The notes below the pieces were generated by a model. The model ran no database searches, was not told the DNA's origin, and worked only from the letters and a program-made list of their open reading frames with translations. DNA of 64,000 bases. Origin: an uncultured Methylococcaceae bacterium (GTDB lineage Bacteria > Pseudomonadota > Gammaproteobacteria > Methylococcales > UBA1147). Below, piece after piece: positions 1 through 64,000 of this stretch. Each line of letters begins with the position of its first letter. The stretch's first letter is position 1. The stretch lies in the NCBI GenBank assembly GCA_964619885.1, contig CAZUGA010000011.1:38441-102440 (forward strand). The letters run 5' to 3'. The position numbers and the translations under genes are program-made.

Positions 1-336
1 TCAGTTGCGGGTGCTACCGGAAATATTGTTTATGGCGAAGCTGTTTTAAAAATGCGCGAAGAAGTCGCGACTGGTCAACAACTGCAACAAGCAATGCGCC
101 AAGCCAACCTATTTCCTAATATGGTCGTTCAGATGGTAGCGATTGGCGAAGAATCCGGTTCTATGGATAGTATGTTGGAGAAAGTCGCCGATTTTTATGA
201 GGAGGAAGTTGATAATGCTGTTGATTCCATCAGCAGTCTGCTGGAGCCTATGATTATGGCATTTCTAGGCGTAGTTGTAGGCGGATTGGTTGTCGCCATG
301 TATCTACCCATTTTCAAACTTGGTGCCGTCGTTTAA
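1..336 (+). CDS. pilC: Type IV pilus platform protein PilC (GspF family), C-terminal part; the 5' end lies outside the window
   Basis: The frame is open from base 1. The C-terminus (...IGEESGSMDSMLEKVADFYEEEVD...YLPIFKLG) matches the conserved GspF/PilC second repeat and last TM. pilD follows, as in pilBCD loci. Confidence 0.85.
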   Translation, partial: SVAGATGNIVYGEAVLKMREEVATGQQLQQAMRQANLFPNMVVQMVAIGEESGSMDSMLEKVADFYEEEVDNAVDSISSLLEPMIMAFLGVVVGGLVVAMYLPIFKLGAVV

Positions 337-498
337 TTACCGTTGCCAAAAAATACGAGATCCACTTTGATACATTGATTCTTTCATCATATTAAAGTCC
401 CACAACATCACATCCCCGACCAATTAAATACCGTCACCTATTTAATTCACGAGTTTAGCGCCAAGTAAATTCATTCATAAACAACGCTTACCGGCCGC

Positions 499-1371
499 GT
501 GTCTGCAATCCAAGTTTTACAAACCCATTCATCAGTCTTCATAGGCGTTATAGGCTTGCTAGGTCTATTGGTCGGCAGTTTCCTTAATGTTGTTGTGCAT
601 CGATTACCAATCATGATGCGCAGAGAATGGCGCAAAGAATGCCAAGAGTATTTAGAAATCTCCGAAATTGACACTAATGGCTGCTCTCGATTCGATCTAA
701 TCAAACCTGATTCTCATTGTACTAATTGCAATCATACGATACTGCCGCATGAAAACATTCCGCTTCTTAGCTTTATATTTCTTAAAGGGCGCTGCGTAAA
801 TTGTAAATCAAGAATTTCACTCAGATACCCCGCAGTAGAATTATTTAGCGCTGCAAGTTCGGCAATCGTCGCCTGGCACTTCGGATTCGGACTGCAAACT
901 GCATTTGCATTAATGCTCACCTGGGCACTAATCAGCGCCAGCTTAATCGATTTGGACCACCAGTTATTGCCCGATACCATCGTTTTACCAATACTTTGGC
1001 TAGGATTACTTATCAGTGTAATTGAGGTATTTGTCGATAGCCAATCCAGTATTATTGGTGCCTCTGCTGGATGGCTATGCCTGTGGCTAGTCTATCATGC
1101 CTTTAAATTTGCAACCGGCAAAGAAGGAATGGGCTACGGAGATTTCAAGCTTCTAGCGCTTTTAGGTGCATGGTTAGGATGGCAGGTTCTTCCGATCATC
1201 ATATTACTTTCTTCACTAGTGGGTGCGATCGTTGGCATAGTTTTGATTCTCTTTTTTCGTCATCAACGATCGAACCCCATCCCATTTGGCCCTTTTCTAG
1301 CTGCCGCAGGTTGGATTGCGTTACTGTGGGGCGACGACTTAACCGGATTATATTGGTCAATTGCGTTTTGA
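499..1371 (+). CDS. pilD: Prepilin peptidase / N-methyltransferase PilD (peptidase A24)
   Basis: GTG start. The N-terminus LLVGSFLNVVVHRLP, a Cys-rich CxxC...CxxC region, the GMGYGDFKLLA active-site block and multiple TMs are present. Confidence 0.9.
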   Translation: MSAIQVLQTHSSVFIGVIGLLGLLVGSFLNVVVHRLPIMMRREWRKECQEYLEISEIDTNGCSRFDLIKPDSHCTNCNHTILPHENIPLLSFIFLKGRCVNCKSRISLRYPAVELFSAASSAIVAWHFGFGLQTAFALMLTWALISASLIDLDHQLLPDTIVLPILWLGLLISVIEVFVDSQSSIIGASAGWLCLWLVYHAFKFATGKEGMGYGDFKLLALLGAWLGWQVLPIIILLSSLVGAIVGIVLILFFRHQRSNPIPFGPFLAAAGWIALLWGDDLTGLYWSIAF

Positions 1372-1654
1372 TCTCTATGACGCATTAAATGTATTTGGGC
1401 CGCCTGACCAACTCGGGATTTTCCATCATAGCTAAACATCATCTTGTCTTCATGGCATAATTTGCGCGCACCGCCGGATTAGCAAAAGTCCTGAACCTAC
1501 GCAGTTTTATTTCGCAAACTCGAATTAACCTAGCAAATTAATGGATCCTAATAAATAGTTGTGGCAATACGCGGATCAAAACCAATAAATACGACGAATC
1601 CGTAATACCCGACACCTATCGATCCGTCGAAAACCTGTCCATCGTCAAAAAAAA

Positions 1655-2614
1655 ATGCTGACTTATGTAACAACCCTAATAGTGGGATTTATCATACTGA
1701 TATTCGCCGCTGATCGCTTTGTAATTGGTACCGCCGCTATCGCGCGTAACCTGGGAATTCCACCCCTAATAATAGGCTTAACGATCGTTGGCTTTGGTAC
1801 ATCCGCGCCAGAAATATTAATTTCAATCATTGCCGCTATGGAGGGAAATCCTGGATTGGCCATCGGTAACGCAATCGGATCCAACATAGCGAATATTGGT
1901 CTTATATTGGGCGTTACGGCAATCATCTCACCAATCACAGTACATTCCGACACGCTGAAGCGCGAAATGCCAATATTGTTGATAACAGCAGTCGCGTGCT
2001 ACATTCTTCTTATGATCGGGGAGTTTAGCCGAACCGATGGGATATTGATGTTAATCGGTCTATGCATTTTTCTTTTCTGGTTGGTTAAAACTGCCATAAG
2101 TAATCGTGGCACGGACCCACTGAACCAAGAAATAGAACAGGAAATTCCATCTGGTCTGTCTACGCTCGAAGCCGGAATTTGGACGGTACTTGGACTCATC
2201 GCTCTTTTGGCAAGCTCTAAACTTCTGGTTTGGGCCGCTGTGAATATCGCCCAGCAATTTGGGATCAGCGAATTGGTTATTGGCCTGACCATTGTCGCGC
2301 TGGGAACAAGTCTTCCTGAACTTGCGGCATCTATAGCCAGCATCTTAAAAAAGGAAGATGACCTTGCGATTGGCAATGTACTAGGTTCCAATATGTATAA
2401 TTTGCTCGCTGTTTTGGCAATACCAGGAATTATAGGGACGGGTCCAATGGATCCAGAGGTAATAAACCGTGATTTTCCGTGGATGATAGGATTTACAATT
2501 GCTCTGATTGTTTTTGCGTATAGTTTCAAAAAAAATGGCAACATTGATCGAGTCAAGGGAATATTTTTAGTCAGTTCATACATCGGCTACCAGGCCTTGC
2601 TTTTCCAAGGCTAA
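1655..2614 (+). CDS. yrbG: Ca2+/Na+ antiporter, CaCA (YrbG) family
   Basis: Two internal alpha-repeats (GTSAPE.. and GTSLPEL..) and about 10 TMs. It sits immediately upstream of kdsD, as in E. coli. Confidence 0.85.
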   Translation: MLTYVTTLIVGFIILIFAADRFVIGTAAIARNLGIPPLIIGLTIVGFGTSAPEILISIIAAMEGNPGLAIGNAIGSNIANIGLILGVTAIISPITVHSDTLKREMPILLITAVACYILLMIGEFSRTDGILMLIGLCIFLFWLVKTAISNRGTDPLNQEIEQEIPSGLSTLEAGIWTVLGLIALLASSKLLVWAAVNIAQQFGISELVIGLTIVALGTSLPELAASIASILKKEDDLAIGNVLGSNMYNLLAVLAIPGIIGTGPMDPEVINRDFPWMIGFTIALIVFAYSFKKNGNIDRVKGIFLVSSYIGYQALLFQG

Positions 2615-2779
2615 CTAAAAATTGCCAATTTAGCCCGGTGCAATTTGTCACTAGGTTAAGGCCTACCTCATCTCTAACCCATCAACATATGATGGATCAA
2701 TATCTCAAATCCGGGTTAAAACGCCCATGGCAAAATTATTTTAATATAATGTCATTTGTTAATTCACAACTGAAATGAC

Positions 2780-3766
2780 ATGACACCCAACTTGGACAAT
2801 CAAGTCTTAATACGAGTGGCAGTTGAACTTATCGATGCCGAAGCCGACGCAGTTTTGGCTCTCAAGCATCGTATCGATGATTCATTTTGCCGTGCTTGTC
2901 ATCAAATTCTCGGGTGCAAAGGCCGAGTAGTTGTGATCGGAATGGGCAAGTCAGGTCATATCGGTGGCAAAATCGCTGCGACTTTAGCAAGTACCGGCAG
3001 CCCGGCGTTTTTCGTCCACCCTGGCGAAGCCAGTCATGGCGACTTAGGTATGATTACACCCCAAGACGTTGTAATTGCGCTGTCCAATTCAGGCCAAACA
3101 CCCGAAATTTTGACCATTCTACCATTGATAAAACGACTGGGAATTCCGCTAATCTCGATGGGCGGCAACTCCGAATCAGTTTTGGCGCAGAATGCGAGCG
3201 TGCACCTGGATGTAAGTGTTGAACAAGAAGCTTGCCCCTTGGGACTGGCCCCGACCACTAGCACAACCGTCGCATTGGTTATGGGCGATGCTTTAGCAAT
3301 CGCTCTGTTGCAGGCAAGGGGTTTTACTCGCGATGATTTCGCGCTTTCTCACCCAGGTGGAACACTAGGGCGACGATTGCTGCTAACGACTAACGACCTT
3401 ATGCATGTTGGCACGAATGTACCTCGGGTGTCGAATACAGCGTTCGTCAGTGACGCGTTGTTAGAGATGACCGCAAAGAAGCTCGGCATGACTGCGATTG
3501 TCGACAAGAAAAATCACGTTCTTGGATTATTCACCGACGGTGATCTGCGAAGAATGTTTGAAGGAACCCAGTGTAATATCCATACAACTTTGGTCACTAA
3601 AGTGATGACCGCACCATGCATCACGATCAAATCCGATATACTCGCGGCCGAAGCACTAAGAATTATGGAAACCAAAAAAATTACGGCTTTGCTAGTTATT
3701 GCTGAAAATGACCAACTCATTGGCGCTTTGCATATGCATGATTTAATCCGAGCGGGTATCGTTTGA
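2780..3766 (+). CDS. kdsD: Arabinose-5-phosphate isomerase KdsD (SIS domain plus tandem CBS)
   Basis: SIS motif VIGMGKSGHIG, GEASHGDLGM, and a C-terminal CBS pair. Synteny with kdsC-lptCAB supports the call. Confidence 0.9.
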   Translation: MTPNLDNQVLIRVAVELIDAEADAVLALKHRIDDSFCRACHQILGCKGRVVVIGMGKSGHIGGKIAATLASTGSPAFFVHPGEASHGDLGMITPQDVVIALSNSGQTPEILTILPLIKRLGIPLISMGGNSESVLAQNASVHLDVSVEQEACPLGLAPTTSTTVALVMGDALAIALLQARGFTRDDFALSHPGGTLGRRLLLTTNDLMHVGTNVPRVSNTAFVSDALLEMTAKKLGMTAIVDKKNHVLGLFTDGDLRRMFEGTQCNIHTTLVTKVMTAPCITIKSDILAAEALRIMETKKITALLVIAENDQLIGALHMHDLIRAGIV

Positions 3767-3815
3767 TCGGTAAAACTGAAATACCAGCTAATAATATTAT
3801 TCTCATGGTGATAAA

Positions 3816-4352
3816 TTGACCACATTGGAATGCGCTTTAGTAAAAGCAAAGAAAATTCGCCTGGTCATTTTTGATGTCGACGGCGTTCTGACCGATGGCC
3901 GCTTGGTCTTTGATGAAAGTGGCCGGGAATATAAAGCATTCCACGCCCGCGACGGGCACGGCATCAAAATGTTGCGCAACAGTGGCGTAGACATCGCAGT
4001 AATTTCCGGACGGCGTTCTGAATCGGTTCGCCAACGTATGCAGGGATTAGGTATAGAACATATATTTCAGGGACAAGAAGATAAAGTCGTCTCATTCAAT
4101 GAACTTTGCCGTAAACTCCAGGTCCATCCAAAGCACGTTGCACACGTAGGTGACGATCTTCCAGATTTACCGATTATGCAAAGGGCCGGCATGGGTATCG
4201 CGGTTGCTGATGCACATTTTGTCGTTCGTAACCATGCTGATTGGTGCACTAGCTTATCCGGGGGCCAAGGAGCCGTACGGGAGGTTTGCGATCTGATTAT
4301 GCAGGCCCAGGATACTTTGGATAATGCTGTTGGCAACTATCTAAGAACCTGA
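3816..4352 (+). CDS. kdsC: KDO-8-phosphate phosphatase KdsC (HAD superfamily)
   Basis: HAD motif I (IFDVDGVLTDG) and GDDLPDLP are present. The TTG start is uncertain by a few codons. Confidence 0.88.
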   Translation: MTTLECALVKAKKIRLVIFDVDGVLTDGRLVFDESGREYKAFHARDGHGIKMLRNSGVDIAVISGRRSESVRQRMQGLGIEHIFQGQEDKVVSFNELCRKLQVHPKHVAHVGDDLPDLPIMQRAGMGIAVADAHFVVRNHADWCTSLSGGQGAVREVCDLIMQAQDTLDNAVGNYLRT

Positions 4353-4361
4353 CACTGTTTG

Positions 4362-4925
4362 ATGAAAAAACAATTTTGGGTATACGGCTTGCTGACGCTT
4401 ATCGCTTTTTCCAGTTGGTTGATTGCTGACCGGATTATGCCAAAACCTGAAGTTTTTCCCTCCACCGCATCTCATCGACCAGATTCGTTTAGCGAACAAT
4501 TTACCAAAACCGTGATGAATCTGGACGGCACACCTAAACACAAACTAACTGCCGAATCCATGATCCACTTCCGTGACGACAAGTCGACTGAACTTAAAAA
4601 ACCTATATTCGTATTTTTCGATGATGACCAACCACCATGGACGGTCCGGTCGGATACAGGACTGGTAAGTTCGAATGGTAAGAGTATCTTGCTTGGTGGA
4701 AACGTGTTCATCAACAGGCCGGCCGCACCGGGGGTTCGACGGATAGATATAATTACCAAAAACCTAACGGTAAAACCAAAAGCGAATACCGCAGAAACCG
4801 AAGAATTTGCCGAGCTTACCAGCCGGTCGAATCGTATCAGCGGAACGGGGTTAGATGTAAATTTCGGTCAAATAAAAAAAGTGACGTTACATTCAAACGT
4901 CAGAGGAAAATATGAAAAACCTTAA
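4362..4925 (+). CDS. lptC: LPS export protein LptC
   Basis: ATG one codon inside the listed ORF. It has an N-terminal TM anchor and an OstA-like beta-jellyroll, and lies between kdsC and lptA. Confidence 0.75.
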   Translation: MKKQFWVYGLLTLIAFSSWLIADRIMPKPEVFPSTASHRPDSFSEQFTKTVMNLDGTPKHKLTAESMIHFRDDKSTELKKPIFVFFDDDQPPWTVRSDTGLVSSNGKSILLGGNVFINRPAAPGVRRIDIITKNLTVKPKANTAETEEFAELTSRSNRISGTGLDVNFGQIKKVTLHSNVRGKYEKP

Positions 4926-5412
4926 TATTACCGTCTGTTTCGTGCTCTTCATTTTAGCAAATCCAAGCATTTCGCTGGGATTGGAAAAAGATTCCGAACA
5001 ACCCATCTATATCGAAGCGGATGGAGCCACCTATGACGACAACACCGGTAACAGCGTTTATACAGGGAATGTTGAAGTTACCCAAGGCAGCATGCTTTTA
5101 AACTCAGACAAACTCGTCGTTTATACCAAGGCCCGGCGCCCCTATAAGATCGTAGCCATCGGGAAACCCGTGACATTCAAGCAAACTCCAAAACCCGGTG
5201 ACGAAGATGTTCACGGCAAGTCACTTACCGCAGAATATTACGTCGACACCGAACTACTGGTTATGATCGAAAAAGCCGTGGTTTGGCAAGGCGAAAATAC
5301 TTACGCCAGCGAACGCATCGAATATGATCGAAAAAATGCTATCGTCAAAGCTGGCCAAGCTTCATCCAATGGAAAGCGTGTACATATTACCTTACATCCA
5401 AAAGAAAAATAA
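4912..5412 (+). CDS. lptA: LPS export periplasmic protein LptA (OstA N-terminal fold)
   Basis: Signal peptide, then [30 protein letters not shown]. It overlaps the lptC stop and precedes lptB. Confidence 0.85.
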
Positions 5413-5414
5413 TC

Positions 5415-6140
5415 ATGGCAACCCTGTCTGCAGAAAATCTGCGCAAAAGTTATAACAAACGTTCGGTTGTTGACGGCGTCTCACTCTATATTAATAGCGG
5501 TGAAATCGTTGGCTTGCTTGGTCCGAACGGTGCTGGTAAAACCACCAGCTTTTACATGATCGTGGGCCTGATCAAAACAGACAAAGGATCCATAGACATT
5601 GATCAGCAAGAAATTACTAAACTACCTATGCATGCACGTGCCCGACTTGGCGTAGGCTATCTTCCCCAAGAACCTTCAATATTCCGAAAGTTGAGCGTTG
5701 CCGACAATCTTAGAGCTGTACTGCAAATCCGCAAAGACCTTAGTAATGGCCAACAAGAATTGATGATAGAGGAACTGCTGCAAGAATTCGCCATTACGCA
5801 CCTGCGTGAACAACCGGCTACAGGCTTATCTGGGGGGGAACGACGCCGAGTTGAAATTGCTCGAGCACTGGCTTCTGAACCACAATTCATTCTACTCGAT
5901 GAACCTTTCGCCGGAGTCGACCCTATTTCGATCATAGAAATCCAAAAAATTATTCATCATTTACGTGACCGTGGAATAGGCATTCTAATCACTGAGCACA
6001 ACGTGCGTGAAACACTAGGTACTTGTGACCGAGCATATATTCTTAATGAAGGAAAGGTAATCGCCGAGGGTGGACCAGACGCAATTCTAGACAACCAAGA
6101 AGTCCGCCAAGTCTATTTGGGCGAGAATTTTAACATGTAA
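5415..6140 (+). CDS. lptB: LPS export ABC ATPase LptB
   Basis: Walker [10 protein letters not shown], signature LSGGERRR and Walker B ILLDEP. 241 aa, in the conserved position. Confidence 0.95.
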
Positions 6141-6274
6141 AAGGTTCTATTTCCTAAAATCCCCCCGTAATAGCATGATTGCGCTAAAATAAGGGTAAGT
6201 CGAGGTTCAGATTCTATAACTCGAAGGGTTCACACAGCTTAACCTGGAATTTATTAATTTTATTTCTTTTATTG

Positions 6275-7759
6275 ATGAAGCAATCGTTACAGCTACGCCT
6301 AACACAGCAACTTACCATGACGCCGCAATTGCAGCAGGCGATTCGGCTGTTGCAATTGTCGACTCTGGATCTACACCAAGAGATTCAGCAAGCCCTCGAT
6401 TCCAATATGATGTTGGAAGTAGCTGAAGATGAACCTAACTTCGATAACGATCGACAAAACCAACAAGACCAACAAGACCAACAAGACCAACAAACGGAAA
6501 ATAATATTGAACCCGGCGATGCATCAAGCGAAGGCTCGCAAAACGAAATACCCGATGAATTGCCGGTGGATAGTTCCTGGGAGGACGTTTACGACAATGT
6601 ACAGTCCGCCGGACTTTCATCTGCCCCCTCAGGTGAATCACAAGAATTCGAGAGCTACAGAAGTGCGCCACAAAAGCTGGTCGATCATTTGATTTGGCAG
6701 ATGGAACTTGCAAAATTCAGCGACCACGATCTTGCGATTGCAACTGCAATTATCGATTCAGTAAACGACGACGGTTACCTGGCAACCGGCATTGAAGAAA
6801 TCCATCAAGGCTTGTTGAACCAGTTCGAAGAGCTTGAAATCGATGAAGTTAACGCTGTGTTACACCGGGTACAAAATTTTGACCCGCCAGGCGTTGCGGC
6901 ACTAGATTTGGGTGACTGCCTGCAAATCCAATTACGCCAACTTCCTGAGTCTACGCCTTGGAAAGAAACCGCACTGGAATTAGTTACCCATTTCCTGGAC
7001 CACTTGGCATCGCAAAACCAAAGCCGCCTTAAAAGACTGTTAGACTTGAGCGACGAACAACTGGGACAAGTCATTAGCTTAATTAGATCGCTAGACCCAA
7101 GACCGGGATCTCGTATTGATAGTTCCGATTCGCAATACGTAATTCCCGACGTTTTCGTAAACAAACGCAATGACAACTGGTATGTTACGTTGAATCCGGA
7201 CATTGCGCCCAAGCTAAGGGTAAATCCGTATTACTCATCAATGATAAAACGGGCGGACAACAGTTCAGATAACACATGCATGAAGAACCACTTACAAGAA
7301 GCTCGATGGTTTTTGAAAAGCTTACAGAGTCGTAGCGAGACCCTACTCAAGGTTGCCCGCTGTATAGTAGACCGCCAGAAAGAGTTTTTAGACCATGGTC
7401 CCATAGCCATGAAACCCATGGTGCTGCGGGACGTCGCCGAAGAAGTGGAAATGCACGAATCGACAATTTCCAGGGTAACTACGCAAAAATTTATGCATAC
7501 CCCTAACGGCATTTACGAATTCAAGTTTTTCTTTTCCAGCCATGTATCCACAAACACCGGAGGAGAATGTTCATCAACCGCAATACGAGCTTTTATCAAA
7601 GAATTAGTCGATAATGAAAATGCTGCGAAACCACTAAGCGATAATAAGATTTCCAACCTACTCAAAGAAAAAGGTATTAATGTTGCCCGTAGAACCATTG
7701 CGAAATACAGAGAAGCAATGTCAATCCCACCTTCTAACCAAAGAAAACGTATCATTTAA
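6275..7759 (+). CDS. rpoN: RNA polymerase sigma-54 factor RpoN
   Basis: N-terminus MKQSLQLRLTQQLTMTPQLQQAIRLLQLS, an acidic/Q-rich region II, and the C-terminal RpoN box ARRTIAKYRE. Confidence 0.97.
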   Translation: MKQSLQLRLTQQLTMTPQLQQAIRLLQLSTLDLHQEIQQALDSNMMLEVAEDEPNFDNDRQNQQDQQDQQDQQTENNIEPGDASSEGSQNEIPDELPVDSSWEDVYDNVQSAGLSSAPSGESQEFESYRSAPQKLVDHLIWQMELAKFSDHDLAIATAIIDSVNDDGYLATGIEEIHQGLLNQFEELEIDEVNAVLHRVQNFDPPGVAALDLGDCLQIQLRQLPESTPWKETALELVTHFLDHLASQNQSRLKRLLDLSDEQLGQVISLIRSLDPRPGSRIDSSDSQYVIPDVFVNKRNDNWYVTLNPDIAPKLRVNPYYSSMIKRADNSSDNTCMKNHLQEARWFLKSLQSRSETLLKVARCIVDRQKEFLDHGPIAMKPMVLRDVAEEVEMHESTISRVTTQKFMHTPNGIYEFKFFFSSHVSTNTGGECSSTAIRAFIKELVDNENAAKPLSDNKISNLLKEKGINVARRTIAKYREAMSIPPSNQRKRII

Positions 7760-7804
7760 TCGATTGTAAAACACTCAAGACGAAGATATTACGGAGGAAA
7801 AAAC

Positions 7805-8098
7805 ATGCAAATAAGTGTAACGGGGCACCATATAGATGTGACCGATGCATTAAGAAACTATGTAGAATCTAAATTCGAACGGCTCGAACGCCATTTTGAT
7901 CAGGTAACAGACGTCCATGTAATTTTAGGGCTTGAAAAAATCAACAAAAAAGCCGAGGCAACAGTCAAGATTAGTGGGGCCAAAGTATTCGCTGAAGACC
8001 ATCAAGAAGATATGTATGCTGCGATAGACGGTTTGATCGACAAAATAGACCGACAAGTTAGAAAGCATAAGGAAAAGAATACAGATCATCACCGATAG
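7805..8098 (+). CDS. hpf: Ribosome hibernation promoting factor (short HPF/YhbH type)
   Basis: MQISVTGHHIDVTDALRNYVESKFERL..., 97 aa, directly downstream of rpoN. Confidence 0.9.
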   Translation: MQISVTGHHIDVTDALRNYVESKFERLERHFDQVTDVHVILGLEKINKKAEATVKISGAKVFAEDHQEDMYAAIDGLIDKIDRQVRKHKEKNTDHHR

Positions 8099-8214
8099 TG
8101 ACATCACTTTAAAACTAAGCAACGGGTAGTTGTTAATGAACAACACCGCTTTCTCCAAAGGCCGATTATGCTAAAGTCACGGATGAATCAAATAAGATAT
8201 GCCATCGGTCAGCG

Positions 8215-9072
8215 ATGAAGCTTATCATCGTAAGTGGCCTTTCCGGATCAGGTAAAAGTATAGCGCTAGATACCCTTGAGGATTGCGGCTTTTATTGCGT
8301 AGACAACCTACCCGTTGCGTTACTAGACAACTTTGTCCAACAGGTAATACATACCGAAGAATGGACCTATACAAAAACCGCAATTGGTATCGATTCCCGA
8401 ACCCAAAGTTCAAGTTTGGCGCATTTCCCAGAAATACTAAACGTCATCAAGCAACTCAATATTGAATACGAGATTTTATTCCTCCAGGCCGACAATGAAA
8501 CATTGTTGAAGCGCTTCAGCGAAACTCGCCGTAAACATCCGCTCACTGACCAAACACATCCGTTAAACGAAGCCATAAAGGCCGAACGTAAAATGTTGGA
8601 GGCAGTTGCTCAAGAGGCCAACCTGCTGATTGATACGTCACGTACCAACGTCCACGAATTACGAGAACTCATCCGCCTCCGGATCGGCAGTAAACGCAAC
8701 CAAATCTTATCGGTTTTTTTTCAATCCTTTGGCTTCAAAAATGGTATACCTATGGATACCGATTTTTTATTCGACGCGCGTTGCCTGCCTAACCCTCACT
8801 GGGAACCGACTCTAAGGCAACTCACCGGTAAAGACAAACCGGTGATCGAATTTCTGAGCAGCATGCCAGACGTCCGTGAATATCTGGAAGACACCACGCA
8901 CTTTCTACAAAGATGGGTACCACGATTTGAGTCTGGGAACCGGTCTTATCTCAGTATCACCATTGGCTGCACGGGCGGACAACACCGATCGGTCTATTTA
9001 GCAGAATGCCTCGCCAACAATTTTCGCAATACGCCATATTATATTTTGGTAGGCCATCGCGAACTTCACTAA
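8215..9072 (+). CDS. rapZ: RNase adapter protein RapZ (YhbJ)
   Basis: P-loop SGLSGSGKS, FYCVDNLP, and the C-terminal GCTGGQHRSV motif. Confidence 0.92.
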   Translation: MKLIIVSGLSGSGKSIALDTLEDCGFYCVDNLPVALLDNFVQQVIHTEEWTYTKTAIGIDSRTQSSSLAHFPEILNVIKQLNIEYEILFLQADNETLLKRFSETRRKHPLTDQTHPLNEAIKAERKMLEAVAQEANLLIDTSRTNVHELRELIRLRIGSKRNQILSVFFQSFGFKNGIPMDTDFLFDARCLPNPHWEPTLRQLTGKDKPVIEFLSSMPDVREYLEDTTHFLQRWVPRFESGNRSYLSITIGCTGGQHRSVYLAECLANNFRNTPYYILVGHRELH

Positions 9073-9233
9073 AGACCGCACCCCGTTATGCTCTTATCGA
9101 GCAATTTGGGGCCGCATAACATTGGCCTAAGATATTGGTATTTCTATCCGGACAATGTTTTGACACTGAACAAGCAAACCCTCGATAAATTTACCCGTGT
9201 CACATGCGTCCATATCCGCGCATTTGTTTCCCG

Positions 9234-9551
9234 TCACCATTGCAAGATCAGATCATACCAATCCGAAAATTCACGCAACTCCGGCTCCGTACCATCTTCC
9301 CACAATATGATTCGCCTATTAGCGTAATGACTGCTTTCTTCAAACCATCGTTTGTAAATCGGAACGATCTGGTTAGTGTCAGAGTATATTTCTTCTAATT
9401 GAGCAAACCAGCCAAGCTGATTGATCAATCGCTGGGAATCCAATCGAAAAATAGAACCAACCGCCGCTATTACACGTCTTCTTCGTAAACGCTTAATCAA
9501 GATTTTCGGATGAGCTATAAAAGTCACATTGCAAGCCTCGCTTAGCATCAA
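9234..9551 (-). CDS. Hypothetical protein (possibly a gene fragment)
   Basis: Only an ORF of 105 aa in a 630-bp gap between rapZ and mgtE. No recognisable motif. Confidence 0.25.
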   Translation of the reverse strand: MMLSEACNVTFIAHPKILIKRLRRRRVIAAVGSIFRLDSQRLINQLGWFAQLEEIYSDTNQIVPIYKRWFEESSHYANRRIILWEDGTEPELREFSDWYDLILQW

Positions 9552-9703
9552 TAAACGGTTAATTAGCCCACCAACGGAATGTCGAATACATGGCTAATGT
9601 TAAGTTTGGACGGGTATGGCCCACTGTGGACCACGAAAATCTAATCGAATTCCGATAAACTAACTTGTTTTTACAAAATAACCCTTTTCACTGAGATCTC
9701 GCT

Positions 9704-11062
9704 ATGCCCGCCATACCACCGATGGATAAATCCGAGCGCTATTTGCACAAAATTACCAAACGGCTTGGGCAACGGAAACTTGGCCAGGTCACCAAAATTC
9801 TCAGAAAAATGCATCCCGCTGAGATCGCTCATATATTTGAAGCGTTAAAACCCTCAGACAGAGAAATCGCATGGCCGTTGATCGATTCTGATCTGCGCGG
9901 AGAAACCCTTGTAGAACTGAACGAAGAAGTTCGCAGAGAATTAATCGGGTTCACCAAGACTGAAGACCTAGTCGATGCTGTTGAATCGCTGGAGAACGAT
10001 GATCTCGCCGACCTGGTCGATGACTTACCAGAAGCGGCAATGCGCCAAGTTCTGGAGTCAATGGACAACCAGGACCGACAACGGCTTGAGTCAGTATTGT
10101 CTTATGATGAACATACCGCTGGCGGTTTGATGAATACCGACACATTGACAATTAGCCCACAGGTTTCACTAAACGTTGTGTTTCGCTATCTACGCATGCG
10201 TGGAGAAATTCCGGATCTAACAGATAGCTTGATCGTCGTTGACCGGGAAGACGCCTACTTAGGGGTACTGCCGTTAGCGCTGTTGTTGACCCACGATGAA
10301 ACAATGAACGTAGCCGAATTAATGATCCGGGATATCGATTCAATACCCGCGGATTTACCTGCTAACGAGGTCGCAATGCGATTTGAGCAACAGGATTTGG
10401 TTTCAGCGCCTGTAGTCAATGAATCTGGTCAACTTCTCGGGCGTATCACTATCGACGATGTAGTCGATGTTATTCGCGACGAGGCCGATCACTCTGTCAT
10501 GAGTCGAGCGGGTTTGGACGAAGAACAAGACATGTTTGCGCCGGTGACTCTGAGCGCAAAACGGCGCGCGGTTTGGTTGGGAATCAATTTGGTGACCGCT
10601 CTGGTCGCGGCATCAATCATTGGTTTGTTTGAGCAAACCATCGAGAAAATGGTCGCGCTAGCGATTTTGATGCCTATCGTCGCGAGTATGGGAGGCATCG
10701 CTGGCACACAAACACTGACATTGGTGATACGGGGACTGGCACTACACCAAATCGGCCGGACCAACGCACTGGTACTAGTAGGCAAAGAACTCGCCATTGG
10801 CGCTCTGAACGGCATTTTTTGGGCACTGATGGTCGCGACCATCGCCGGGCTCTGGTTTAATAATCCTATAATTGGTGTATTAATCGGTTGCGCGCTTATC
10901 ATAAACCTGACGGTTGCAGCATTCGCTGGCGCCACGATTCCGATGTTGTTGCACAGGGTCGGGGTAGACCCAGCGCTGGCGGGGGGTGTAATACTAACGA
11001 CGATAACTGATGTCGTCGGCTTTGTGACCTTCTTAGGATTGGCTGCGCTTTATTTACGCTGA
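9704..11062 (+). CDS. mgtE: Magnesium transporter MgtE
   Basis: MgtE N-domain, tandem CBS, and a C-terminal 5-TM domain with the PIVASMGGIAGTQ motif. Confidence 0.95.
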   Translation: MPAIPPMDKSERYLHKITKRLGQRKLGQVTKILRKMHPAEIAHIFEALKPSDREIAWPLIDSDLRGETLVELNEEVRRELIGFTKTEDLVDAVESLENDDLADLVDDLPEAAMRQVLESMDNQDRQRLESVLSYDEHTAGGLMNTDTLTISPQVSLNVVFRYLRMRGEIPDLTDSLIVVDREDAYLGVLPLALLLTHDETMNVAELMIRDIDSIPADLPANEVAMRFEQQDLVSAPVVNESGQLLGRITIDDVVDVIRDEADHSVMSRAGLDEEQDMFAPVTLSAKRRAVWLGINLVTALVAASIIGLFEQTIEKMVALAILMPIVASMGGIAGTQTLTLVIRGLALHQIGRTNALVLVGKELAIGALNGIFWALMVATIAGLWFNNPIIGVLIGCALIINLTVAAFAGATIPMLLHRVGVDPALAGGVILTTITDVVGFVTFLGLAALYLR

Positions 11063-11572
11063 TTAAGAAAATTCCAAGCATTCGGTAAATACATAGCGGA
11101 CATAAACAAATGACACTATCACCGGGTATAAAACATACTGGTCTCTTAGATACAAACTCGCCAAGGTTAAACCAACCAACAAATCTGCACGAAACAGAAA
11201 ATTTGCATAAATCAGTCGAATTAGCCGGATCTGGTCATCATCCAAGCAATGCTTCTGATTGATAATCAAATTTGTCAACAACACGCTCAAGATCGAAAAA
11301 TAAACTGGGTAAAATTTGAACATTGGCGCATTAGGCTGGTAAACCTCCCGCCAGTATATCCACCAGACAATGAGCGTGCCAACCAGGAAGAAATCATAAG
11401 CCAAGCGATATCTGGAACGCTCAACAAAATATACGACCCCGCTGAGCCCGATAATTAACAGCCCGACTGGCATGAACCAGGGCGAGGTCAATGTTTGGAG
11501 CATATCCGGGCGTAGCAATACGATCAGAATCAAAACAAAATTTATCAACGTAAAGAACGGTAAAGCCGGCAT
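11063..11572 (-). CDS. Hypothetical integral membrane protein
   Basis: 169-aa ORF with about 5 hydrophobic segments. No family recognised. Confidence 0.45.
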   Translation of the reverse strand: MPALPFFTLINFVLILIVLLRPDMLQTLTSPWFMPVGLLIIGLSGVVYFVERSRYRLAYDFFLVGTLIVWWIYWREVYQPNAPMFKFYPVYFSILSVLLTNLIINQKHCLDDDQIRLIRLIYANFLFRADLLVGLTLASLYLRDQYVLYPVIVSFVYVRYVFTECLEFS

Positions 11573-11729
11573 CGCTAAAACAACTGGTCAAATACTTCGA
11601 TTATCGAAGACACACAATAGTAGCCATTGCGAATATTCGACCGTAACCGATTGGGCGCCTAAGATTATGCATTTCTCCACTATTTTGATAGAGTCGCCTT
11701 ACCGTCCACATTAACGCGGAGCAATATAT

Positions 11730-12008
11730 ATGCTGGGTATAATTGGCGGTGTATTGGTTGTATTTTGGTTTTATCACGCGGCCGAAAAATTAGCAAAAGA
11801 CACAACAACCTGGGCAATTGGAGGTGCCTTGTTGTACGCGGGAACCCGCTTGTTGTGGACCTACGGAATTATCAAACCATTGATGAGTAAATCCTTTTAC
11901 ACCCATAGCGGATCTACCGGCTCAATAATCGGAATTTCCGGGGTTGCAATTGCTATTCTTGTCGCTGCAATCATAAAAATTAAATACCTCAAAGCCCCCA
12001 AAACCTAA
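11730..12008 (+). CDS. Small hypothetical membrane protein
   Basis: 92-aa ORF with 3 hydrophobic segments. No family recognised. Confidence 0.4.
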   Translation: MLGIIGGVLVVFWFYHAAEKLAKDTTTWAIGGALLYAGTRLLWTYGIIKPLMSKSFYTHSGSTGSIIGISGVAIAILVAAIIKIKYLKAPKT

Positions 12009-12039
12009 TCGGTTCAAGCCATTACCTGCAGGAAACCGA

Positions 12040-12852
12040 CTATCTTCGCTCCAATCTATAGGCGCGAATTAATAAAAAAAAGCCCAATAATATAAACGGT
12101 ACACTCAACCACTGACCGACACTGATAGGAATTTCGGTTGTGTACGAAGCTTGCCTGGTCTTAAAAAATTCCAGGCAGAAACGAGCTGAAAACAACAGAA
12201 CCAAATAAATTCCTATCAGAAATCCATCGGCTTTCCGACCCGCGTAGCGTAAATAGCAAAGGAACATGATCGTCGATATAATTAAGTAACTTAAAGCCTC
12301 ATACAGCTGAACCGGGTGACGCGGAATCAAATCAACCCGCTGAAAAACAAAGGCCCAAGGAACGGTCGACGGAACCCCAACAATTTCGGAATTAAATAAA
12401 TTCCCCATACGTATGAAAAACGAAACCGTCGCCAACGGAACCGACCCTCGATCAAGCATCCATAAACCAGTATAGCCCGGCTTTTTTCGGGCAAACCAAT
12501 ACCCCGCACAAAGTACCCCTATCCCTCCTCCGTGACTGGCCAACCCACCATTCCAGATTTTCAGGATCTCAATCGGATGGCTAAAATAGTAAACGGGATC
12601 ATAGAATAAGCAATGTCCAAGACGAGCACCCACTAAAACACCGACAAAAACATAGACAAACAGATCATCCAAATCTTCAACCCGCCGACCCTCGCGTCTG
12701 AACATCCATTGAAGAATATAAAAACCCTGAAAAAAGCCCACGGCAAAAAATAGACCATACCAACGGATCGTAATCGGTCCCCAACTAAAAAGATCCGGAC
12801 TGGCATTCCAAATAACATAACCCGTTTGTTCCACGGTCACTCCGTATTTCAA
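12040..12852 (-). CDS. lgt: Prolipoprotein diacylglyceryl transferase Lgt
   Basis: WYGLFFAVGF, GGLASHGGGIG, and the HPVQLYEAL signature. Confidence 0.9.
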   Translation of the reverse strand: MKYGVTVEQTGYVIWNASPDLFSWGPITIRWYGLFFAVGFFQGFYILQWMFRREGRRVEDLDDLFVYVFVGVLVGARLGHCLFYDPVYYFSHPIEILKIWNGGLASHGGGIGVLCAGYWFARKKPGYTGLWMLDRGSVPLATVSFFIRMGNLFNSEIVGVPSTVPWAFVFQRVDLIPRHPVQLYEALSYLIISTIMFLCYLRYAGRKADGFLIGIYLVLLFSARFCLEFFKTRQASYTTEIPISVGQWLSVPFILLGFFLLIRAYRLERR

Positions 12853-13056
12853 TGCTCCATAATGGAGGCTTTAATAACCCATTCAATAGCAATAGCATGA
12901 ACAGGTTCTACAATGGAAAGCCTCAGAGAGACACTCAATCCGGGCTCTATAAAAAACCAACACGAATTCTATGACACTTGGCAGCTTGTTGAAACATGCC
13001 ATACTATTTACCGGCCAGCAAATCTGGTCATTAATCTCAACACAAACAGCATAATG

Positions 13057-14322
13057 TTACTGATATAGAGATTCATTCGTCCTACAGCGCACTGACTCAA
13101 TTGCGGAACAGGCCACATCCAATGCACTCGAGGAATCAATTTGACCCGCCAGATCTTGACACCGCGACTGCACTGAACGGGATCCTAACAAATTATCCAA
13201 TTCTGTTGCGACATTATCCGGTGTAAAACGCATGGGATTCAAAAATCGTGCAATACCAAGAGATTTAAGACGCCTGGCATTATCCGGTTGATCGTAAGCC
13301 ATCGGCATGACCAATTGGGGTACGCCAGAGGCTAATGCTTTGCCGGTCGTCCCAATTCCGCCATGATGGACCACAGCCCGACACTTCGGAAAAATCGAAA
13401 GAAACGGAGCATAGTCACAATGAAGGATAGATTTGGGAAGTTGAGTTGGGCAATTTGCACTAAATTTTGTCAGAAGAATCCCTCTCACATTGAGTTTTTG
13501 ACAAACTTCAACTGCAACCTGAAAAAATTTTTGTGCGTGTCGGTGCCCGCTTCCGGCGGTAAACGCAATGGGGCGGTCTCCTGCCAACAAGAAATCCAAG
13601 CACTCAGCATTAACGGCACTATGAGGATTTTCATGCGATACAAAACCTGGGAACAACAAATGTTGCGGTGAGTGGGTCAAGGCAGGTCCGAACCACTTTG
13701 GAAACAATGCCAGGATTAAATCTGGAGAATATTGCCAATGCGTGGAGACCCTATCGACCGGACTCAAACCTAGTTCGGATCTGAATCGATTTGTTTCTGG
13801 TTGGATCAAAGGTTCAAAATAAAACCGCTCTATGCCCTTCGCCAAATTGCGCTTTACGAACCCCGGTAGAAACTTGGTCCAGGGATACGATGCCAGCGTT
13901 GGGGGTTGATCGTCAGTCCAAATCGAGGTTGGTTGCAACACCACGGTCACAAGCGGAATCCCCAATTTGTCGCGCGCAATCCTGGCGCCATACATAAAGC
14001 AGGGAGCAACAATAATAGTATCTGGTGTATGCAATATCTTGATTTGCTCGTAGATATCACGCATACCCCGCAAGATCAGCTCATCGACCAATAGGCGAAA
14101 TCCCTTAAAACGATTCCAAACATCGGGATTCGCCAGCACGTCCAAGTAGTCCTGTTTCGATCCTATAGATACGAACTCAAGACCAAATTGATCTGCTTTA
14201 TCTTTAAAGTAATCGTTACTAACCAGAATCACACGATGATTCCGATCCTTTAGTTCCTGACCCAATGCTATAAAAGGGTCTATGTCTCCGTCTGTTCCTA
14301 ATGTTACCAATAGAATTTTCAT
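13057..14322 (-). CDS. GT1-family (MGT/UDP-glycosyltransferase-like) glycosyltransferase
   Basis: N-terminus MKILLVTLGTDGDIDPFIALGQEL and the C-terminal nucleotide-sugar motif HHGGIGTTGKALASGVPQLVMPMAYDQPDNA. Confidence 0.8.
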   Translation of the reverse strand: MKILLVTLGTDGDIDPFIALGQELKDRNHRVILVSNDYFKDKADQFGLEFVSIGSKQDYLDVLANPDVWNRFKGFRLLVDELILRGMRDIYEQIKILHTPDTIIVAPCFMYGARIARDKLGIPLVTVVLQPTSIWTDDQPPTLASYPWTKFLPGFVKRNLAKGIERFYFEPLIQPETNRFRSELGLSPVDRVSTHWQYSPDLILALFPKWFGPALTHSPQHLLFPGFVSHENPHSAVNAECLDFLLAGDRPIAFTAGSGHRHAQKFFQVAVEVCQKLNVRGILLTKFSANCPTQLPKSILHCDYAPFLSIFPKCRAVVHHGGIGTTGKALASGVPQLVMPMAYDQPDNARRLKSLGIARFLNPMRFTPDNVATELDNLLGSRSVQSRCQDLAGQIDSSSALDVACSAIESVRCRTNESLYQ

Positions 14323-14442
14323 AAAATCATCACATGCAGGCCTTATTCAGTCTTTATGTATTGGCTAAAACACCGGGTCCCACCCCATCTAATACAATGC
14401 TATGATTGTGAATTCAGAAAATAGTGATGCTAATCATCAATC

Positions 14443-15333
14443 ATGACCAGCGAAAAAGAAACGATAGGGTTTATAGGTATCGGACTTATGGGGAAACCAA
14501 TGGTCTTAAGGATGCTTGCCGCAGGATACCAGGTCGCAGTGTGGAATCGAACCCCGGAAAAGCTTACACCGGTATTGAACGCTGGGGCGTTGAAAACAGA
14601 TTCCATAGCAAACTTAGCACAACAATCCAAAATAATTTTGTTAAGTCTTAGCAATACTACTGCGGTAGAAGAAGTCGTTTTTGGTGATGGCGGCATTGCC
14701 AGCAATAGCCGAAAAGACCAATTGATCATTGACCTTTCCAGCATTGACCCGGCAAAATCTCGCCTTTTCGCCGACCAACTTTTTAACCAATGTGGCGTCC
14801 GTTGGATTGACGCCCCGGTATCAGGCGGTGTCGGAGGCGCAGAGCAAGGTTCGTTGGTGATCATGGCTGGAGGCCGAGAAGCCGACCTACAACGAAGCGA
14901 GCCCATCCTATCCACCCTGGGTCAACGCATTACCCACATGGGCGATATCGGTTCGGGGCAAGTGACCAAAATCTGCAATCAGATGATCGTCAGCTGCAAC
15001 GTATTGGTCATCGCGGAAATGATTGCTTTGGCACAACGGGCAGGCGTATCCGCCGAAAAAATACCCGAAGCGCTCGCAGACGGTTTTGCAGATTCGAAAC
15101 CATTACAGATCCTTGGACCACAAATGGCAAAAAATAAGTTTGAGCCGGTTAAATGGAGAGTCAAGACCTTGGCGAAGGATTTAAATATGGCGGTCGACCT
15201 ATCACGAGCGCAGGCCAAAGCCATCCCAATGTCAGGCTTGGCAGCACAACTGATGCAACTCCACGCCGATAATGGTTATGCCGACAAAGACCCGTCAACC
15301 TTGATTAGGCTGTATTCTGAACCGCCAAATTAA
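14443..15333 (+). CDS. NAD(P)-dependent 3-hydroxyisobutyrate / tartronate-semialdehyde reductase family oxidoreductase
   Basis: Rossmann motif IGFIGIGLMGKPM and the DAPVSGG block. It is adjacent to hyi. Confidence 0.8.
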   Translation: MTSEKETIGFIGIGLMGKPMVLRMLAAGYQVAVWNRTPEKLTPVLNAGALKTDSIANLAQQSKIILLSLSNTTAVEEVVFGDGGIASNSRKDQLIIDLSSIDPAKSRLFADQLFNQCGVRWIDAPVSGGVGGAEQGSLVIMAGGREADLQRSEPILSTLGQRITHMGDIGSGQVTKICNQMIVSCNVLVIAEMIALAQRAGVSAEKIPEALADGFADSKPLQILGPQMAKNKFEPVKWRVKTLAKDLNMAVDLSRAQAKAIPMSGLAAQLMQLHADNGYADKDPSTLIRLYSEPPN

Positions 15334-15402
15334 GTAAAAGAGCATGAAGCGATTTGGATCATAGAGAATATCGTTATTTAGTAATACCCAATTCTTCGAG
15401 GC

Positions 15403-16185
15403 ATGACCATGCTGCACTTTTCCGCAAATCTCAGCCTACTGTTCACCGAACTTCCAATGATAGACCGCTTTAAGGCGGCCAAACAACACGGTTTCGACTG
15501 GGTAGAAATTCAGTTTCCGTACCAAATCCCACCACGAGTTTTAAAAGTCGCAATGGATGAGGCTGAGGTGGAACTAGCTCTTTTTAATATTAGCGCGGAT
15601 AACTTGATGGCAGGCGGTGAGGGACTGGCCGCGGTACCTGAAAAACGCGAAGCATTTATAGAGGCAGTCGATATTGCTGCAGAATATGCAAAAGTACTAT
15701 CCCCTAGATTGATCAACGTTTTAGCAGGACGCTGCTCCCACGCTGAACGTTTGGAGATTTATCTAGAAACCTTCAAGGGCAATCTAGGGTTTACCGCAGA
15801 AATGTTCGCGGGATATGGCATCCGTACCGTCTTTGAAGCCGTAAACAACAAAGACATGCCCGGTTTTATAATAAGCAGCGGCCAACAGATGCTGAACTTG
15901 ATTAACGACATTGACCACCCCAATCTCTATATGCAATATGATATCTACCATATGTATATGATGGGAGAAGAGCCGATCAAATTTATCGCTGAACATTGGG
16001 ACAAAATCGGCCATATTCAATTTGCAGATGCACCAGGACGTGGTCAACCGGGCACCGGCGAAATAGATTTTTCATCGCTATTTAAATGCATTGCCGATTT
16101 GGACTACGATGGATTTCTAGGCGCCGAATACAAACCAATCGGTATAACTAACGACAGTCTAGATTGGATCGCCAAATTCGGTTAA
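15403..16185 (+). CDS. hyi: Hydroxypyruvate isomerase (xylose-isomerase-like TIM barrel)
   Basis: N-terminus FSANLSLLF...RF.AAK..GF..VE, HIQFAD and EYKP blocks typical of Hyi. Confidence 0.82.
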   Translation: MTMLHFSANLSLLFTELPMIDRFKAAKQHGFDWVEIQFPYQIPPRVLKVAMDEAEVELALFNISADNLMAGGEGLAAVPEKREAFIEAVDIAAEYAKVLSPRLINVLAGRCSHAERLEIYLETFKGNLGFTAEMFAGYGIRTVFEAVNNKDMPGFIISSGQQMLNLINDIDHPNLYMQYDIYHMYMMGEEPIKFIAEHWDKIGHIQFADAPGRGQPGTGEIDFSSLFKCIADLDYDGFLGAEYKPIGITNDSLDWIAKFG

Positions 16186-16673
16186 TTTGTAAACAGATCC
16201 AATTGTTGTGGAAGGATGGTATCTCCGGGCCGCAATATTCCGTCTTCTATGACACGGGCCGTTATTCCGCCATGGCCTCGCATAGCGTTGAATCCCCCTG
16301 GGCCTAAGTTATTTTCCATTTTCGAGCAAGGCTGGCACAATCCCGTAGCTTCTAACAATACCGAACCTATACGAAAACGGCTTTTTTTTAATGTGAGTAA
16401 ATTAATGCCGCGAACCACTAAATTCCTTCTCATATCTGATGGGCAAACCGCACGCCCAACTATAGATTCCACAACCTCCAAATGTTCCTGCTGGACCAGC
16501 GTTACCTGCCTTTTCTTATTATTTCCATGATAATGATCGCCCACCAAACCTTGTTTCTCCGAAGCTAAAACTTCATCAACACTGACAATAGGTCCACCGC
16601 GTTCGGCGCGTAGACCAATCCAAACCAATTCCCCAGGTTTACTAAATGATTCAAACAGTTTCTTAACTTCCAT
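16182..16673 (-). CDS. MOSC domain-containing protein
   Basis: GLVGDHY..., RQVTLVQQEHL and the C-terminal CQPC motif typical of small MOSC proteins. Confidence 0.78.
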   Translation of the reverse strand: MEVKKLFESFSKPGELVWIGLRAERGGPIVSVDEVLASEKQGLVGDHYHGNNKKRQVTLVQQEHLEVVESIVGRAVCPSDMRRNLVVRGINLLTLKKSRFRIGSVLLEATGLCQPCSKMENNLGPGGFNAMRGHGGITARVIEDGILRPGDTILPQQLDLFTN

Positions 16674-16742
16674 TCTTTATCATAAACCAACTACATCATG
16701 GTTTAGCGAGTATGCCAAATTCATTTTGGGAGGTTTCAAAAG

Positions 16743-17036
16743 TTAGCCGCCGCCCCGTCTAAAACTAAGATCGAACCGTTGCATAAAGCGATTTATTTCG
16801 GTTTCATTCAGATCTGAAAAACTGAAACTTAAGAAGGTCACCGGTAAAATTAAGGCACCTATCCGACGTTGCCGTTCTTTTGAATACAATATGCGAACTA
16901 TTCCATCGCCTTCTTGAATGGTAATTTCTTTGTCGTCTATGGAATAATTTTCCGACGTAGCCGCTATCGGGATTCCACGAAATAGGTCTTTATGTCCCAA
17001 CCCCATTTCACGCCTAATAACGCAAGAATCAGCCAT
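16743..17036 (-). CDS. Hypothetical 97-aa protein ending in RRGGG
   Basis: ORF tightly packed with the MoaD-like gene (23-bp gap). No family recognised. Confidence 0.4.
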   Translation of the reverse strand: MADSCVIRREMGLGHKDLFRGIPIAATSENYSIDDKEITIQEGDGIVRILYSKERQRRIGALILPVTFLSFSFSDLNETEINRFMQRFDLSFRRGGG

Positions 17037-17059
17037 TTAATTCCACGACAGGATAGAAG

Positions 17060-17314
17060 CTAACCGCCTGCAACCGGTGGCCAAATTGCCAGGGTATCTC
17101 CTTCGATAAACCGCGCTTCATCCCTTTTTCCCATTTCGAGATAGACACCGTTCAGCAAAACCAAATGTACTAACCGTCGCGGAACATTGAACCTATCCAA
17201 TACTTGGTGGGGTGACTCGTTCTCCGCAATCTCCACTTCTACACTATGCCGTATAGTACCTGTTGGAAGGTAGTCAGATAGAGACGCGTACAGTTTCAAT
17301 GTGATTTTTATCAC
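17060..17314 (-). CDS. MoaD/ThiS-family ubiquitin-like sulfur-carrier protein
   Basis: 84 aa with a beta-grasp-like pattern and the C-terminal ...WPPVAGG diglycine. Confidence 0.72.
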   Translation of the reverse strand: MIKITLKLYASLSDYLPTGTIRHSVEVEIAENESPHQVLDRFNVPRRLVHLVLLNGVYLEMGKRDEARFIEGDTLAIWPPVAGG

Positions 17315-17376
17315 GAGTTTGACAATTAGCGAAAAAACCTATAACCCAACCTGGCCAAAATAATTTTCTCTCAAAA

Positions 17377-17619
17377 TTATTTTAAGAATGTCATTAGTTG
17401 AGGAGAGTCGAAAGGCCAATTCAATTCTCCTCCGGTATCGCTTCTTTTTATTACCGGAATTAGCACCTCGTATCGCTCTAGCAGCAACTCATCACTTGCG
17501 ATATCTATCTCGCACAACTCGAACTCGACAGTATTGTTAACAATAACTCTTTGCAGTAACTTTTCCGCATCTTCACACAAATGGCAACCGGCTGTTCCGA
17601 ACAAATACACCTGATACAT
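17377..17619 (-). CDS. Glutaredoxin-like small thioredoxin-fold protein (DUF836-like)
   Basis: 80 aa with an N-terminal GCHLC redox motif followed by ...IPV... typical of the thioredoxin fold. Confidence 0.7.
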   Translation of the reverse strand: MYQVYLFGTAGCHLCEDAEKLLQRVIVNNTVEFELCEIDIASDELLLERYEVLIPVIKRSDTGGELNWPFDSPQLMTFLK

Positions 17620-17692
17620 TCAGTCTTTACCACTATTTCTAGAACCATCCGATACCATGCAACTCTCGGCTTGAATCAATAATACAAATCGC

Positions 17693-20600
17693 TTAGTCAG
17701 GTTCGTATGCCAAATTGGGCCCCAACCAACGTTCGACCTCCTTTTGCACGAGCTGTTTACGTTTACAATAATCAACAATTTGGTCTCTGCCGAGTTTGCC
17801 AACATTAAAATATTGCGCATCTGGATGGGAAAAATACCATCCTGAAACCGAAGCAGCTGGATACATTGCAAAACTTTCGGTCAATGAAATACCGGTATTC
17901 GCTTCAACCTTCAGCAAATCAAAAAGTGTTTCTTTTTCGGTGTGATCCGGGCATGCAGGATACCCCGGGGCAGGACGAATACCGGCATAGTTTTCGCGAA
18001 TCAGTTCGTCTACAGACAAGTCTTCTTCGGTAGCGTATCCCCAAAATTCCTTTCTAACCCGTTTGTGCATCACTTCTGCGAATGCTTCTGCCAAACGATC
18101 GGCCAGTGCTTTGAGCATAATCGCATTATAATCGTTATGATCTTTTTCGAAGACCTCAAGCTGTGACTCAATTCCAAGACCCGCCGTTACCGCGAATCCA
18201 CCTACGTAATCGTCGATGCCACCTTCGACAGGCGCAACAAAATCGGATAAACAGTAATTTGGTCGCCCAGGTGGCTTAATATTTTGCTGTCGTAGATTCC
18301 TCAGCAATGCTCTAGACTCAGTTCGACTTTGGTCAGTATATACAACAATATCATCACCTTGACTGTTGGCGGGAAAAAACCCTATGACCGCGCGCGCTTG
18401 CAGCCATTTTTCCGAAACGAGTTGATCCAGCATCGCGTTAGCGTCATCAAATAAATGCCGAGCCTCTTCACCGACAATTTCATCATTGAATATTTTCGGA
18501 TAACTCCCAGCAAGTTCCCAAGTATGGAAAAATGGCGACCAATCAATATAGTCTACGATTTCGTCTAACGGATAATCATTAATAACCTTTGTACCCAAAA
18601 ATAATGGCTTTGGAATGTCAGCCCCATTCGAATGACCATTAAATTTATTTTCCCGTGCAGTTTGGATGGGATGTTGTTTTACTTTCTTCTTCCGTCCTAT
18701 ATGCCGCTTACGAACCTCTTCATATTCGGCACGAATGTCTTGGACAAACGTATCTTTATCGGTATGGCTCAAAAGTTTCCCGGTAATACCAACACTGCGC
18801 GATGCATCCGTAACATAAACCGTGGGTCCGTGATAATTTTGTTCAATTTTCACTGCCGTATGTGCTCTAGAAGTCGTCGCACCGCCAATTAGCAACGGGA
18901 TATCAAAACCCAAACGTTCCATCTCCTTAGCCATATGCACCATCTCATCTAGCGAAGGTGTGATCAGGCCACTCAATCCAATAACATCCACCTTTTCGTC
19001 CCGAGCAGTTTTCAATATTGTGTCCGCAGGTACCATAACGCCCAAGTCGATAACCTCGTACCCGTTACATTGCAGTACAACACCTACAATATTCTTACCG
19101 ATATCATGTACATCGCCTTTGACCGTGGCCATTAAAATTTTGCCGTTGGACTGAACATCCTCCCCAGTTTCCATTTCCATAAACGGTAATAAATAAGCAA
19201 CCGCTTTCTTCATTACCCGGGCGGATTTAACTACTTGCGGTAAAAACATTTTACCGTCACCAAAAAGATCGCCAACCACGTTCATCCCGGCCATCAACGG
19301 CCCTTCAATAACGTGTAACGGCTTTTCAGCCAATTGCCGCGCTTCTTCTGTATCTTCTTCTATAAAGTCTGCAACCCCTTTCACCAAAGCATGTTCCAAA
19401 CGCTTATTAATAGGCCACTGTCGCCATTCCAGATTTTCCTTCTGGTCGATAACACTGCCATCGCCCCGATATTTTTCAGCAACCTCAAGTAATCGTTCGG
19501 TTGAGTCATCCCGTCTGTTCAATACGACGTCTTCAACTCGCTCGCGCAGCTCTTCCGATATCTCATCATAAATCGCTAATTGACCAGCATTAACAATTCC
19601 CATGTCCATACCGGCGTGAATTGCGTGATACAAGAAAACCGCATGAATAGCTTCGCGTACCGGATCGTTTCCGCGAAACGAAAATGAAACGTTTGATACA
19701 CCACCGGACACCATCGCATATCGCAGAGAATGCTTAATCTGGCGAGTCGCTTCAATATACGCCAAACCATACTCATTGTGTTCTTCGATACCGGTTGCTA
19801 TCGCAAAAATATTTGGATCAAAAATAATGTCCTGCGGTGGAAATCCTACTTGGTCAATCAGAATATGATATGCCCGTGTACATATTTCAACTTTACGCTG
19901 GATCGTATCGGCTTGACCTTTTTCGTCAAACGCCATAACGACCGCCGCGGCACCGTACCTCCGCACCAGTTTCGCTTGCCGAATGAAGGTTTCCTCACCT
20001 TCCTTCATCGAAATTGAATTGACAACACCTTTTCCCTGGACACACTTTAATCCAGCTTCGAGAATATCCCATTTAGAAGAATCAATCATAATGGGAACCC
20101 GCGAAATATCGGGTTCAGACGCGATCAAGTTTAGAAACCGCACCATCGCTTCTTTAGACTCCAACATTCCCTCGTCCATATTGACGTCGATCATCTGCGC
20201 ACCTGCTTCGACTTGCTGCCGGGCAACGTCCAACGCCGCTTCAAAATCATCATCTTTTATCAGGCGTCTAAATCGAGCCGAACCGGTAACATTTGTTCGT
20301 TCACCAACATTTACAAACAGCGTGTCAGATCCAATATGCATCGGTTCCAAACCAGAGAGTCGACACTGAACAGGTATATCAGGAACAAGCCTAGGCGAGA
20401 ATTTACTCACGGATTCGCGTATCGCTTCGATGTGTTGAGGGGTGGTTCCGCAACACCCACCTACAATATTCAAAAATCCGCTTTCGGCCCACTCAGCAAT
20501 TTCTTTGGCCATATCTTCCGGAGATTCATCATACTCTCCAAATTCATTGGGTAGGCCTGCGTTTGGGTGGGCCGATACATACGTATTTGCAATAGTAGAC

Positions 20601-21397
20601 AACTCTTCTATGTATTGACGGAGCTCTTGTGCACCCAACGCGCAATTTAAGCCAATACTAACCGGATTCGCGTGGTTCAGAGAATTCCAAAATGCTTCAG
20701 TTGTCTGTCCAGACAAGGTTCGGCCGGAAGAATCCGTGATGGTTCCCGAGATCATGACCGGTAAACGGGTCTTAGTATCATCGAAAAACTTTTCTACCGC
20801 GAAAATTGCAGCTTTGGCATTCAAGGTATCAAATATGGTCTCGATCAATATTAGATCGGCCCCACCTTCCACCAACCCTTGTGTAGATTCGTAGTACGCA
20901 TCAACCAAGTCATCGTAGCTTACGTTGCGAAAGCCCGGGTCGTTAACATCTGGGGATAATGAAGCGGTCCGGTTTGTAGGTCCAATAACACCAGCAACAA
21001 AACGCGGCCGGTCTGGCGTCCTACTGGTCACCGCCTTGGCTGCTTCACGTGCTAACCGGGCCGATTCCAAATTGATTTCGTATGCCAGAGATTCCATCGA
21101 ATAATCAGCCATCGCGATTCGCGTTGAATTAAACGTATTGGTTTCAATGATGTCAGCACCGGATTCCAAATACGCGGTATGTATGGCTTTGATAATTTCA
21201 GGTTGGGTTAAAGATAAAAGGTCATTATTACCTTTTAAATCACATTCCCATGTCGAAAAACGTTCTCCCCTATAGTCGCTTTCTTCCAATTTGTAGCTTT
21301 GAATCATGGTTCCCATCGCCCCATCCAAGAATAGAATCCGTTGGTTCAGTATTGACGTGAAATCGATTTTTTCTGATGTGGCGTTTGGCATTGTCAC
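17693..21397 (-). CDS. metH: Cobalamin-dependent methionine synthase MetH
   Basis: 1234 aa with Hcy-binding, pterin-binding, B12-binding (GDVHDIGKN) and AdoMet activation domains, all colinear. Confidence 0.97.
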
Positions 21398-22096
21398 AGA
21401 TTTAGTCTGACTGGCGTCCAGTATTGAGAAAACTTTTTATTCTATACTTCAACATTCGTTAATCCAATCTCAAATGCTCAGTCTAATTTTAACCCACAGT
21501 TCCCAGGTCTACGTCCAAACCGGTAATGGATCACAGGTGTACGTCGCACCAATGGAATAAATTTTGAAAAAATCGAAACATACGAAATGCGATTCTGTCG
21601 ATTGAACGACGGCGAATTTGACTAATATCTTACTTAAGGTTCGTATTCCTATCCCCTGTATTGGTCGAATTGTACATACGTCAATCCGAAACGGGATACT
21701 GGGGAATCCAATTACCTTAACACGTACCTCCTACTCTCGCCGTTAACTTGCGAAGAGCTGATTGCGAACCGGGCCCGATTCCCCAGTTTCCCAAAAGGCT
21801 TCAGTTTATCAAAATTAATTTTGATTCCGCATTGCGATATTCACACCCTTAGCTGTTAACATTGATATGTAGTCAAAGATTCTGACCCGTAACAAGAATT
21901 CACGGCGCATTAGCGGTAATCTGACCTACAATGCCCGTGTTTGCTTTTGTTCGCGAACTTACCTTATTATTTGCTGCTTTCAGATAGCCGAATCTAGCTT
22001 ATCCAATTATTTTCAGAGAAATATCAAAAACGTAAATGAGACAATGTGACCGATTGTCTTACACCCAATAGCTCTTAAATTTATCGAGGAATACCT

Positions 22097-22516
22097 ATGA
22101 GAAAAAGCACTCTTCTTAACGCTTTGTTGATACTGTTCGCATCAAGTATTTTTTCAATTAGCATAGCGGAATCTATACCGGTAAAGGACAGCTCGGTAAT
22201 TGTCGGTTCTTGGAAACTTACGGGGACCGCTCGAAAACTAGACGGGGAACAATATTCATCACAACAATCATGGCAATTTCGCAAGGACGGAACCTTGGTG
22301 TCAACCGCTGCTTACGATAGTGGAACCGGGCCATATGCGACTAAAATTGATGAATTTAGTGTAAAAGTAAAATATGAAATCAAAGATGGAAAGATCCTTG
22401 CGGGCGTACCCGGTAGACCTGGAAAAAAATTGACCTACCACCTCATAGAAAGAGAAGGTAATAAGATGACTCTTAGACAGGGATCTGGTGAATTCATGTT
22501 CTTTGAAAAGCAATGA
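22097..22516 (+). CDS. Hypothetical secreted protein
   Basis: Clear signal peptide (MRKSTLLNALLILFASSIFSISIAES) and RBS-like aggaat upstream. The stop overlaps the start of the next gene. Confidence 0.55.
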   Translation: MRKSTLLNALLILFASSIFSISIAESIPVKDSSVIVGSWKLTGTARKLDGEQYSSQQSWQFRKDGTLVSTAAYDSGTGPYATKIDEFSVKVKYEIKDGKILAGVPGRPGKKLTYHLIEREGNKMTLRQGSGEFMFFEKQ

Positions 22517-22803
22517 CTCCCAGGAAGCAAAATTTAAACACTAATGACAAACATAAAGCGATAAGCCATCAAATTCCTCATGATTCAAAACTTCAGCACA
22601 ACGACGGCAAAAACGATGTTTCGCTATTTAAGACCTTTATCAGTGTTTTATCCGCCGGGCTTGGTGTCCAAACAAATGAGATTCGATGTCGAGATTTTAA
22701 GCACGGGTCACCCAAGCTATTTCTACTAGCAGGCTTGATTTCTACATTAGCTTTTGTAGCATTACTGGTTCTACTGGTTAACCTAGCGATACAGCATTTA
22801 TAA
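22513..22803 (+). CDS. DUF2970-like small membrane protein
   Basis: FISVLSAGLGVQTNEIRCRDFKHGSPKLFLLAGLI plus a C-terminal TM matches my recollection of the DUF2970 pattern. Confidence 0.55.
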   Translation: MTPRKQNLNTNDKHKAISHQIPHDSKLQHNDGKNDVSLFKTFISVLSAGLGVQTNEIRCRDFKHGSPKLFLLAGLISTLAFVALLVLLVNLAIQHL

Positions 22804-23047
22804 AACCTCAGAAACCCATAAAAACCACTGAAAATTATGAGGATGGTAATAAAGATTTTGAGTAAGCAGGACTTTAAGTAAACGATGCAAAATCGACAAG
22901 TCTACCTCATCACAACAGAGTGAAACTGCAGGTCTGTATATTGACATTAAACGGATTACCGGTATACTCTCTGCCGCATAGTGGTGATTGATTCTATCGC
23001 TATCAAAAGAATTTCAACTATTTTTTAAACAAAAAAAGGTACGCAAA

Positions 23048-23176
23048 ATGGGAGCTATTTTAGACGGGGTTGAAGCCCTAAAAGACCCAGTTAACGCAGT
23101 TATATTTGTTGCTGTACTCGTTGGCGGTTGGTTCTTGTTCAAATGGACAATGAAAGACGACGACGATCAAGAGTAA
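23048..23176 (+). CDS. Possible 42-aa single-TM peptide with an acidic tail (DDDDQE)
   Basis: Internal ATG of ORF 22988..23176 with aaagg 10 nt upstream. There is only ORF-level support. Confidence 0.3.
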   Translation: MGAILDGVEALKDPVNAVIFVAVLVGGWFLFKWTMKDDDDQE

Positions 23177-23459
23177 GTCTTTACGAAGCCACATGTGGAA
23201 TAACGATTTCAATCTTTGCAAGAGAATAAAAATCGGCCACATGTGGTAAAAGTCCGCCCCATCAGTCTTATGCGTATCAGCCCCATCCCCAGCGCACAAC
23301 AATCAAAACGTTGAACCCCAAGTAAAAATCGGATTATCCGTTTCTGTGCTCAGCAGTATGGATTAGTCGGCCCGTCTACCGTTTCAGCCTATTCGATTTC
23401 AAGCGAGTCGCAATCCACTCAAAGCGACAATCCACACAATCTGCCCCCCATTCTCTATC

Positions 23460-25364
23460 ATGAACAAGCGAATACTTAGCTTAATTGAGCGCGGCCTAGA
23501 GAAAAAAATTTCCGGTACTGGACTGGGTGTATTTCGCATCTGTTTTGGCCTAGTCATCATCCAAGAGATCATATTCTTATATTATTTCAGACATCTGATT
23601 TTTGACGATATACCTTATATTGATTCCGCCACACCGCATATAGATATTGCGTTAATCTCCTGGGCTATCGTCTCTATTATGTTGACGATTGGATTTCATA
23701 CCCGCTTAAACGCAATACTGAATTACCTCTTTTGGGTCGCCTTTCTAATTTTTACACCCATGTGGCATGATTTCGACGGCGGATTTGACCAGCTGATGAC
23801 GAGCAGCAGCTTTTTACTAATTTTTCTACCCGCCGGCAACAACATCTCGATCGACAGCTTAAGACTAAAACTCAACGGGACTATACAGCATACGCTGCTC
23901 ACCACTAACAAAGTACCAGTTCTTAGTTATTACGCACCCCTAGCGATCTCACTCGGCCTTTTATATTTCGACGCCGCGCTACATAAACTTTTTTCCGAAT
24001 TTTGGCGAAACGGACTCGGCACATGGTTGCCGTCAACAATGCCGTATTATATTTCTGCATTGGACATGGGCTGGCTACTAAATATCAAATGGCTACAAAT
24101 GACATTTGGATATTCGTTAATATTATTCCAATTTTGCTTTGTTTTTCTCTGTTATTTTAAGAAGTTTCGTATACCCCTCCTGATCATCGGTATTATTTTC
24201 CATATTGGCATCATTCTTTCTTTGAACATCTATCCCTTTGGATTCGGAATGTTGGTGCACTATACATTGTTAGTACCTATTTCCTGGTGGCCCCGGATTA
24301 AAAAAGCTATTTCCGTCCGATCGAACCGCACCAACTTGTATTTTGATCCACAGTCTCCACCGGCATGGCGATTTGCCATCATAGTCAAACATTTCGATAT
24401 ACTAAATTCATTTGATTTACACCCTATAGAACACAAAAAGCATGAACCCGAACAATCCAGGTTTTGCGCCGATACGCTCTATATATTGGATGATAAAGGC
24501 ATCAAACGTAGGGATTCCCAGGCTTTGATCTCGATCCTTTACCAAATGCGTTATACGGCGCCAATAGGGCTATTATTCAGATTTCCGATATTCAATTTCC
24601 TTATCCGAAAAATTTACGATAAATCCGAAGCAAATAAACGAATCAGTTCAAAATCCACGTCATTAGTCCATTCGAATAAGCGCTATGCCGAGGAAGACTC
24701 TTTAGCCCAAACAGATACTTTTAATCCGAACAATTTACACCGGCAAGCTCAGTCACTCTATCGATTTTTTGGTGTAATCTTATTGTTACAATTGAACTGT
24801 ACGATCTATTATGGACTTATCTACCGGTTAAATATCGACACTCGAGTTACAGCCTTAACACGAGCGATCACCGATGTAAGCAATATTACAACTTCGCTAT
24901 CCCACACACTATTAGGCATTACACCTCACGCACTATACATGGACGAACACTTTTCAGGCTATAACAGAATCTTAGCGCTCACTTATTTATCTGATGACGG
25001 GCAAGAACGATGGTTACCTTTCGTAAATCAACAAGGAAGATTTATTGCCCCCAATTGGGGCCGAGTTCATTCCATGTGGGCTAATGTAGCGGTACGCCCC
25101 ATCTTTGAAAAAGATCGGCTTTACAAATTCGTTCGAAAAGTCACCGCTTTTTGGGCACCAAAAATGGGCGTTTCGACCAACCATTCCAAATTCTTAATTA
25201 AAATGAAGCGCATATGCGTACCCATGACTTGGCGCCACAATCTCCAGAAACAAAATTTGTCTGGTCAATGGAAAACTATAGGCTCTGTGATTTGGAAAAA
25301 TAACCGAATGCAGATAGATATTCCTAACACGTATTTTTCCGAAAACAATGTATATCGGTGCTAA
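23460..25364 (+). CDS. HTTM-domain membrane protein with an internal cysteine-less DCC/DUF393-like segment
   Basis: The N-terminus GLGVFRICFGLVIIQEI and multi-TM organisation resemble the HTTM family. Residues ~290-400 resemble DCC thiol-disulfide oxidoreductases but read FDPQSPPAW where DCC proteins have FDGxCxxC. Confidence 0.6.
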   Translation: MNKRILSLIERGLEKKISGTGLGVFRICFGLVIIQEIIFLYYFRHLIFDDIPYIDSATPHIDIALISWAIVSIMLTIGFHTRLNAILNYLFWVAFLIFTPMWHDFDGGFDQLMTSSSFLLIFLPAGNNISIDSLRLKLNGTIQHTLLTTNKVPVLSYYAPLAISLGLLYFDAALHKLFSEFWRNGLGTWLPSTMPYYISALDMGWLLNIKWLQMTFGYSLILFQFCFVFLCYFKKFRIPLLIIGIIFHIGIILSLNIYPFGFGMLVHYTLLVPISWWPRIKKAISVRSNRTNLYFDPQSPPAWRFAIIVKHFDILNSFDLHPIEHKKHEPEQSRFCADTLYILDDKGIKRRDSQALISILYQMRYTAPIGLLFRFPIFNFLIRKIYDKSEANKRISSKSTSLVHSNKRYAEEDSLAQTDTFNPNNLHRQAQSLYRFFGVILLLQLNCTIYYGLIYRLNIDTRVTALTRAITDVSNITTSLSHTLLGITPHALYMDEHFSGYNRILALTYLSDDGQERWLPFVNQQGRFIAPNWGRVHSMWANVAVRPIFEKDRLYKFVRKVTAFWAPKMGVSTNHSKFLIKMKRICVPMTWRHNLQKQNLSGQWKTIGSVIWKNNRMQIDIPNTYFSENNVYRC

Positions 25365-25637
25365 ACTCTCTAGCCAATTCAATAATTGAACTTAAGGCCT
25401 GCGCCTAATGCAAACACGGTAAATTAAAAACGTTTGGCTTACAGCTACCATCCCATATTTTAACTTCTGTCAATCACATTTTTGTCTCACTTGTCAGCCA
25501 ATACAATGTTGGCTTTGAACCTCGATGCCGACGAACGTATTGAATTGTTGCAATCTATTCTGAAATTGATTATAACTACAGCGTGCCATAGAGCACAGTA
25601 TTATAAATTCAAATTTTTCTTGATTGAGGAGGATATT

Positions 25638-25808
25638 ATGAAAAAGTTGTTGAGCATCGCTGTAGTTGTAATGCTGACACTAGGTTTTGTCGGATGCGGC
25701 AATTCTCCAGATGGTGACGGACAAAAACCCCATGATGGAGGTCAGTACGGTCAAATGAATAAAAATTATGGCCCAGCTGGTGACGGTAGAGGTAACAGAG
25801 GCGGGTAA
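25638..25808 (+). CDS. Small Gly/Asp-rich lipoprotein (56 aa)
   Basis: Strong RBS gaggagg 6 nt upstream of the ATG. Signal peptide with lipobox LGFVGC. This internal start is preferred over the long ORF 25482..25808. Confidence 0.55.
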   Translation: MKKLLSIAVVVMLTLGFVGCGNSPDGDGQKPHDGGQYGQMNKNYGPAGDGRGNRGG

Positions 25809-26232
25809 TAGTTAGTAAGATCCGAACAGCTAGTTCTCGGGCTAGCTGTCTCTAGTGCGCGCAACTGTTGCGCTATGCTAGCAAGGCAGCAAGCCCGATG
25901 AGCGGCCCGAGTTACCCGTACATCCATTCTACCTCACGTAAAAATTTCATCGTATATTGACGGCTTGTTGAAGTCTTGAAGATGAAACCACAACATGGGT
26001 GGGCCAAAGTGGTGAATTCGTGAAGTGCGTGTAGTGAGGCCGCCTTCGCGACAGACGGACTTGTGCGCCATTAAATCTTACCCGCTCACAACACCTGTCT
26101 CGCGCTAGATTCTGGTTGGTGTTCCAATCAACCGTAGTCTTGGCGCCGCGTACTATTGGATTCCAAAACATAATTTTTTCTTTCTTTATCCCCACCTTTA
26201 TACCCATGCATTCCAAGTTGGGCCACATAGCC

Positions 26233-26251
26233 TAAGAGACAGTTTTAATTC
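26233..26251 (+). repeat. Solo copy of the terminal inverted repeat of the miniature IS at 28948..29467
   Basis: TAAGAGACAGTTTTAATTC here versus TAAGAGACAGTTTTAGTTC at 28948; the flanking gcc is also shared. Confidence 0.5.
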
Positions 26252-27009
26252 GAGGTATTGCCAAGTGGCTGTTCTTCGGCAATTTCTTTACCCTTCATAG
26301 CCCGCCTCTGGCCTTTCTGATTCTATTTTCTGGACCGCAAAAACATCCTAGTTGCTACGTTTCCAGTAGAAAAAATGTGTAGGATGATCACGGAAACAGA
26401 AAAACAATCTCTAAATATCGAAGTACTGCGCGGCCTGTTTGAAAAGACCAATCGTGAGCTATATTGCAGTTTACCCGATACACCTGCTAGACGGAACGCA
26501 CTCGCTAATCCAAATATACAGTGCGAAACGATCGCGCGCAGGACACGCCCGCGGCATAAGTCGCCGGACTTATGGCATTACGCCAACTCCAGCTTTCCAA
26601 GACTGGCTTTTTTCGTGGCATCGATGCCTCAATCCTGCTCCTATCATAGCTTTATAAAAAAATCGGGAATCACGAACAAGCCCGAGCTAAATATAAGTAA
26701 TGGAATCAATTTCGTACTAGACCTTTTCAAACGAGCGGCCTTCCGGCACATCGACAAGCGCACCGGTGGATGACATATTGTAGCGGCTCAACCTTTTGCT
26801 TCATCGGTTTGGCAGATCACACCATATGATTCAACTGCAGAATCACCCCCTCGGATTGAATCGGCAAACAGCCTTTGCAAACACAAAGCACAGTAGCCAG
26901 AACTGAGTATAATACGGCAGCGTAGCGGTTATTAGCTCAATGGCTTTCCGCAAAATTTAAGCGAGGGGAAATTGGCAAGGATTTAAAACGGGCCTCATCA
27001 CTGATTAAA

Positions 27010-27056
27010 TGGTGGCCAGGGACAGAATCGAACTGTCGACACGAGGATTTTCAGTC
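27010..27056 (-). pseudogene. tRNA-Phe(GAA) 3' fragment (anticodon loop through CCA); probable island attachment-site remnant
   Basis: The reverse complement GACTGAAAATCCTCGTGTCGACAGTTCGATTCTGTCCCTGGCCACCA aligns with the 3' 47 nt of bacterial tRNA-Phe. Sequence 5' of it cannot form the anticodon stem, D arm or acceptor stem. Confidence 0.75.
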
Positions 27057-27213
27057 ACAAGCAGAACGTAATAAATTCAATGAGTTACAAGATTTATTTT
27101 AGGTGCTTCTACGAAATCGGGCTAATAGTAACAATAACTTGCGTGCTTATTTTAGGTGGTTTTTTGGGTGACCGTCAGTTCGTTGGTATTTTTACTGGTG
27201 AAATGCCCGGTTT

Positions 27214-27510
27214 TTAGCGATCTTCGCGGGTATGCCAGATTCTCAAGATGACAATTTCTTGTCCGATGATGACATAGCGCAGAATGTATCCGTATCGCCC
27301 AAAGGGTGTAAAAAACTCACAGTCTTCCCTACCCTCTATCCGTGTTCCAATACCCGGATTATCCAGTATAAGCCTTGTCGCCATACGGATTTTTTCGGAA
27401 GACCGCCGCGCGGCATTCGGGTTGTGCGGTTCGATAAATTCCCGAAGCCGAATGAGGTCGCGCCGAGCCGCAGGTGACCAAACAAGGGTCAGTTTTTGAG
27501 TTCCGGGCAT
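27214..27510 (-). CDS. parE: ParE/RelE-superfamily toxin
   Basis: 98 aa. WSPAARRDL...I..FI... and ...VILRIWHTREDR are typical of ParE plasmid-stabilisation toxins. It overlaps the antitoxin stop by 22 nt. Confidence 0.85.
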   Translation of the reverse strand: MPGTQKLTLVWSPAARRDLIRLREFIEPHNPNAARRSSEKIRMATRLILDNPGIGTRIEGREDCEFFTPFGRYGYILRYVIIGQEIVILRIWHTREDR

Positions 27511-27773
27511 GGGCCTTCCTTGTCGCTACCCCACGTCTCAAGCCATGCATCCATGGTTTCGTGGCTGACATATTGGCTTGTGCTTTGATATTCTTCCAAG
27601 GCTTCATCGGCTTCCCGGTTCCTCTTTTCTAACGCCTCTTCCCTGTCCAGAAAATCGGTAATGGCTTTTTTCATGAGCCAGTGGGGTGTCCGGTCCCGGC
27701 GTTCGCCGAGAGACTTCAAACGGGATTTGATCTCTTCATCAAGTTTAACGCCCATCGTTGTCATTTTTGCCAT
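27489..27773 (-). CDS. parD: Ribbon-helix-helix (CopG/ParD-type) antitoxin
   Basis: MGVKLDEEIKSRLKSLGERRDRTPHWLMKKAITDFL is an RHH motif. Three in-frame ATGs (27773, 27764, 27755) are possible starts. Confidence 0.8.
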   Translation of the reverse strand: MAKMTTMGVKLDEEIKSRLKSLGERRDRTPHWLMKKAITDFLDREEALEKRNREADEALEEYQSTSQYVSHETMDAWLETWGSDKEGPCPELKN

Positions 27774-27884
27774 CTTTGTTGCCAAAAGGTTGCACCTGTT
27801 GCTACCATTGTAATGTAATTTCCGGTTCAAGCAAAAGAAAAAAACTTATCTTGACGAATGGGACAAAATGCCAATAGTCTGGAC

Positions 27885-28225
27885 GGCACTGACAAGTTGA
27901 ACACTGCTCAGCCATAATACCGGCATGAAATGTCACTCACAATATCATGGACATCGCTTTCCACCCGAGATCATCAGTTAAGTCGCGCCGCTCCGCCAAG
28001 CGGCTACGCGACATTGAAGACCTGCTGGCCGAACGCCGTATCATCGTTAGTTACGAAACCGTTCGCCAATGGTTTCAGAAATTCGGTCTGAACTACGCCA
28101 AGAAGCTTCGGAATAAGCAAGGCTAACTCGGCGATACCTGGCAAAAGGCGACGTGTGTCAGTTTAAAACAGGGAGTGGTCTAATCTGCCAGATTTTTAAT
28201 CCAACTTCATCAAGTTGACGAAGCC
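27885..28225 (+). mobile_element. IS6-family element remnant (copy C), internally deleted and degenerate
   Basis: It starts with GGCACTG..., like the IS26 inverted repeat. It encodes ..HGHRFPPEIIS.. and ..RDIEDLLAERRIIVSYETVRQWFQKFGLNYAKKLRNKQG*LGDTW joined directly to the C-terminal DTWQKATC. It ends ...CAAGTTGACGAAGCC. Confidence 0.7.
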
Positions 28226-28298
28226 GAAGCCATTAAATGAGATTATAACTTTTATAATCATCAAAAATGCGTGATTGCAAGACCGGGTACCGTTCTCC

Positions 28299-28940
28299 CT
28301 ACACAAATCCAGTTAACAAAACCCCACTATGAACCTTGATAAGGCACCCCACCAAAAGCAACGGATATATTTTTAATGGAGCTATGCGCTGGTATCCCGA
28401 ATAAATCATTACTGCCTCTCCAAGGATCAGTACAAATGGAACCCCCAAATAAACAGGAAAATAATATTTCTGTAAAAAATGATTGTTAGATGCTGAAATT
28501 CCAATACTACCTTTGTGTATTTTTCTAACAAGCATTCCAAAAGAATAAAGTACCATGCCTAATATACTGTATACAAATGCATATACCGTGTCCCAAACAA
28601 ACGGTGATATTGCTATCGAGTCAGGATTATTACTATTTCCCAAAATACCGCCAACTAATCCACGCTCCAACTGTTCCCTTGCAGCGGTTAAAAGATTTCG
28701 ATCATGTTTCGTTTACGGATGGTTTTCGCCATAGTTTTTAATATCACTAGCAAGGGCTTCTTCGGAGTATTCGCACAACGCATACCAGGCATTTCCGAGA
28801 TTATTCCAGTTTTAAACCACACTCGGATGATCAGCCCCATAGGTTTTGAGACGACTGACTAGGGATTTTTCATGGTATTCAATTGCCTTTTCTTAATCCC
28901 CCAGCTGTACCCCGTCAGCCCAAGTTGGACAGATTAGCTT
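28299..28940 (-). pseudogene. TPR (TPR_12-like) protein remnant, 5'-truncated by an IS and carrying three in-frame TAA codons
   Basis: A single minus-strand frame reads ..LGD*EKAIEYHEKSLVSRLKTYGADHPSVV*NWNNLGNAWYALCEYSEEALASDIKNYGENHP*TKH..REQLERGLVGG... It then continues into the hydrophobic ORF 28299..28670. Confidence 0.55.
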
Positions 28941-28947
28941 GATTGCC

Positions 28948-29467
28948 TAAGAGACAGTTTTAGTTCATCGTTAACTCAAAGAGGAAACGATGATGACCAA
29001 GAAAAGCAGCGCAGAAAAAACCGTTCGAGATATCCGTCGGGCCACCCGACGCCATTATTCTGCTGAAGAAAAAATTCGTATCGTATTGGAAGGTCTTCGA
29101 GGTGAACAGAGCATCGCCGAGCTGTGTCGCCGGGAAGGAATCAATACACGTGGGAGACCTTATCATCCACAGACTCAAGGCAAGATCGAACGCTGGCACC
29201 GGTCGATGAAAAACCAGATACTGCTCGAGAATTATTATTTGCCCTGCGAACTACAGGAACAGCTTTTGGGCTTTGTAAATTATTACAATCATGAACGCTA
29301 CCATGAGTCGCTGGAAAACCTGACACCCTCCGATGTGTTTTATGGTCGAGGGCAAGCAATACTCGATCAACGAGAACAGATTAAATTAAACACTTTAGCG
29401 ATGCGAAGAAAAATCCATTACGATAATCAGGCTATTTACGCAACCCGATGAACTGAAGTGTCTCTTA
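28948..29467 (+). mobile_element. Miniature, internally deleted rve-type IS (IS3/IS481-like)
   Basis: ~22-bp imperfect terminal IRs (TAAGAGACAGTTTTAGTTCATCG / reverse complement TAAGAGACACTTCAGTTCATCG). The 153-aa ORF fuses a transposase HTH N-terminus (RRHYSAEEKIRIVLEGLRGEQSIAELCRREGI) to an integrase-core C-terminus (RPYHPQTQGKIERWHRSMK...YNHERYHESL). Confidence 0.6.
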
Positions 29468-29801
29468 AATTAAGACTCGATCTGTCCAAAAGGTTTTGAC
29501 GACGTACAGTTATTGACCCATTTGAGCCTGGCTGCGGAATAGCCGCCAGATTGCTCCTCAACAGTCGTGATCTTTTGCCCCCAATCGTCCGGCTTCGCCT
29601 CAATGACGCCCACGGCTTTTTTATCGACGAACAGCACATAATCGGCGGGCCAACATTAGTCTGGTATTCACGAACGGCAACGCCTAAACCAGCATTGAAA
29701 TTGATCTTCTTGTTGGGTTGTATCTTCCAGCCCGCCAGTTCCAACAAACTATCAATGTTGTCACGGGCTTTTTGTTCAGGTGTTCGGTTTAGCTCAGCCA
29801 T
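29468..29801 (-). pseudogene. Type I restriction enzyme R-subunit (HsdR) N-terminal remnant
   Basis: MAELNRTPEQKARDNIDSLLELAGWKIQ...GLGVAVREYQTNVGP. After a 1-nt frameshift it continues ADYVLFVDKKAVGVIEAKPDDWGQKITTVEEQSGGY.. It is cut off by the IS end at 29467. Confidence 0.55.
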
Positions 29802-30016
29802 GCGCCGAAAATTATTCCCTTATCCCATAACAATCTTGCAAAAGTGTCATGGGGATTAAAATGCGTCAAGATATCACGTTAATAGCCCTTAATTGTAACA
29901 ATAAGTACGGGGGATTAAATTTTTCAATGGAATATCCGGAGGTTGACCGGCAATCCAAATGGACTCAACGCGACTAATAACGAGAATGTCGAATTCATAA
30001 GACATACCGGAGACAT

Positions 30017-31183
30017 CTAATATCTCAAAGGTTCCGTACCCTTGCTCAAAATATCCAGATATTCCCTGTAAACAAAAATCTTATGACGTTCCTTACCAGT
30101 GATTTCTTCAATTATTCCCAGTTTTTCCAGGCTGGCTAGCGAACGCAGAACCGTAGGCAAAGACAGATCGCACGTATCCTTTATCCGGGTCGTATTCGAA
30201 ATGGGATGATTTTGGAAATAATTATGAATGCTTAATATGGCAGCTGCGGGCTTGCCGTCTTCTTCCATTTTACGCCTGTCCCTGTCAAACAATTTTATGA
30301 TGGCCTGAGCGGTTTCGGTTGCCTGGTTAGCCGTATCGATAACCCCGATCAGAAAAAACCGGACCCAGGCTTCCCAGTCCCCGGTTTCCCGTACGGATTG
30401 CAGATGATCGTAATAAGCCCGCCGGTTGGCTTTGAAATACAGACTTAGATATAAAAGCGGTTGTTTCAAAATCCCTTCCACGCACAAAATAAATGTAATC
30501 AGTAATCGTCCGGCTCGCCCGTTGCCGTCCAGAAACGGGTGGATGGTTTCAAACTGGACATGGGCGTAGGCCGCTTTGATCAGCACGGGAATTTTTACGG
30601 TTTCATCGTGCAAAAATTTTTCAAAACGATCCAGCATCTCCATAAGCCTTTCCGGCGGGGGCGGTACAAAGCTCGCATTTCCCGGACGCAAGCCGCCGAT
30701 CCAGTTTTGAGTCGACCGGAAATTACCGGGCATTTTGTTGCCTCCACGCGCACCGGTCATAAGCTTTTCATGAATTTCCCGGATGAGGCGAAGAGAAAGA
30801 GGAAATTCTTTTAGACGTTCCAAACCGTAATCCATCGCCGCGACATAATTGGAGACCTCCTGCACATCATCCATGGGCGCGCCCGGTGCTTCCCTGGTTT
30901 CAAAAAGCAGGAGATCGGAGAGCGAGGATTGCGTTCCTTCAATCTGGGAGGACAGGACCGCTTCTTTTCGCACATACATATAGAGGAACAAAGACGAGTC
31001 CGGTAAAACCATGCTCATGCCATCCAACCTGCCCAATGCGGTATTGGCACGGTCTAAAAGGGGATAAAGTTCCTCCATGTTTAACGGGGGAATAGGTGGA
31101 AGAGGCTTTGGGATGTAAGCCTTGTAACGCTCTTCTCCCACAGAGCATTGAATGAACTCTCCTATCCGCTGCTTTTGATCCAT
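30017..31183 (-). CDS. Fic-family protein (predicted AMPylase), class II with an N-terminal inhibitory helix and a C-terminal winged HTH
   Basis: Canonical motif HPFLDGNGRAGRLL. Inhibitory motif SSQIEG ([ST]xxxE[GN]) lies upstream in the same chain. The C-terminus LPTVLRSLASLEKLGIIEEITGKERHKIFVY is wHTH-like. Confidence 0.9.
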   Translation of the reverse strand: MDQKQRIGEFIQCSVGEERYKAYIPKPLPPIPPLNMEELYPLLDRANTALGRLDGMSMVLPDSSLFLYMYVRKEAVLSSQIEGTQSSLSDLLLFETREAPGAPMDDVQEVSNYVAAMDYGLERLKEFPLSLRLIREIHEKLMTGARGGNKMPGNFRSTQNWIGGLRPGNASFVPPPPERLMEMLDRFEKFLHDETVKIPVLIKAAYAHVQFETIHPFLDGNGRAGRLLITFILCVEGILKQPLLYLSLYFKANRRAYYDHLQSVRETGDWEAWVRFFLIGVIDTANQATETAQAIIKLFDRDRRKMEEDGKPAAAILSIHNYFQNHPISNTTRIKDTCDLSLPTVLRSLASLEKLGIIEEITGKERHKIFVYREYLDILSKGTEPLRY

Positions 31184-31190
31184 ATCCGTT

Positions 31191-31294
31191 TGTTAGTAAT
31201 ATTTGTCGTGATTTTTGTTACTTACTACAAAATAACTAACATTTGCGATCGTTGCAAGGAGATAAATAACAAAAAATATGGATTATGTTAGTAA
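31191..31294. promoter_or_regulatory. Four copies of TGTTA(G/C)T(A/T)A in the Fic upstream region (candidate operator array)
   Basis: TGTTAGTAA at 31191-31199 (+), TGTTACTTA at 31216-31224 (+), TGTTAGTTA at 31233-31241 (-) and TGTTAGTAA at 31286-31294 (+). All lie within 115 bp of the Fic start codon. Confidence 0.4.
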
Positions 31295-31501
31295 CTTGTC
31301 ATTGACTCACATGAGTGAAAGTTAACCGAAACAAATCTTGGGAAAAACAAATGACAGAAAAATCGTGTGGCGAAAAATACGTTCTAGCCCCAGAAGTTCA
31401 TGAAAAACAGGATTTGATCATTTCGTTTTTTGCCACAAACTTGCCACAAGCCAAAACGGGCTGAAAAAGAGAATGGTAGATTTCTGCGGATTATAGAAGG
31501 A

Positions 31502-32310
31502 GGGATTGTCAACTTATCAGCTCTGGGGTTTATCGTGGCATAATTGGAACATGAAAAAACAACCGAATTTCTATAATGGTTATCGTTACCCACGCGAGAT
31601 CATCAGCCATACGGTTTGGCTTTATCACCGATTCACATTAAGTTTTCGAGATATCGAAGACCTTTTGGCCGAACGCGGTATCATCGTCACCTATGAAACC
31701 GTGCGTCAATGGTGCCTTAAGTTTGGTTAGAACTACGCCAAGAAACTTCGAAAAAAACAAGGTAAACTCGACGATACGTGGTATGCGGATGAAGTGTTCC
31801 TCACGATTAATGGTCAGCGCCAGTATCTTTGGCGTGCGATTGATCAGGACGGCGACGTCGTCGATATTTTGGTTCAGAGTCGGCGTGACAAACGGGCCGC
31901 GCTACGGTTTTTCCGTAAGATTCTGAAACGCCAGGGCGCACCGCGAAAAATTGTCACCGATAAATTACGAAGCTATGGCGCTGCCCGGAAAGAAGTGGTG
32001 CCTTCGATCACGCACTGCCAAGATCGCTACGCTAAAAATCGAGCGGAAGGTTCGCATCAACATACCCGACAACAAGAACGACAGATGCGACGCTTTAAAT
32101 CGCCAGGACAGACGCAGCGATTTCTTGCTATTCACAGCCAAGTACACAATCTGTTTCGCGTTGGCCGTCATCTATTGAAAGCTTGTCATTATCGGACGTT
32201 CCGCATACACGCATTTGATACATGGCAAGCGGTGACTTGTGCCTGTTAATTTTAGGGGAGGTTCCGGATACGACTTTATTTGTCTTACTGCCGACAAGTT
32301 GACAACGCCC
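31502..32310 (+). mobile_element. IS6-family insertion sequence (copy A); transposase 31551..32249 interrupted by one in-frame TAG
   Basis: Terminal IRs GGGATTGTCAACTT / reverse complement GGGCGTTGTCAACTT. The transposase reads ...YPREIISHTVWLYHRFTLSFRDIEDLLAERGIIVTYETVRQWCLKFG*NYAKKLRKKQGKLDDTWYADEVFLTINGQRQYLWRAIDQDGDVVDILVQSRRDKRAA..., typical of the IS6/IS26 family. No 8-bp target duplication is seen. Confidence 0.8.
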
Positions 32311-32440
32311 TCAGTTGCCCTAGCGCTTGGGCAACGCCGGAAACATCGGCCATAATTTCCTCATCAACGGTTTTAATGTCTTCTGACATACCTGAGACAA
32401 TGTTTTCGATCACTTCACTCATCACACACGGCCTTTAATT

Positions 32441-32785
32441 TTAAATCTGAAGGCTGGAAACATGTATTCCGGCCGTGTCATCACCCACGGGAACATGTTT
32501 TTTTACGGTAATCTCAACATCCATATCAAGTGCGTGTAAACAGCGATATAAACGATCAAATGAAAACCCAGCCAAGCGGCCATTGGCGATTTGTGAAATT
32601 TCAGGTTGTGTCACGCCAAGCAGCTCTGCTGCTGGCTTTTGCTTCAATCCACGCCCTTTAATCAAGGTGTTAATTTGCCATGCCAGTTGGGCTTTTGCCA
32701 GCCGTTCTTCACCATTTTCCAGCCCTTCAAAAGGGTGCGCTGTGGTCACAAATTTATCTTCATTACTGTGTGTAGTGTTCGTCAT
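32441..32785 (-). CDS. higA: XRE-family HTH antitoxin (HigA-like)
   Basis: LKQKPAAELLGVTQPEISQIANGRLAGFSFDRL is a Cro/C1-type HTH. It lies downstream of and overlaps the toxin gene, which is the HigBA gene order. Confidence 0.8.
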   Translation of the reverse strand: MTNTTHSNEDKFVTTAHPFEGLENGEERLAKAQLAWQINTLIKGRGLKQKPAAELLGVTQPEISQIANGRLAGFSFDRLYRCLHALDMDVEITVKKHVPVGDDTAGIHVSSLQI

Positions 32786-33131
32786 GGTATTCCTTCGCTT
32801 TCGTTAAACGTTGCTCGATAAGTCGGATATCGCTTTTGGGTGTGGCGATGCCTTTTTTACTTTTCTTTTGAAAAGCATGGAGAATATAAACAACCTCCTG
32901 AAACTTCATGGTATAAACAGCCCTGTACGTATCGCTATCGTAATTGTCAGTAATTTCCAACACAGAAGCCCCTTTAAAACCTGTCAACGGCTTTACATTA
33001 TTTGCTTTGTTACCGCACTGCGCTAAATGCAGGGCATAACCCATGACATCCTGCACATCATCGGGGAAAGTTCTCCAATCCTCATGCGAAGACCCCACCC
33101 AGACAACAGGTTTTATTGGTTTTTCATCCAT
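32763..33131 (-). CDS. higB: HigB-like (phage Gp49/DUF891) RelE-superfamily toxin
   Basis: PVVWVGSSHEDWRTFPDDVQ...YRAVYTMKFQEVVYILHAFQKKSKKGIATPKSDI matches the Gp49-like toxin pattern. Confidence 0.8.
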   Translation of the reverse strand: MDEKPIKPVVWVGSSHEDWRTFPDDVQDVMGYALHLAQCGNKANNVKPLTGFKGASVLEITDNYDSDTYRAVYTMKFQEVVYILHAFQKKSKKGIATPKSDIRLIEQRLTKAKEYHDEHYTQ

Positions 33132-33136
33132 CCTTA

Positions 33137-33165
33137 TTTATATGAGTATTCATATAATCTGTCAA
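33137..33165 (-). promoter_or_regulatory. Predicted sigma70 promoter with an embedded operator palindrome for higBA
   Basis: The minus strand reads TTGACA-17 nt-TATAAA-taagg-ATG. The palindrome TATATGA-atac-TCATATA (33139..33156) spans the spacer and the -10 element. Confidence 0.45.
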
Positions 33166-33220
33166 GGAAAAACTTATCTTGACGAAAAGACGAAATGCTG
33201 AAAAACTGGACTATTCATGA

Positions 33221-33347
33221 CTTCGTCAACTTGATTAAATTGGATTAAAGATCTGGCAGGTTAGACCCCTCCCTGCTTTCAACAGGCACACGTCACCTTT
33301 TGCCAGGTATCAAATGAACGTGTGCGGAACGTCCGATAATGCTGTGC
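33221..33347 (-). mobile_element. IS6-family 3'-terminal fragment (copy D), inverted relative to copy C
   Basis: Its reverse complement is about 88% identical to 28134..28222. It encodes ..HYRTFRTRSFDTWQKVTCAC and ends CAAGTTGACGAAG. It abuts the left end of copy B. Confidence 0.6.
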
Positions 33348-34147
33348 GGGATTGTCAACTTATCAGTTCTGGGAATTATTGTGGCATAATCCGATCATCA
33401 AAACACAACCGAATTCCTACCACGGCTATCGTTATCCTGCCGAGATCATCAGTCATGCTGTTTGGCTTTACCAGCGTTTCACTTTGAGCTTTCGGGACAT
33501 CGACGACCTATTCGCCGAACGAGGCATCATCGTCAGCTACGAAACCGTTCGTCAATCGTGTCCGAAATTCAGTTTGAAGTAAACTAAGAAGCTTCGCAAG
33601 AAACAACATAGACTTGGGGATACGTGGTTTATGGATGAAGTATTCCTTACTATTAACAGTCAACGCCAGTATGTTCGGTGCGCGGTCGATCAAGGCCGCG
33701 ATGTTGTTGGTATCCTCGTTCAGAGCCGACGAAAAAACCGCCCTGCGTTTTTTTCGTAAGATGTTCAAACGTCAAGGCACCCCAAGAAAAATCGTGACGG
33801 ATAAATTACGTAGCTATGGAGCGGCCGGGAAAAAAGTCATGCCTTCGATCCTGCACTGCCAGGTCAATATACCAATAATCGCGCGGAAGGCTCACATCAG
33901 CATACAAGGCAGTAAGAACGACAAATACGAGGATTCAAATCGTCCGGATAAGCGAAGCGATTTCTCTCCGTACATAGCCAAGTCCACAATTTGTTTAACA
34001 TTAGTCGTCATCTATTGAGAGCGCGTCATTATCAGACGTTTTGCTCATGCGCGTTTGATACATGGCAAAAGGTTACGCGCGCCTGTTGATAGCGTAGGAG
34101 ATTAATCTACGACATTTTTAACTCAATTTCAGCAAGTTGACAATGCC
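33348..34147 (+). mobile_element. IS6-family element (copy B) with a multiply frameshifted transposase
   Basis: It has the same IRs as copy A (GGGATTGTCAACTT ... CAAGTTGACAATGCC). Transposase-like segments are spread over at least 3 frames (33352..33582, 33614..34018). Confidence 0.7.
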
Positions 34148-34187
34148 TTCTGGAGAGTTCTTCGGCCACTCTGTTGAAAATCGGTGA

Positions 34188-34736
34188 TCAATCGATCACA
34201 TTATGCCCTCGCTGTCTCATACAGTTACTATATGCACGTTTATACTGTTCATCCGCCTGGATACCCTGTTTAGCTCCGCCGCCAATTCCACCAATCGCCG
34301 CGCCGACCGCGGCTCCCTTACCAGCATCGCCGGCAATTGCCCCAACTGCAGCACCACCAGCTGCCCCAATCAGACCTCCGACTACGGCACCGGTAGCAGT
34401 TTCTTTGACGGTACCTCCTGATGAACGCAAGGCCGCTTCTCGACAGTCGGCCAAATCCTTATGATAGTCACCGGGTGACGAATCATAGATATTACATGCG
34501 GGTGGGTAACAGTTATGATTATGCGCAGGCTGATTATTATATTCAGAATTTGGAGGTGTGTTATGCGGGTAACGGGGTTGGTTGTGATTGTAGTACGGCT
34601 GATGAACATTGGAACGATGATAAGAATCGTTCTGTGATCGACCGGGATCCGTCGTTGGCGTCCAGTCCGAATGGGTCGCACAACCCGACAGCCAGACAAG
34701 GTTCAAAAAGCCTACCATTCTTAACGATTTTTTCAT
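34188..34736 (-). CDS. Glycine-zipper (YMGG-like) lipoprotein with a His/Asn/Pro/Tyr-rich linker
   Basis: Start MKKSLRMVGFLNLVWLSGC (lipobox). The C-terminus is GAVVGGLIGAAGGAAVGAIAGDAGKGAAVGAAIGGIGGGA followed by ...YSNCMRQRGHNV. Confidence 0.65.
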   Translation of the reverse strand: MKKSLRMVGFLNLVWLSGCATHSDWTPTTDPGRSQNDSYHRSNVHQPYYNHNQPRYPHNTPPNSEYNNQPAHNHNCYPPACNIYDSSPGDYHKDLADCREAALRSSGGTVKETATGAVVGGLIGAAGGAAVGAIAGDAGKGAAVGAAIGGIGGGAKQGIQADEQYKRAYSNCMRQRGHNVID

Positions 34737-34934
34737 GATCAAGACTCCGGTCAAAAAAGTAGAATTAATACTAAGTTCGTCGGAGTGATTGCGATATGAC
34801 TAATCTTTCCTCTGACCTAAAAGGTAAGAAAGCCAACATTTAACGCCCCCCATTTTTTAGTCACTCGGTAACCAGCAAATTTTTATGCCGAATGAGTTAG
34901 AAGCTTTTCCTTATTAAGCCCATGAATATTCAGT

Positions 34935-36215
34935 CTATTCAACAGAGAAAATTTCTAGTGCGCTCAAATTCTTATTAATAACCAATCCATGTAGAAGATG
35001 TCTTTTTAACCCCAAAATGTTTTTATCAATATGAAACATTTTTTCGACCGTATTTTGGCCTGCATCACCGAAACGTTTACTCAACTGTTTGTTTTCGAAC
35101 ACCTTTACGAGCTCTTTAGCTAATTTAAGCCCCGAATCGGGTTCGACCAATACGCCATTTTGTTGGTGCTCAATTATTTCCGATATCGCGGGCACCTTTG
35201 TGGCGACTACCGGAATCGCCATGGCCATGGCCTGCAACAATACAGTCGGAATATCAAGGTGCTTGCCACCACCAGCGGTTCGATACGGAAGAACAAATAT
35301 ATTCGTGCGTTGGAATACGGCTTTCAGTAATGCCGGACTAATGTTGCCCCTCAGGTGGACGAACCCTGTCAGATCATATTTTTTCAGAGAATGTTGCAAT
35401 AATTCCCGGTCGGGACCTGTTCCGACGATATCGCATCGAAAGCGATAACCCTCCGCTTTCAAGTGCGCGCAAGCCTTGATAAGGCAATCAAACCCCATTT
35501 TATTGGTCAATTTTCCAATACTCAGAATGGAAATTAGCCGGTGATCATCGGGTAATGCAGATTTGAGTAAATCGGATTCGAACCATTCTGCGTCCAAGCC
35601 TTGATAAACACGGTGTATCGGTATCCCGATCGTATTAAGCGATTGCAAATACTGCCGATCATACTCACAGGATGTTGTAATGAACTGAGGTTTTCGCAAA
35701 TTTCGTCTCGTCGTCAATTGTTGCAATAATAAGAAGTCCTCAGCACGAACCGATATGCTGAATCGAATGCTAGATAATTCACAGGCGATTTCCGCTACAT
35801 CCGCTGGTTCGCCACAACCGCATATATGCAAATGCTGCACTCCACTGCGCTTCAAATCTGCGCTCAAATACAGAGCATGGAACAAATCGCGGGTTCTACC
35901 AGGCACCTTGCGCAAAATTAAATATGTTGTTGTTTTTAAGTACCACCAGGGGTGCCGTATCATTCCCCAACTATGCGTGAACATCATTCGCCAACAGATT
36001 TTCCACGATAAAAAATCCGGCTCTCTTACTGGCACGGCTGCTTCATCAAAAACGGGCTGCATACTGCTCTCCATAGATTGCCGTAGATAAAAAACTGTCA
36101 CTGCAACGCCATTCCTATGCAAAGCCAAAATTTCTGTCTCTGCTGCTTCTTTAAGCTTCGCCGGGTAAGATTTCAGTAAATATCCGACCTTTACTTGGGG
36201 TGACAGTTTGTCCAT
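34935..36215 (-). CDS. GT4-family glycosyltransferase (WcaL-like)
   Basis: Start at MDKLS, with agaggaa RBS. The N-terminus VGYLLKSYP... is paralogous to the GT4 genes at 57383 and 58713. C-terminal ...P.V.T....I.E.I.....G.LV motif. Confidence 0.8.
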   Translation of the reverse strand: MDKLSPQVKVGYLLKSYPAKLKEAAETEILALHRNGVAVTVFYLRQSMESSMQPVFDEAAVPVREPDFLSWKICWRMMFTHSWGMIRHPWWYLKTTTYLILRKVPGRTRDLFHALYLSADLKRSGVQHLHICGCGEPADVAEIACELSSIRFSISVRAEDFLLLQQLTTRRNLRKPQFITTSCEYDRQYLQSLNTIGIPIHRVYQGLDAEWFESDLLKSALPDDHRLISILSIGKLTNKMGFDCLIKACAHLKAEGYRFRCDIVGTGPDRELLQHSLKKYDLTGFVHLRGNISPALLKAVFQRTNIFVLPYRTAGGGKHLDIPTVLLQAMAMAIPVVATKVPAISEIIEHQQNGVLVEPDSGLKLAKELVKVFENKQLSKRFGDAGQNTVEKMFHIDKNILGLKRHLLHGLVINKNLSALEIFSVE

Positions 36216-36677
36216 AGCACGTTCCTCTAATATAAAACTGTGGCCGCTATTGAGAGCACTTTTTCCACGTCGGTTCAACGATTACTGGTCAACGTCCGAG
36301 TCAGTGAAAGTGTCGCCAAAGATGGTCTGTTTGTGGGATTTTTTTCCACGTTATAGTTGATAGTACATGGGATAATTTCCCACGTCAAGCGTATTTATTC
36401 GTATTATTTAACTTTACGTTTTATAGTGTTTGCGACTCGATGGACCACAAAATATCAAGCTGGATCGACCACGTTATCAGAATGGGATAGAGGTTACGTT
36501 GCGTACAGTTACAACACCGACCGATCGACAGACGCACGGATGCACTCAGTCCTTATCTATGTTCCGCCGGGTATAGCTTTTGCCTGAAAATAGGCGATAG
36601 GGGATAGAATATTGAATTAGCGTTCTTCGTTCTCAACGGGCGTATCGAATATATCAATCAAGGTGATGTTTTTAATG

Positions 36678-38600
36678 TCAATATCCTGCTTTCATTTGAT
36701 TGATAGAACGGCTCTCAATATTGAACAAGAGTGTCTGTAGCTTAAGATCGTTCGGGTTGATACCAAGAGCCAAACGATAATGCTCGATGGCCTCTAGAGG
36801 TTTGTTCATTCTCTCGAGAGCGTTGCCAAGATTGACGTGGGCGTCTGCATGTTCTGGCTGTAGATGAATAACCGCCTGATACGCAACAACGGCCTGATCA
36901 AACCGACCGGCGCCGGCCAGAGAGATACCCAAATTATTCAATGCTTTTACGTAGTCGGGTTCTAAACTGATTGCCTGCTTATAGTGAGTAATCGCTAGTT
37001 CCAGATTGCCGCTTGTATAGGCGCCTAATCCAAGGATAAAATACAATTCGGCGTCTGGCCCGAGTATGGAGAACGAACGCTTCGCTAGCCGAGAAGCATC
37101 TTCAGCTTTACCTGCCCAGCTAAACACTTTGGCTAAATTTTTCAACCCCCGTCCTTGTGCGTTACGATCGAGCTTACGCATAATCGCGTGCGTTGTCTCT
37201 TCAAGCACTCCCTGGTTCCGCAGTGGTGAGATTTCAACGAGCCTCATCTCAACAAATTTCTTCATTAACGCAATCGCCAGAATTCGATGCGCTTTGATCA
37301 CTGGGTGCACATGATCATAGAAATACGCTTCACCCAAAATTTTGTGGCCGAATTGCCGATAAGAATCATTCTCCAAAACACCAATAAAATCGACCACGGG
37401 CACCTCATATTGCGCAGCAACTTCATTGATCATCGATGGCATCGACGAGACCGCTCGCAACGGACAAACATCCTCATCGACGGCCCGCTGGAATGCTTTT
37501 TTTGCATTGTCGAAATCCCCCAACGAGTAAAAAGTCTGGCCAAGATGATAATGAAGATCAGCATTCGTTGGGTCCATCGCTTCAGCCTGTCGTAGATAGT
37601 TTAGTGCTTCAAACCATGATCCGTCTCGTTTGGCTCGTTTGGCTTGACGAAATATTGCAGACCACTCTCGTCGCTGTTGACCGGTCAATCCGGTATCTTG
37701 CTCACTTTTGAACGGGGAATTATTCTTCAGATTCGACGCCGGGGTGACAAAAACGAGTTGCGTACCTGTCAACTCAGCGATTTCCGCCATGCGCTTCAAG
37801 TTGAAACGATAGTGTGCTAAAATATCGGCGCGCCATTCAGCATCCCGGTGATACGCGTCGGGACCAATGCTGTGATCGAGTAGCGCATCGACTTCGCTGG
37901 ACAGCTGAGGACGTCGCCCAATCCGATTCACTTCAGATCCAGTAGAATTGGAATAGTTGATTACGTTCTTAAGGCTTGTATACACTCGGGTTCTGTTTAA
38001 TAGATTATCCAACTCTGCAAGCCATGGTACCTGGCTCATAATGCCAGCGTAAGTTCGTGCCTCAAGAAATTCGTTGTGACCACTGTACACGATGAAAAGA
38101 TCCGGACTGTATTGAGTAATCTCCTCCATCAATCGCACAACCCGGTAGCTGGCATAACTGATTCCACCCGCGTTGATCACCTCCCACAAACGTGACGGGT
38201 AGAAAGCTGTGAGATAGGCTCTCAACCAGCCGCAGAAAGATGTTTGATCATCAAACGGCCGACCATAGGTGGTCGATCCACCCATACAAAATATTCTGAA
38301 TGTACCCGACGCTTTTTCCTTGGCAAAACGTTGGTCGTTAAAGTACCGGATTTTGTTTTCGGCAGTCGCAACGACCTTCTGACCACCTGCGATTTGTTTC
38401 TCGACGAATAGTGGGCTGTTAGAGGCAAATCCAACATACGGATCAAATTTGTAATAAATCGGTTCAACACCGAATAGAAAAAGAAACAGTTCTCCTACAA
38501 TAAAAAACAGGCTGGTTGTTAACAGACCGGTTGTTAACAGGCTGAACAATACTAATTTGGTTCGGCCAATTTTCAAGCATTTGTATTTTTCTAGTGCCAA
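36678..38600 (-). CDS. Membrane-anchored SGNH/GDSL-like hydrolase domain fused to C-terminal TPR repeats
   Basis: N-terminal TM. Block I-like FRIFCMGGSTTYG and block V-like YYDHVHP. The C-terminal half holds repeated TPR units (e.g. ADLHYHLGQTFYSLGDFDNAKKAFQRAV). Confidence 0.6.
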   Translation of the reverse strand: MALEKYKCLKIGRTKLVLFSLLTTGLLTTSLFFIVGELFLFLFGVEPIYYKFDPYVGFASNSPLFVEKQIAGGQKVVATAENKIRYFNDQRFAKEKASGTFRIFCMGGSTTYGRPFDDQTSFCGWLRAYLTAFYPSRLWEVINAGGISYASYRVVRLMEEITQYSPDLFIVYSGHNEFLEARTYAGIMSQVPWLAELDNLLNRTRVYTSLKNVINYSNSTGSEVNRIGRRPQLSSEVDALLDHSIGPDAYHRDAEWRADILAHYRFNLKRMAEIAELTGTQLVFVTPASNLKNNSPFKSEQDTGLTGQQRREWSAIFRQAKRAKRDGSWFEALNYLRQAEAMDPTNADLHYHLGQTFYSLGDFDNAKKAFQRAVDEDVCPLRAVSSMPSMINEVAAQYEVPVVDFIGVLENDSYRQFGHKILGEAYFYDHVHPVIKAHRILAIALMKKFVEMRLVEISPLRNQGVLEETTHAIMRKLDRNAQGRGLKNLAKVFSWAGKAEDASRLAKRSFSILGPDAELYFILGLGAYTSGNLELAITHYKQAISLEPDYVKALNNLGISLAGAGRFDQAVVAYQAVIHLQPEHADAHVNLGNALERMNKPLEAIEHYRLALGINPNDLKLQTLLFNIESRSINQMKAGY

Positions 38601-39412
38601 AACTCTTTCTGGTATCCCAATTGAAGCCCAATACCCATGTCAGGACTACCGGTGCTAAAACCAACCACACCATACAAATTGACCGAAAACTTGGATGCAT
38701 ACTTCCAGGTCGCGTAAGAAACAAACTCCCAGGAATCTTCAGCGAAATCGGTTGTCGCTTCGCGGTAATCGCCTATCACGCCTCCACTCCATTCATCATT
38801 GACCTTGTAACCTATCCCCAACGATGCGAAAAACGTATCGTTTATCTCGATACCTGCAGGATTACCGGTAAATCGATACCCAGTCGTTGCAAACGGCGAG
38901 AATTGTCCCATAGAGTGAAAGACGTCCAACTGAACCGTATAGTCGGCTTCACCGGTCCCCAAACCTTTATTTTCATCTGCCGTGGGAATTTTAACTTTGC
39001 CAGTCAACTCAAATGACGGTAGATCATCCAAAAACCAAGTATAGGATCCGCTCAAAATGACATCGCCCAAGCCGGACTCTGTCGTGGTTACCAATTGTGT
39101 CGGAACACCGACAATCGGACCGTCAGGACCACCCCCGATCACGCCACCTGCGCCTGTTATTCGGATATACGGGATGGTTAATTTCATCGTCCACGCATCG
39201 TAGTTATATTTTATTGTGTTGGGTACATACCATATTTCTGTGTTTGTCGGCTGTCCATAGTTGCCCGAGCTGTAATCAAAACCTGTCGTAAACTTCAGGC
39301 TACCCAAGTATTGCTCGGGCTGGTTTCCGTCGTTCGGGTTTACTTCAGCCAGCGCGGCATGCGCTGGAAAAATCGTACCGACCAACAAAAAAATATGTAT
39401 AGACTTTGGCAT
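38591..39412 (-). CDS. Outer-membrane beta-barrel protein (MetA-pathway/phenol-degradation-like 'transporter' family)
   Basis: Signal peptide. FTTGFDYSSGNYG..., GLGDVILSGSY and KIPTADENKGLGTGEADY blocks, with an aromatic C-terminus (W-H). Confidence 0.62.
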   Translation of the reverse strand: MPKSIHIFLLVGTIFPAHAALAEVNPNDGNQPEQYLGSLKFTTGFDYSSGNYGQPTNTEIWYVPNTIKYNYDAWTMKLTIPYIRITGAGGVIGGGPDGPIVGVPTQLVTTTESGLGDVILSGSYTWFLDDLPSFELTGKVKIPTADENKGLGTGEADYTVQLDVFHSMGQFSPFATTGYRFTGNPAGIEINDTFFASLGIGYKVNDEWSGGVIGDYREATTDFAEDSWEFVSYATWKYASKFSVNLYGVVGFSTGSPDMGIGLQLGYQKEFWH

Positions 39413-39455
39413 ATTACACACCCTTTTTTTGTATTAGGAAATATGGCTAGTTCTG

Positions 39456-40913
39456 CTAATTTCGTCCGGAACGGTCCGGCCGATCTATTCTTTCGGGCCG
39501 GTCAGGTCTGACAACGCGCTCCGGACGTTCGGGTCGCGTTGCGCGTTCTGGGCGTTCAGGCCGTACTGGTCTGTCTGGACGGTTTGGTCTGTCTGGACGA
39601 TTCGGTCTGTCCACCCGATCACCTCGTTCGCTTCGGTCAGTTCGATCTCTTCGTTGGGACCGTTCTGAACGGTCGGACCGATCTGAGCGTTCGCCACTGC
39701 TCGATTTTTCCGAACCGCTCGAATCAATATTGCGGCTCCCAGATGAATTAGAACCGGGAAATGTTAGCGTCTCGTCAAAGCCACGCTCGATGGTAATTCC
39801 ATCAACCTCTATGCGACCTTTTGTCGTCAAACGCCCGGAAACCCTTACCCGTCGTCCGGTTTTAATGGTTGATCTATCTCCGCCAATAATCCTAGCTTTA
39901 TCGGAAATGGAAAGATCAGTGAGTCCTAATCGCAAATTGCGACCCTCTGATCCCTGATCCAAGTACCCTTCTATATTAACCCTGGAGACCTTACCGCCAA
40001 ACGGGATAGGACTTTCGACATCCACCACTCTCGCATTGATTTGACCCTGCTCCAAAACACCCCGTACCGATACAACGTTATCTTTACGGACACGAGAAAC
40101 CGCTGATAAACCACGCAGATTAATCGGCGTTCCGTCGTCCACCTTGACAATTGCGCCCTCACGAAAAGACACCCGGCCACTGATACGGACATCTTTGGAC
40201 GGCGTTGTACGCTCGACTCTTGAGGCCATCACGGCGCCATTAGGGCGGCGCAAACCGCTAATTTTTACAAATTGCCCTTTAACCAGAGTAGCGGGATCGA
40301 TAGGTAGTATATTACCGTCCGTGACGATGCTGCGGCTGCCGAATCGAACGGATTGTCCCAGTACCTGGATCCGTCGCTCGGCAAGATTGACCGACGAAAT
40401 CGGGCCCGATAATGCGTGATCGACCCGGATATTCTGCGCAACCACACGACTACCCACATTTTTTGCAACAACCTGGACAACCTGACCAATCGCAAGCGCT
40501 TTGTGTGAAGCCCGCTTGCCGTCAACCTGAACCGGTGTGCCTGGATCAAAATGAACCTCGACTCCATTGACGCAAATACTGGCAAATTCCGAAATCGTGC
40601 CTAGCAATCCAATTGTGTCCCCGTCGGCCAAATCGCCGGTTCCACCGATACCGCCATCACCCGACCCATGGCCGGTGCCACCAATTCCACTACCCTCATC
40701 CTGGAGGCCTGTACCGCCAATACCTCCGGTGTCATCTTCATGCCCGGTACCTCCGATACCACCGTCTTGATTTGTATGGCCGGTGCCGCCTATACCCCCA
40801 GGTTCAAATCTACAATTGTCTGCTGTTGCTACAGTAGTCGACCCAAACAAGATAACTAGTACAAAACCAATAGCCCGTAGCATGAACCAAAACCTTTTAC
40901 GATTCACATCCAT
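39456..40913 (-). CDS. Secreted repeat protein: five GGIGGTG units, DUF5666-like beta-rich repeats, and an Arg/Asp/Glu/Pro-rich C-terminal tail
   Basis: N-terminal hydrophobic signal. GGIGGTGH-x4 repeats span aa 39-93. Repeated V..V......I.VLGQ.V...... modules follow. The last ~77 aa are DR(S/P)xR repeats. The DUF assignment is from memory. Confidence 0.6.
   Translation of the reverse strand: MDVNRKRFWFMLRAIGFVLVILFGSTTVATADNCRFEPGGIGGTGHTNQDGGIGGTGHEDDTGGIGGTGLQDEGSGIGGTGHGSGDGGIGGTGDLADGDTIGLLGTISEFASICVNGVEVHFDPGTPVQVDGKRASHKALAIGQVVQVVAKNVGSRVVAQNIRVDHALSGPISSVNLAERRIQVLGQSVRFGSRSIVTDGNILPIDPATLVKGQFVKISGLRRPNGAVMASRVERTTPSKDVRISGRVSFREGAIVKVDDGTPINLRGLSAVSRVRKDNVVSVRGVLEQGQINARVVDVESPIPFGGKVSRVNIEGYLDQGSEGRNLRLGLTDLSISDKARIIGGDRSTIKTGRRVRVSGRLTTKGRIEVDGITIERGFDETLTFPGSNSSGSRNIDSSGSEKSSSGERSDRSDRSERSQRRDRTDRSERGDRVDRPNRPDRPNRPDRPVRPERPERATRPERPERVVRPDRPERIDRPDRSGRN
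39459..39695 (-). repeat. Coding short tandem repeats (DRS/DRP/ERP units) at the 3' end of the repeat-protein gene
   Basis: Plus-strand runs such as ggtctgtctggacggtttggtctgtctggacgattcggtctgtcc. They translate to ...DRPNRPDRPNRPDRPVRPERPERATRPERPERVVRPDRPERIDRPDR. Confidence 0.8.
40635..40799 (-). repeat. Coding 36-nt periodic repeats (GGIGGTGxxxxx, five units)
   Basis: The degenerate plus-strand unit ggtRccRccRatWcc recurs every 33-36 nt. It is protein-coding, not a CRISPR array. Confidence 0.8.
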
Positions 40914-41751
40914 CCTGATCTGGCGAACAAGGTTCGGCGTAAAAATAAATACCGAAGTTCATCCGGTGTTCCGGTTTCTGCCGGATCGTACCGTTATCTT
41001 CCAACGTAATCGCTTTTCGGTTCAACTCCTGAAGCAGTGCCATCCCTTTGTTTTTTGCCAATCCGTTCAGTTCGGCAACTGCATCGACATTCAATCGATT
41101 ATAGTAAACGCTTCGCTCAAGAAACGCGGGCGCCGCACCCAACATATTGCTGACACCGGCAGCAATGTGATCATGTAAATTCTGCCCAAAATAAAACGCC
41201 TTTTCATCAAAGCCCTTTTCCGGAATGAAAGCGTTCGTGTTCAATATCACCCGGTCTCGTTCGTCCATATGCACAATACCCAGTCTCAACCATTCATCCA
41301 GAACGACACGCGAGCGGATGTCTTTGCTGACCGAAATAACCAAGGCTTCGAATGATAACTCGCCACCGTCTTTGATGAGTCGAGGCAACGAAAGCGGGCG
41401 GGCATTTTGGTCCTGATACTTGGGCAAACTGGTCCATTTTGCGACTAATTGTGCACCCAAAGAAATAGAGTTCGGCGCGACGTAATCGTGTCTCGCGTGT
41501 TCCTGTAAACGTTTTACATCCTTTCTATGCACACCGGTCAATAAGGAAATCCGACTGACCGACTGTTTCCTTCCTTCGATCACAAAGTCATCCGCCGCAG
41601 TTTCTACATACAACTTCTTTATTAGATTACAGAATGTCGCATAACCGATGCCATGCGCAATCAATAATTTGATCAATGGACGCAGCAGCCGACTAAGCGC
41701 ATTCATGAGAGATGAGGGTGGGGAACCAACGATTTCGATGCTATCCAGCAT
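40897..41751 (-). CDS. DUF6502-like protein with a probable HTH segment
   Basis: LLRPLIKLLIAHGIGYATFCNLIKKLYVE...SVSRISLLTGVHRKDVKRL. The family assignment is from memory. It overlaps the start of the downstream repeat-protein gene by 17 nt. Confidence 0.45.
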   Translation of the reverse strand: MLDSIEIVGSPPSSLMNALSRLLRPLIKLLIAHGIGYATFCNLIKKLYVETAADDFVIEGRKQSVSRISLLTGVHRKDVKRLQEHARHDYVAPNSISLGAQLVAKWTSLPKYQDQNARPLSLPRLIKDGGELSFEALVISVSKDIRSRVVLDEWLRLGIVHMDERDRVILNTNAFIPEKGFDEKAFYFGQNLHDHIAAGVSNMLGAAPAFLERSVYYNRLNVDAVAELNGLAKNKGMALLQELNRKAITLEDNGTIRQKPEHRMNFGIYFYAEPCSPDQDGCES

Positions 41752-41943
41752 TTTGAAATGCTCGCGTAGTTTGTGGGAATATTTACCACGATTGTATTGA
41801 ATTTGACTACGCCTGAATAGTCCACCGACAATTCTCCTTGATAATCACGTGTTGATTTAACAAACGGTGAAGACTCCTAATCATCAAGACGAAAACATCC
41901 AACAGACAAAACCTAGAACACAAACGTAGCACCGCAGTCAAGC

Positions 41944-43143
41944 TCATTCACTTCCCACCACCTTTTCCACAAACTCAACATAGCGGCGCGCTTTGCAATC
42001 ACCGTTGCTTTTAATTGAGCGGACAGCCTTTAACGCTTTTGCCAAATGCTTATGACATCGGTAAGTCTGCAATAAACAAGAATCCAAAGATCCTGCTGTT
42101 TTTTGGTACGCTTCTAAAAAAGAGCCATTGATCTCGTCAACCGGGATCTTTTCTGCGTCTTCGAAGTCCATTTCGGCGATAAAAGTAGCGGCATCCAATT
42201 CCGGATCCCCCACGCAAACCCGGTCAAAGTCGACCAGACCCAAACCCTGTTCCGATATTAACCATTGGTGTGGATGTGGCGCTCCGTGGAGCGGTTTGGG
42301 CGGCCTATCGGTCAATCGGTGGTTTTTTTCCAATTTGTCCAATATACGGTTGAGCTTATTGGCAAGATCTGGCATTTGTCTTGATAGTTCAGACGCATAT
42401 TTGGTCGTTCGCTTGAGCTGTTCGGCTCCACCAAATTTTAGGGTTGGCTTTAAACGACTTTGCGTGAGGCTCGCGGCGGCATTGCCGATACACTCGGCAA
42501 TACGGCTTCCTCCGGAACTAAATAGCTGATCAATCACAGATTCGCCGGGTACGGTCTGTTACCACAGTGTATCGGTGGATGGGTCCCAAGCCATCGGTTC
42601 CGCAACAGCAAACTGTAACTGACCATCATTCGCAGCCTCCCACAACGCAATGCTTTCCCGGTAAATCTGTTCACCCCTTTTGTCGGCAAACATCTTTCCG
42701 AATACCTGCCCGGAACGGTTTGATTTTGACACTCGAAATGTACACCGTTTGTACGGTCGGTAGCGTAATACCTCGAGGTCTTCGACATCTTCAAGCACTC
42801 CGGCCAGTTTAGTCAGGCAAGGGTCATCCGGAAACCTTCGCAATTGTAACCAGCCCAACGACGAATCAAAATATTGAATCGTTTTTCGGTCGGCGAGCGG
42901 TTGATCGTCAAATATTTCAACAAAACAAATGTTTCTCGAACATTGGGGGTGTTCGTAGAGGATCGCCGCATAGGGTGAACCGCCGGGATCCAATCGACCG
43001 AAACTTCGTTTCCAAACGAATGAATGATCCCAGTCAGGCCAACGTTGAACCGCCATATCAATTATTTTTCTAGACCACGATTTTTCGACCAGAACGTTTA
43101 AACGCTCTCTATAGCGCTCAAAGACTGAACGAGATCGCATCAA
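41944..43143 (-). pseudogene. APH/choline-kinase-fold protein gene split by an in-frame TAA, with a degenerate catalytic loop
   Basis: ORFs 42559..43143 and 41944..42537 share one frame, separated by TAA at 42559-42561. ..DTLW*QTVPGES aligns with ..KMLWQHSVPGVL of the paralog at 53912..55342. The catalytic loop reads HGAPHPHQW instead of HGDLHxxN. Confidence 0.65.
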
Positions 43144-44921
43144 CCGAGCCCTTCTACAACGGTTTCCGAATTACCATATTCTGATTGAGTCAATTCACCT
43201 GATTCCAAGATCAATACCTTATCGGCGCGATCGATTATGATGGGTTGGTGCGAGATAACTAAACAGGTTTTACTGGGTCGGATCTGATCCAGCGCGTTAA
43301 GTATTATTTTTTGAGACTTCGTGTCAATATTCGCCAACGGCTCATCTAGCAACAGAATCGGCCGATCCAACAATAAGGTCCGTGCCAATGAGAACCGAGC
43401 ACGCTGCCCCCCGCTTAAGTTTATGCCGTCCTCAGCCAAATTAGTATCCAATTCATCGGGCAATTGCTGAATGTATTGGTCCAAATCGACCAAACTTAGG
43501 GCCTGCCAGATGCGGGTATCATCCGCTGGAAGATCATGGGTCCATAGCAGCTGTCGGATCGTACCCGCAAATAGGTCATGTTGTTGCAACATGACTGCGA
43601 ACTGTTTACGCAGGGACAGTAACGCAATCTCCGGATAGGGCTTGTGATCCAGATAGATTCCACCCGACAAAGGTTCCAATTGCCTCAACAGAAGGGCAAT
43701 AAGCGTGCTTTTGCCGCCCCCGCTGGGTCCGGATACCACAACCAATTGACCTTTCTTAAGTTTAAAACTGATATCGCGCAGACGAAACGGGTCGGAGCTT
43801 TGGTTAGCGTATGCAAAATTTACGTTACGAAATTCAATCAGTCCGTCACAGAGGTAAATCGGTGTTGTATCAGAACAATTTTCGACCGGTGGAATTTCAA
43901 CGAACAATGCCGCCAACCGTTCTCCCCGACTAATTCCTCGGCTCACAGCTAACGCGAGTTCATTGATTTTCTCAACCGGCTTGAGCAACTGAATGATATA
44001 GGCAATAAACACGGTCATATCACCGACTGTAAGCTGGCCGCGCAGGACATAAAGGGCACATACACCCATGATCAATGCCACAGCGATGCCATTGACCACT
44101 TGCATCGCGCGTTCCATTCCGACCGCAACGCGGACTTGTTTAATGCCCGCCGCCAGGCTTCGCTTGTTAATGGCATGAAAATGCCGTTGGGTATGATTTT
44201 CAATACTCAGGGCCTGTATAGTCGGCAAAGCCTTTATAATTTCCTGGGAAAATCCTGCAACCACACCTTCTTGTGAGCGCTTTTCACGCGACGCTTCGTG
44301 CAAGCGAGCACCAAAAAATAGGACGATTAACGCCATGATGCCAACAATCACCAAACCGGCCAGCGCCAACCATGGCTCGATCCAAAACATGACGCCCATT
44401 ACAAACACAGACAACGTAAGATGCCGAAAGATTGTTGGAATGGTTCTGGTCAGCAATCGAACGAACTGGTAGACGTCACCGCTAATCCGAAACACCAGAT
44501 CACCTTTGCTGTAATTGGATCGCAGCGGCAAAGGTAAATTTTGCAATCTCTGCAAAACCCTTAGCCTAAATAGCAGCACTAACTTCTCCCGAACGCGGGC
44601 GCTGATTAGTTTATCGGCCGCGCTAAAAAGGGCCGCAGTCAACGCGATCAGCGCGTAGCTACAGGCGAATAGAATCGTCAGATTCGTCGCTGATGAATCA
44701 ATGCTGAACTCTGTAGACAGAACCCGTTGTACCGCGTGCAGTGATTCCGGTAAGGGATTCCCGGCCAGCACGTAATCGATGGTCAACTTCAACGGCCAAG
44801 GAAGAAGAACAATCGCACCCGCTGCGAGCAAACTAAGGGTATAAGCGCTCGCCAATTGCCAACGGCAAGCCCATAAATCATTCCCAATTAGCGTTGACCA
44901 AAGTAAGAACCTTTTCTTCAC
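43140..44921 (-). CDS. ABC exporter, fused TMD-NBD (MsbA/NdvA type)
   Basis: Six-TM N-terminal domain. Walker A GPSGGGKST, signature LSGGQRAR, Walker B LLLDEP. Confidence 0.9.
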   Translation of the reverse strand: MKKRFLLWSTLIGNDLWACRWQLASAYTLSLLAAGAIVLLPWPLKLTIDYVLAGNPLPESLHAVQRVLSTEFSIDSSATNLTILFACSYALIALTAALFSAADKLISARVREKLVLLFRLRVLQRLQNLPLPLRSNYSKGDLVFRISGDVYQFVRLLTRTIPTIFRHLTLSVFVMGVMFWIEPWLALAGLVIVGIMALIVLFFGARLHEASREKRSQEGVVAGFSQEIIKALPTIQALSIENHTQRHFHAINKRSLAAGIKQVRVAVGMERAMQVVNGIAVALIMGVCALYVLRGQLTVGDMTVFIAYIIQLLKPVEKINELALAVSRGISRGERLAALFVEIPPVENCSDTTPIYLCDGLIEFRNVNFAYANQSSDPFRLRDISFKLKKGQLVVVSGPSGGGKSTLIALLLRQLEPLSGGIYLDHKPYPEIALLSLRKQFAVMLQQHDLFAGTIRQLLWTHDLPADDTRIWQALSLVDLDQYIQQLPDELDTNLAEDGINLSGGQRARFSLARTLLLDRPILLLDEPLANIDTKSQKIILNALDQIRPSKTCLVISHQPIIIDRADKVLILESGELTQSEYGNSETVVEGLG

Positions 44922-45351
44922 CGGCCGGCCCCTGAGTTCTGATTAGTTTTCAAAAATAAACTCCGATAATACTAAGCCCTTTTCTTGGCGCTAAGACATC
45001 GTTTTTATCCATCATTGATATTCAATCCGGGTAGCCCTTCAATCCGTCCATGCAAAAACACAACGAACTTAACCACCATTTAATCCACGACCGGAACCTT
45101 ATTGATCGAACAAATATACATGTATATCCAACGTGCCTAAGGAAAAGTTCAAATCAAATCATTGAAGCAGCGGTCGGCGGGAGAAAAGATTTCAACATTA
45201 ATTGGATGACCAACCCAGAATTAACAAATGTGTTGAACTTTTTGGTCGTAAGATCAGATTAACGATAGTGACATGACTGGTTACTACAATGATCGTCGGG
45301 CCGCATAGTTAGCCAATACGCATCGTTCCAAATCCGGTAGTTTGCGACCCT

Positions 45352-47313
45352 ATGAATAACAACAAGAACAAGCATTTATATGGATCCTTCAGCCCAATTA
45401 GTTTTAATCTAGAATTGAATAGAACTCATTCCGCCACCAATCGTCCTAAAAATTGGCTGCATTTTCGAATAGGTGGATTTGGTTTCCATCTGCTGTCATT
45501 GTTTATCGTAATAGGGTTATTTATCGAATCCGCCCATGCCGTCAACTTGCTTAACAGGCGAATTAAGGCAACCGGAATTCTAAAAGACGGCAAAGTTGTC
45601 GTTTACAAATTTAAATATCGAAAGGTTAGCCGGGACGCGAGAGCCGGCCGGGTGAATGGACAAATCCAACAACTCAACCTAACAGACAAAACCCTGTCTA
45701 TTGGCCCTGTCACCGTTGAGTGGAATTCGCGTACGCGGTTTGACCAGATTGCCGAAACTGGACTAGAAGATGGCATGGCGATCAAGGTCGTCGGCATCAT
45801 TTCTTCAAAAGGCCGGATTCTAGCCAAGCAATTCGAACCTGGATCGTCGGAAATCGTCGACGATAAAACGATTCAAGTTCTGGGGACCATCAGCGATGTT
45901 GAAACACTTCCGGATGGCGCCCTATTGGCTAATGTCATGGGATTTCCGGTACTCATTTCGGCGAGGCAAGTATCCCCAGCGTTGCTGCTGACGCGAAAAC
46001 AGGATGACCGCCGACCGGACCAACAACGGAAAATCGAATTGTTCGGCCGACCGCTTACCATCGGTGGAGAAATCGGCGTGACGCCACGATACCGGGGAAA
46101 CTTCAACCTAGACCCAAATCGAAATCGCGATCGGGTTCGGTTGGATACGCAGGCGGAAGTGGAACTATTTTACCCTTGGAGTGCCAATATCGCGTTCTTT
46201 CTCGAAGGACAGGCATCCTATGAACAAAATCTGTACCGTGGGAATTCGTCTCGATTAGGGTCTGAGGCCTTGCTACGGCGCGGCCAAATGTGGGCATTTT
46301 GGGGCGATATAGAAAACAGCGGGGTCAGCCTGCAAGTGGGTCGGCAAAACTTCCGCGAACGTCGGGAATGGTGGTGGGACAATGATCTAGACGCGGTTCG
46401 GATCTTTTACGACCAACCGTTTATCCATGCCGAAGCCGGAATTTCCCAACAACTTTTTCCGGTGTCTACTGCAGACGACGGAATCCCCTCAGACGAAGAG
46501 GGTATCTTGCGCGTATTATCACATGTCAATTGGCTATGGACCTCAAAGCAAGAATTAGCCCTATTTTTTCTGTATCAGGACGATCATTCCTCAAGACCCG
46601 CATTGCGAGACCGTGTTAGCGATGATCGGGTCGACCCGGTCGACGGCGACTTTACCTGGCTAGGGATCCGTACATTCAACAGATTTGCAAGCTCGGATTT
46701 CGGGGAATTTGATTTTTGGGCCGACACGGTTTGGATAGACGGTGAAGAAATCACGTTTGATTTCGATGACTCGAATACCCCCGGCTTTTCTCAAGTTGAC
46801 GCCATCGCCGAAAGGCATATCAGCGGGTGGGCTCTGGATCTGGGTTTAATCTGGGAGATCCCAGTGTCGTGGAGACCCGCGTTAACCTTCGGCTATGCAG
46901 TCGGAACACGAGATTTCAGGCAAACCGGCTTGCAGGATAACAACAATCGATTTCGCTCGGTCAGCCGATTTCGATATTACGGTGAATTGCTGCGCCCCGA
47001 GCTGTCGAATCTGCACATTTGGACCGTGGCCCTTACCCTTCCCATTTTGCAAAATAGTTCCGTGACCGCGCTCTACCACTATTATCGACAGGTTGAACCA
47101 CGACCATTTCTGAGGGACGGGCGCCTCAATGCCGATCCTAACGGGATCAGCCCTTCGATCGGACACGAATGGGATTTGGTCATCGGTTTAGAAGAATGGC
47201 AAAACTGGGAATTCGAATTGGTCACCGCCGTCTTCAAAGCGGATTCTGCGTACGGTTCGCTTTCGGGAAATATCGCGGTGAACGCTGTTTTTAAAATCAA
47301 TTACAACTTTTAG
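45352..47313 (+). CDS. Outer-membrane alginate-export (AlgE-like) beta-barrel with an N-terminal DUF5666-like domain
   Basis: Hydrophobic signal ..LLSLFIVIGLFIESAHA. N-terminal modules (VNGQIQQLNLTDKTLSIGPVTVEWNSRTRF...AIKVVG) resemble those in the 39456..40913 protein. The barrel part carries LQVGRQNFRERREWWWDNDLDAVRIFY, typical of Alginate_exp, and ends in F. The start codon is uncertain. Confidence 0.58.
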   Translation: MNNNKNKHLYGSFSPISFNLELNRTHSATNRPKNWLHFRIGGFGFHLLSLFIVIGLFIESAHAVNLLNRRIKATGILKDGKVVVYKFKYRKVSRDARAGRVNGQIQQLNLTDKTLSIGPVTVEWNSRTRFDQIAETGLEDGMAIKVVGIISSKGRILAKQFEPGSSEIVDDKTIQVLGTISDVETLPDGALLANVMGFPVLISARQVSPALLLTRKQDDRRPDQQRKIELFGRPLTIGGEIGVTPRYRGNFNLDPNRNRDRVRLDTQAEVELFYPWSANIAFFLEGQASYEQNLYRGNSSRLGSEALLRRGQMWAFWGDIENSGVSLQVGRQNFRERREWWWDNDLDAVRIFYDQPFIHAEAGISQQLFPVSTADDGIPSDEEGILRVLSHVNWLWTSKQELALFFLYQDDHSSRPALRDRVSDDRVDPVDGDFTWLGIRTFNRFASSDFGEFDFWADTVWIDGEEITFDFDDSNTPGFSQVDAIAERHISGWALDLGLIWEIPVSWRPALTFGYAVGTRDFRQTGLQDNNNRFRSVSRFRYYGELLRPELSNLHIWTVALTLPILQNSSVTALYHYYRQVEPRPFLRDGRLNADPNGISPSIGHEWDLVIGLEEWQNWEFELVTAVFKADSAYGSLSGNIAVNAVFKINYNF

Positions 47314-47355
47314 ACATAACTATCGCCAACGGTTGAATTTGAGCTGTACTAATCA

Positions 47356-48957
47356 ATGGAAGCTAAGAAAGAGATAACCACACCACATTCAATAGCACTA
47401 TTTCCAGGTGCTTTTCGGCCCCCGCACGCAAATCACTATGAAACGGTCGAAATGCTGTGCGCACGCCAGGACATCGACGAAGTTGTCGTAATTGTGACAA
47501 ATCGATGTCGAAATTTGCCGGGAAGCTCAATGGTACTGGACGTGGATATCGCACTGAAGATTTGGTCCATTTATTTGGAGGGCCTCCCCAAGGCACGCGT
47601 AGAACTCGCCGTAACCAGCGCTGTGAAGCATGCGCTCGGTTATTTCGAGCGGATAAATCCGGGAACCACTCTATTTTTTTGCGCTGGCGAACGTGATCTT
47701 AAACAAGGCGACGGACGTTTCAAAAAAATCGAAAATTTGGCAAACAAGTACACGGTTAACGCTTTACTCATCCCCGGCAGCCCGAGTGTTGTTCCGTTTA
47801 GAGCAACCCAACTGAGAGAAATGCTCTTGGTCGGAGGCGAAAGCCGCAAGACTTTTATTTCCGCGCTTCCGCGTCACCTTAAACCTGTACAAAAAGAAGA
47901 AATCTGGTCAATCTGTCAACAAGGAATAAAACAGCGTTGCGTTGTCGTTCAGCAAAAAATCTTGGATCTCGCACTAAAAAAAGGATTGGGCAAAATAACT
48001 GAAATTCAAGTTGCGAAACCTGGAAAAACGGACCAAGTTTTTCGCGTCCAGTACGAACATGGACCCACTCATTTCGTCAAATATGCCCACGATACCGAAA
48101 AAGCAGCAGAGATCGGCAAAGCTTTGAGTCTCAAACCGAAAAAAAGATTGAAAACAGAACTCAATGCCATCAAGTGGATACGAGCAAACCAATTTAAGGG
48201 TATCGAGTTTCCCGACGTCGTCAACTACGACCGAGAAACAAAAACTCTGATGTTGTCGGAAGTCTGTCCCGGCGGTCATTCGTTGCAAGATGAATTAGAC
48301 CGAGGCTTGTTCGACCCAAAAAAGGCAAGGCAAGCTAGCCGGTTTCTGGCTCAATGTAGTGCATCCACAATAGAAATGGAACCGCTTTGGGATGAAAAAG
48401 AAGCAGACCTTCTTCATTGGCGTGCGATGCTCGCGTTAAGAACAACCGATATCGAATTAGCACAAGGTTCGGGGCAGAGCAGCCGCGACCTGGAAATCCT
48501 CATGCGCGAATCCGATGACGCCAGGCGGAATCGGTTTGTGCATCTGGACTACTGTCCTAATAATATCTTGTTCCGAGGCGGAAGTATCGGGGTCATCGAC
48601 TTTGAACTCAGCTCAAGCGAAGGCGATCCAGCTTACGACCTTGGCTTCTTTTTGAGTCACTACATTATTGCTGGTAGCCTGCATCCCTCTTCAAAATGTT
48701 CCTGCGAATCGGCGATACAAGAAACGCTATGCGCGTACAGGGAAGAAGTCGGCGATTATTGGATCAGCCTGCCACGAGTTACCGCGTTCGCCGGGGCAAG
48801 CATTTTATACAACTTGTCAAAAGAACGTCCAGCAGCCACGTCGGACGCTAACAACAAATTGCTGCGCATAGCGACCTACCTGTTGGCCAAAAGTCTACAC
48901 AGCAGCGGCGACAAAGAGCGAATTCTACTCGATGCCGTCACCGAAGAATTTTTGTAA
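47356..48957 (+). CDS. Fusion protein: cytidylyltransferase-like (HxGH) nucleotidyltransferase domain plus an APH/choline-kinase-fold domain
   Basis: N-terminus ALFPGAFRPPHANHYETVEML (GxFxPxHxxH motif). The C-terminus has FVHLDYCPNNILF and VIDFELSSSEGDPAYDLG (Brenner and DFx motifs). Confidence 0.7.
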   Translation: MEAKKEITTPHSIALFPGAFRPPHANHYETVEMLCARQDIDEVVVIVTNRCRNLPGSSMVLDVDIALKIWSIYLEGLPKARVELAVTSAVKHALGYFERINPGTTLFFCAGERDLKQGDGRFKKIENLANKYTVNALLIPGSPSVVPFRATQLREMLLVGGESRKTFISALPRHLKPVQKEEIWSICQQGIKQRCVVVQQKILDLALKKGLGKITEIQVAKPGKTDQVFRVQYEHGPTHFVKYAHDTEKAAEIGKALSLKPKKRLKTELNAIKWIRANQFKGIEFPDVVNYDRETKTLMLSEVCPGGHSLQDELDRGLFDPKKARQASRFLAQCSASTIEMEPLWDEKEADLLHWRAMLALRTTDIELAQGSGQSSRDLEILMRESDDARRNRFVHLDYCPNNILFRGGSIGVIDFELSSSEGDPAYDLGFFLSHYIIAGSLHPSSKCSCESAIQETLCAYREEVGDYWISLPRVTAFAGASILYNLSKERPAATSDANNKLLRIATYLLAKSLHSSGDKERILLDAVTEEFL

Positions 48958-49427
48958 CATTCCATCGGTCCACTAATGTGGAAAATCCGCAACCGTATAA
49001 ATCTTTCTAGCGTCGTGTGCCTACACATGAAAATATACGCACTTATGTATTGGACTACCCAACAGATGTCCATCTATACGCACGGTTCAACAAGTACCGC
49101 AAGGATTATCGACCGAGCGTTGGAATAGAGCTATCAGGTTTTAACGGTACGGCAAGTCTCTTCCACTCTTCTCAAGCTGCCCCGAATACCCATAATCGAT
49201 GGGGAGCCGGCGATCCCCTTTGGCCATCATCTACCCGAAACCCGAAAAATCGTCGGAATCACTACTCTAGTGTTCTATTGAAACTCCAAAAATACCAATT
49301 TTTCATCCGAGAACGTCACATTTGACAACTTACAGGTCCTTCCGTACATTTCCAATTGATCAAAAAGGGCGTTTATTTTTCTTACGCTCCAGTGGCAAAT
49401 ACAGGGGTTCAGGTACTGAAAGGGAAT

Positions 49428-50837
49428 TCAATTTTCCTTTATTGCCGCATACGAAAGTTCAAAGACCTTATCAAGCCCTACGTCGTTAAAATGACCATCA
49501 TCGTCCGAAGCGAAGATGAATACTCTACCCATCTCAGTTTTTAGGGGATCGTTCAAGTCAATAAATTCCGCGGTACTCGATTGAAAATGGTCAGCTAGAA
49601 GTTGAGAGACCAACACATGACGGCGATCATATTTGCGTAAACTGTTATTCGATGGATTACTAATTTCGTATTCTGAATAGAGGGTTAGTGGCGACGGCAG
49701 CAGAAAAAATATTGGGATGGCGCCTGAACTTTCTACAAGTGAAACGATATCATCGATTGCCTTTTTTACATACAACCATTTGATATCTTGATCATTGATT
49801 TCTGGTGGGGGCCATAGGGAGTCATCAATAATTAATGTCTTATACGGCAGGCGGATCGTACGACTGTTAATTGGATCTGATTCGGAAAGCCCGCTTTGCT
49901 GATTGATTGAAATTGCTGGAACATCCATACCAAAATCGATGACTCCACTTCTCTCCCACAGATAGCCGGAAAGTCCTCGAATAACATTGATCACTAACGG
50001 AAGATATGGAATCTCTTTGGTTTCACCAATAACGTAGTCCGCATAGTTGCCATTTTTATTTAGGATATCGTGATAAGCTTCAGCATCTTGGAAATCGTTA
50101 CCTATATACAAATAAGTCAATACATAATGGTGCTTTATTTTTCTCTCGACCACGTAGCGTTTGTAGACATCCCTATATTGTTGGGGTGCAAAACCCTCCA
50201 TGCCAAGATTGATTGCCGAATAACCAATTTTTCTAAACCTATCCGCTAGATCTTGCTTGGCATCGAGCGCAAATAGCATTGAATCCCCTAGAAACACAAT
50301 GTCATAATTATCGGCATTGTGGGCTGGATTTCTAAACCCTTCTTCGTCAATATGAACGTTTGGTCGCCGCAATTCTCCATAAGTCATTTGTCGAGACGGT
50401 GGGTAGTGGAAAACCATATCTTGCCCGGTATAGTATCCCCACTTATGGGCGACTGCGATCCGAATTTCCTCGATTGTACTTTTAGGCAAATAGATCATTA
50501 GCGGACCTGGGACCAATTCCGGTTTTAGCCGAAACACTACTTCAAATACAACCAACGTTAGTACGACCAAATATGCCAAGTAGTTATTAATATTTTGCAG
50601 TTTTGTACGCGTCAATGAAAGTACCAGGTACGCCGAGAGAAACAACAATGCGACAAGCAGTGCAAAGCGCTCCCAAGACCAGATAAAAATTGTTGGACGC
50701 GAAGAGTGATGAGAAATATTAACGAAAAGACAGTATACGACCACGCATAATACAAAAAGCGTTAGCATCATTCTTAAACGAATATGATTCGTTCCGATCG
50801 AATTTTTCATATGACACGCCGTATTTTTTGCTGCCAT
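49428..50837 (-). CDS. Membrane-anchored SGNH-like protein (AlgJ/AlgX-like candidate O-acyl-modifying enzyme)
   Basis: Three N-terminal TMs. YDIVFLGDSMLFA (GDS block I) and SDDDGHFNDVG (DxxH block V). Confidence 0.55.
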   Translation of the reverse strand: MAAKNTACHMKNSIGTNHIRLRMMLTLFVLCVVVYCLFVNISHHSSRPTIFIWSWERFALLVALLFLSAYLVLSLTRTKLQNINNYLAYLVVLTLVVFEVVFRLKPELVPGPLMIYLPKSTIEEIRIAVAHKWGYYTGQDMVFHYPPSRQMTYGELRRPNVHIDEEGFRNPAHNADNYDIVFLGDSMLFALDAKQDLADRFRKIGYSAINLGMEGFAPQQYRDVYKRYVVERKIKHHYVLTYLYIGNDFQDAEAYHDILNKNGNYADYVIGETKEIPYLPLVINVIRGLSGYLWERSGVIDFGMDVPAISINQQSGLSESDPINSRTIRLPYKTLIIDDSLWPPPEINDQDIKWLYVKKAIDDIVSLVESSGAIPIFFLLPSPLTLYSEYEISNPSNNSLRKYDRRHVLVSQLLADHFQSSTAEFIDLNDPLKTEMGRVFIFASDDDGHFNDVGLDKVFELSYAAIKEN

Positions 50838-51104
50838 TATTGTACTTATTTTTCAGGCGATGTCTGTAAACAAAAATTCAATAGGATAAATTTGAACAAC
50901 TTGGCTAGCATAAGGACCAGCAACGGCGAGATTGAGAGTCAAACGCTATCGAAATTCTTTGCGTTGTATTGCAGCAAACATTGTGAGATCGCGCCTAGAA
51001 TTGTAGTCTACGTCGCTAGACCCAACCCCACATCCTGCATTGATATTTCCGTTATAGACCTGAACCTGGAATGACTAGCTAGCTTATTCAAGATTGTTAA
51101 ACGA

Positions 51105-51548
51105 TTACAATCCGCTGTTTGTTTCTCTAAAAATATAGGCAAACAAGTCAAATGAGTCTTGTTGTGGAATCAAACTGACCCGATAGTCAAAATCGAATAA
51201 CGTAGGTATGCTTTCGATCCCTGAATTTCGTCTATCGAGTGAATTGAACGAAAACTGAATACGACAAAGCCTCTTTCGACATTCCGATATAATATATGCA
51301 CTGTGATCTTGCACTTTGTCTGCAAGTATCATTTCCATTTCGCTAGCCCAAACTTCATCTCTTGATTCTTGATACAGCGTCGCTTCCAATTCTTGCGTAT
51401 CTCGAATATCGTGTTCCCTTAGCAATTGAGATCGTCCCGAATATGATAGATTGTCAACGTCATCGATTGGACTATCGTCGTTAATTTCGACATCATCCGA
51501 CGTACTGTCCTCTAGAGATTCAATGCGCGTTTGTAGAGACCAAATCAT
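51105..51548 (-). CDS. Hypothetical acidic protein
   Basis: Only a 147-aa ORF. No signal peptide or motif recognised. Confidence 0.3.
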   Translation of the reverse strand: MIWSLQTRIESLEDSTSDDVEINDDSPIDDVDNLSYSGRSQLLREHDIRDTQELEATLYQESRDEVWASEMEMILADKVQDHSAYIISECRKRLCRIQFSFNSLDRRNSGIESIPTLFDFDYRVSLIPQQDSFDLFAYIFRETNSGL

Positions 51549-51918
51549 GCGTCTTAGTTCAATATTTTCTCGACCAAGTTTTATGATGCAAAGAATTTAT
51601 GTCTACGTGACCTGACGATTCTGCTCGTGGAACTGGCACTGAGCCCAATAGTTTAGAACTAGTAGAGGGTCGGGCAACGATTCGTGCGATAAACAGCCAC
51701 ATAGAGCAATGGATGGTCTCAAGTGGGCCGAGGTATCGTGTATTCCATTGGCTTGACTTCTCGTTCCATGTTCATGACGTAAGAACCAAAGCGATTGATG
51801 TTTCCCTTGCGAAAGGGGTTTAGCTTCGCAGGATGTCGTCGTCAATCGAGTATCCTTGGTACATCGGTTCACCAAGCGTTTTGGTCATCTAGCAAAAAAA
51901 AAAACGAAACCGGATTTA

Positions 51919-52656
51919 TCAGAATACACGTAGATCCCTCATAGACACACATTCCACGTTCGAACTGGAATCCAATAATGCCAATAGTTCACTCAGCGCC
52001 GCCCGTTCTTTTTGATCCATGTGCTCGTGGTGAAGCATTACACCTATAGCTGACTTTTCCCAGATCGCGGAAGCAATAAGCTTGCCGATTTCAATCGGTT
52101 GGAGCCGCATACCACGCTTCTTTTTAAACCAATCAACATTAACAGGCAGTTCGACCAAACGGCCGGTGTTCAATGGTATTGCGGTCTCATCCCGCGAAAT
52201 CGAAGCAAACTCTAAATCGATTAACACCTCGACCGTGTCTTGAGTACAGCGATTCCACGGTGGGGTAAAAATCTGGTCAACGCCGTATCCAAAATAATCA
52301 CAAAGCTGGCATTGCCCCATCCATATGTCAAACTTCTGCTGTTCGTATGATCGATAGCTGCCGAATTCACACTTACGACCTTCATTTTGATGATTTAGAT
52401 GTCGAAATCCGTGCTGGTGAATTCCGATACGTTGCTCGCTGGCTTCAATTCGGTTTCGAAGTAACGCCGCACTTTGGGCATCAAAGGCTTGAGGAATAGC
52501 AGCAAGATCTAACGGCATAGCGAACGCCGAAAAGCAATCCATCAGCTTGAAAAGCCGATCATCATGCCAGCCCGCATCGTCATCGCGGAAGAAAAACCTG
52601 ACTTGCGACCTGATATTTCTAAGCGCAACCTCGACCGACTCAAGCCATTGTTCCAC
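51919..52656 (-). CDS. Polysaccharide-deacetylase-like (divergent CE4/DUF2334-like) protein
   Basis: FFFRDDDAGW and HQHGFRH resemble the Asp and His metal/catalytic motifs of divergent NodB-fold enzymes. The similarity is weak. Confidence 0.42.
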   Translation of the reverse strand: MEQWLESVEVALRNIRSQVRFFFRDDDAGWHDDRLFKLMDCFSAFAMPLDLAAIPQAFDAQSAALLRNRIEASEQRIGIHQHGFRHLNHQNEGRKCEFGSYRSYEQQKFDIWMGQCQLCDYFGYGVDQIFTPPWNRCTQDTVEVLIDLEFASISRDETAIPLNTGRLVELPVNVDWFKKKRGMRLQPIEIGKLIASAIWEKSAIGVMLHHEHMDQKERAALSELLALLDSSSNVECVSMRDLRVF

Positions 52657-53845
52657 TTGTTACCTCTTCAGCTTCTGTTTTTCTCGCTTCCGCCAACTGA
52701 ATAATCACATTCCGTGTTTGCTTGCAGCCATCCATATCAAACCCATGACGACGATTTGTGGACGAACACAATGCTTCGAGTTGCGTGATCATGTTATCAG
52801 GGTTTAGCTCGGATTCCTCCAAGATTCTAACCATCCCCAACCCCGCGAGTTTTTCCGCACGCTTAGACTGCTCGTTCTCCTGACCTTCAGAGTACGGAAT
52901 CACCAGCGCCGGTACTTGAGCCTGCAGCAAATCCATGACCGTGTTATATCCGCATTGGCTGATCGATACTTTCGCGTTCTTCAATAAATGTCTCAAATTG
53001 GGCACCGATCGATAAAGAGTTAACCCCGGTCTTTTGCGAGCAAACCGGGTGAGCGACAGCCAGTCGATTTCGGGAAGAAACGGACCCGCGACGATGGTCA
53101 TCGAGGCGTTGAGTTTGCCGCACAAACGCGGTTGAGCTTCTACAGCCGCGTGTAAGAGTCCGGTTCCTACAATTCCGCCGCCTGCCGAAACGACTATTCC
53201 CGGTTGTGAATCAATGTTGGAATTACCGTTATCCGTATCATCAGCTAAGGCAAATCCAGTATAAAATAGAGGCGTTTTCAATGGACGGCTGGGGCGAAAA
53301 GATTCATCCAGTTTCGCGAATTTAGGATCTGTATGGACCAATACCGCATCGAAATATCGATCCGTCAACCAACGCGCCCGATCGTCAAAGTATTGTTGAT
53401 CATCTCTACCATCAACGAGTATGTCTCGAAGGCTGCAAACAACCAGTGGTTTTGGATCCGAACGTTTCGCCGCACGCAATAGAGGCAGTAATTCGAAGGC
53501 AAATTTTTTGCGGCCAAATGGAAAGAGTTCAATCAGCACAACAGCAGGCTGCAATCGAAGATAAGTATCCATGATCATTTTACGTCGACGGTTCTTTGCC
53601 TCGGCGACGTCGCATCCCTGAACCCGAGTTACTAATTTTCCATCGGCCTCCATCCCCAATGGCGGCAAATCTATAAACTCGATATTGGACGGCCGCAGAA
53701 TAGCGTCTGGAAACCTCCCGCCATTTAAAAACACAACCCTAAAATATTGCGCGAGCGGTTCTACGACGGCAATGGACCGGCGCAAATGCCCTATACCAAC
53801 AGAATGTTGGCAATAGAGCAGTAAAACAGGCAAGTCATCTTCCAT
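52640..53845 (-). CDS. GT-B glycosyltransferase, MurG/GT28 C-terminal-domain-like
   Basis: ATG at MEDDLPVLLLYCQHSVGIGHLRR. VVSAGGGIVGTG and SQCGYNTVMDLLQAQVPALVIP are present. It is a paralog of 59954..61228. Confidence 0.68.
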   Translation of the reverse strand: MEDDLPVLLLYCQHSVGIGHLRRSIAVVEPLAQYFRVVFLNGGRFPDAILRPSNIEFIDLPPLGMEADGKLVTRVQGCDVAEAKNRRRKMIMDTYLRLQPAVVLIELFPFGRKKFAFELLPLLRAAKRSDPKPLVVCSLRDILVDGRDDQQYFDDRARWLTDRYFDAVLVHTDPKFAKLDESFRPSRPLKTPLFYTGFALADDTDNGNSNIDSQPGIVVSAGGGIVGTGLLHAAVEAQPRLCGKLNASMTIVAGPFLPEIDWLSLTRFARKRPGLTLYRSVPNLRHLLKNAKVSISQCGYNTVMDLLQAQVPALVIPYSEGQENEQSKRAEKLAGLGMVRILEESELNPDNMITQLEALCSSTNRRHGFDMDGCKQTRNVIIQLAEARKTEAEEVTSGTMA

Positions 53846-53911
53846 TACCGGCCCCGGCCCCAACCACTAAGTGCAGTTCATAGCGTACAAACATATTTCA
53901 CATACCATCAG

Positions 53912-55342
53912 TTAACTGGCCTCTGCGCAAACAACTTTACAATCACGCGGGAGCCAACTTGGACAAAATTTGGGATCGAGAAGACATTCAGCTGTACCGA
54001 CCAGATCATCTAAAATTTCCATACGACCTGGCTTTAATCGCGTGAATCCGCGATAAAGTCGCTGGTAGATCAACGCTGCAGCAATATGCCAACGCAAGCG
54101 CGTTTCAGAAATTGGCCACGGTACGCTGTCGCCATAACCCACGAGAAAGCTTTTAATTGTGGGATCCACGAGCTCGGCGGGGATATCCGTCACTAGGCTG
54201 AGATTGATGATCATCGCGACGAAACTACCGATCTCTTGCAGAGGGTCTCCCCAATTCAAGTTATCCAAATCGATCAGGTAAACCCCATCGTTGTGACATA
54301 GAATGTTTTTAAGGTGAAGATCGCCATGCAGCACTGCCCGTTGCTCGCATTCGATAGTCGGTAGCAATCCGAGCAGGCTCTCGATTAGGCGATCAACCTT
54401 CAGTCGGTAGGGAGGATCGAATACACGCAATAAACACCCAACTTTATTTAATTCCCGACTCAGTTCTGAGGAACCGTATTCAATGCAACCCTCAATTCGC
54501 TGTTGGTGAAGACACGCAATCTGTTGCGCGGCTTGCGCGATATTTTCCAGTAATGTTGCGCCGTCAGCGGTAAATTCCGATAACAGCACACCGGGCACGC
54601 TATGCTGCCATAACATTTTAAGCTGAGGTTGATAGGTCAATGGCTCGGGGATTCGCAGTCTCTCCTCACGACATGCTGGACTGTCCCACAATTGGCGCAT
54701 CAAAGAATAGGTTCGTTCGCCATCATCGTTGTAGTAGGTCTTGCCATACAACAGCAAGTCGCGGCGTGCTCCTGACGATTGATGCACCATCTTAAATTTC
54801 GCTCGAACCGTACACGTGTGTTCAGGAATGTAGCGGATGATTTCTGGCCGACATTCGTCAACCATCCAATCAATTCCAAAACGTTTTGAAATCAGTTCGG
54901 GTAAATCGGTCTGTCCCAGGAACTGGCTATTGTCTACTTTATCCAGATGATGCAGCTTACGGTCGTACGGAAAAACCCAGGCAACTGTATCCAATTCGGG
55001 AATATGCAATACGGATTTTTTTAGATCGTGACCATCCACCAGCCCCTGACAGGCTTTGCCGTAGCGTGTTATTGCGCCACCCGCTTCGAAGCATCTAGCG
55101 TATATCCGTTGCTCCGAACGATAACCGATCACGGTACTCTCAACGATTAACCGATAGCATACCTGGCAGTTTTTTGCCGGTTTGTATTTGATGCGCTCGA
55201 TGTAACATTGCGAGATGGTTTGTGACCCATCAGAAAACAGCTGGCGTTGAAACACGGATCGCATCTTGTCCACGTCAATCAACACCGGTAAATGTTGCAA
55301 TGTCTTGTCTGAAGGAATCATTACAAATTTTCGGTTTTGCAA
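53912..55342 (-). CDS. APH/choline-kinase-fold phosphotransferase
   Basis: VLHGDLHLKNIL and YLIDLDNLNWGDPLQEIG motifs are intact. The start could instead be the ATG at 55321. Confidence 0.75.
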   Translation of the reverse strand: MQNRKFVMIPSDKTLQHLPVLIDVDKMRSVFQRQLFSDGSQTISQCYIERIKYKPAKNCQVCYRLIVESTVIGYRSEQRIYARCFEAGGAITRYGKACQGLVDGHDLKKSVLHIPELDTVAWVFPYDRKLHHLDKVDNSQFLGQTDLPELISKRFGIDWMVDECRPEIIRYIPEHTCTVRAKFKMVHQSSGARRDLLLYGKTYYNDDGERTYSLMRQLWDSPACREERLRIPEPLTYQPQLKMLWQHSVPGVLLSEFTADGATLLENIAQAAQQIACLHQQRIEGCIEYGSSELSRELNKVGCLLRVFDPPYRLKVDRLIESLLGLLPTIECEQRAVLHGDLHLKNILCHNDGVYLIDLDNLNWGDPLQEIGSFVAMIINLSLVTDIPAELVDPTIKSFLVGYGDSVPWPISETRLRWHIAAALIYQRLYRGFTRLKPGRMEILDDLVGTAECLLDPKFCPSWLPRDCKVVCAEAS

Positions 55343-57429
55343 TGTGCCTGTTGGTCAATCTCTATAGTGCTTCCCGGTGCTGAGAAACAACACAGTGGAT
55401 CTCCGTTACGTCCAAGCCGCAAAAAACAAAAAGTGCCGTCGAAATGATAATTGCTGATTCGCCATTTTCGTGGAACACCATCATGAGATATAAAAAAATA
55501 ATCGGTGACACGACGGTTCCCGGATTCGATGCTGAGCGAAAATGCCACAGCGTCCGATGATGGACTTTGGTCGTGGCCTATTTCGGCATCCAAAATTTCG
55601 ACGCGAAACCGAGGGCTCGTATTTTTGAAGGGATACAGTAGCGTATTAAATGCAACGCATTTATCCATACACCCAATATTGACTATCGGCGCATCGTTTC
55701 TTACACCATAACTCGGAGAGACGTAACCCGATTCTACGGCCACGTCGATTCCATTTTTGCCTTTGTACGGTAGAACCATCGCAAGATTTGATGATTCTAT
55801 TGTAATCGATTGCCTATCCCGCCGAACCGGCGGAAGGTTAGTGGACTGCGGAGAGAGATGATAGTGTAAACGATACTCGTGTGCGTTAGTATCGCGCAGA
55901 CGATCGGATACCAACCAATACTCGCCCTGCACAAAAAAAATCAACCTTTCGTGGGTCGCGGTATATTGCGGACTGCGTGCAATCCCCTGCAATAGATCGA
56001 AACCGTCGTTGCTGACAAAACTCTGCAACTTAGCCATAGGGCAATCGCCGTGAATCTTATATTTCCCCAATCGGGCGTTGTATCGATAATCCACCTGATT
56101 TTTGCCGTCTACGGTAACTGTGTTGTGGTAGCGTGTGGACCGAAACATAGCGCGCCAGTTGGTATCACCGGATTCGTCGTAAGTGTAACGCCCTGGATCG
56201 ACGATCAAACTACGTCCGTAGGCCGCCATTTCAATATTCAATAGGTCAAAATGGCCATGATTGCCCGCACCTAGCGGACCACAATCGAACACCAGATAGC
56301 GTGCATCCTGATACGCTTCCCGATCGCGGGCCCACGAGCTTCTCAACACAGAATAACCACTCTGCGTAAAACTTCTGGATCGTTGCCGCGGAGGGACGCC
56401 AGATTTCCCGCGAGAACCAACGAAAATCAGGTGTTCATCTGCATATAACTTTGCCCCCAATAACATCCAATCCAAAAAGCTGCGTGTATCGCCATCGCTC
56501 AGAGAAGGTATGTTACCGTCCGGTTTATGCACATATAACGAAAAATTCAACGCCCTTTTTACCGCCTGGTCAAAGCGTTTCTCCATGCTGATATTGTTGG
56601 CAACCGCCAAGCGTTTGACCGCCAGGAAATTTTTCAACACGATGTGGTGGTAAAAAGTGGAAAGCTCACAATGCACGCCGTCCGGTAATATATCGGTCGC
56701 GGCATTGTCAGCCAATGCGCCTATCGAAAACTCCAACCAGCGGTCCGAACCGCGCAGTTCCGGAAACCAGACCGCTGCCAGAAAAATCGCGTACATCTCC
56801 AGCGTTCGATGGTTGCGCGCGGGCGTTAGATGATCGATTAAGAACTCAACTTGTTCGCTTAACGACGCCAGGAATCGAGTCAAGAACGTCGAAGAAACGT
56901 CACTGTGTGGATTGCCTGTCACCAAATAATAAAAGGAATAAATCCAGTTCTGGACGCGTCGGCCAGTGACATCGCTGGCAATAAAACCCGGCTCGGTCTG
57001 CTCGATCCACGAATCAATCAATTCAACCCATTTTTCGAGAAATTCGACATTACCGGTTTCCCGGTATCGATTCCCCAATCCGACTAGGTAGTAGCCCTTG
57101 TGTAAAAAAATCAGCCATTCGATATCGCTGCTGGGATTCTTTCTCCAGTCGATTTTGGATCCCAAATCGTGAAGCTCGTCGTTAAACGTAAAACGATTGC
57201 TTAACACGTCATCGATAAACGCTGGCTCGACTTGATCCGCCTCGTGGACCGGAAACAACTCGATGGATTGTCTATTTTTGAAATGGGCTAGTAATTTTTG
57301 ACCGGAATAACGGTCGAAGGGTGCCTTAAACGTCGATAGGGCTGTGATCGACGCAGCTGGAATGTTATCCGCCGATGGGCTCTTACGAATGAGCACGAAT
57401 GACCTCTCTATCAGCTGTCTTCGTGACAC
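55321..57429 (-). CDS. Heparinase II/III-family protein (alginate-lyase-like N-domain plus Hepar_II_III C-domain)
   Basis: ...NHRTLEMYAIFLAAVWFPEL... and GAGNHGHFDLLNIEMAAYGRSLIVDPG are typical of the family. 702 aa. Confidence 0.78.
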   Translation of the reverse strand: MSRRQLIERSFVLIRKSPSADNIPAASITALSTFKAPFDRYSGQKLLAHFKNRQSIELFPVHEADQVEPAFIDDVLSNRFTFNDELHDLGSKIDWRKNPSSDIEWLIFLHKGYYLVGLGNRYRETGNVEFLEKWVELIDSWIEQTEPGFIASDVTGRRVQNWIYSFYYLVTGNPHSDVSSTFLTRFLASLSEQVEFLIDHLTPARNHRTLEMYAIFLAAVWFPELRGSDRWLEFSIGALADNAATDILPDGVHCELSTFYHHIVLKNFLAVKRLAVANNISMEKRFDQAVKRALNFSLYVHKPDGNIPSLSDGDTRSFLDWMLLGAKLYADEHLIFVGSRGKSGVPPRQRSRSFTQSGYSVLRSSWARDREAYQDARYLVFDCGPLGAGNHGHFDLLNIEMAAYGRSLIVDPGRYTYDESGDTNWRAMFRSTRYHNTVTVDGKNQVDYRYNARLGKYKIHGDCPMAKLQSFVSNDGFDLLQGIARSPQYTATHERLIFFVQGEYWLVSDRLRDTNAHEYRLHYHLSPQSTNLPPVRRDRQSITIESSNLAMVLPYKGKNGIDVAVESGYVSPSYGVRNDAPIVNIGCMDKCVAFNTLLYPFKNTSPRFRVEILDAEIGHDQSPSSDAVAFSLSIESGNRRVTDYFFISHDGVPRKWRISNYHFDGTFCFLRLGRNGDPLCCFSAPGSTIEIDQQAHCKTENL

Positions 57430-58720
57430 TAGACGCTATCGAACTATTCAATAAATTTTGTAATTGCAGCGTGGTCTTGGCTGAATCAAATCGTTCACAA
57501 ACAGTTTTTCTAGCATTGCTGGAAAGCCGACTCGCCAGCATCGTATTGCTCAACAAGCGTTCCATGGCAACCGCGAGCGATTCTGTGTCTTGCGGCTTAA
57601 CCAACAACCCATTTTTTTCATTTTCGATTAATTCCGGAATCCCGGAGATTTCGGTGGACACCACCGGAAGCCCACAAGCCATCGCTTCGACCAACACATT
57701 CGGAATGCCATCTCGATCGCCATCCTTGACAATTTGGCACGGCAACACAAACAGAGTGCTTTGCTGATAAATCGGTAACAATTCCTCGTGTGCCCTGGGC
57801 CCTTCGAGCGTCATGTAGCCTACCAGACCCAAGCTTGTAATTTGGCGCAAAAGCACGGGGTACTGGTCTCCGCGCTCTCCGATAATCCTGCAGTTAAATC
57901 TAGTGCCTTTGTTGCGCAGAATCGCACAGGCCTCGATCAAACGGTCAAACCCCTTTTTTTCGACAAAACGGCCAATAGCGAGTATGACCGGATCTGGCCT
58001 TCGATAAGGTCTATCCTCAGGTCTGAAAAAGTTGACATCGATCCCATGGTATATTTTGTGTATTTTGGTCTCCCGGCCCAGCCATTTCAGGTATGTTTCA
58101 TTAGCACCCGTACACGTTGCAACAAAGCTCGATGCCTGAATTTTCAGATTCAGCAGATTACCCGGATTCTGGTTTTCCTGATAGATATCTTTGGCATGAG
58201 CGGTAAAACTAAACGGTAATCCTGTAAGACGGCTGACGAACATTGCGATGGTGGTCGCGCCATGACAAAAATGAGCGTGACAATGTCGAATCTGCCCGGA
58301 ATCTTCAATTTGGCGGGCGATGTATCCGGCCTGGATAAATTCTTTAACAAAAACCTTCTTCGGCTTGGAAAAAAAACTTTCCCGGTAACGAAGACTCATC
58401 GCTAAGACGCTCGTCAGTGTTCGCAGATATCGAAAAGGTTGCTGGCGCGCCAACCGAATATGACTACGCCAATAGAAGGGCAGATTCTGCCATAACCACG
58501 CCAGTAGCCAAGTCTTGGAGAGCGACGTCATCGATGGCAGATATTCAAGCTCCGATCGGATTTCAGAAACAATATGATGCTCCAATTCTTCCGACGGCCG
58601 CTTTACCGAAAACAGCTGCATATCGGTGCCCATTTTTTCCAGCATCAGGATCTCATTACTAATAAACGTTTCGGACAAGCGTGGGAAGCCTTTTACGATA
58701 TACGCAATTTTGTTATCCAT
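57383..58720 (-). CDS. GT4-family glycosyltransferase (WcaL-like)
   Basis: IAYIVKGFPRLSETFISNEIL, EKKGF, DGIPNVLVEAMACGLPVVST..SGIPELI....NGLLV. Confidence 0.85.
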   Translation of the reverse strand: MDNKIAYIVKGFPRLSETFISNEILMLEKMGTDMQLFSVKRPSEELEHHIVSEIRSELEYLPSMTSLSKTWLLAWLWQNLPFYWRSHIRLARQQPFRYLRTLTSVLAMSLRYRESFFSKPKKVFVKEFIQAGYIARQIEDSGQIRHCHAHFCHGATTIAMFVSRLTGLPFSFTAHAKDIYQENQNPGNLLNLKIQASSFVATCTGANETYLKWLGRETKIHKIYHGIDVNFFRPEDRPYRRPDPVILAIGRFVEKKGFDRLIEACAILRNKGTRFNCRIIGERGDQYPVLLRQITSLGLVGYMTLEGPRAHEELLPIYQQSTLFVLPCQIVKDGDRDGIPNVLVEAMACGLPVVSTEISGIPELIENEKNGLLVKPQDTESLAVAMERLLSNTMLASRLSSNARKTVCERFDSAKTTLQLQNLLNSSIASSVTKTADREVIRAHS

Positions 58721-59969
58721 GATTTATTTTTGCAGTAATCTCAGATAGTGTGATGGTGTTATCTGACCGTAGCGCATCCGCCAACAGTTCTTTCAATCGA
58801 CCGATATGCTGATTACCCGAAAAACGTTGCAATACCCTCCGATTGCCGGCGTTACCCATTGTTTTTCCAAGTTCAGGCTGGTCCAATAAGCGTTTCAACG
58901 CGTCAAATAATGCCGCCGCATTCTCGGGTTCAACCAATAAGCCGGTCTTTTCGTCGTCAACCAATTCGGGTATACCGGATACCGGCGTGGAAACCACCGG
59001 TATTGAAAAAGCCATGGATTCCATCAACACATTAGGGATGCCGTCCCGGTCGCCATTTGCCGCGATGAGGGATGGCAATGCAAAAATATTCGTTTGACGA
59101 TAAATCTTAACTAGTTCGCTGTGCGTCATTTTGCCAAGCAGACGCACGACTCCTGTCAATTGATAGCGTGTAATCAACGCTTTTAATTCATAATAATCCG
59201 GACCGTATCCGACGATATCGCATTGGAATTCGTAGCCTGCTCGGACCAACAGCTGGCAAGCTCCTATTAGGAATGCAAACCCTTTTTTTTCTCTCAGACG
59301 GCCAACACTAAGAATACGCGGTACCCCTCCGACTTGAAGATCACCCGAGTTTTCAGCCATGATCCTAGCCGCATCGAGCCCATGGTAAACCCTATAAATA
59401 GGTGTTGCGGACGAATTGATTGACCGGAGATAACGCTGGTTGTACTCGGTGCAGGTCACAACAAATCGGGCATTCGCAATTTTTCTGCTAAGAGGTTTGG
59501 CATCGTTGACATAGATGTCTTTAGCATGCGCGGAAATACTGTAGCTTATCCCGCAAAGACGGTTTACCGCTTCCGCCAATCCGGCCGGATCGCTGGCAAA
59601 GTGAGCATGAATATGGCGAATTCCTTTTGCATCGGCCAAAGTCGCGAGGTGCACGGCTTGAGCAAATTGCGCGAAGTTTCCGCCTTCTGACCGCCTTAAA
59701 ATAAAAGAAAGCGTACTCAAGTAGCGCAAAGGCCTCTTACATACAAATTCTAGATGCGCCGCCAGCGAAAACAAACCGCCTCGTTGGTCGCCTGATAGAT
59801 AATCAACATTCGCAGAAACATTGTCGAACGCGGTGTGAAACTCATCATCCGTCGGTCTTTGCAGGGCGAATATATGCAGACCGGTGGATTCACGTTGCAG
59901 TGCCAATATTTCCTGTAGAACAAAGGTCTCCGAAAGTTTTGGGTAAGTCTTAACTAAGAAACCAAGCAT
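58713..59969 (-). CDS. GT4-family glycosyltransferase (WcaL-like)
   Basis: Start at MLGFLVKTYPKLSETFVLQEIL. EKKGF and DGIPNVLMESMAFSIPVVST..SGIPELV....TGLLV. Confidence 0.85.
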   Translation of the reverse strand: MLGFLVKTYPKLSETFVLQEILALQRESTGLHIFALQRPTDDEFHTAFDNVSANVDYLSGDQRGGLFSLAAHLEFVCKRPLRYLSTLSFILRRSEGGNFAQFAQAVHLATLADAKGIRHIHAHFASDPAGLAEAVNRLCGISYSISAHAKDIYVNDAKPLSRKIANARFVVTCTEYNQRYLRSINSSATPIYRVYHGLDAARIMAENSGDLQVGGVPRILSVGRLREKKGFAFLIGACQLLVRAGYEFQCDIVGYGPDYYELKALITRYQLTGVVRLLGKMTHSELVKIYRQTNIFALPSLIAANGDRDGIPNVLMESMAFSIPVVSTPVSGIPELVDDEKTGLLVEPENAAALFDALKRLLDQPELGKTMGNAGNRRVLQRFSGNQHIGRLKELLADALRSDNTITLSEITAKINHG

Positions 59970-61228
59970 TTGCTTACCTGCTGTTGGCCGCAAGGAATGT
60001 CAGCAATTGGAGTATAGGAATAAACAGTTTGGTTCGTGCTTCTGTTGTCGTCGAAGAGTCTTTTGAAATGTCCTGCCAAATTTGAGAGGCCATTGAAATC
60101 AATCGAACGCGCTGAATCAGGGGATACGGTGTTGTTTGACAATTGATGCGATACCGCCGTGAGCAATCGCCGCGGCGTCAACTCCGCTGGAGGTATACAG
60201 GTTAGCAATCCCAATTGCTCTAACCGCTTTGCACGTATCAATTGCTCGCGAACCGGTTTGTCTCGTGGTACGACCACGGCACGCTTGTTGATGGAAAGGA
60301 TTTCCACGATGGTATTGTAGCCTGCCATCGATACAACCAAATCTGCATCTCGCATATAGGCCATAAGATTTGGCGTGAATTCCAGCGTTTGTACGTGATC
60401 CAATCGATCGGACAGTTGATAAATCTTATTTCTGTTCGACACAGACATTTCAGGGCCTGTCACGATGGTACTGTTGATCCTAAATCCTTTGACACTTTCT
60501 AGACCGGCCAAATAGGTTTTTAGTAATTCGAACCCATCTTCTCCCCCCCCGGCTGTGACTAAAACACGGGGGGTTTCTTTTTCTGAAAATAAATCGATCA
60601 ATTCCGGATGCTTTGCGAAATGGGACCTGTGGGTATAACCGCAATATTCAAGTTTCTTGGCCGCTTCCGCAGGAAATTGGTATTCTCTGCCAACATCGAA
60701 GACATTGGACGCTCCCATAACCAAAATGGAATCGTAATGACGCTCTATACTTCTAAAATAATCGTTCTTTAGCCATATTCCTCTGGTCGTTTCCGGGTCG
60801 TCCAATATATCTCTAAGCAGCAGCACAACCTGGGTTTGTTTTTTCGCTCCCCGGACCAGTTCGAGCGTCGGAAGCAATTCATCCGCTACGCCACGTGGTT
60901 TCTTGTCCACCAAAATAATATCGGGGTCGAAATTGGCAACCGTCGCCTGAATAATTTGGGTTCTTACCGCGACCAATTCTTCAAACTGCGTACCCAATCT
61001 CTTTACCGTGTACTCGCCTTTTACGGTTCTTCCCAAACAGGGTAATTTTAGATAATCGAAACGTTTTTCCGGCAGGTGGAAATGATGGATCATCGGCGAA
61101 CCGGAGACCAACAGTACGGATAACTCCGGGATCGTTTCGAGAAGATGCTGGGTGATTGCCAACATACGTTTGATATTGCCCAACCCAAACGTATCATGCG
61201 AGTACACCACCAATTTTTTAATATTCAT
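59954..61228 (-). CDS. GT-B glycosyltransferase, MurG/GT28 C-terminal-domain-like
   Basis: Start at MNIKKLVVYSHDTFGLGNIKR, with aaggagg upstream. VTAGGGEDG and SMAGYNTIVEILSINKRAVVVPR. Confidence 0.68.
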   Translation of the reverse strand: MNIKKLVVYSHDTFGLGNIKRMLAITQHLLETIPELSVLLVSGSPMIHHFHLPEKRFDYLKLPCLGRTVKGEYTVKRLGTQFEELVAVRTQIIQATVANFDPDIILVDKKPRGVADELLPTLELVRGAKKQTQVVLLLRDILDDPETTRGIWLKNDYFRSIERHYDSILVMGASNVFDVGREYQFPAEAAKKLEYCGYTHRSHFAKHPELIDLFSEKETPRVLVTAGGGEDGFELLKTYLAGLESVKGFRINSTIVTGPEMSVSNRNKIYQLSDRLDHVQTLEFTPNLMAYMRDADLVVSMAGYNTIVEILSINKRAVVVPRDKPVREQLIRAKRLEQLGLLTCIPPAELTPRRLLTAVSHQLSNNTVSPDSARSIDFNGLSNLAGHFKRLFDDNRSTNQTVYSYTPIADIPCGQQQVSKCLVS

Positions 61229-61996
61229 ATTCTGCTCATTCCTCCTTGGCCCCATTTTTGTTCGATTGGGTTTCGTAACTAACAATACATTTCGTACCAA
61301 TCATTCAATCGATTCCCAAACCCCGTAAGAAAAGTTCTCATCGGTTCGGTCAATTTGAACCGGTCAAGTCAAATACTTGAACAAACTATTAAACTGGAGG
61401 GCCATCTTCGTTTTAGATTTGCCCGCCTTTAGGTCGGTAAAATCAACCTACGAGACTACCTTTTTACGGGAAAGGCCTATTTCCCATTTATCTATTTATC
61501 CGAGGATTAGCAAGAAAGGTTCAATAAATATTACGATTTGATGACAACAAGATCCCGAGAAACGGTTCAATTCGCCCGGATATCTGATACGTATCGTTGG
61601 TCGGGGCAGCGAGTGTAATGACAGCGCGGGCGAAGATTCGGACTCGGGAGGGAAACCTACGTGTAGTCCCTTAGGCACGCACATCGAGTGTAGCGCAGTC
61701 GCGCGTGAGATTACCGTTCCACGGTAGAATGCTTGTCCGTGGGTAACGTTAAGGAATTATAGATAGATCAAGAGCCCGCTACGTTCAGGAACGGGCCAGC
61801 AGATATGCGGTTAGATTTGCAACCAAAATATGATTGGTTCTGCCACGCTCTGAAAATCATGGATGAACTTATTGTGTGTCTTTAGAGATAAATTCGATCG
61901 GTCTATTTCCTCAGACAGATTGGCTCAAGAGTTAAAGCGTTAATCAATGACTTGTTGACGTGACCAAGCCACGTAAGATCAACCACTATAGAAGGG

Positions 61997-63271
61997 CTAA
62001 AACGGGACTGCAGCAGCATCGGCGACCGCTATCTCTTTATTGCACAACATTTTACAGATATCCAACGATTTATTGTCCTGCAATATTGCGCGAATTTTCT
62101 GTTGCGAGATCTTCGGATCGAGCTGCAGCATAAGTGCCACGATACCCGAAATCTGCGCGGCGGCAAGTGAACTGCCAGATACGTAATCGTAATTTCCGCG
62201 GGGTAGCGTAGTCAGAATATTGGTACCCGGAGCAACAACTGATGGGTCTAATTGTACAGTTGATTCCTGAGAGCCTCGACTGCTGCGAACGCCGATCACG
62301 CTGCTTAAAGACGCCGGGAAACTTTTCGCACCAGAAATCATACCGGCATCGGCGGCCACTGTAATGATTCCATTCTCGGCAGCTTTATCCAATAGCATCG
62401 TCAAAATTGGATCTACCGGTCCAGCCAAACTCATATTTAAAATATTAACCTTTGCTCTGATTGCAGAATTAACGGCTAGAGCCAACGTAAAACTGTTACA
62501 GATGGCCTTCATGTCATCTGCTTGCATGGGCCAGCAGGCTTTGAACGCCGACAGCCTAGCGCCAGGCGCTATCCCTACAATACCAGCGTTATTATTGGGC
62601 CGTGCCGAAATGACGCCCGCGACTGCAGTGCCGTGTGCATCATTGCTAAAATGGGGCGAAACAGATTCCGCGAAGTTTTTTGTGAATACTATTTGTCCTT
62701 CCAAATCCGGATGAGTGGTATCCACGCCAGTATCGACTATCCCGATGGAAACATCTCGACCTATCGTTCTGGCATGGACCTCCGCTATTCGCATTAATCG
62801 CAAGTTGGACTGCCATGTATAGTAAGGATCGTTACGATAGTGATCCGCTTCCACCTTGAAAACATGCATTTTCTGAGCAATACCGATTCTCTCATCACTG
62901 GACAGATTCTTGAGTACATGCTCAACAGAATCTGATTCGGGAACTCTAAGAACTACGCAATGAATGCCGATTTCCGTCATGGGCCAATCGGTCAGCATCT
63001 CAAGGTCGTAATCATTCGAAATTTGCGACACCACTCGCTTGCTCCAAGTCGACCCTTGATATTGGCCGCGCCGTCGATAGGAATCAGCGGAAGTCGCGAA
63101 AGCCTGTCTGTTGATATTCGAGTCTGCGAATCCAATCAACACCAATTGCTTTAAGTCACGCTTATCAAATACCTTAGGGATTTGTCTACCGTCTAACTTT
63201 GGGGACGCTAGCACCGCCCCCCACAAAGTCGAAAACGCGAGGATTAAGAACCAACAAAATTGACGCTTCAT
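61997..63271 (-). CDS. Secreted S8 (subtilisin-family) serine peptidase
   Basis: Signal peptide. Catalytic blocks GIVDTGVD (Asp), HGTAVAGV (His) and SGSSLAAAQISG (Ser). Confidence 0.9.
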   Translation of the reverse strand: MKRQFCWFLILAFSTLWGAVLASPKLDGRQIPKVFDKRDLKQLVLIGFADSNINRQAFATSADSYRRRGQYQGSTWSKRVVSQISNDYDLEMLTDWPMTEIGIHCVVLRVPESDSVEHVLKNLSSDERIGIAQKMHVFKVEADHYRNDPYYTWQSNLRLMRIAEVHARTIGRDVSIGIVDTGVDTTHPDLEGQIVFTKNFAESVSPHFSNDAHGTAVAGVISARPNNNAGIVGIAPGARLSAFKACWPMQADDMKAICNSFTLALAVNSAIRAKVNILNMSLAGPVDPILTMLLDKAAENGIITVAADAGMISGAKSFPASLSSVIGVRSSRGSQESTVQLDPSVVAPGTNILTTLPRGNYDYVSGSSLAAAQISGIVALMLQLDPKISQQKIRAILQDNKSLDICKMLCNKEIAVADAAAVPF

Positions 63272-63984
63272 CGTGTCGACCTTTTCGATTGAATTTGGAT
63301 GTTCGGAACAACGACGGGGCGTGCCGAAACGACGCCCGGATGATCTTGCAGCCGAGCAACCACCGCAGCTAGTTGCTTGAACCCGCTTACTTTATTATTT
63401 TGAATTCGAATATCAAAGATGTGATCGTGGCTAGATTTATCCTGTATAGCACCGTCTATAGAGGCAATAATCTGCTCAATTCGATCCGGCGGCATACTTG
63501 CTGCAAACTCAACCCGAATCGCTCTACCATCTAACGCGCTACGCTTTTTATCGGATAACGTTTGATACCCTGCTCTAGGTTCCACACCAACCCGATTGTA
63601 TTGCAAAAAAAACACCGAAACAGTAGCAATGGCAACCAATACTATCGGCGCACCCACCCAAATGGACTGACCTGTTAAGCATCCGATGATCCACTTCAAT
63701 GGATTATTCATTACAGCAGGAGCCATTGGCTCTTCGGGTAGCTCAATTCGTTCCTTCAAGTGCTCAAATGAAGCACCGGCCGCCAAATCCATGGTTTCGG
63801 AATAGGCCAATTCCGTTGAAAGTTTCTTTAAATTCTCGGCCTCACCCCTGCATGTCACACAAACCTTTAAGTGGTTCTCTACCAATGGATGCTCATATTC
63901 ATCAAGACTGCCATTAACATACCAGGGCAACAACAACCAAACATCGTCATGCGATGAATAATTTGACTGATCGTTGTGTTTCAT
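63268..63984 (-). CDS. Membrane anti-sigma factor (zf-HC2 type)
   Basis: N-terminus H-x3-C-x2-C (HLKVCVTCRGE), a single central TM, and a 4-nt ATGA overlap with the S8 peptidase gene. The cognate ECF sigma gene is presumably just beyond base 64000. Confidence 0.7.
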   Translation of the reverse strand: MKHNDQSNYSSHDDVWLLLPWYVNGSLDEYEHPLVENHLKVCVTCRGEAENLKKLSTELAYSETMDLAAGASFEHLKERIELPEEPMAPAVMNNPLKWIIGCLTGQSIWVGAPIVLVAIATVSVFFLQYNRVGVEPRAGYQTLSDKKRSALDGRAIRVEFAASMPPDRIEQIIASIDGAIQDKSSHDHIFDIRIQNNKVSGFKQLAAVVARLQDHPGVVSARPVVVPNIQIQSKRSTR

Positions 63985-64000
63985 AATTACCCTCCGGGGC

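Follow-up and report, generated by a model that had tools for sequence, protein, structure and literature searches.

The window, that is, the whole 64-kb stretch of DNA that was analyzed, contains a single copy of an uncharacterized gene set with no described function. A preliminary description, made from the sequence alone, had placed here an envelope-glycan cluster of about 26 kb, and profile searches established that its gene content is real; the genes form a translationally coupled glycan cluster. The components are listed below (coordinates in the window, strand, description); where the longest open reading frame (ORF) exceeds the gene, its limits are added.

34935-36278, minus: GT4c, third GT4, lineage-specific accessory (Glycos_transf_1 match)
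36678-38600, minus: accessory SGNH-like and TPR protein with an N-terminal anchor (strong TPR matches; TM segment 17-48)
38591-39421, minus: putative small outer-membrane protein (signal-like N-terminus)
39456-40913, minus: accessory secreted protein with DUF5666, GGIGGTG repeats and an RP-rich tail (DUF5666 match; signal-like N-terminus)
40897-41751, minus: DUF6502 protein, accessory, possible regulator (PF20112, 1.4e-34)
41944-43143, minus: second APH paralog, pseudokinase-like, lacking the Asp (single ORF broken by an in-frame TAA at 42559-42561)
43140-44921, minus: type-IV (MsbA/ABCB-like) half-transporter ABC exporter, core (ABC_membrane and ABC_tran matches)
45352-47313, plus: AlgE-like outer-membrane porin with N-terminal DUF5666 domain (Alginate_exp, 1.4e-25)
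47356-48957, plus: accessory APH kinase fused to an HxGH nucleotidyltransferase-like domain (APH match; N-terminal FPGAFRPPHANH motif)
49428-50837, minus: membrane protein with SGNH-like motifs, lineage-specific (3-4 TM segments; GDS / GND / DxxH by eye)
51105-51548, minus: p147, 147-aa acidic protein, lineage-specific (Pfam/NCBIfam matches none)
51919-52656, minus: CE4/DUF2334-like putative deacetylase, core
52640-53845, minus: GT28b, second MurG-like GT-B enzyme, GT28a paralog, core (Glyco_tran_28_C match; ORF to 53863)
53912-55321, minus: signature kinase of the core, APH-fold, with an additional N-terminal domain (APH match; ORF to 55342)
55321-57396, minus: PL12 heparinase-III homolog, predicted cytoplasmic, near-core (Hepar_II_III_N and C matches; ORF to 57429)
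57383-58720, minus: GT4b, retaining GT4 glycosyltransferase, core, most conserved (Glycos_transf_1 match)
58713-59969, minus: GT4a, retaining GT4 glycosyltransferase, frequent accessory (Glycos_transf_1 match; EpsE/WcaL-like, under cut-off; ORF to 59993)
59954-61228, minus: GT28a, MurG/GT1-like inverting GT-B glycosyltransferase, core (Glyco_tran_28_C match; ORF 59954-61300)
61997-63984, minus: upstream module of an anti-sigma protein (63268-63984) and a secreted S8 peptidase (61997-63271; Peptidase_S8 match)

Annotation with Pfam and NCBIfam supported the GT4, MurG-like, heparinase-III, APH, ABC exporter and AlgE-like calls, and no close match to a characterized cluster was found. The cluster stands as a conserved system but not at its full proposed length, about 9 of the 26 kb being lineage-specific accessory content (GT4c, the SGNH-TPR protein, the small barrel, the DUF5666 and DUF6502 proteins, p147 and p469). 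Similarly, the coupling reported between 61228 and 51919 is real, whereas the overlaps of 4-47 nt given for it are valid for the longest ORFs only; by the genes called on the source contig these junctions comprise overlaps of 1-17 nt and one 66-nt gap. The remaining 35 kb of the window are occupied by housekeeping genes (kdsD, kdsC, lptC, lptA, lptB, rpoN, rapZ, mgtE, lgt and metH), and past position 64000 nothing but a gene for an ECF sigma factor and a Gcw_chp gene remains up to the end of the contig.

Among the accessory genes, both proteins described as membrane-anchored SGNH enzymes have the TM anchors, but their SGNH assignment corresponds to motifs seen by eye (49428-50837) or to GDSL matches near or under the cut-off (36678-38600). 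The former protein lacks any profile match and has no counterpart in L086, a relative at 58% identity that also lacks p147; other cassette loci do not share the TPR and SGNH genes, and an ortholog of GT4c was not found in them either. The DUF6502 gene adjoins the cassette in L086 as well as in L054. The supposed MetA-pathway-like barrel at 38591-39421 was not borne out, since profile searches returned no significant family match and only its signal-peptide-like N-terminus remains.

Comparison of gene neighborhoods across taxa revealed a colinear core (GT28a, in some cases GT4a, then GT4b, PL12, kinase, GT28b with the CE4-like protein, and ABC exporter) in 80 genome loci, all metagenome-assembled, from at least 10 phyla; the gene set is known almost only from metagenomes. 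Because this order recurs in 80 independent loci, the set represents more than a chance association. Counting presence in the 43 loci that have full flanks, GT4b, the signature kinase, GT28b and the CE4-like protein (free or fused) occur in all 43, the ABC exporter in 40, GT28a in 39 and the PL12 homolog in 38, while GT4a was found in 21 of the 80 loci; the minimal cassette has three glycosyltransferases only. This conservation across phyla, the cytoplasmic character of the PL12 homolog, a GT28b::CE4 fusion and the uronic-acid signal of accessory dehydrogenases had been missed in the preliminary description.

The hallmarks of canonical assembly had been described as lacking, which holds for the 64-kb window (no priming transferase, Wzx, Wzy, Wza/Wzc, KpsMTED or GT2 synthase) and within 10 kb of the cassette in the 80 loci. 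It had further been proposed that the route lies outside known schemes; the hallmarks are indeed absent, but a missing priming gene does not demonstrate a carrier-free route. Priming genes are missing from many O-antigen clusters, priming could come in trans from a housekeeping enzyme of the WecA/TagO type, and flipping of undecaprenyl-PP-glycans by type-IV ABC transporters is itself a known scheme (PglK, Wzk), one that had not been considered. In such a lipid-carrier route a housekeeping enzyme of the WecA, TagO or MraY type, encoded elsewhere in the genome, would make an undecaprenyl-PP-sugar, to which the MurG-like and GT4 enzymes would add further sugars at the inner leaflet. The ABC transporter would act as a PglK/Wzk-like flippase, and a ligase or LCP enzyme encoded elsewhere would link the flipped glycan to lipid A-core, to protein or to the wall. 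The C-domain of GT28a is closest in sequence to MurG, whose acceptor is polyprenyl-PP, and the exporter falls in the MsbA structural class, both consistent with this scheme; however, no ligase, oligosaccharyltransferase, LCP enzyme or priming transferase is recurrent near the 80 loci, the cassette is also present in Actinomycetota and Chloroflexota, and a product linked to lipid A or protein would not need the diderm-specific barrels. We consider the lipid-carrier route unlikely.

As previously described, the window encodes three GT4 proteins (Glycos_transf_1 at 34935-36278, 57383-58720 and 58713-59993), for which EpsE and WcaL are the top NCBIfam models, every score lying far under its curated cut-off, and two MurG/GT28-like GT-B proteins (Glyco_tran_28_C at 52640-53863 and 59954-61300). 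Identity of GT4b between phyla is 40-58%. The GT28a family profile matches MurG (7d1i) at E=1.9e-12; its GGGxDG motif, E309 and E328-Q329 align with GGSQG, E269 and Q288-Q289 of MurG, and the UDP-GlcNAc-binding positions are kept. The AF2 model of GT28a (pLDDT 85.8) has a GT-B fold for which Foldseek ranks GT1 enzymes at the top, with MurG at a target-normalized TM of 0.71-0.76. Enzymes of CAZy family GT28 (MurG, MGDG synthase, UgtP) use lipid acceptors, and MGD1 and RfaG/WaaG are among the weak PDB matches of GT28a, although the structural comparison does not establish that GT28a belongs to GT28 proper. A membrane lipid, for instance diacylglycerol, could itself be the direct acceptor, giving a phosphoglycolipid. 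The LPS-core-like logic of such a route, in which peripheral GT-B enzymes and protein-kinase-like kinases act at the inner leaflet before MsbA-type flipping, would mirror WaaG/WaaP/MsbA, and a short head group would suit the three-transferase minimal cassette. Nevertheless, the association with porins in diderms favors a soluble product, a longer glycan agrees better with the deep oligo-/polysaccharide cleft of PL12 and the accessory uronic-acid genes, and the cassette loci contain no acyltransferase or lipid-synthesis genes; such a lipid is a rather improbable product.

The CE4-like assignment is upheld, even though the 51919-52656 protein has no Pfam match of its own, by homologs that carry PF01522 and PF10096/DUF2334 and by the family motifs RDDD / HGxxH / PPWNR / LHH, which are invariant and in CE4 order; in 25 loci GT28b and this domain are a single protein. 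The heparinase II/III fold was likewise recognized correctly (Hepar_II_III_N and C at 55321-57429; PDB heparinase III, E=6.5e-32), the family profile matching heparinase III (4mmi/4mmh) at E=2e-59. Residues N206-H207-R208, Y260-H261 and H391/H393 are invariant, by which the catalytic-type residues are intact in the alignment. None of 18 aligned PL12 homologs has a signal peptide, and the core enzymes, PL12 included, look cytoplasmic by their sequences, with neither signal peptide nor TM segment. The PL12 homolog is absent from 14 of 33 Acidobacteriota loci and therefore not essential. TviB-like, WecC-like and Ugd/TuaD-like nucleotide-sugar C6-dehydrogenases and GalE/TviC-like epimerases occur as accessory genes inside the cassette in four phyla, which argues for uronic acid in the product; the window contains no uronic-acid dehydrogenase.

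The richness in kinases emphasized earlier turned out to be a defining trait of the system. The signature kinase, judged from its invariant HGDLHxxN...IDLD motif, is predicted to be active; its family comprises 1588 clusters at 50% identity (E<=1e-30), and the AF2 model (pLDDT 91) points to a generic small-molecule kinase, with PsiK, MTR kinase, APH(4), ChoK and corramycin kinase as Foldseek matches. Three APH domains had been proposed and are present (53912-55342, 47356-48957 and 41944-42537), but the third belongs to a TAA-interrupted ORF without the catalytic Asp, which reads HGAPHPHQ and is intact (401 aa) in L086. The second, fused to the nucleotidyltransferase-like domain and with weak matches of its N-terminal part to 3h05 and NadD, was found in 8 of the 80 loci and in L086. 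The glycoconjugate may be phosphorylated, as had been suggested, but phosphate as a final substituent is not established: in 12 loci histidine phosphatases occur alongside the kinases, and the phosphate may therefore be a transient handle.

These kinase matches also agree with a small exported pseudo-oligosaccharide or glycoside, be it an aminoglycoside-like natural product, a compatible solute or a signal. The kinase would generate an acceptor or an inactive precursor in phosphorylated form, the transferases would add a few sugars, one GlcNAc would be deacetylated, an ABCB-type pump would export the product and, in some lineages, the phosphatase would strip the phosphate. Aminoglycoside pathways use this GT4, deacetylase, APH and ABCB exporter logic, natural-product and other small-molecule GT1 enzymes are the top structural matches of GT28a, GT4b is weakly similar to MshA, BshA and sucrose-phosphate synthase, and the recurrence of histidine phosphatases also fits. 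The cassette loci, however, have no typical cyclitol, aminotransferase or other tailoring genes, PL12 and the uronic-acid dehydrogenases indicate a uronate-containing oligo- or polysaccharide, known AlgE-type porins serve polymers, and the cassette is spread widely across phyla, so that we assign this product only a slim chance.

The MsbA-type exporter was correctly identified: its best NCBIfam match is MsbA, although under the cut-off (282 versus 602 bits), and its PDB matches are ABCB1, Sav1866 and MsbA. It also scores with models of the glucan ABC transporter (193 bits, cut-off 733), PglK (120 bits, cut-off 1000) and bacteriocin and type-I secretion families, these NCBIfam and PDB matches giving no subtype-specific signature. 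Within 10 kb of the cassette it is the sole recurrent polytopic membrane protein in the 80 loci. The AlgE-like barrel was also confirmed (PDB AlgE, E=5e-23). Outer-membrane barrels, AlgE-like or OMP_b-brl_4, accompany the cassette in diderm phyla only and never in Actinomycetota, Chloroflexota or Deinococcota.

The secretion-family scores, a weak similarity of the kinase to LxmK and the S8 gene directly upstream in Methylococcales and Chloroflexota loci would be expected if a secreted peptide or protein were glycosylated in the cytoplasm, exported in a type-I-secretion-like manner and processed by S8. This is very improbable, given that S8 occurs in only 8 of the 80 loci and that a conserved substrate gene, a C39 peptidase domain and a membrane-fusion or TolC partner are all missing. 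The anti-sigma/S8 module is kept upstream in Methylococcales relatives, with the ECF sigma factor just beyond the window edge; because the S8 and anti-sigma genes are translationally coupled there, a regulatory role of S8 is suggested, and the pair is probably a regulatory module.

We favor, with about even confidence, a gene set that builds an acidic amino-sugar glycan intracellularly for export by an ABC pump without the usual lipid-carrier genes. GT-B enzymes at the cytoplasmic side would assemble an acidic glycan that combines N-acetylhexosamine with uronic or hexosaminuronic acid, the sugar that GT28b transfers would be N-deacetylated, the PL12 homolog would edit uronates by C5 epimerization or lytic trimming, and the kinase(s) would phosphorylate primer or glycan. 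The ABC exporter would then expel the finished, non-polyprenyl-linked product, as NdvA/ChvA do with cyclic glucans, and in this gammaproteobacterium it would cross the outer membrane via the AlgE-like porin. SGNH/TPR proteins in the periplasm would serve as editors specific to this lineage, and the ECF-sigma/anti-sigma/S8 module probably governs expression. This full sequence, from cytoplasmic completion to the porin, we hold to be true with a likelihood near one half, because of the conserved synteny, the GT28b::CE4 fusion, the exporter as sole recurrent polytopic protein, the cytoplasmic core enzymes, the invariant PL12 active site and kinase motifs, the accessory uronic-acid genes and the conserved UDP-GlcNAc-binding positions of GT28a; outer-membrane export is proposed because barrels are confined to diderm phyla and the window porin matches AlgE. 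Counted against it were the lack of a uronic-acid dehydrogenase in the window, the dispensable PL12, the histidine phosphatases, the exporter without subtype signature, the chance of priming in trans and the small-molecule GT1 matches of GT28a, a small soluble acceptor fitting as well as a polymer.

Among known systems, KpsMT/KpsED with KpsC/S and Wzm/Wzt share with the route proposed for the cassette the cytoplasmic completion by soluble or peripheral glycosyltransferases and ABC transport without Wzx/Wzy, but they use an ABC-2-type pair instead of a fused type-IV half-transporter; here KpsE/KpsD (PCP/OPX), KpsC/S and a priming transferase are absent, the outer-membrane part is an AlgE-like porin, and kinases, PL12 and the CE4-like protein are core. 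The synthase-dependent alginate system (Alg8/Alg44, AlgK, AlgE, AlgG, AlgL, AlgX/J/I/F) also has an AlgE-family porin, a lyase-fold enzyme, TPR and SGNH proteins (here in the accessory part of the window, not conserved across loci) and a uronic-acid polymer, as proposed here; in contrast, the cassette has no GT2 synthase or PilZ co-polymerase, its lyase-fold enzyme is a cytoplasmic PL12 rather than a periplasmic PL5, and inner-membrane translocation would be by the ABC exporter. PglK/Wzk resemble it in a type-IV half-transporter encoded beside cytoplasmic GT-B enzymes, whereas no cassette locus has a priming transferase, oligosaccharyltransferase or ligase, and the PglK score is far from its cut-off. 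The LPS core (WaaG GT4, WaaP/WaaY, MsbA) is polyprenyl-free, as the cassette product would be, and made by cytoplasmic-face GT-B enzymes and protein-kinase-like sugar kinases ahead of an MsbA-class exporter, but lipid A/Kdo genes are not linked to the cassette, which is porin-associated and also found in monoderm phyla, and its kinase is not a WaaP ortholog. Heparosan and heparan sulfate combine alternating alpha/beta transferases, an N-deacetylase, a C5-epimerase of lyase-like fold and O-modification; the cassette parallels them, in logic only and as read from genes rather than composition, by its retaining and inverting transferases, a deacetylase coupled to a GlcNAc-type transferase, a heparinase-III-fold enzyme with conserved active site, uronic-acid donor genes and multiple O-modifying enzymes, with GT4 and MurG-like enzymes in place of GT45/GT2/GT47/GT64 and kinases that would replace sulfotransferases. 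Finally, cyclic beta-1,2-glucan (Cgs/NdvB/ChvB with NdvA/ChvA) is made by GT84 rather than by GT4 and MurG-like enzymes, without kinases, deacetylase or lyase, and the window exporter scores far under that family's cut-off, but this system couples, as is proposed for the cassette, a cytoplasmic glycan free of lipid carrier to an MsbA-like type-IV ABC half-transporter.

A conserved combination of known enzyme families that has not been described before, forming a bacterial glycan assembly-export cluster, is found in the region 34935-61300. The minus strand carries nearly all the genes listed there in the preliminary description, and the called genes are the following:

59954-61228 (-), GT28a, MurG/GT28-like glycosyltransferase
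58713-59969 (-), GT4a, GT4 glycosyltransferase
57383-58720 (-), GT4b, GT4 glycosyltransferase
55321-57396 (-), PL12 homologue, heparinase II/III fold
53912-55321 (-), signature kinase, APH fold
52640-53845 (-), GT28b, MurG/GT28-like glycosyltransferase
51919-52656 (-), CE4-like protein
51105-51548 (-), p147, acidic protein with no family
49428-50837 (-), p469, membrane protein with SGNH-like motifs
47356-48957 (+), NT-kinase, HxGH-APH fusion
45352-47313 (+), AlgE-like porin
43140-44921 (-), ABC exporter
41944-43143 (-), APH-2, second APH paralogue
40897-41751 (-), DUF6502 protein
39456-40913 (-), secreted DUF5666 protein
38591-39421, small barrel
36678-38600, SGNH-TPR protein
34935-36278, GT4c, GT4 glycosyltransferase

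Pfam and NCBIfam scans confirmed the three GT4 proteins claimed initially (34935-36278, 57383-58720 and 58713-59993), both MurG/GT28-like proteins (MurG-type C-terminal domain at 52640-53863 and 59954-61300), the heparinase-fold protein (Hepar_II_III_N+C at 55321-57429) and the ABC exporter, a fused ABC_membrane+ABC_tran protein at 43140-44921. Three APH-fold proteins had been proposed and the corresponding matches exist (53912-55342, 47356-48957 and 41944-42537), but the frame of the third is broken by a stop. The AlgE-like barrel was recovered, whereas no family matched the "MetA-like" one (38591-39421) significantly; of the two SGNH calls, that for 49428-50837 stems from by-eye motifs only. 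The tentative CE4-like call draws on its homologues, which carry PF01522 and PF10096 and have motifs in CE4 order, but the window protein itself (245 aa, 51919-52656) has no Pfam match. The tight overlaps noted between 61228 and 51919 measure 1-17 nt when the source contig's gene calls are used, and one 66-nt gap separates two of the genes; the ABC, APH-2, DUF6502, DUF5666, small-barrel and SGNH-TPR genes are likewise closely packed. The longest PL12 ORF has 702 aa, versus 691 aa for the called gene, which starts later. Curated NCBIfam cut-offs were reached by no cluster protein, and thus none is the orthologue of a named enzyme.

Elsewhere the window carries housekeeping genes (kdsD, kdsC, lptC, lptA, lptB, rpoN, rapZ, mgtE, lgt, metH and others). 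It also includes, outside the cluster, a GT1 (EryCIII/UDPGT-like) glycosyltransferase adjoining lgt (13057-14322, -), an HTTM-domain membrane protein (23460-25364, +) and a Fic/DOC protein (30017-31183, -). The whole window gave no Rfam match, hence no riboswitch, and promoter and terminator scans returned site numbers not above those of shuffled sequence.

Homologues of the signature kinase (53912-55342) are present in many phyla. Species-representative genomes were scanned with a kinase profile, which produced 112 relatives, and the best 80 loci, every one from a metagenome-assembled genome, were analyzed. These derive from Pseudomonadota (Methylococcales, other Gammaproteobacteria and Betaproteobacteria), Nitrospirota (including Candidatus Manganitrophus), Nitrospinota, Acidobacteriota, Chloroflexota, Actinomycetota, Bacteroidota, Calditrichota, Planctomycetota and Deinococcota. 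When the window proteins were compared by BLAST with every ORF of the loci, a colinear core emerged, GT28a, (GT4a), GT4b, PL12, kinase, (kinase paralogues), GT28b, CE4-like and ABC; the gene-neighbourhood comparison recommended in the preliminary description shows a core order that recurs in the 80 loci, across at least 10 phyla. The cassette is compact (7-9 genes), which makes it amenable to heterologous expression.

Occurrence of cassette components in the 43 loci with complete 10-kb flanks
Kinase: 43/43
GT4b: 43/43
GT28b: 43/43
CE4-like protein, free or fused: 43/43
ABC exporter: 40/43
GT28a: 39/43
PL12: 38/43

GT4c, the SGNH-TPR protein, the small barrel, the DUF5666 protein, p147 and p469 occur in the window only and have no counterparts in the other loci. 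The DUF5666 protein carries six GGIGGTG(H) repeats near its N-terminus and a long RPDRPxRP-type charged tail, its gene includes an 18-nt DNA tandem repeat (39567-39611), and the AlgE-like porin has an N-terminal DUF5666 domain as well. A relative with 58% identity (L086) keeps the porin, DUF6502, an APH-2 that is intact (401 aa) and the NT-kinase fusion; it lacks p147 and p469 and has nothing at their position. In L006, the closest full relative, this position is taken by an epimerase gene and two genes for nucleotide-sugar dehydrogenases. The p147-p469 segment (49428-51548, -) looks like a lineage-specific insertion or replacement. At least 2975 relatives of GT28a are found in the protein collection; in the plasmid collection the cassette occurs only on four metagenome-assembled Candidatus Manganitrophus replicons, and the PGAP annotation of one Manganitrophus copy gives generic names only. 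A reduced form occurs in cyanobacteria (L088, 6443-18420; L090, 8152-18129) and comprises HK-RR, GT28a, GT28b, GT4, GT2, ABC and a histidine phosphatase, the phosphatase-family protein being long, with neither kinase nor PL12. As L088 belongs to the cultured Scytonema sp. UIC 10036, this strain offers a culturable entry for the genetics of the reduced cassette. A module of GT28a, ABC and porin genes is present in Candidatus Manganitrophus noduliformans, which grows in an enrichment co-culture.

Regarding the machinery of canonical pathways, no Pfam or NCBIfam match to a polyprenyl-phosphate priming transferase (WbaP/WecA type) was obtained among the scanned window ORFs, and Wzx, Wzy and Wzc/Wza (PCP/OPX) were found neither in the window scans nor as recurrent families in related loci. 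The KpsM (ABC-2 permease)/KpsT pair and KpsE/KpsD are missing from the window, where the sole ABC protein is a fused half-transporter and PCP/OPX proteins gave no matches; the KpsC/KpsS Kdo-linker transferases have no match among the cluster proteins in Pfam or NCBIfam. As to synthase systems, neither a processive membrane GT2 synthase nor a PelF/PelG equivalent with co-polymerase was detected in the window cluster, which contains no GT2; its glycosyltransferases are all soluble GT-B enzymes, and similarity to PelF amounts to only 30.5 bits. A porin of the AlgE/PgaA/BcsC type that accompanies such systems does occur, since 45352-47313 matches Alginate_exp (1.4e-25) and crystallized AlgE in the PDB (E=5e-23). 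These scans bear out the absence of canonical hallmarks proposed initially and extend it, as regards recurrent families, across the 80 loci. On the 64000 side no canonical genes adjoin the window: between its edge and the contig end there are just two genes, one for an ECF sigma factor and one of the Gcw_chp family.

All ORFs of the 80 loci were clustered, and proteins with at least four hydrophobic segments were picked out. Among these the ABC exporter alone recurs, apart from an Opp-type importer seen in 5-6 loci (Acidobacteriota and MAGs labelled "Heliomicrobium"); none of the recurrent families is a priming transferase, flippase, polymerase, ligase or synthase. In these 5-6 loci (L010, L015, L017, L019, L037, L039) the importer, of Opp/Dpp type (SBP_bac_5 and two permeases), lies immediately upstream of GT28a, and a CarboxypepD_reg/OMP_b-brl_4 barrel is found downstream of the ABC exporter. 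A 148-aa ORF that repeatedly follows the ABC gene turned out to be an artefact of an alternate reading frame. The missing hallmarks favor the original proposal that no canonical scheme applies, but its main gap is that priming could occur in trans, with the ABC protein flipping the product as PglK/Wzk-like transporters do, an option that we rate as unlikely. A catabolic locus was ruled out by the 4-5 biosynthetic glycosyltransferases, the exporter-type ABC protein with no binding protein and the cytoplasmic lyase homologue. An anti-phage defence or conflict system received no support, as PADLOC matched no core enzyme and returned only generic ABC ATPase and subtilase similarities.

The C-terminal domain of GT28a matches Glyco_tran_28_C (profile versus MurG, 1.9e-12) and keeps the UDP-GlcNAc-binding positions of MurG (G-loop and the equivalents of E269 and Q289), while the Glyco_transf_28 N-domain had no Pfam match in the MurG-like cluster proteins. 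The AF2 model of GT28a has a GT-B fold, and Foldseek placed GT1 natural-product glycosyltransferases on top and MurG slightly lower, so the predicted fold is at least as similar to GT1 natural-product transferases as to MurG. The cassette might then export a small pseudo-oligosaccharide, which is consistent with this ranking but on the whole improbable; the structure does not separate the lipid-acceptor (MurG) from the small-molecule (GT1) type. GT28b and the CE4-like protein form one polypeptide in 25 loci, which is strong evidence that both act on the same residue. RDDD, HGxxH, PPWNR and LHH are invariant in the CE4-like family, which had no match in the PDB by sequence.

Enzymes of the heparinase-III fold remove the C5 proton from uronates; related folds serve as lyases or, in dermatan-sulfate epimerase, as epimerases. 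The PL12 family profile matches heparinase III structures (E=2e-59), and N206-H207-R208, Y260-H261 and H391/H393 are invariant; these positions align to NHR, YH and H of 4mmi, in the lyase active-site region. A hydrophobic N-terminus or signal peptide was found in 0/18 aligned homologues and NCBIfam HepC scored 151 bits versus a cut-off of 700, which, together with the biosynthetic-operon setting, makes a secreted or periplasmic degradative heparan-sulfate lyase improbable on sequence grounds. Being cytoplasmic and encoded in a biosynthetic operon, the PL12 homologue is instead a candidate for a bacterial enzyme that epimerizes uronates or edits chains. In four phyla the cassette includes accessory genes for nucleotide-sugar C6-dehydrogenases (TviB-like, 567.6 bits versus a cut-off of 592; WecC-like; Ugd/TuaD-like), together with GalE/TviC-like epimerases.

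The signature kinase has the motifs of APH/ChoK-like kinases, with invariant H339-G-D-L-H-x-x-N346 and I357-D-L-D360. Its AF2 model (pLDDT 91) includes an extra N-terminal domain and retrieved generic small-molecule kinases in Foldseek, with no substrate clue among the matches. The family is large (1588 clusters at 50% identity, E<=1e-30) and has no assigned function; some of its members in a representative library (P0241, P0250, P0277, P0294 and P0317), 750-938 aa long, consist of two kinase units fused in tandem. In the single frame of APH-2 an in-frame TAA occurs at 42559-42561 (…DTLW*QTVPGE…), and the window copy is either a pseudogene or a sequencing error. HGAPHxHQ replaces HGDxHxxN in 9/10 homologues, which identifies APH-2 as a conserved, Asp-less pseudokinase-like protein. 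The NT-kinase, which recurs in 8 of the 80 loci, joins an N-terminal HxGH (cytidylyltransferase-superfamily-like) domain to an APH kinase; this recalls in its logic the kinase-nucleotidyltransferase pairing of HldE, and by analogy the protein may activate an unusual sugar or alcohol donor. Histidine phosphatases adjoin kinases in 12/80 loci (e.g., L087, 13385-15020; L091, 18210-18863) and occur in the cyanobacterial variant too, and in three loci a radical SAM gene is also inserted beside the kinases. The insertion of phosphatase genes beside kinases suggests a phosphorylation-dephosphorylation cycle in some lineages.

The ABC exporter is established as type IV; judged by its scores against MsbA equivalogs (282 bits versus a cut-off of 602 for TIGR02203, and 231 versus 867), it is not assignable to MsbA itself. 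Barrels beside the cassette, AlgE-like or, in Acidobacteriota, OMP_b-brl_4, occur in diderm phyla only and never in Actinomycetota, Chloroflexota or Deinococcota, which argues that the product is soluble on leaving the inner membrane and must cross the outer one. A phosphoglycolipid assembled in the manner of LPS core would suit an MsbA-type exporter and kinases; considering the barrels, it seems distinctly unlikely. Neither a signal peptide nor a TM segment occurs in any core enzyme of the window.

Directly upstream of the cassette are three genes: one for an ECF sigma factor, located outside the window, and two within it (61997-63984, -), which encode an anti-sigma factor and a secreted S8 peptidase and have a 4-nt overlap. 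The module is kept in Methylococcales relatives (upstream in L001 and L086). In Chloroflexota loci an S8 peptidase precedes GT28a and adjoins a CHAT-TPR protein. A glycopeptide system employing the S8 peptidase would account for this proximity; next to the regulatory role proposed below for the module, we consider it highly improbable.

The conserved operon thus combines a type-IV ABC exporter with a set of cytoplasmic enzymes: GT-B glycosyltransferases, a PL12 homologue, a kinase and a deacetylase-like protein. The proposed mechanism begins in the cytoplasm, where these enzymes would build an acidic hexosamine/uronic-acid glycan; the residue added by GT28b would be N-deacetylated, uronate residues would be epimerized or trimmed by the PL12 homologue, and the primer or glycan would be phosphorylated by the kinase. 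The finished product would be expelled by the ABC exporter, as is cyclic glucan by NdvA/ChvA, and in this gammaproteobacterium would cross the outer membrane via the AlgE-like porin; SGNH and TPR proteins would be lineage-specific periplasmic editors, and the ECF-sigma/anti-sigma/S8 module the regulator. Taken as a whole, from assembly through export and regulation, this package has roughly even chances of being correct. That the cassette is dedicated to glycan biosynthesis and export is much more certain, while certainty is far lower for the composition, the primer and the part played by phosphate. A bolder version envisages a further, carrier-independent secretion route in at least 10 phyla and, to date, in almost only uncultured bacteria, in which a polyprenyl-free, GAG-like chain of hexosamine plus uronic or hexosaminuronic acid would be made with a transferase-fused deacetylase, modified by PL12 as C5-epimerase or trimmer, O-phosphorylated by the kinase and exported by the ABCB-type protein, plus an AlgE-type porin in diderms; we give it a low probability.

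Textbooks describe three main schemes of bacterial polysaccharide secretion, which depend on Wzx/Wzy, an ABC-2 transporter or a synthase. If the cassette works as proposed, soluble GT-Bs, small-molecule-type kinases, a type-IV ABC protein and a lyase-fold enzyme of the cytoplasm, without recurrent genes for a carrier, flippase or polymerase, would constitute a distinct, additional scheme in Nitrospirota, Acidobacteriota, Methylococcales, Chloroflexota, Actinomycetota and others. Its product, a phosphorylated acidic glycan, would represent a new class in lineages that are environmentally dominant and for the most part uncultured, among them nitrifiers, methanotrophs and soil Acidobacteriota.

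Neither full-text literature searches nor curated family libraries yielded a characterized counterpart or a close match to a characterized cluster. The cassette shares single features with each system compared and fails the defining tests of each. Completion in the cytoplasm followed by an ABC transporter is common to Kps/Wzm-type pathways, the AlgE porin with an in-cluster lyase-fold enzyme to the alginate system, and a type-IV ABC exporter acting with no carrier to cyclic glucan export. GT-B enzymes, kinases and an MsbA-class exporter are shared with LPS core assembly. Heparan-type editing would have in common the transferase-coupled N-deacetylation, an enzyme of GAG lyase/epimerase fold and multiple O-modifications, and under the carrier-independent reading an O-phosphorylated, GAG-like chain would be the phosphate-based counterpart of heparan sulfate.
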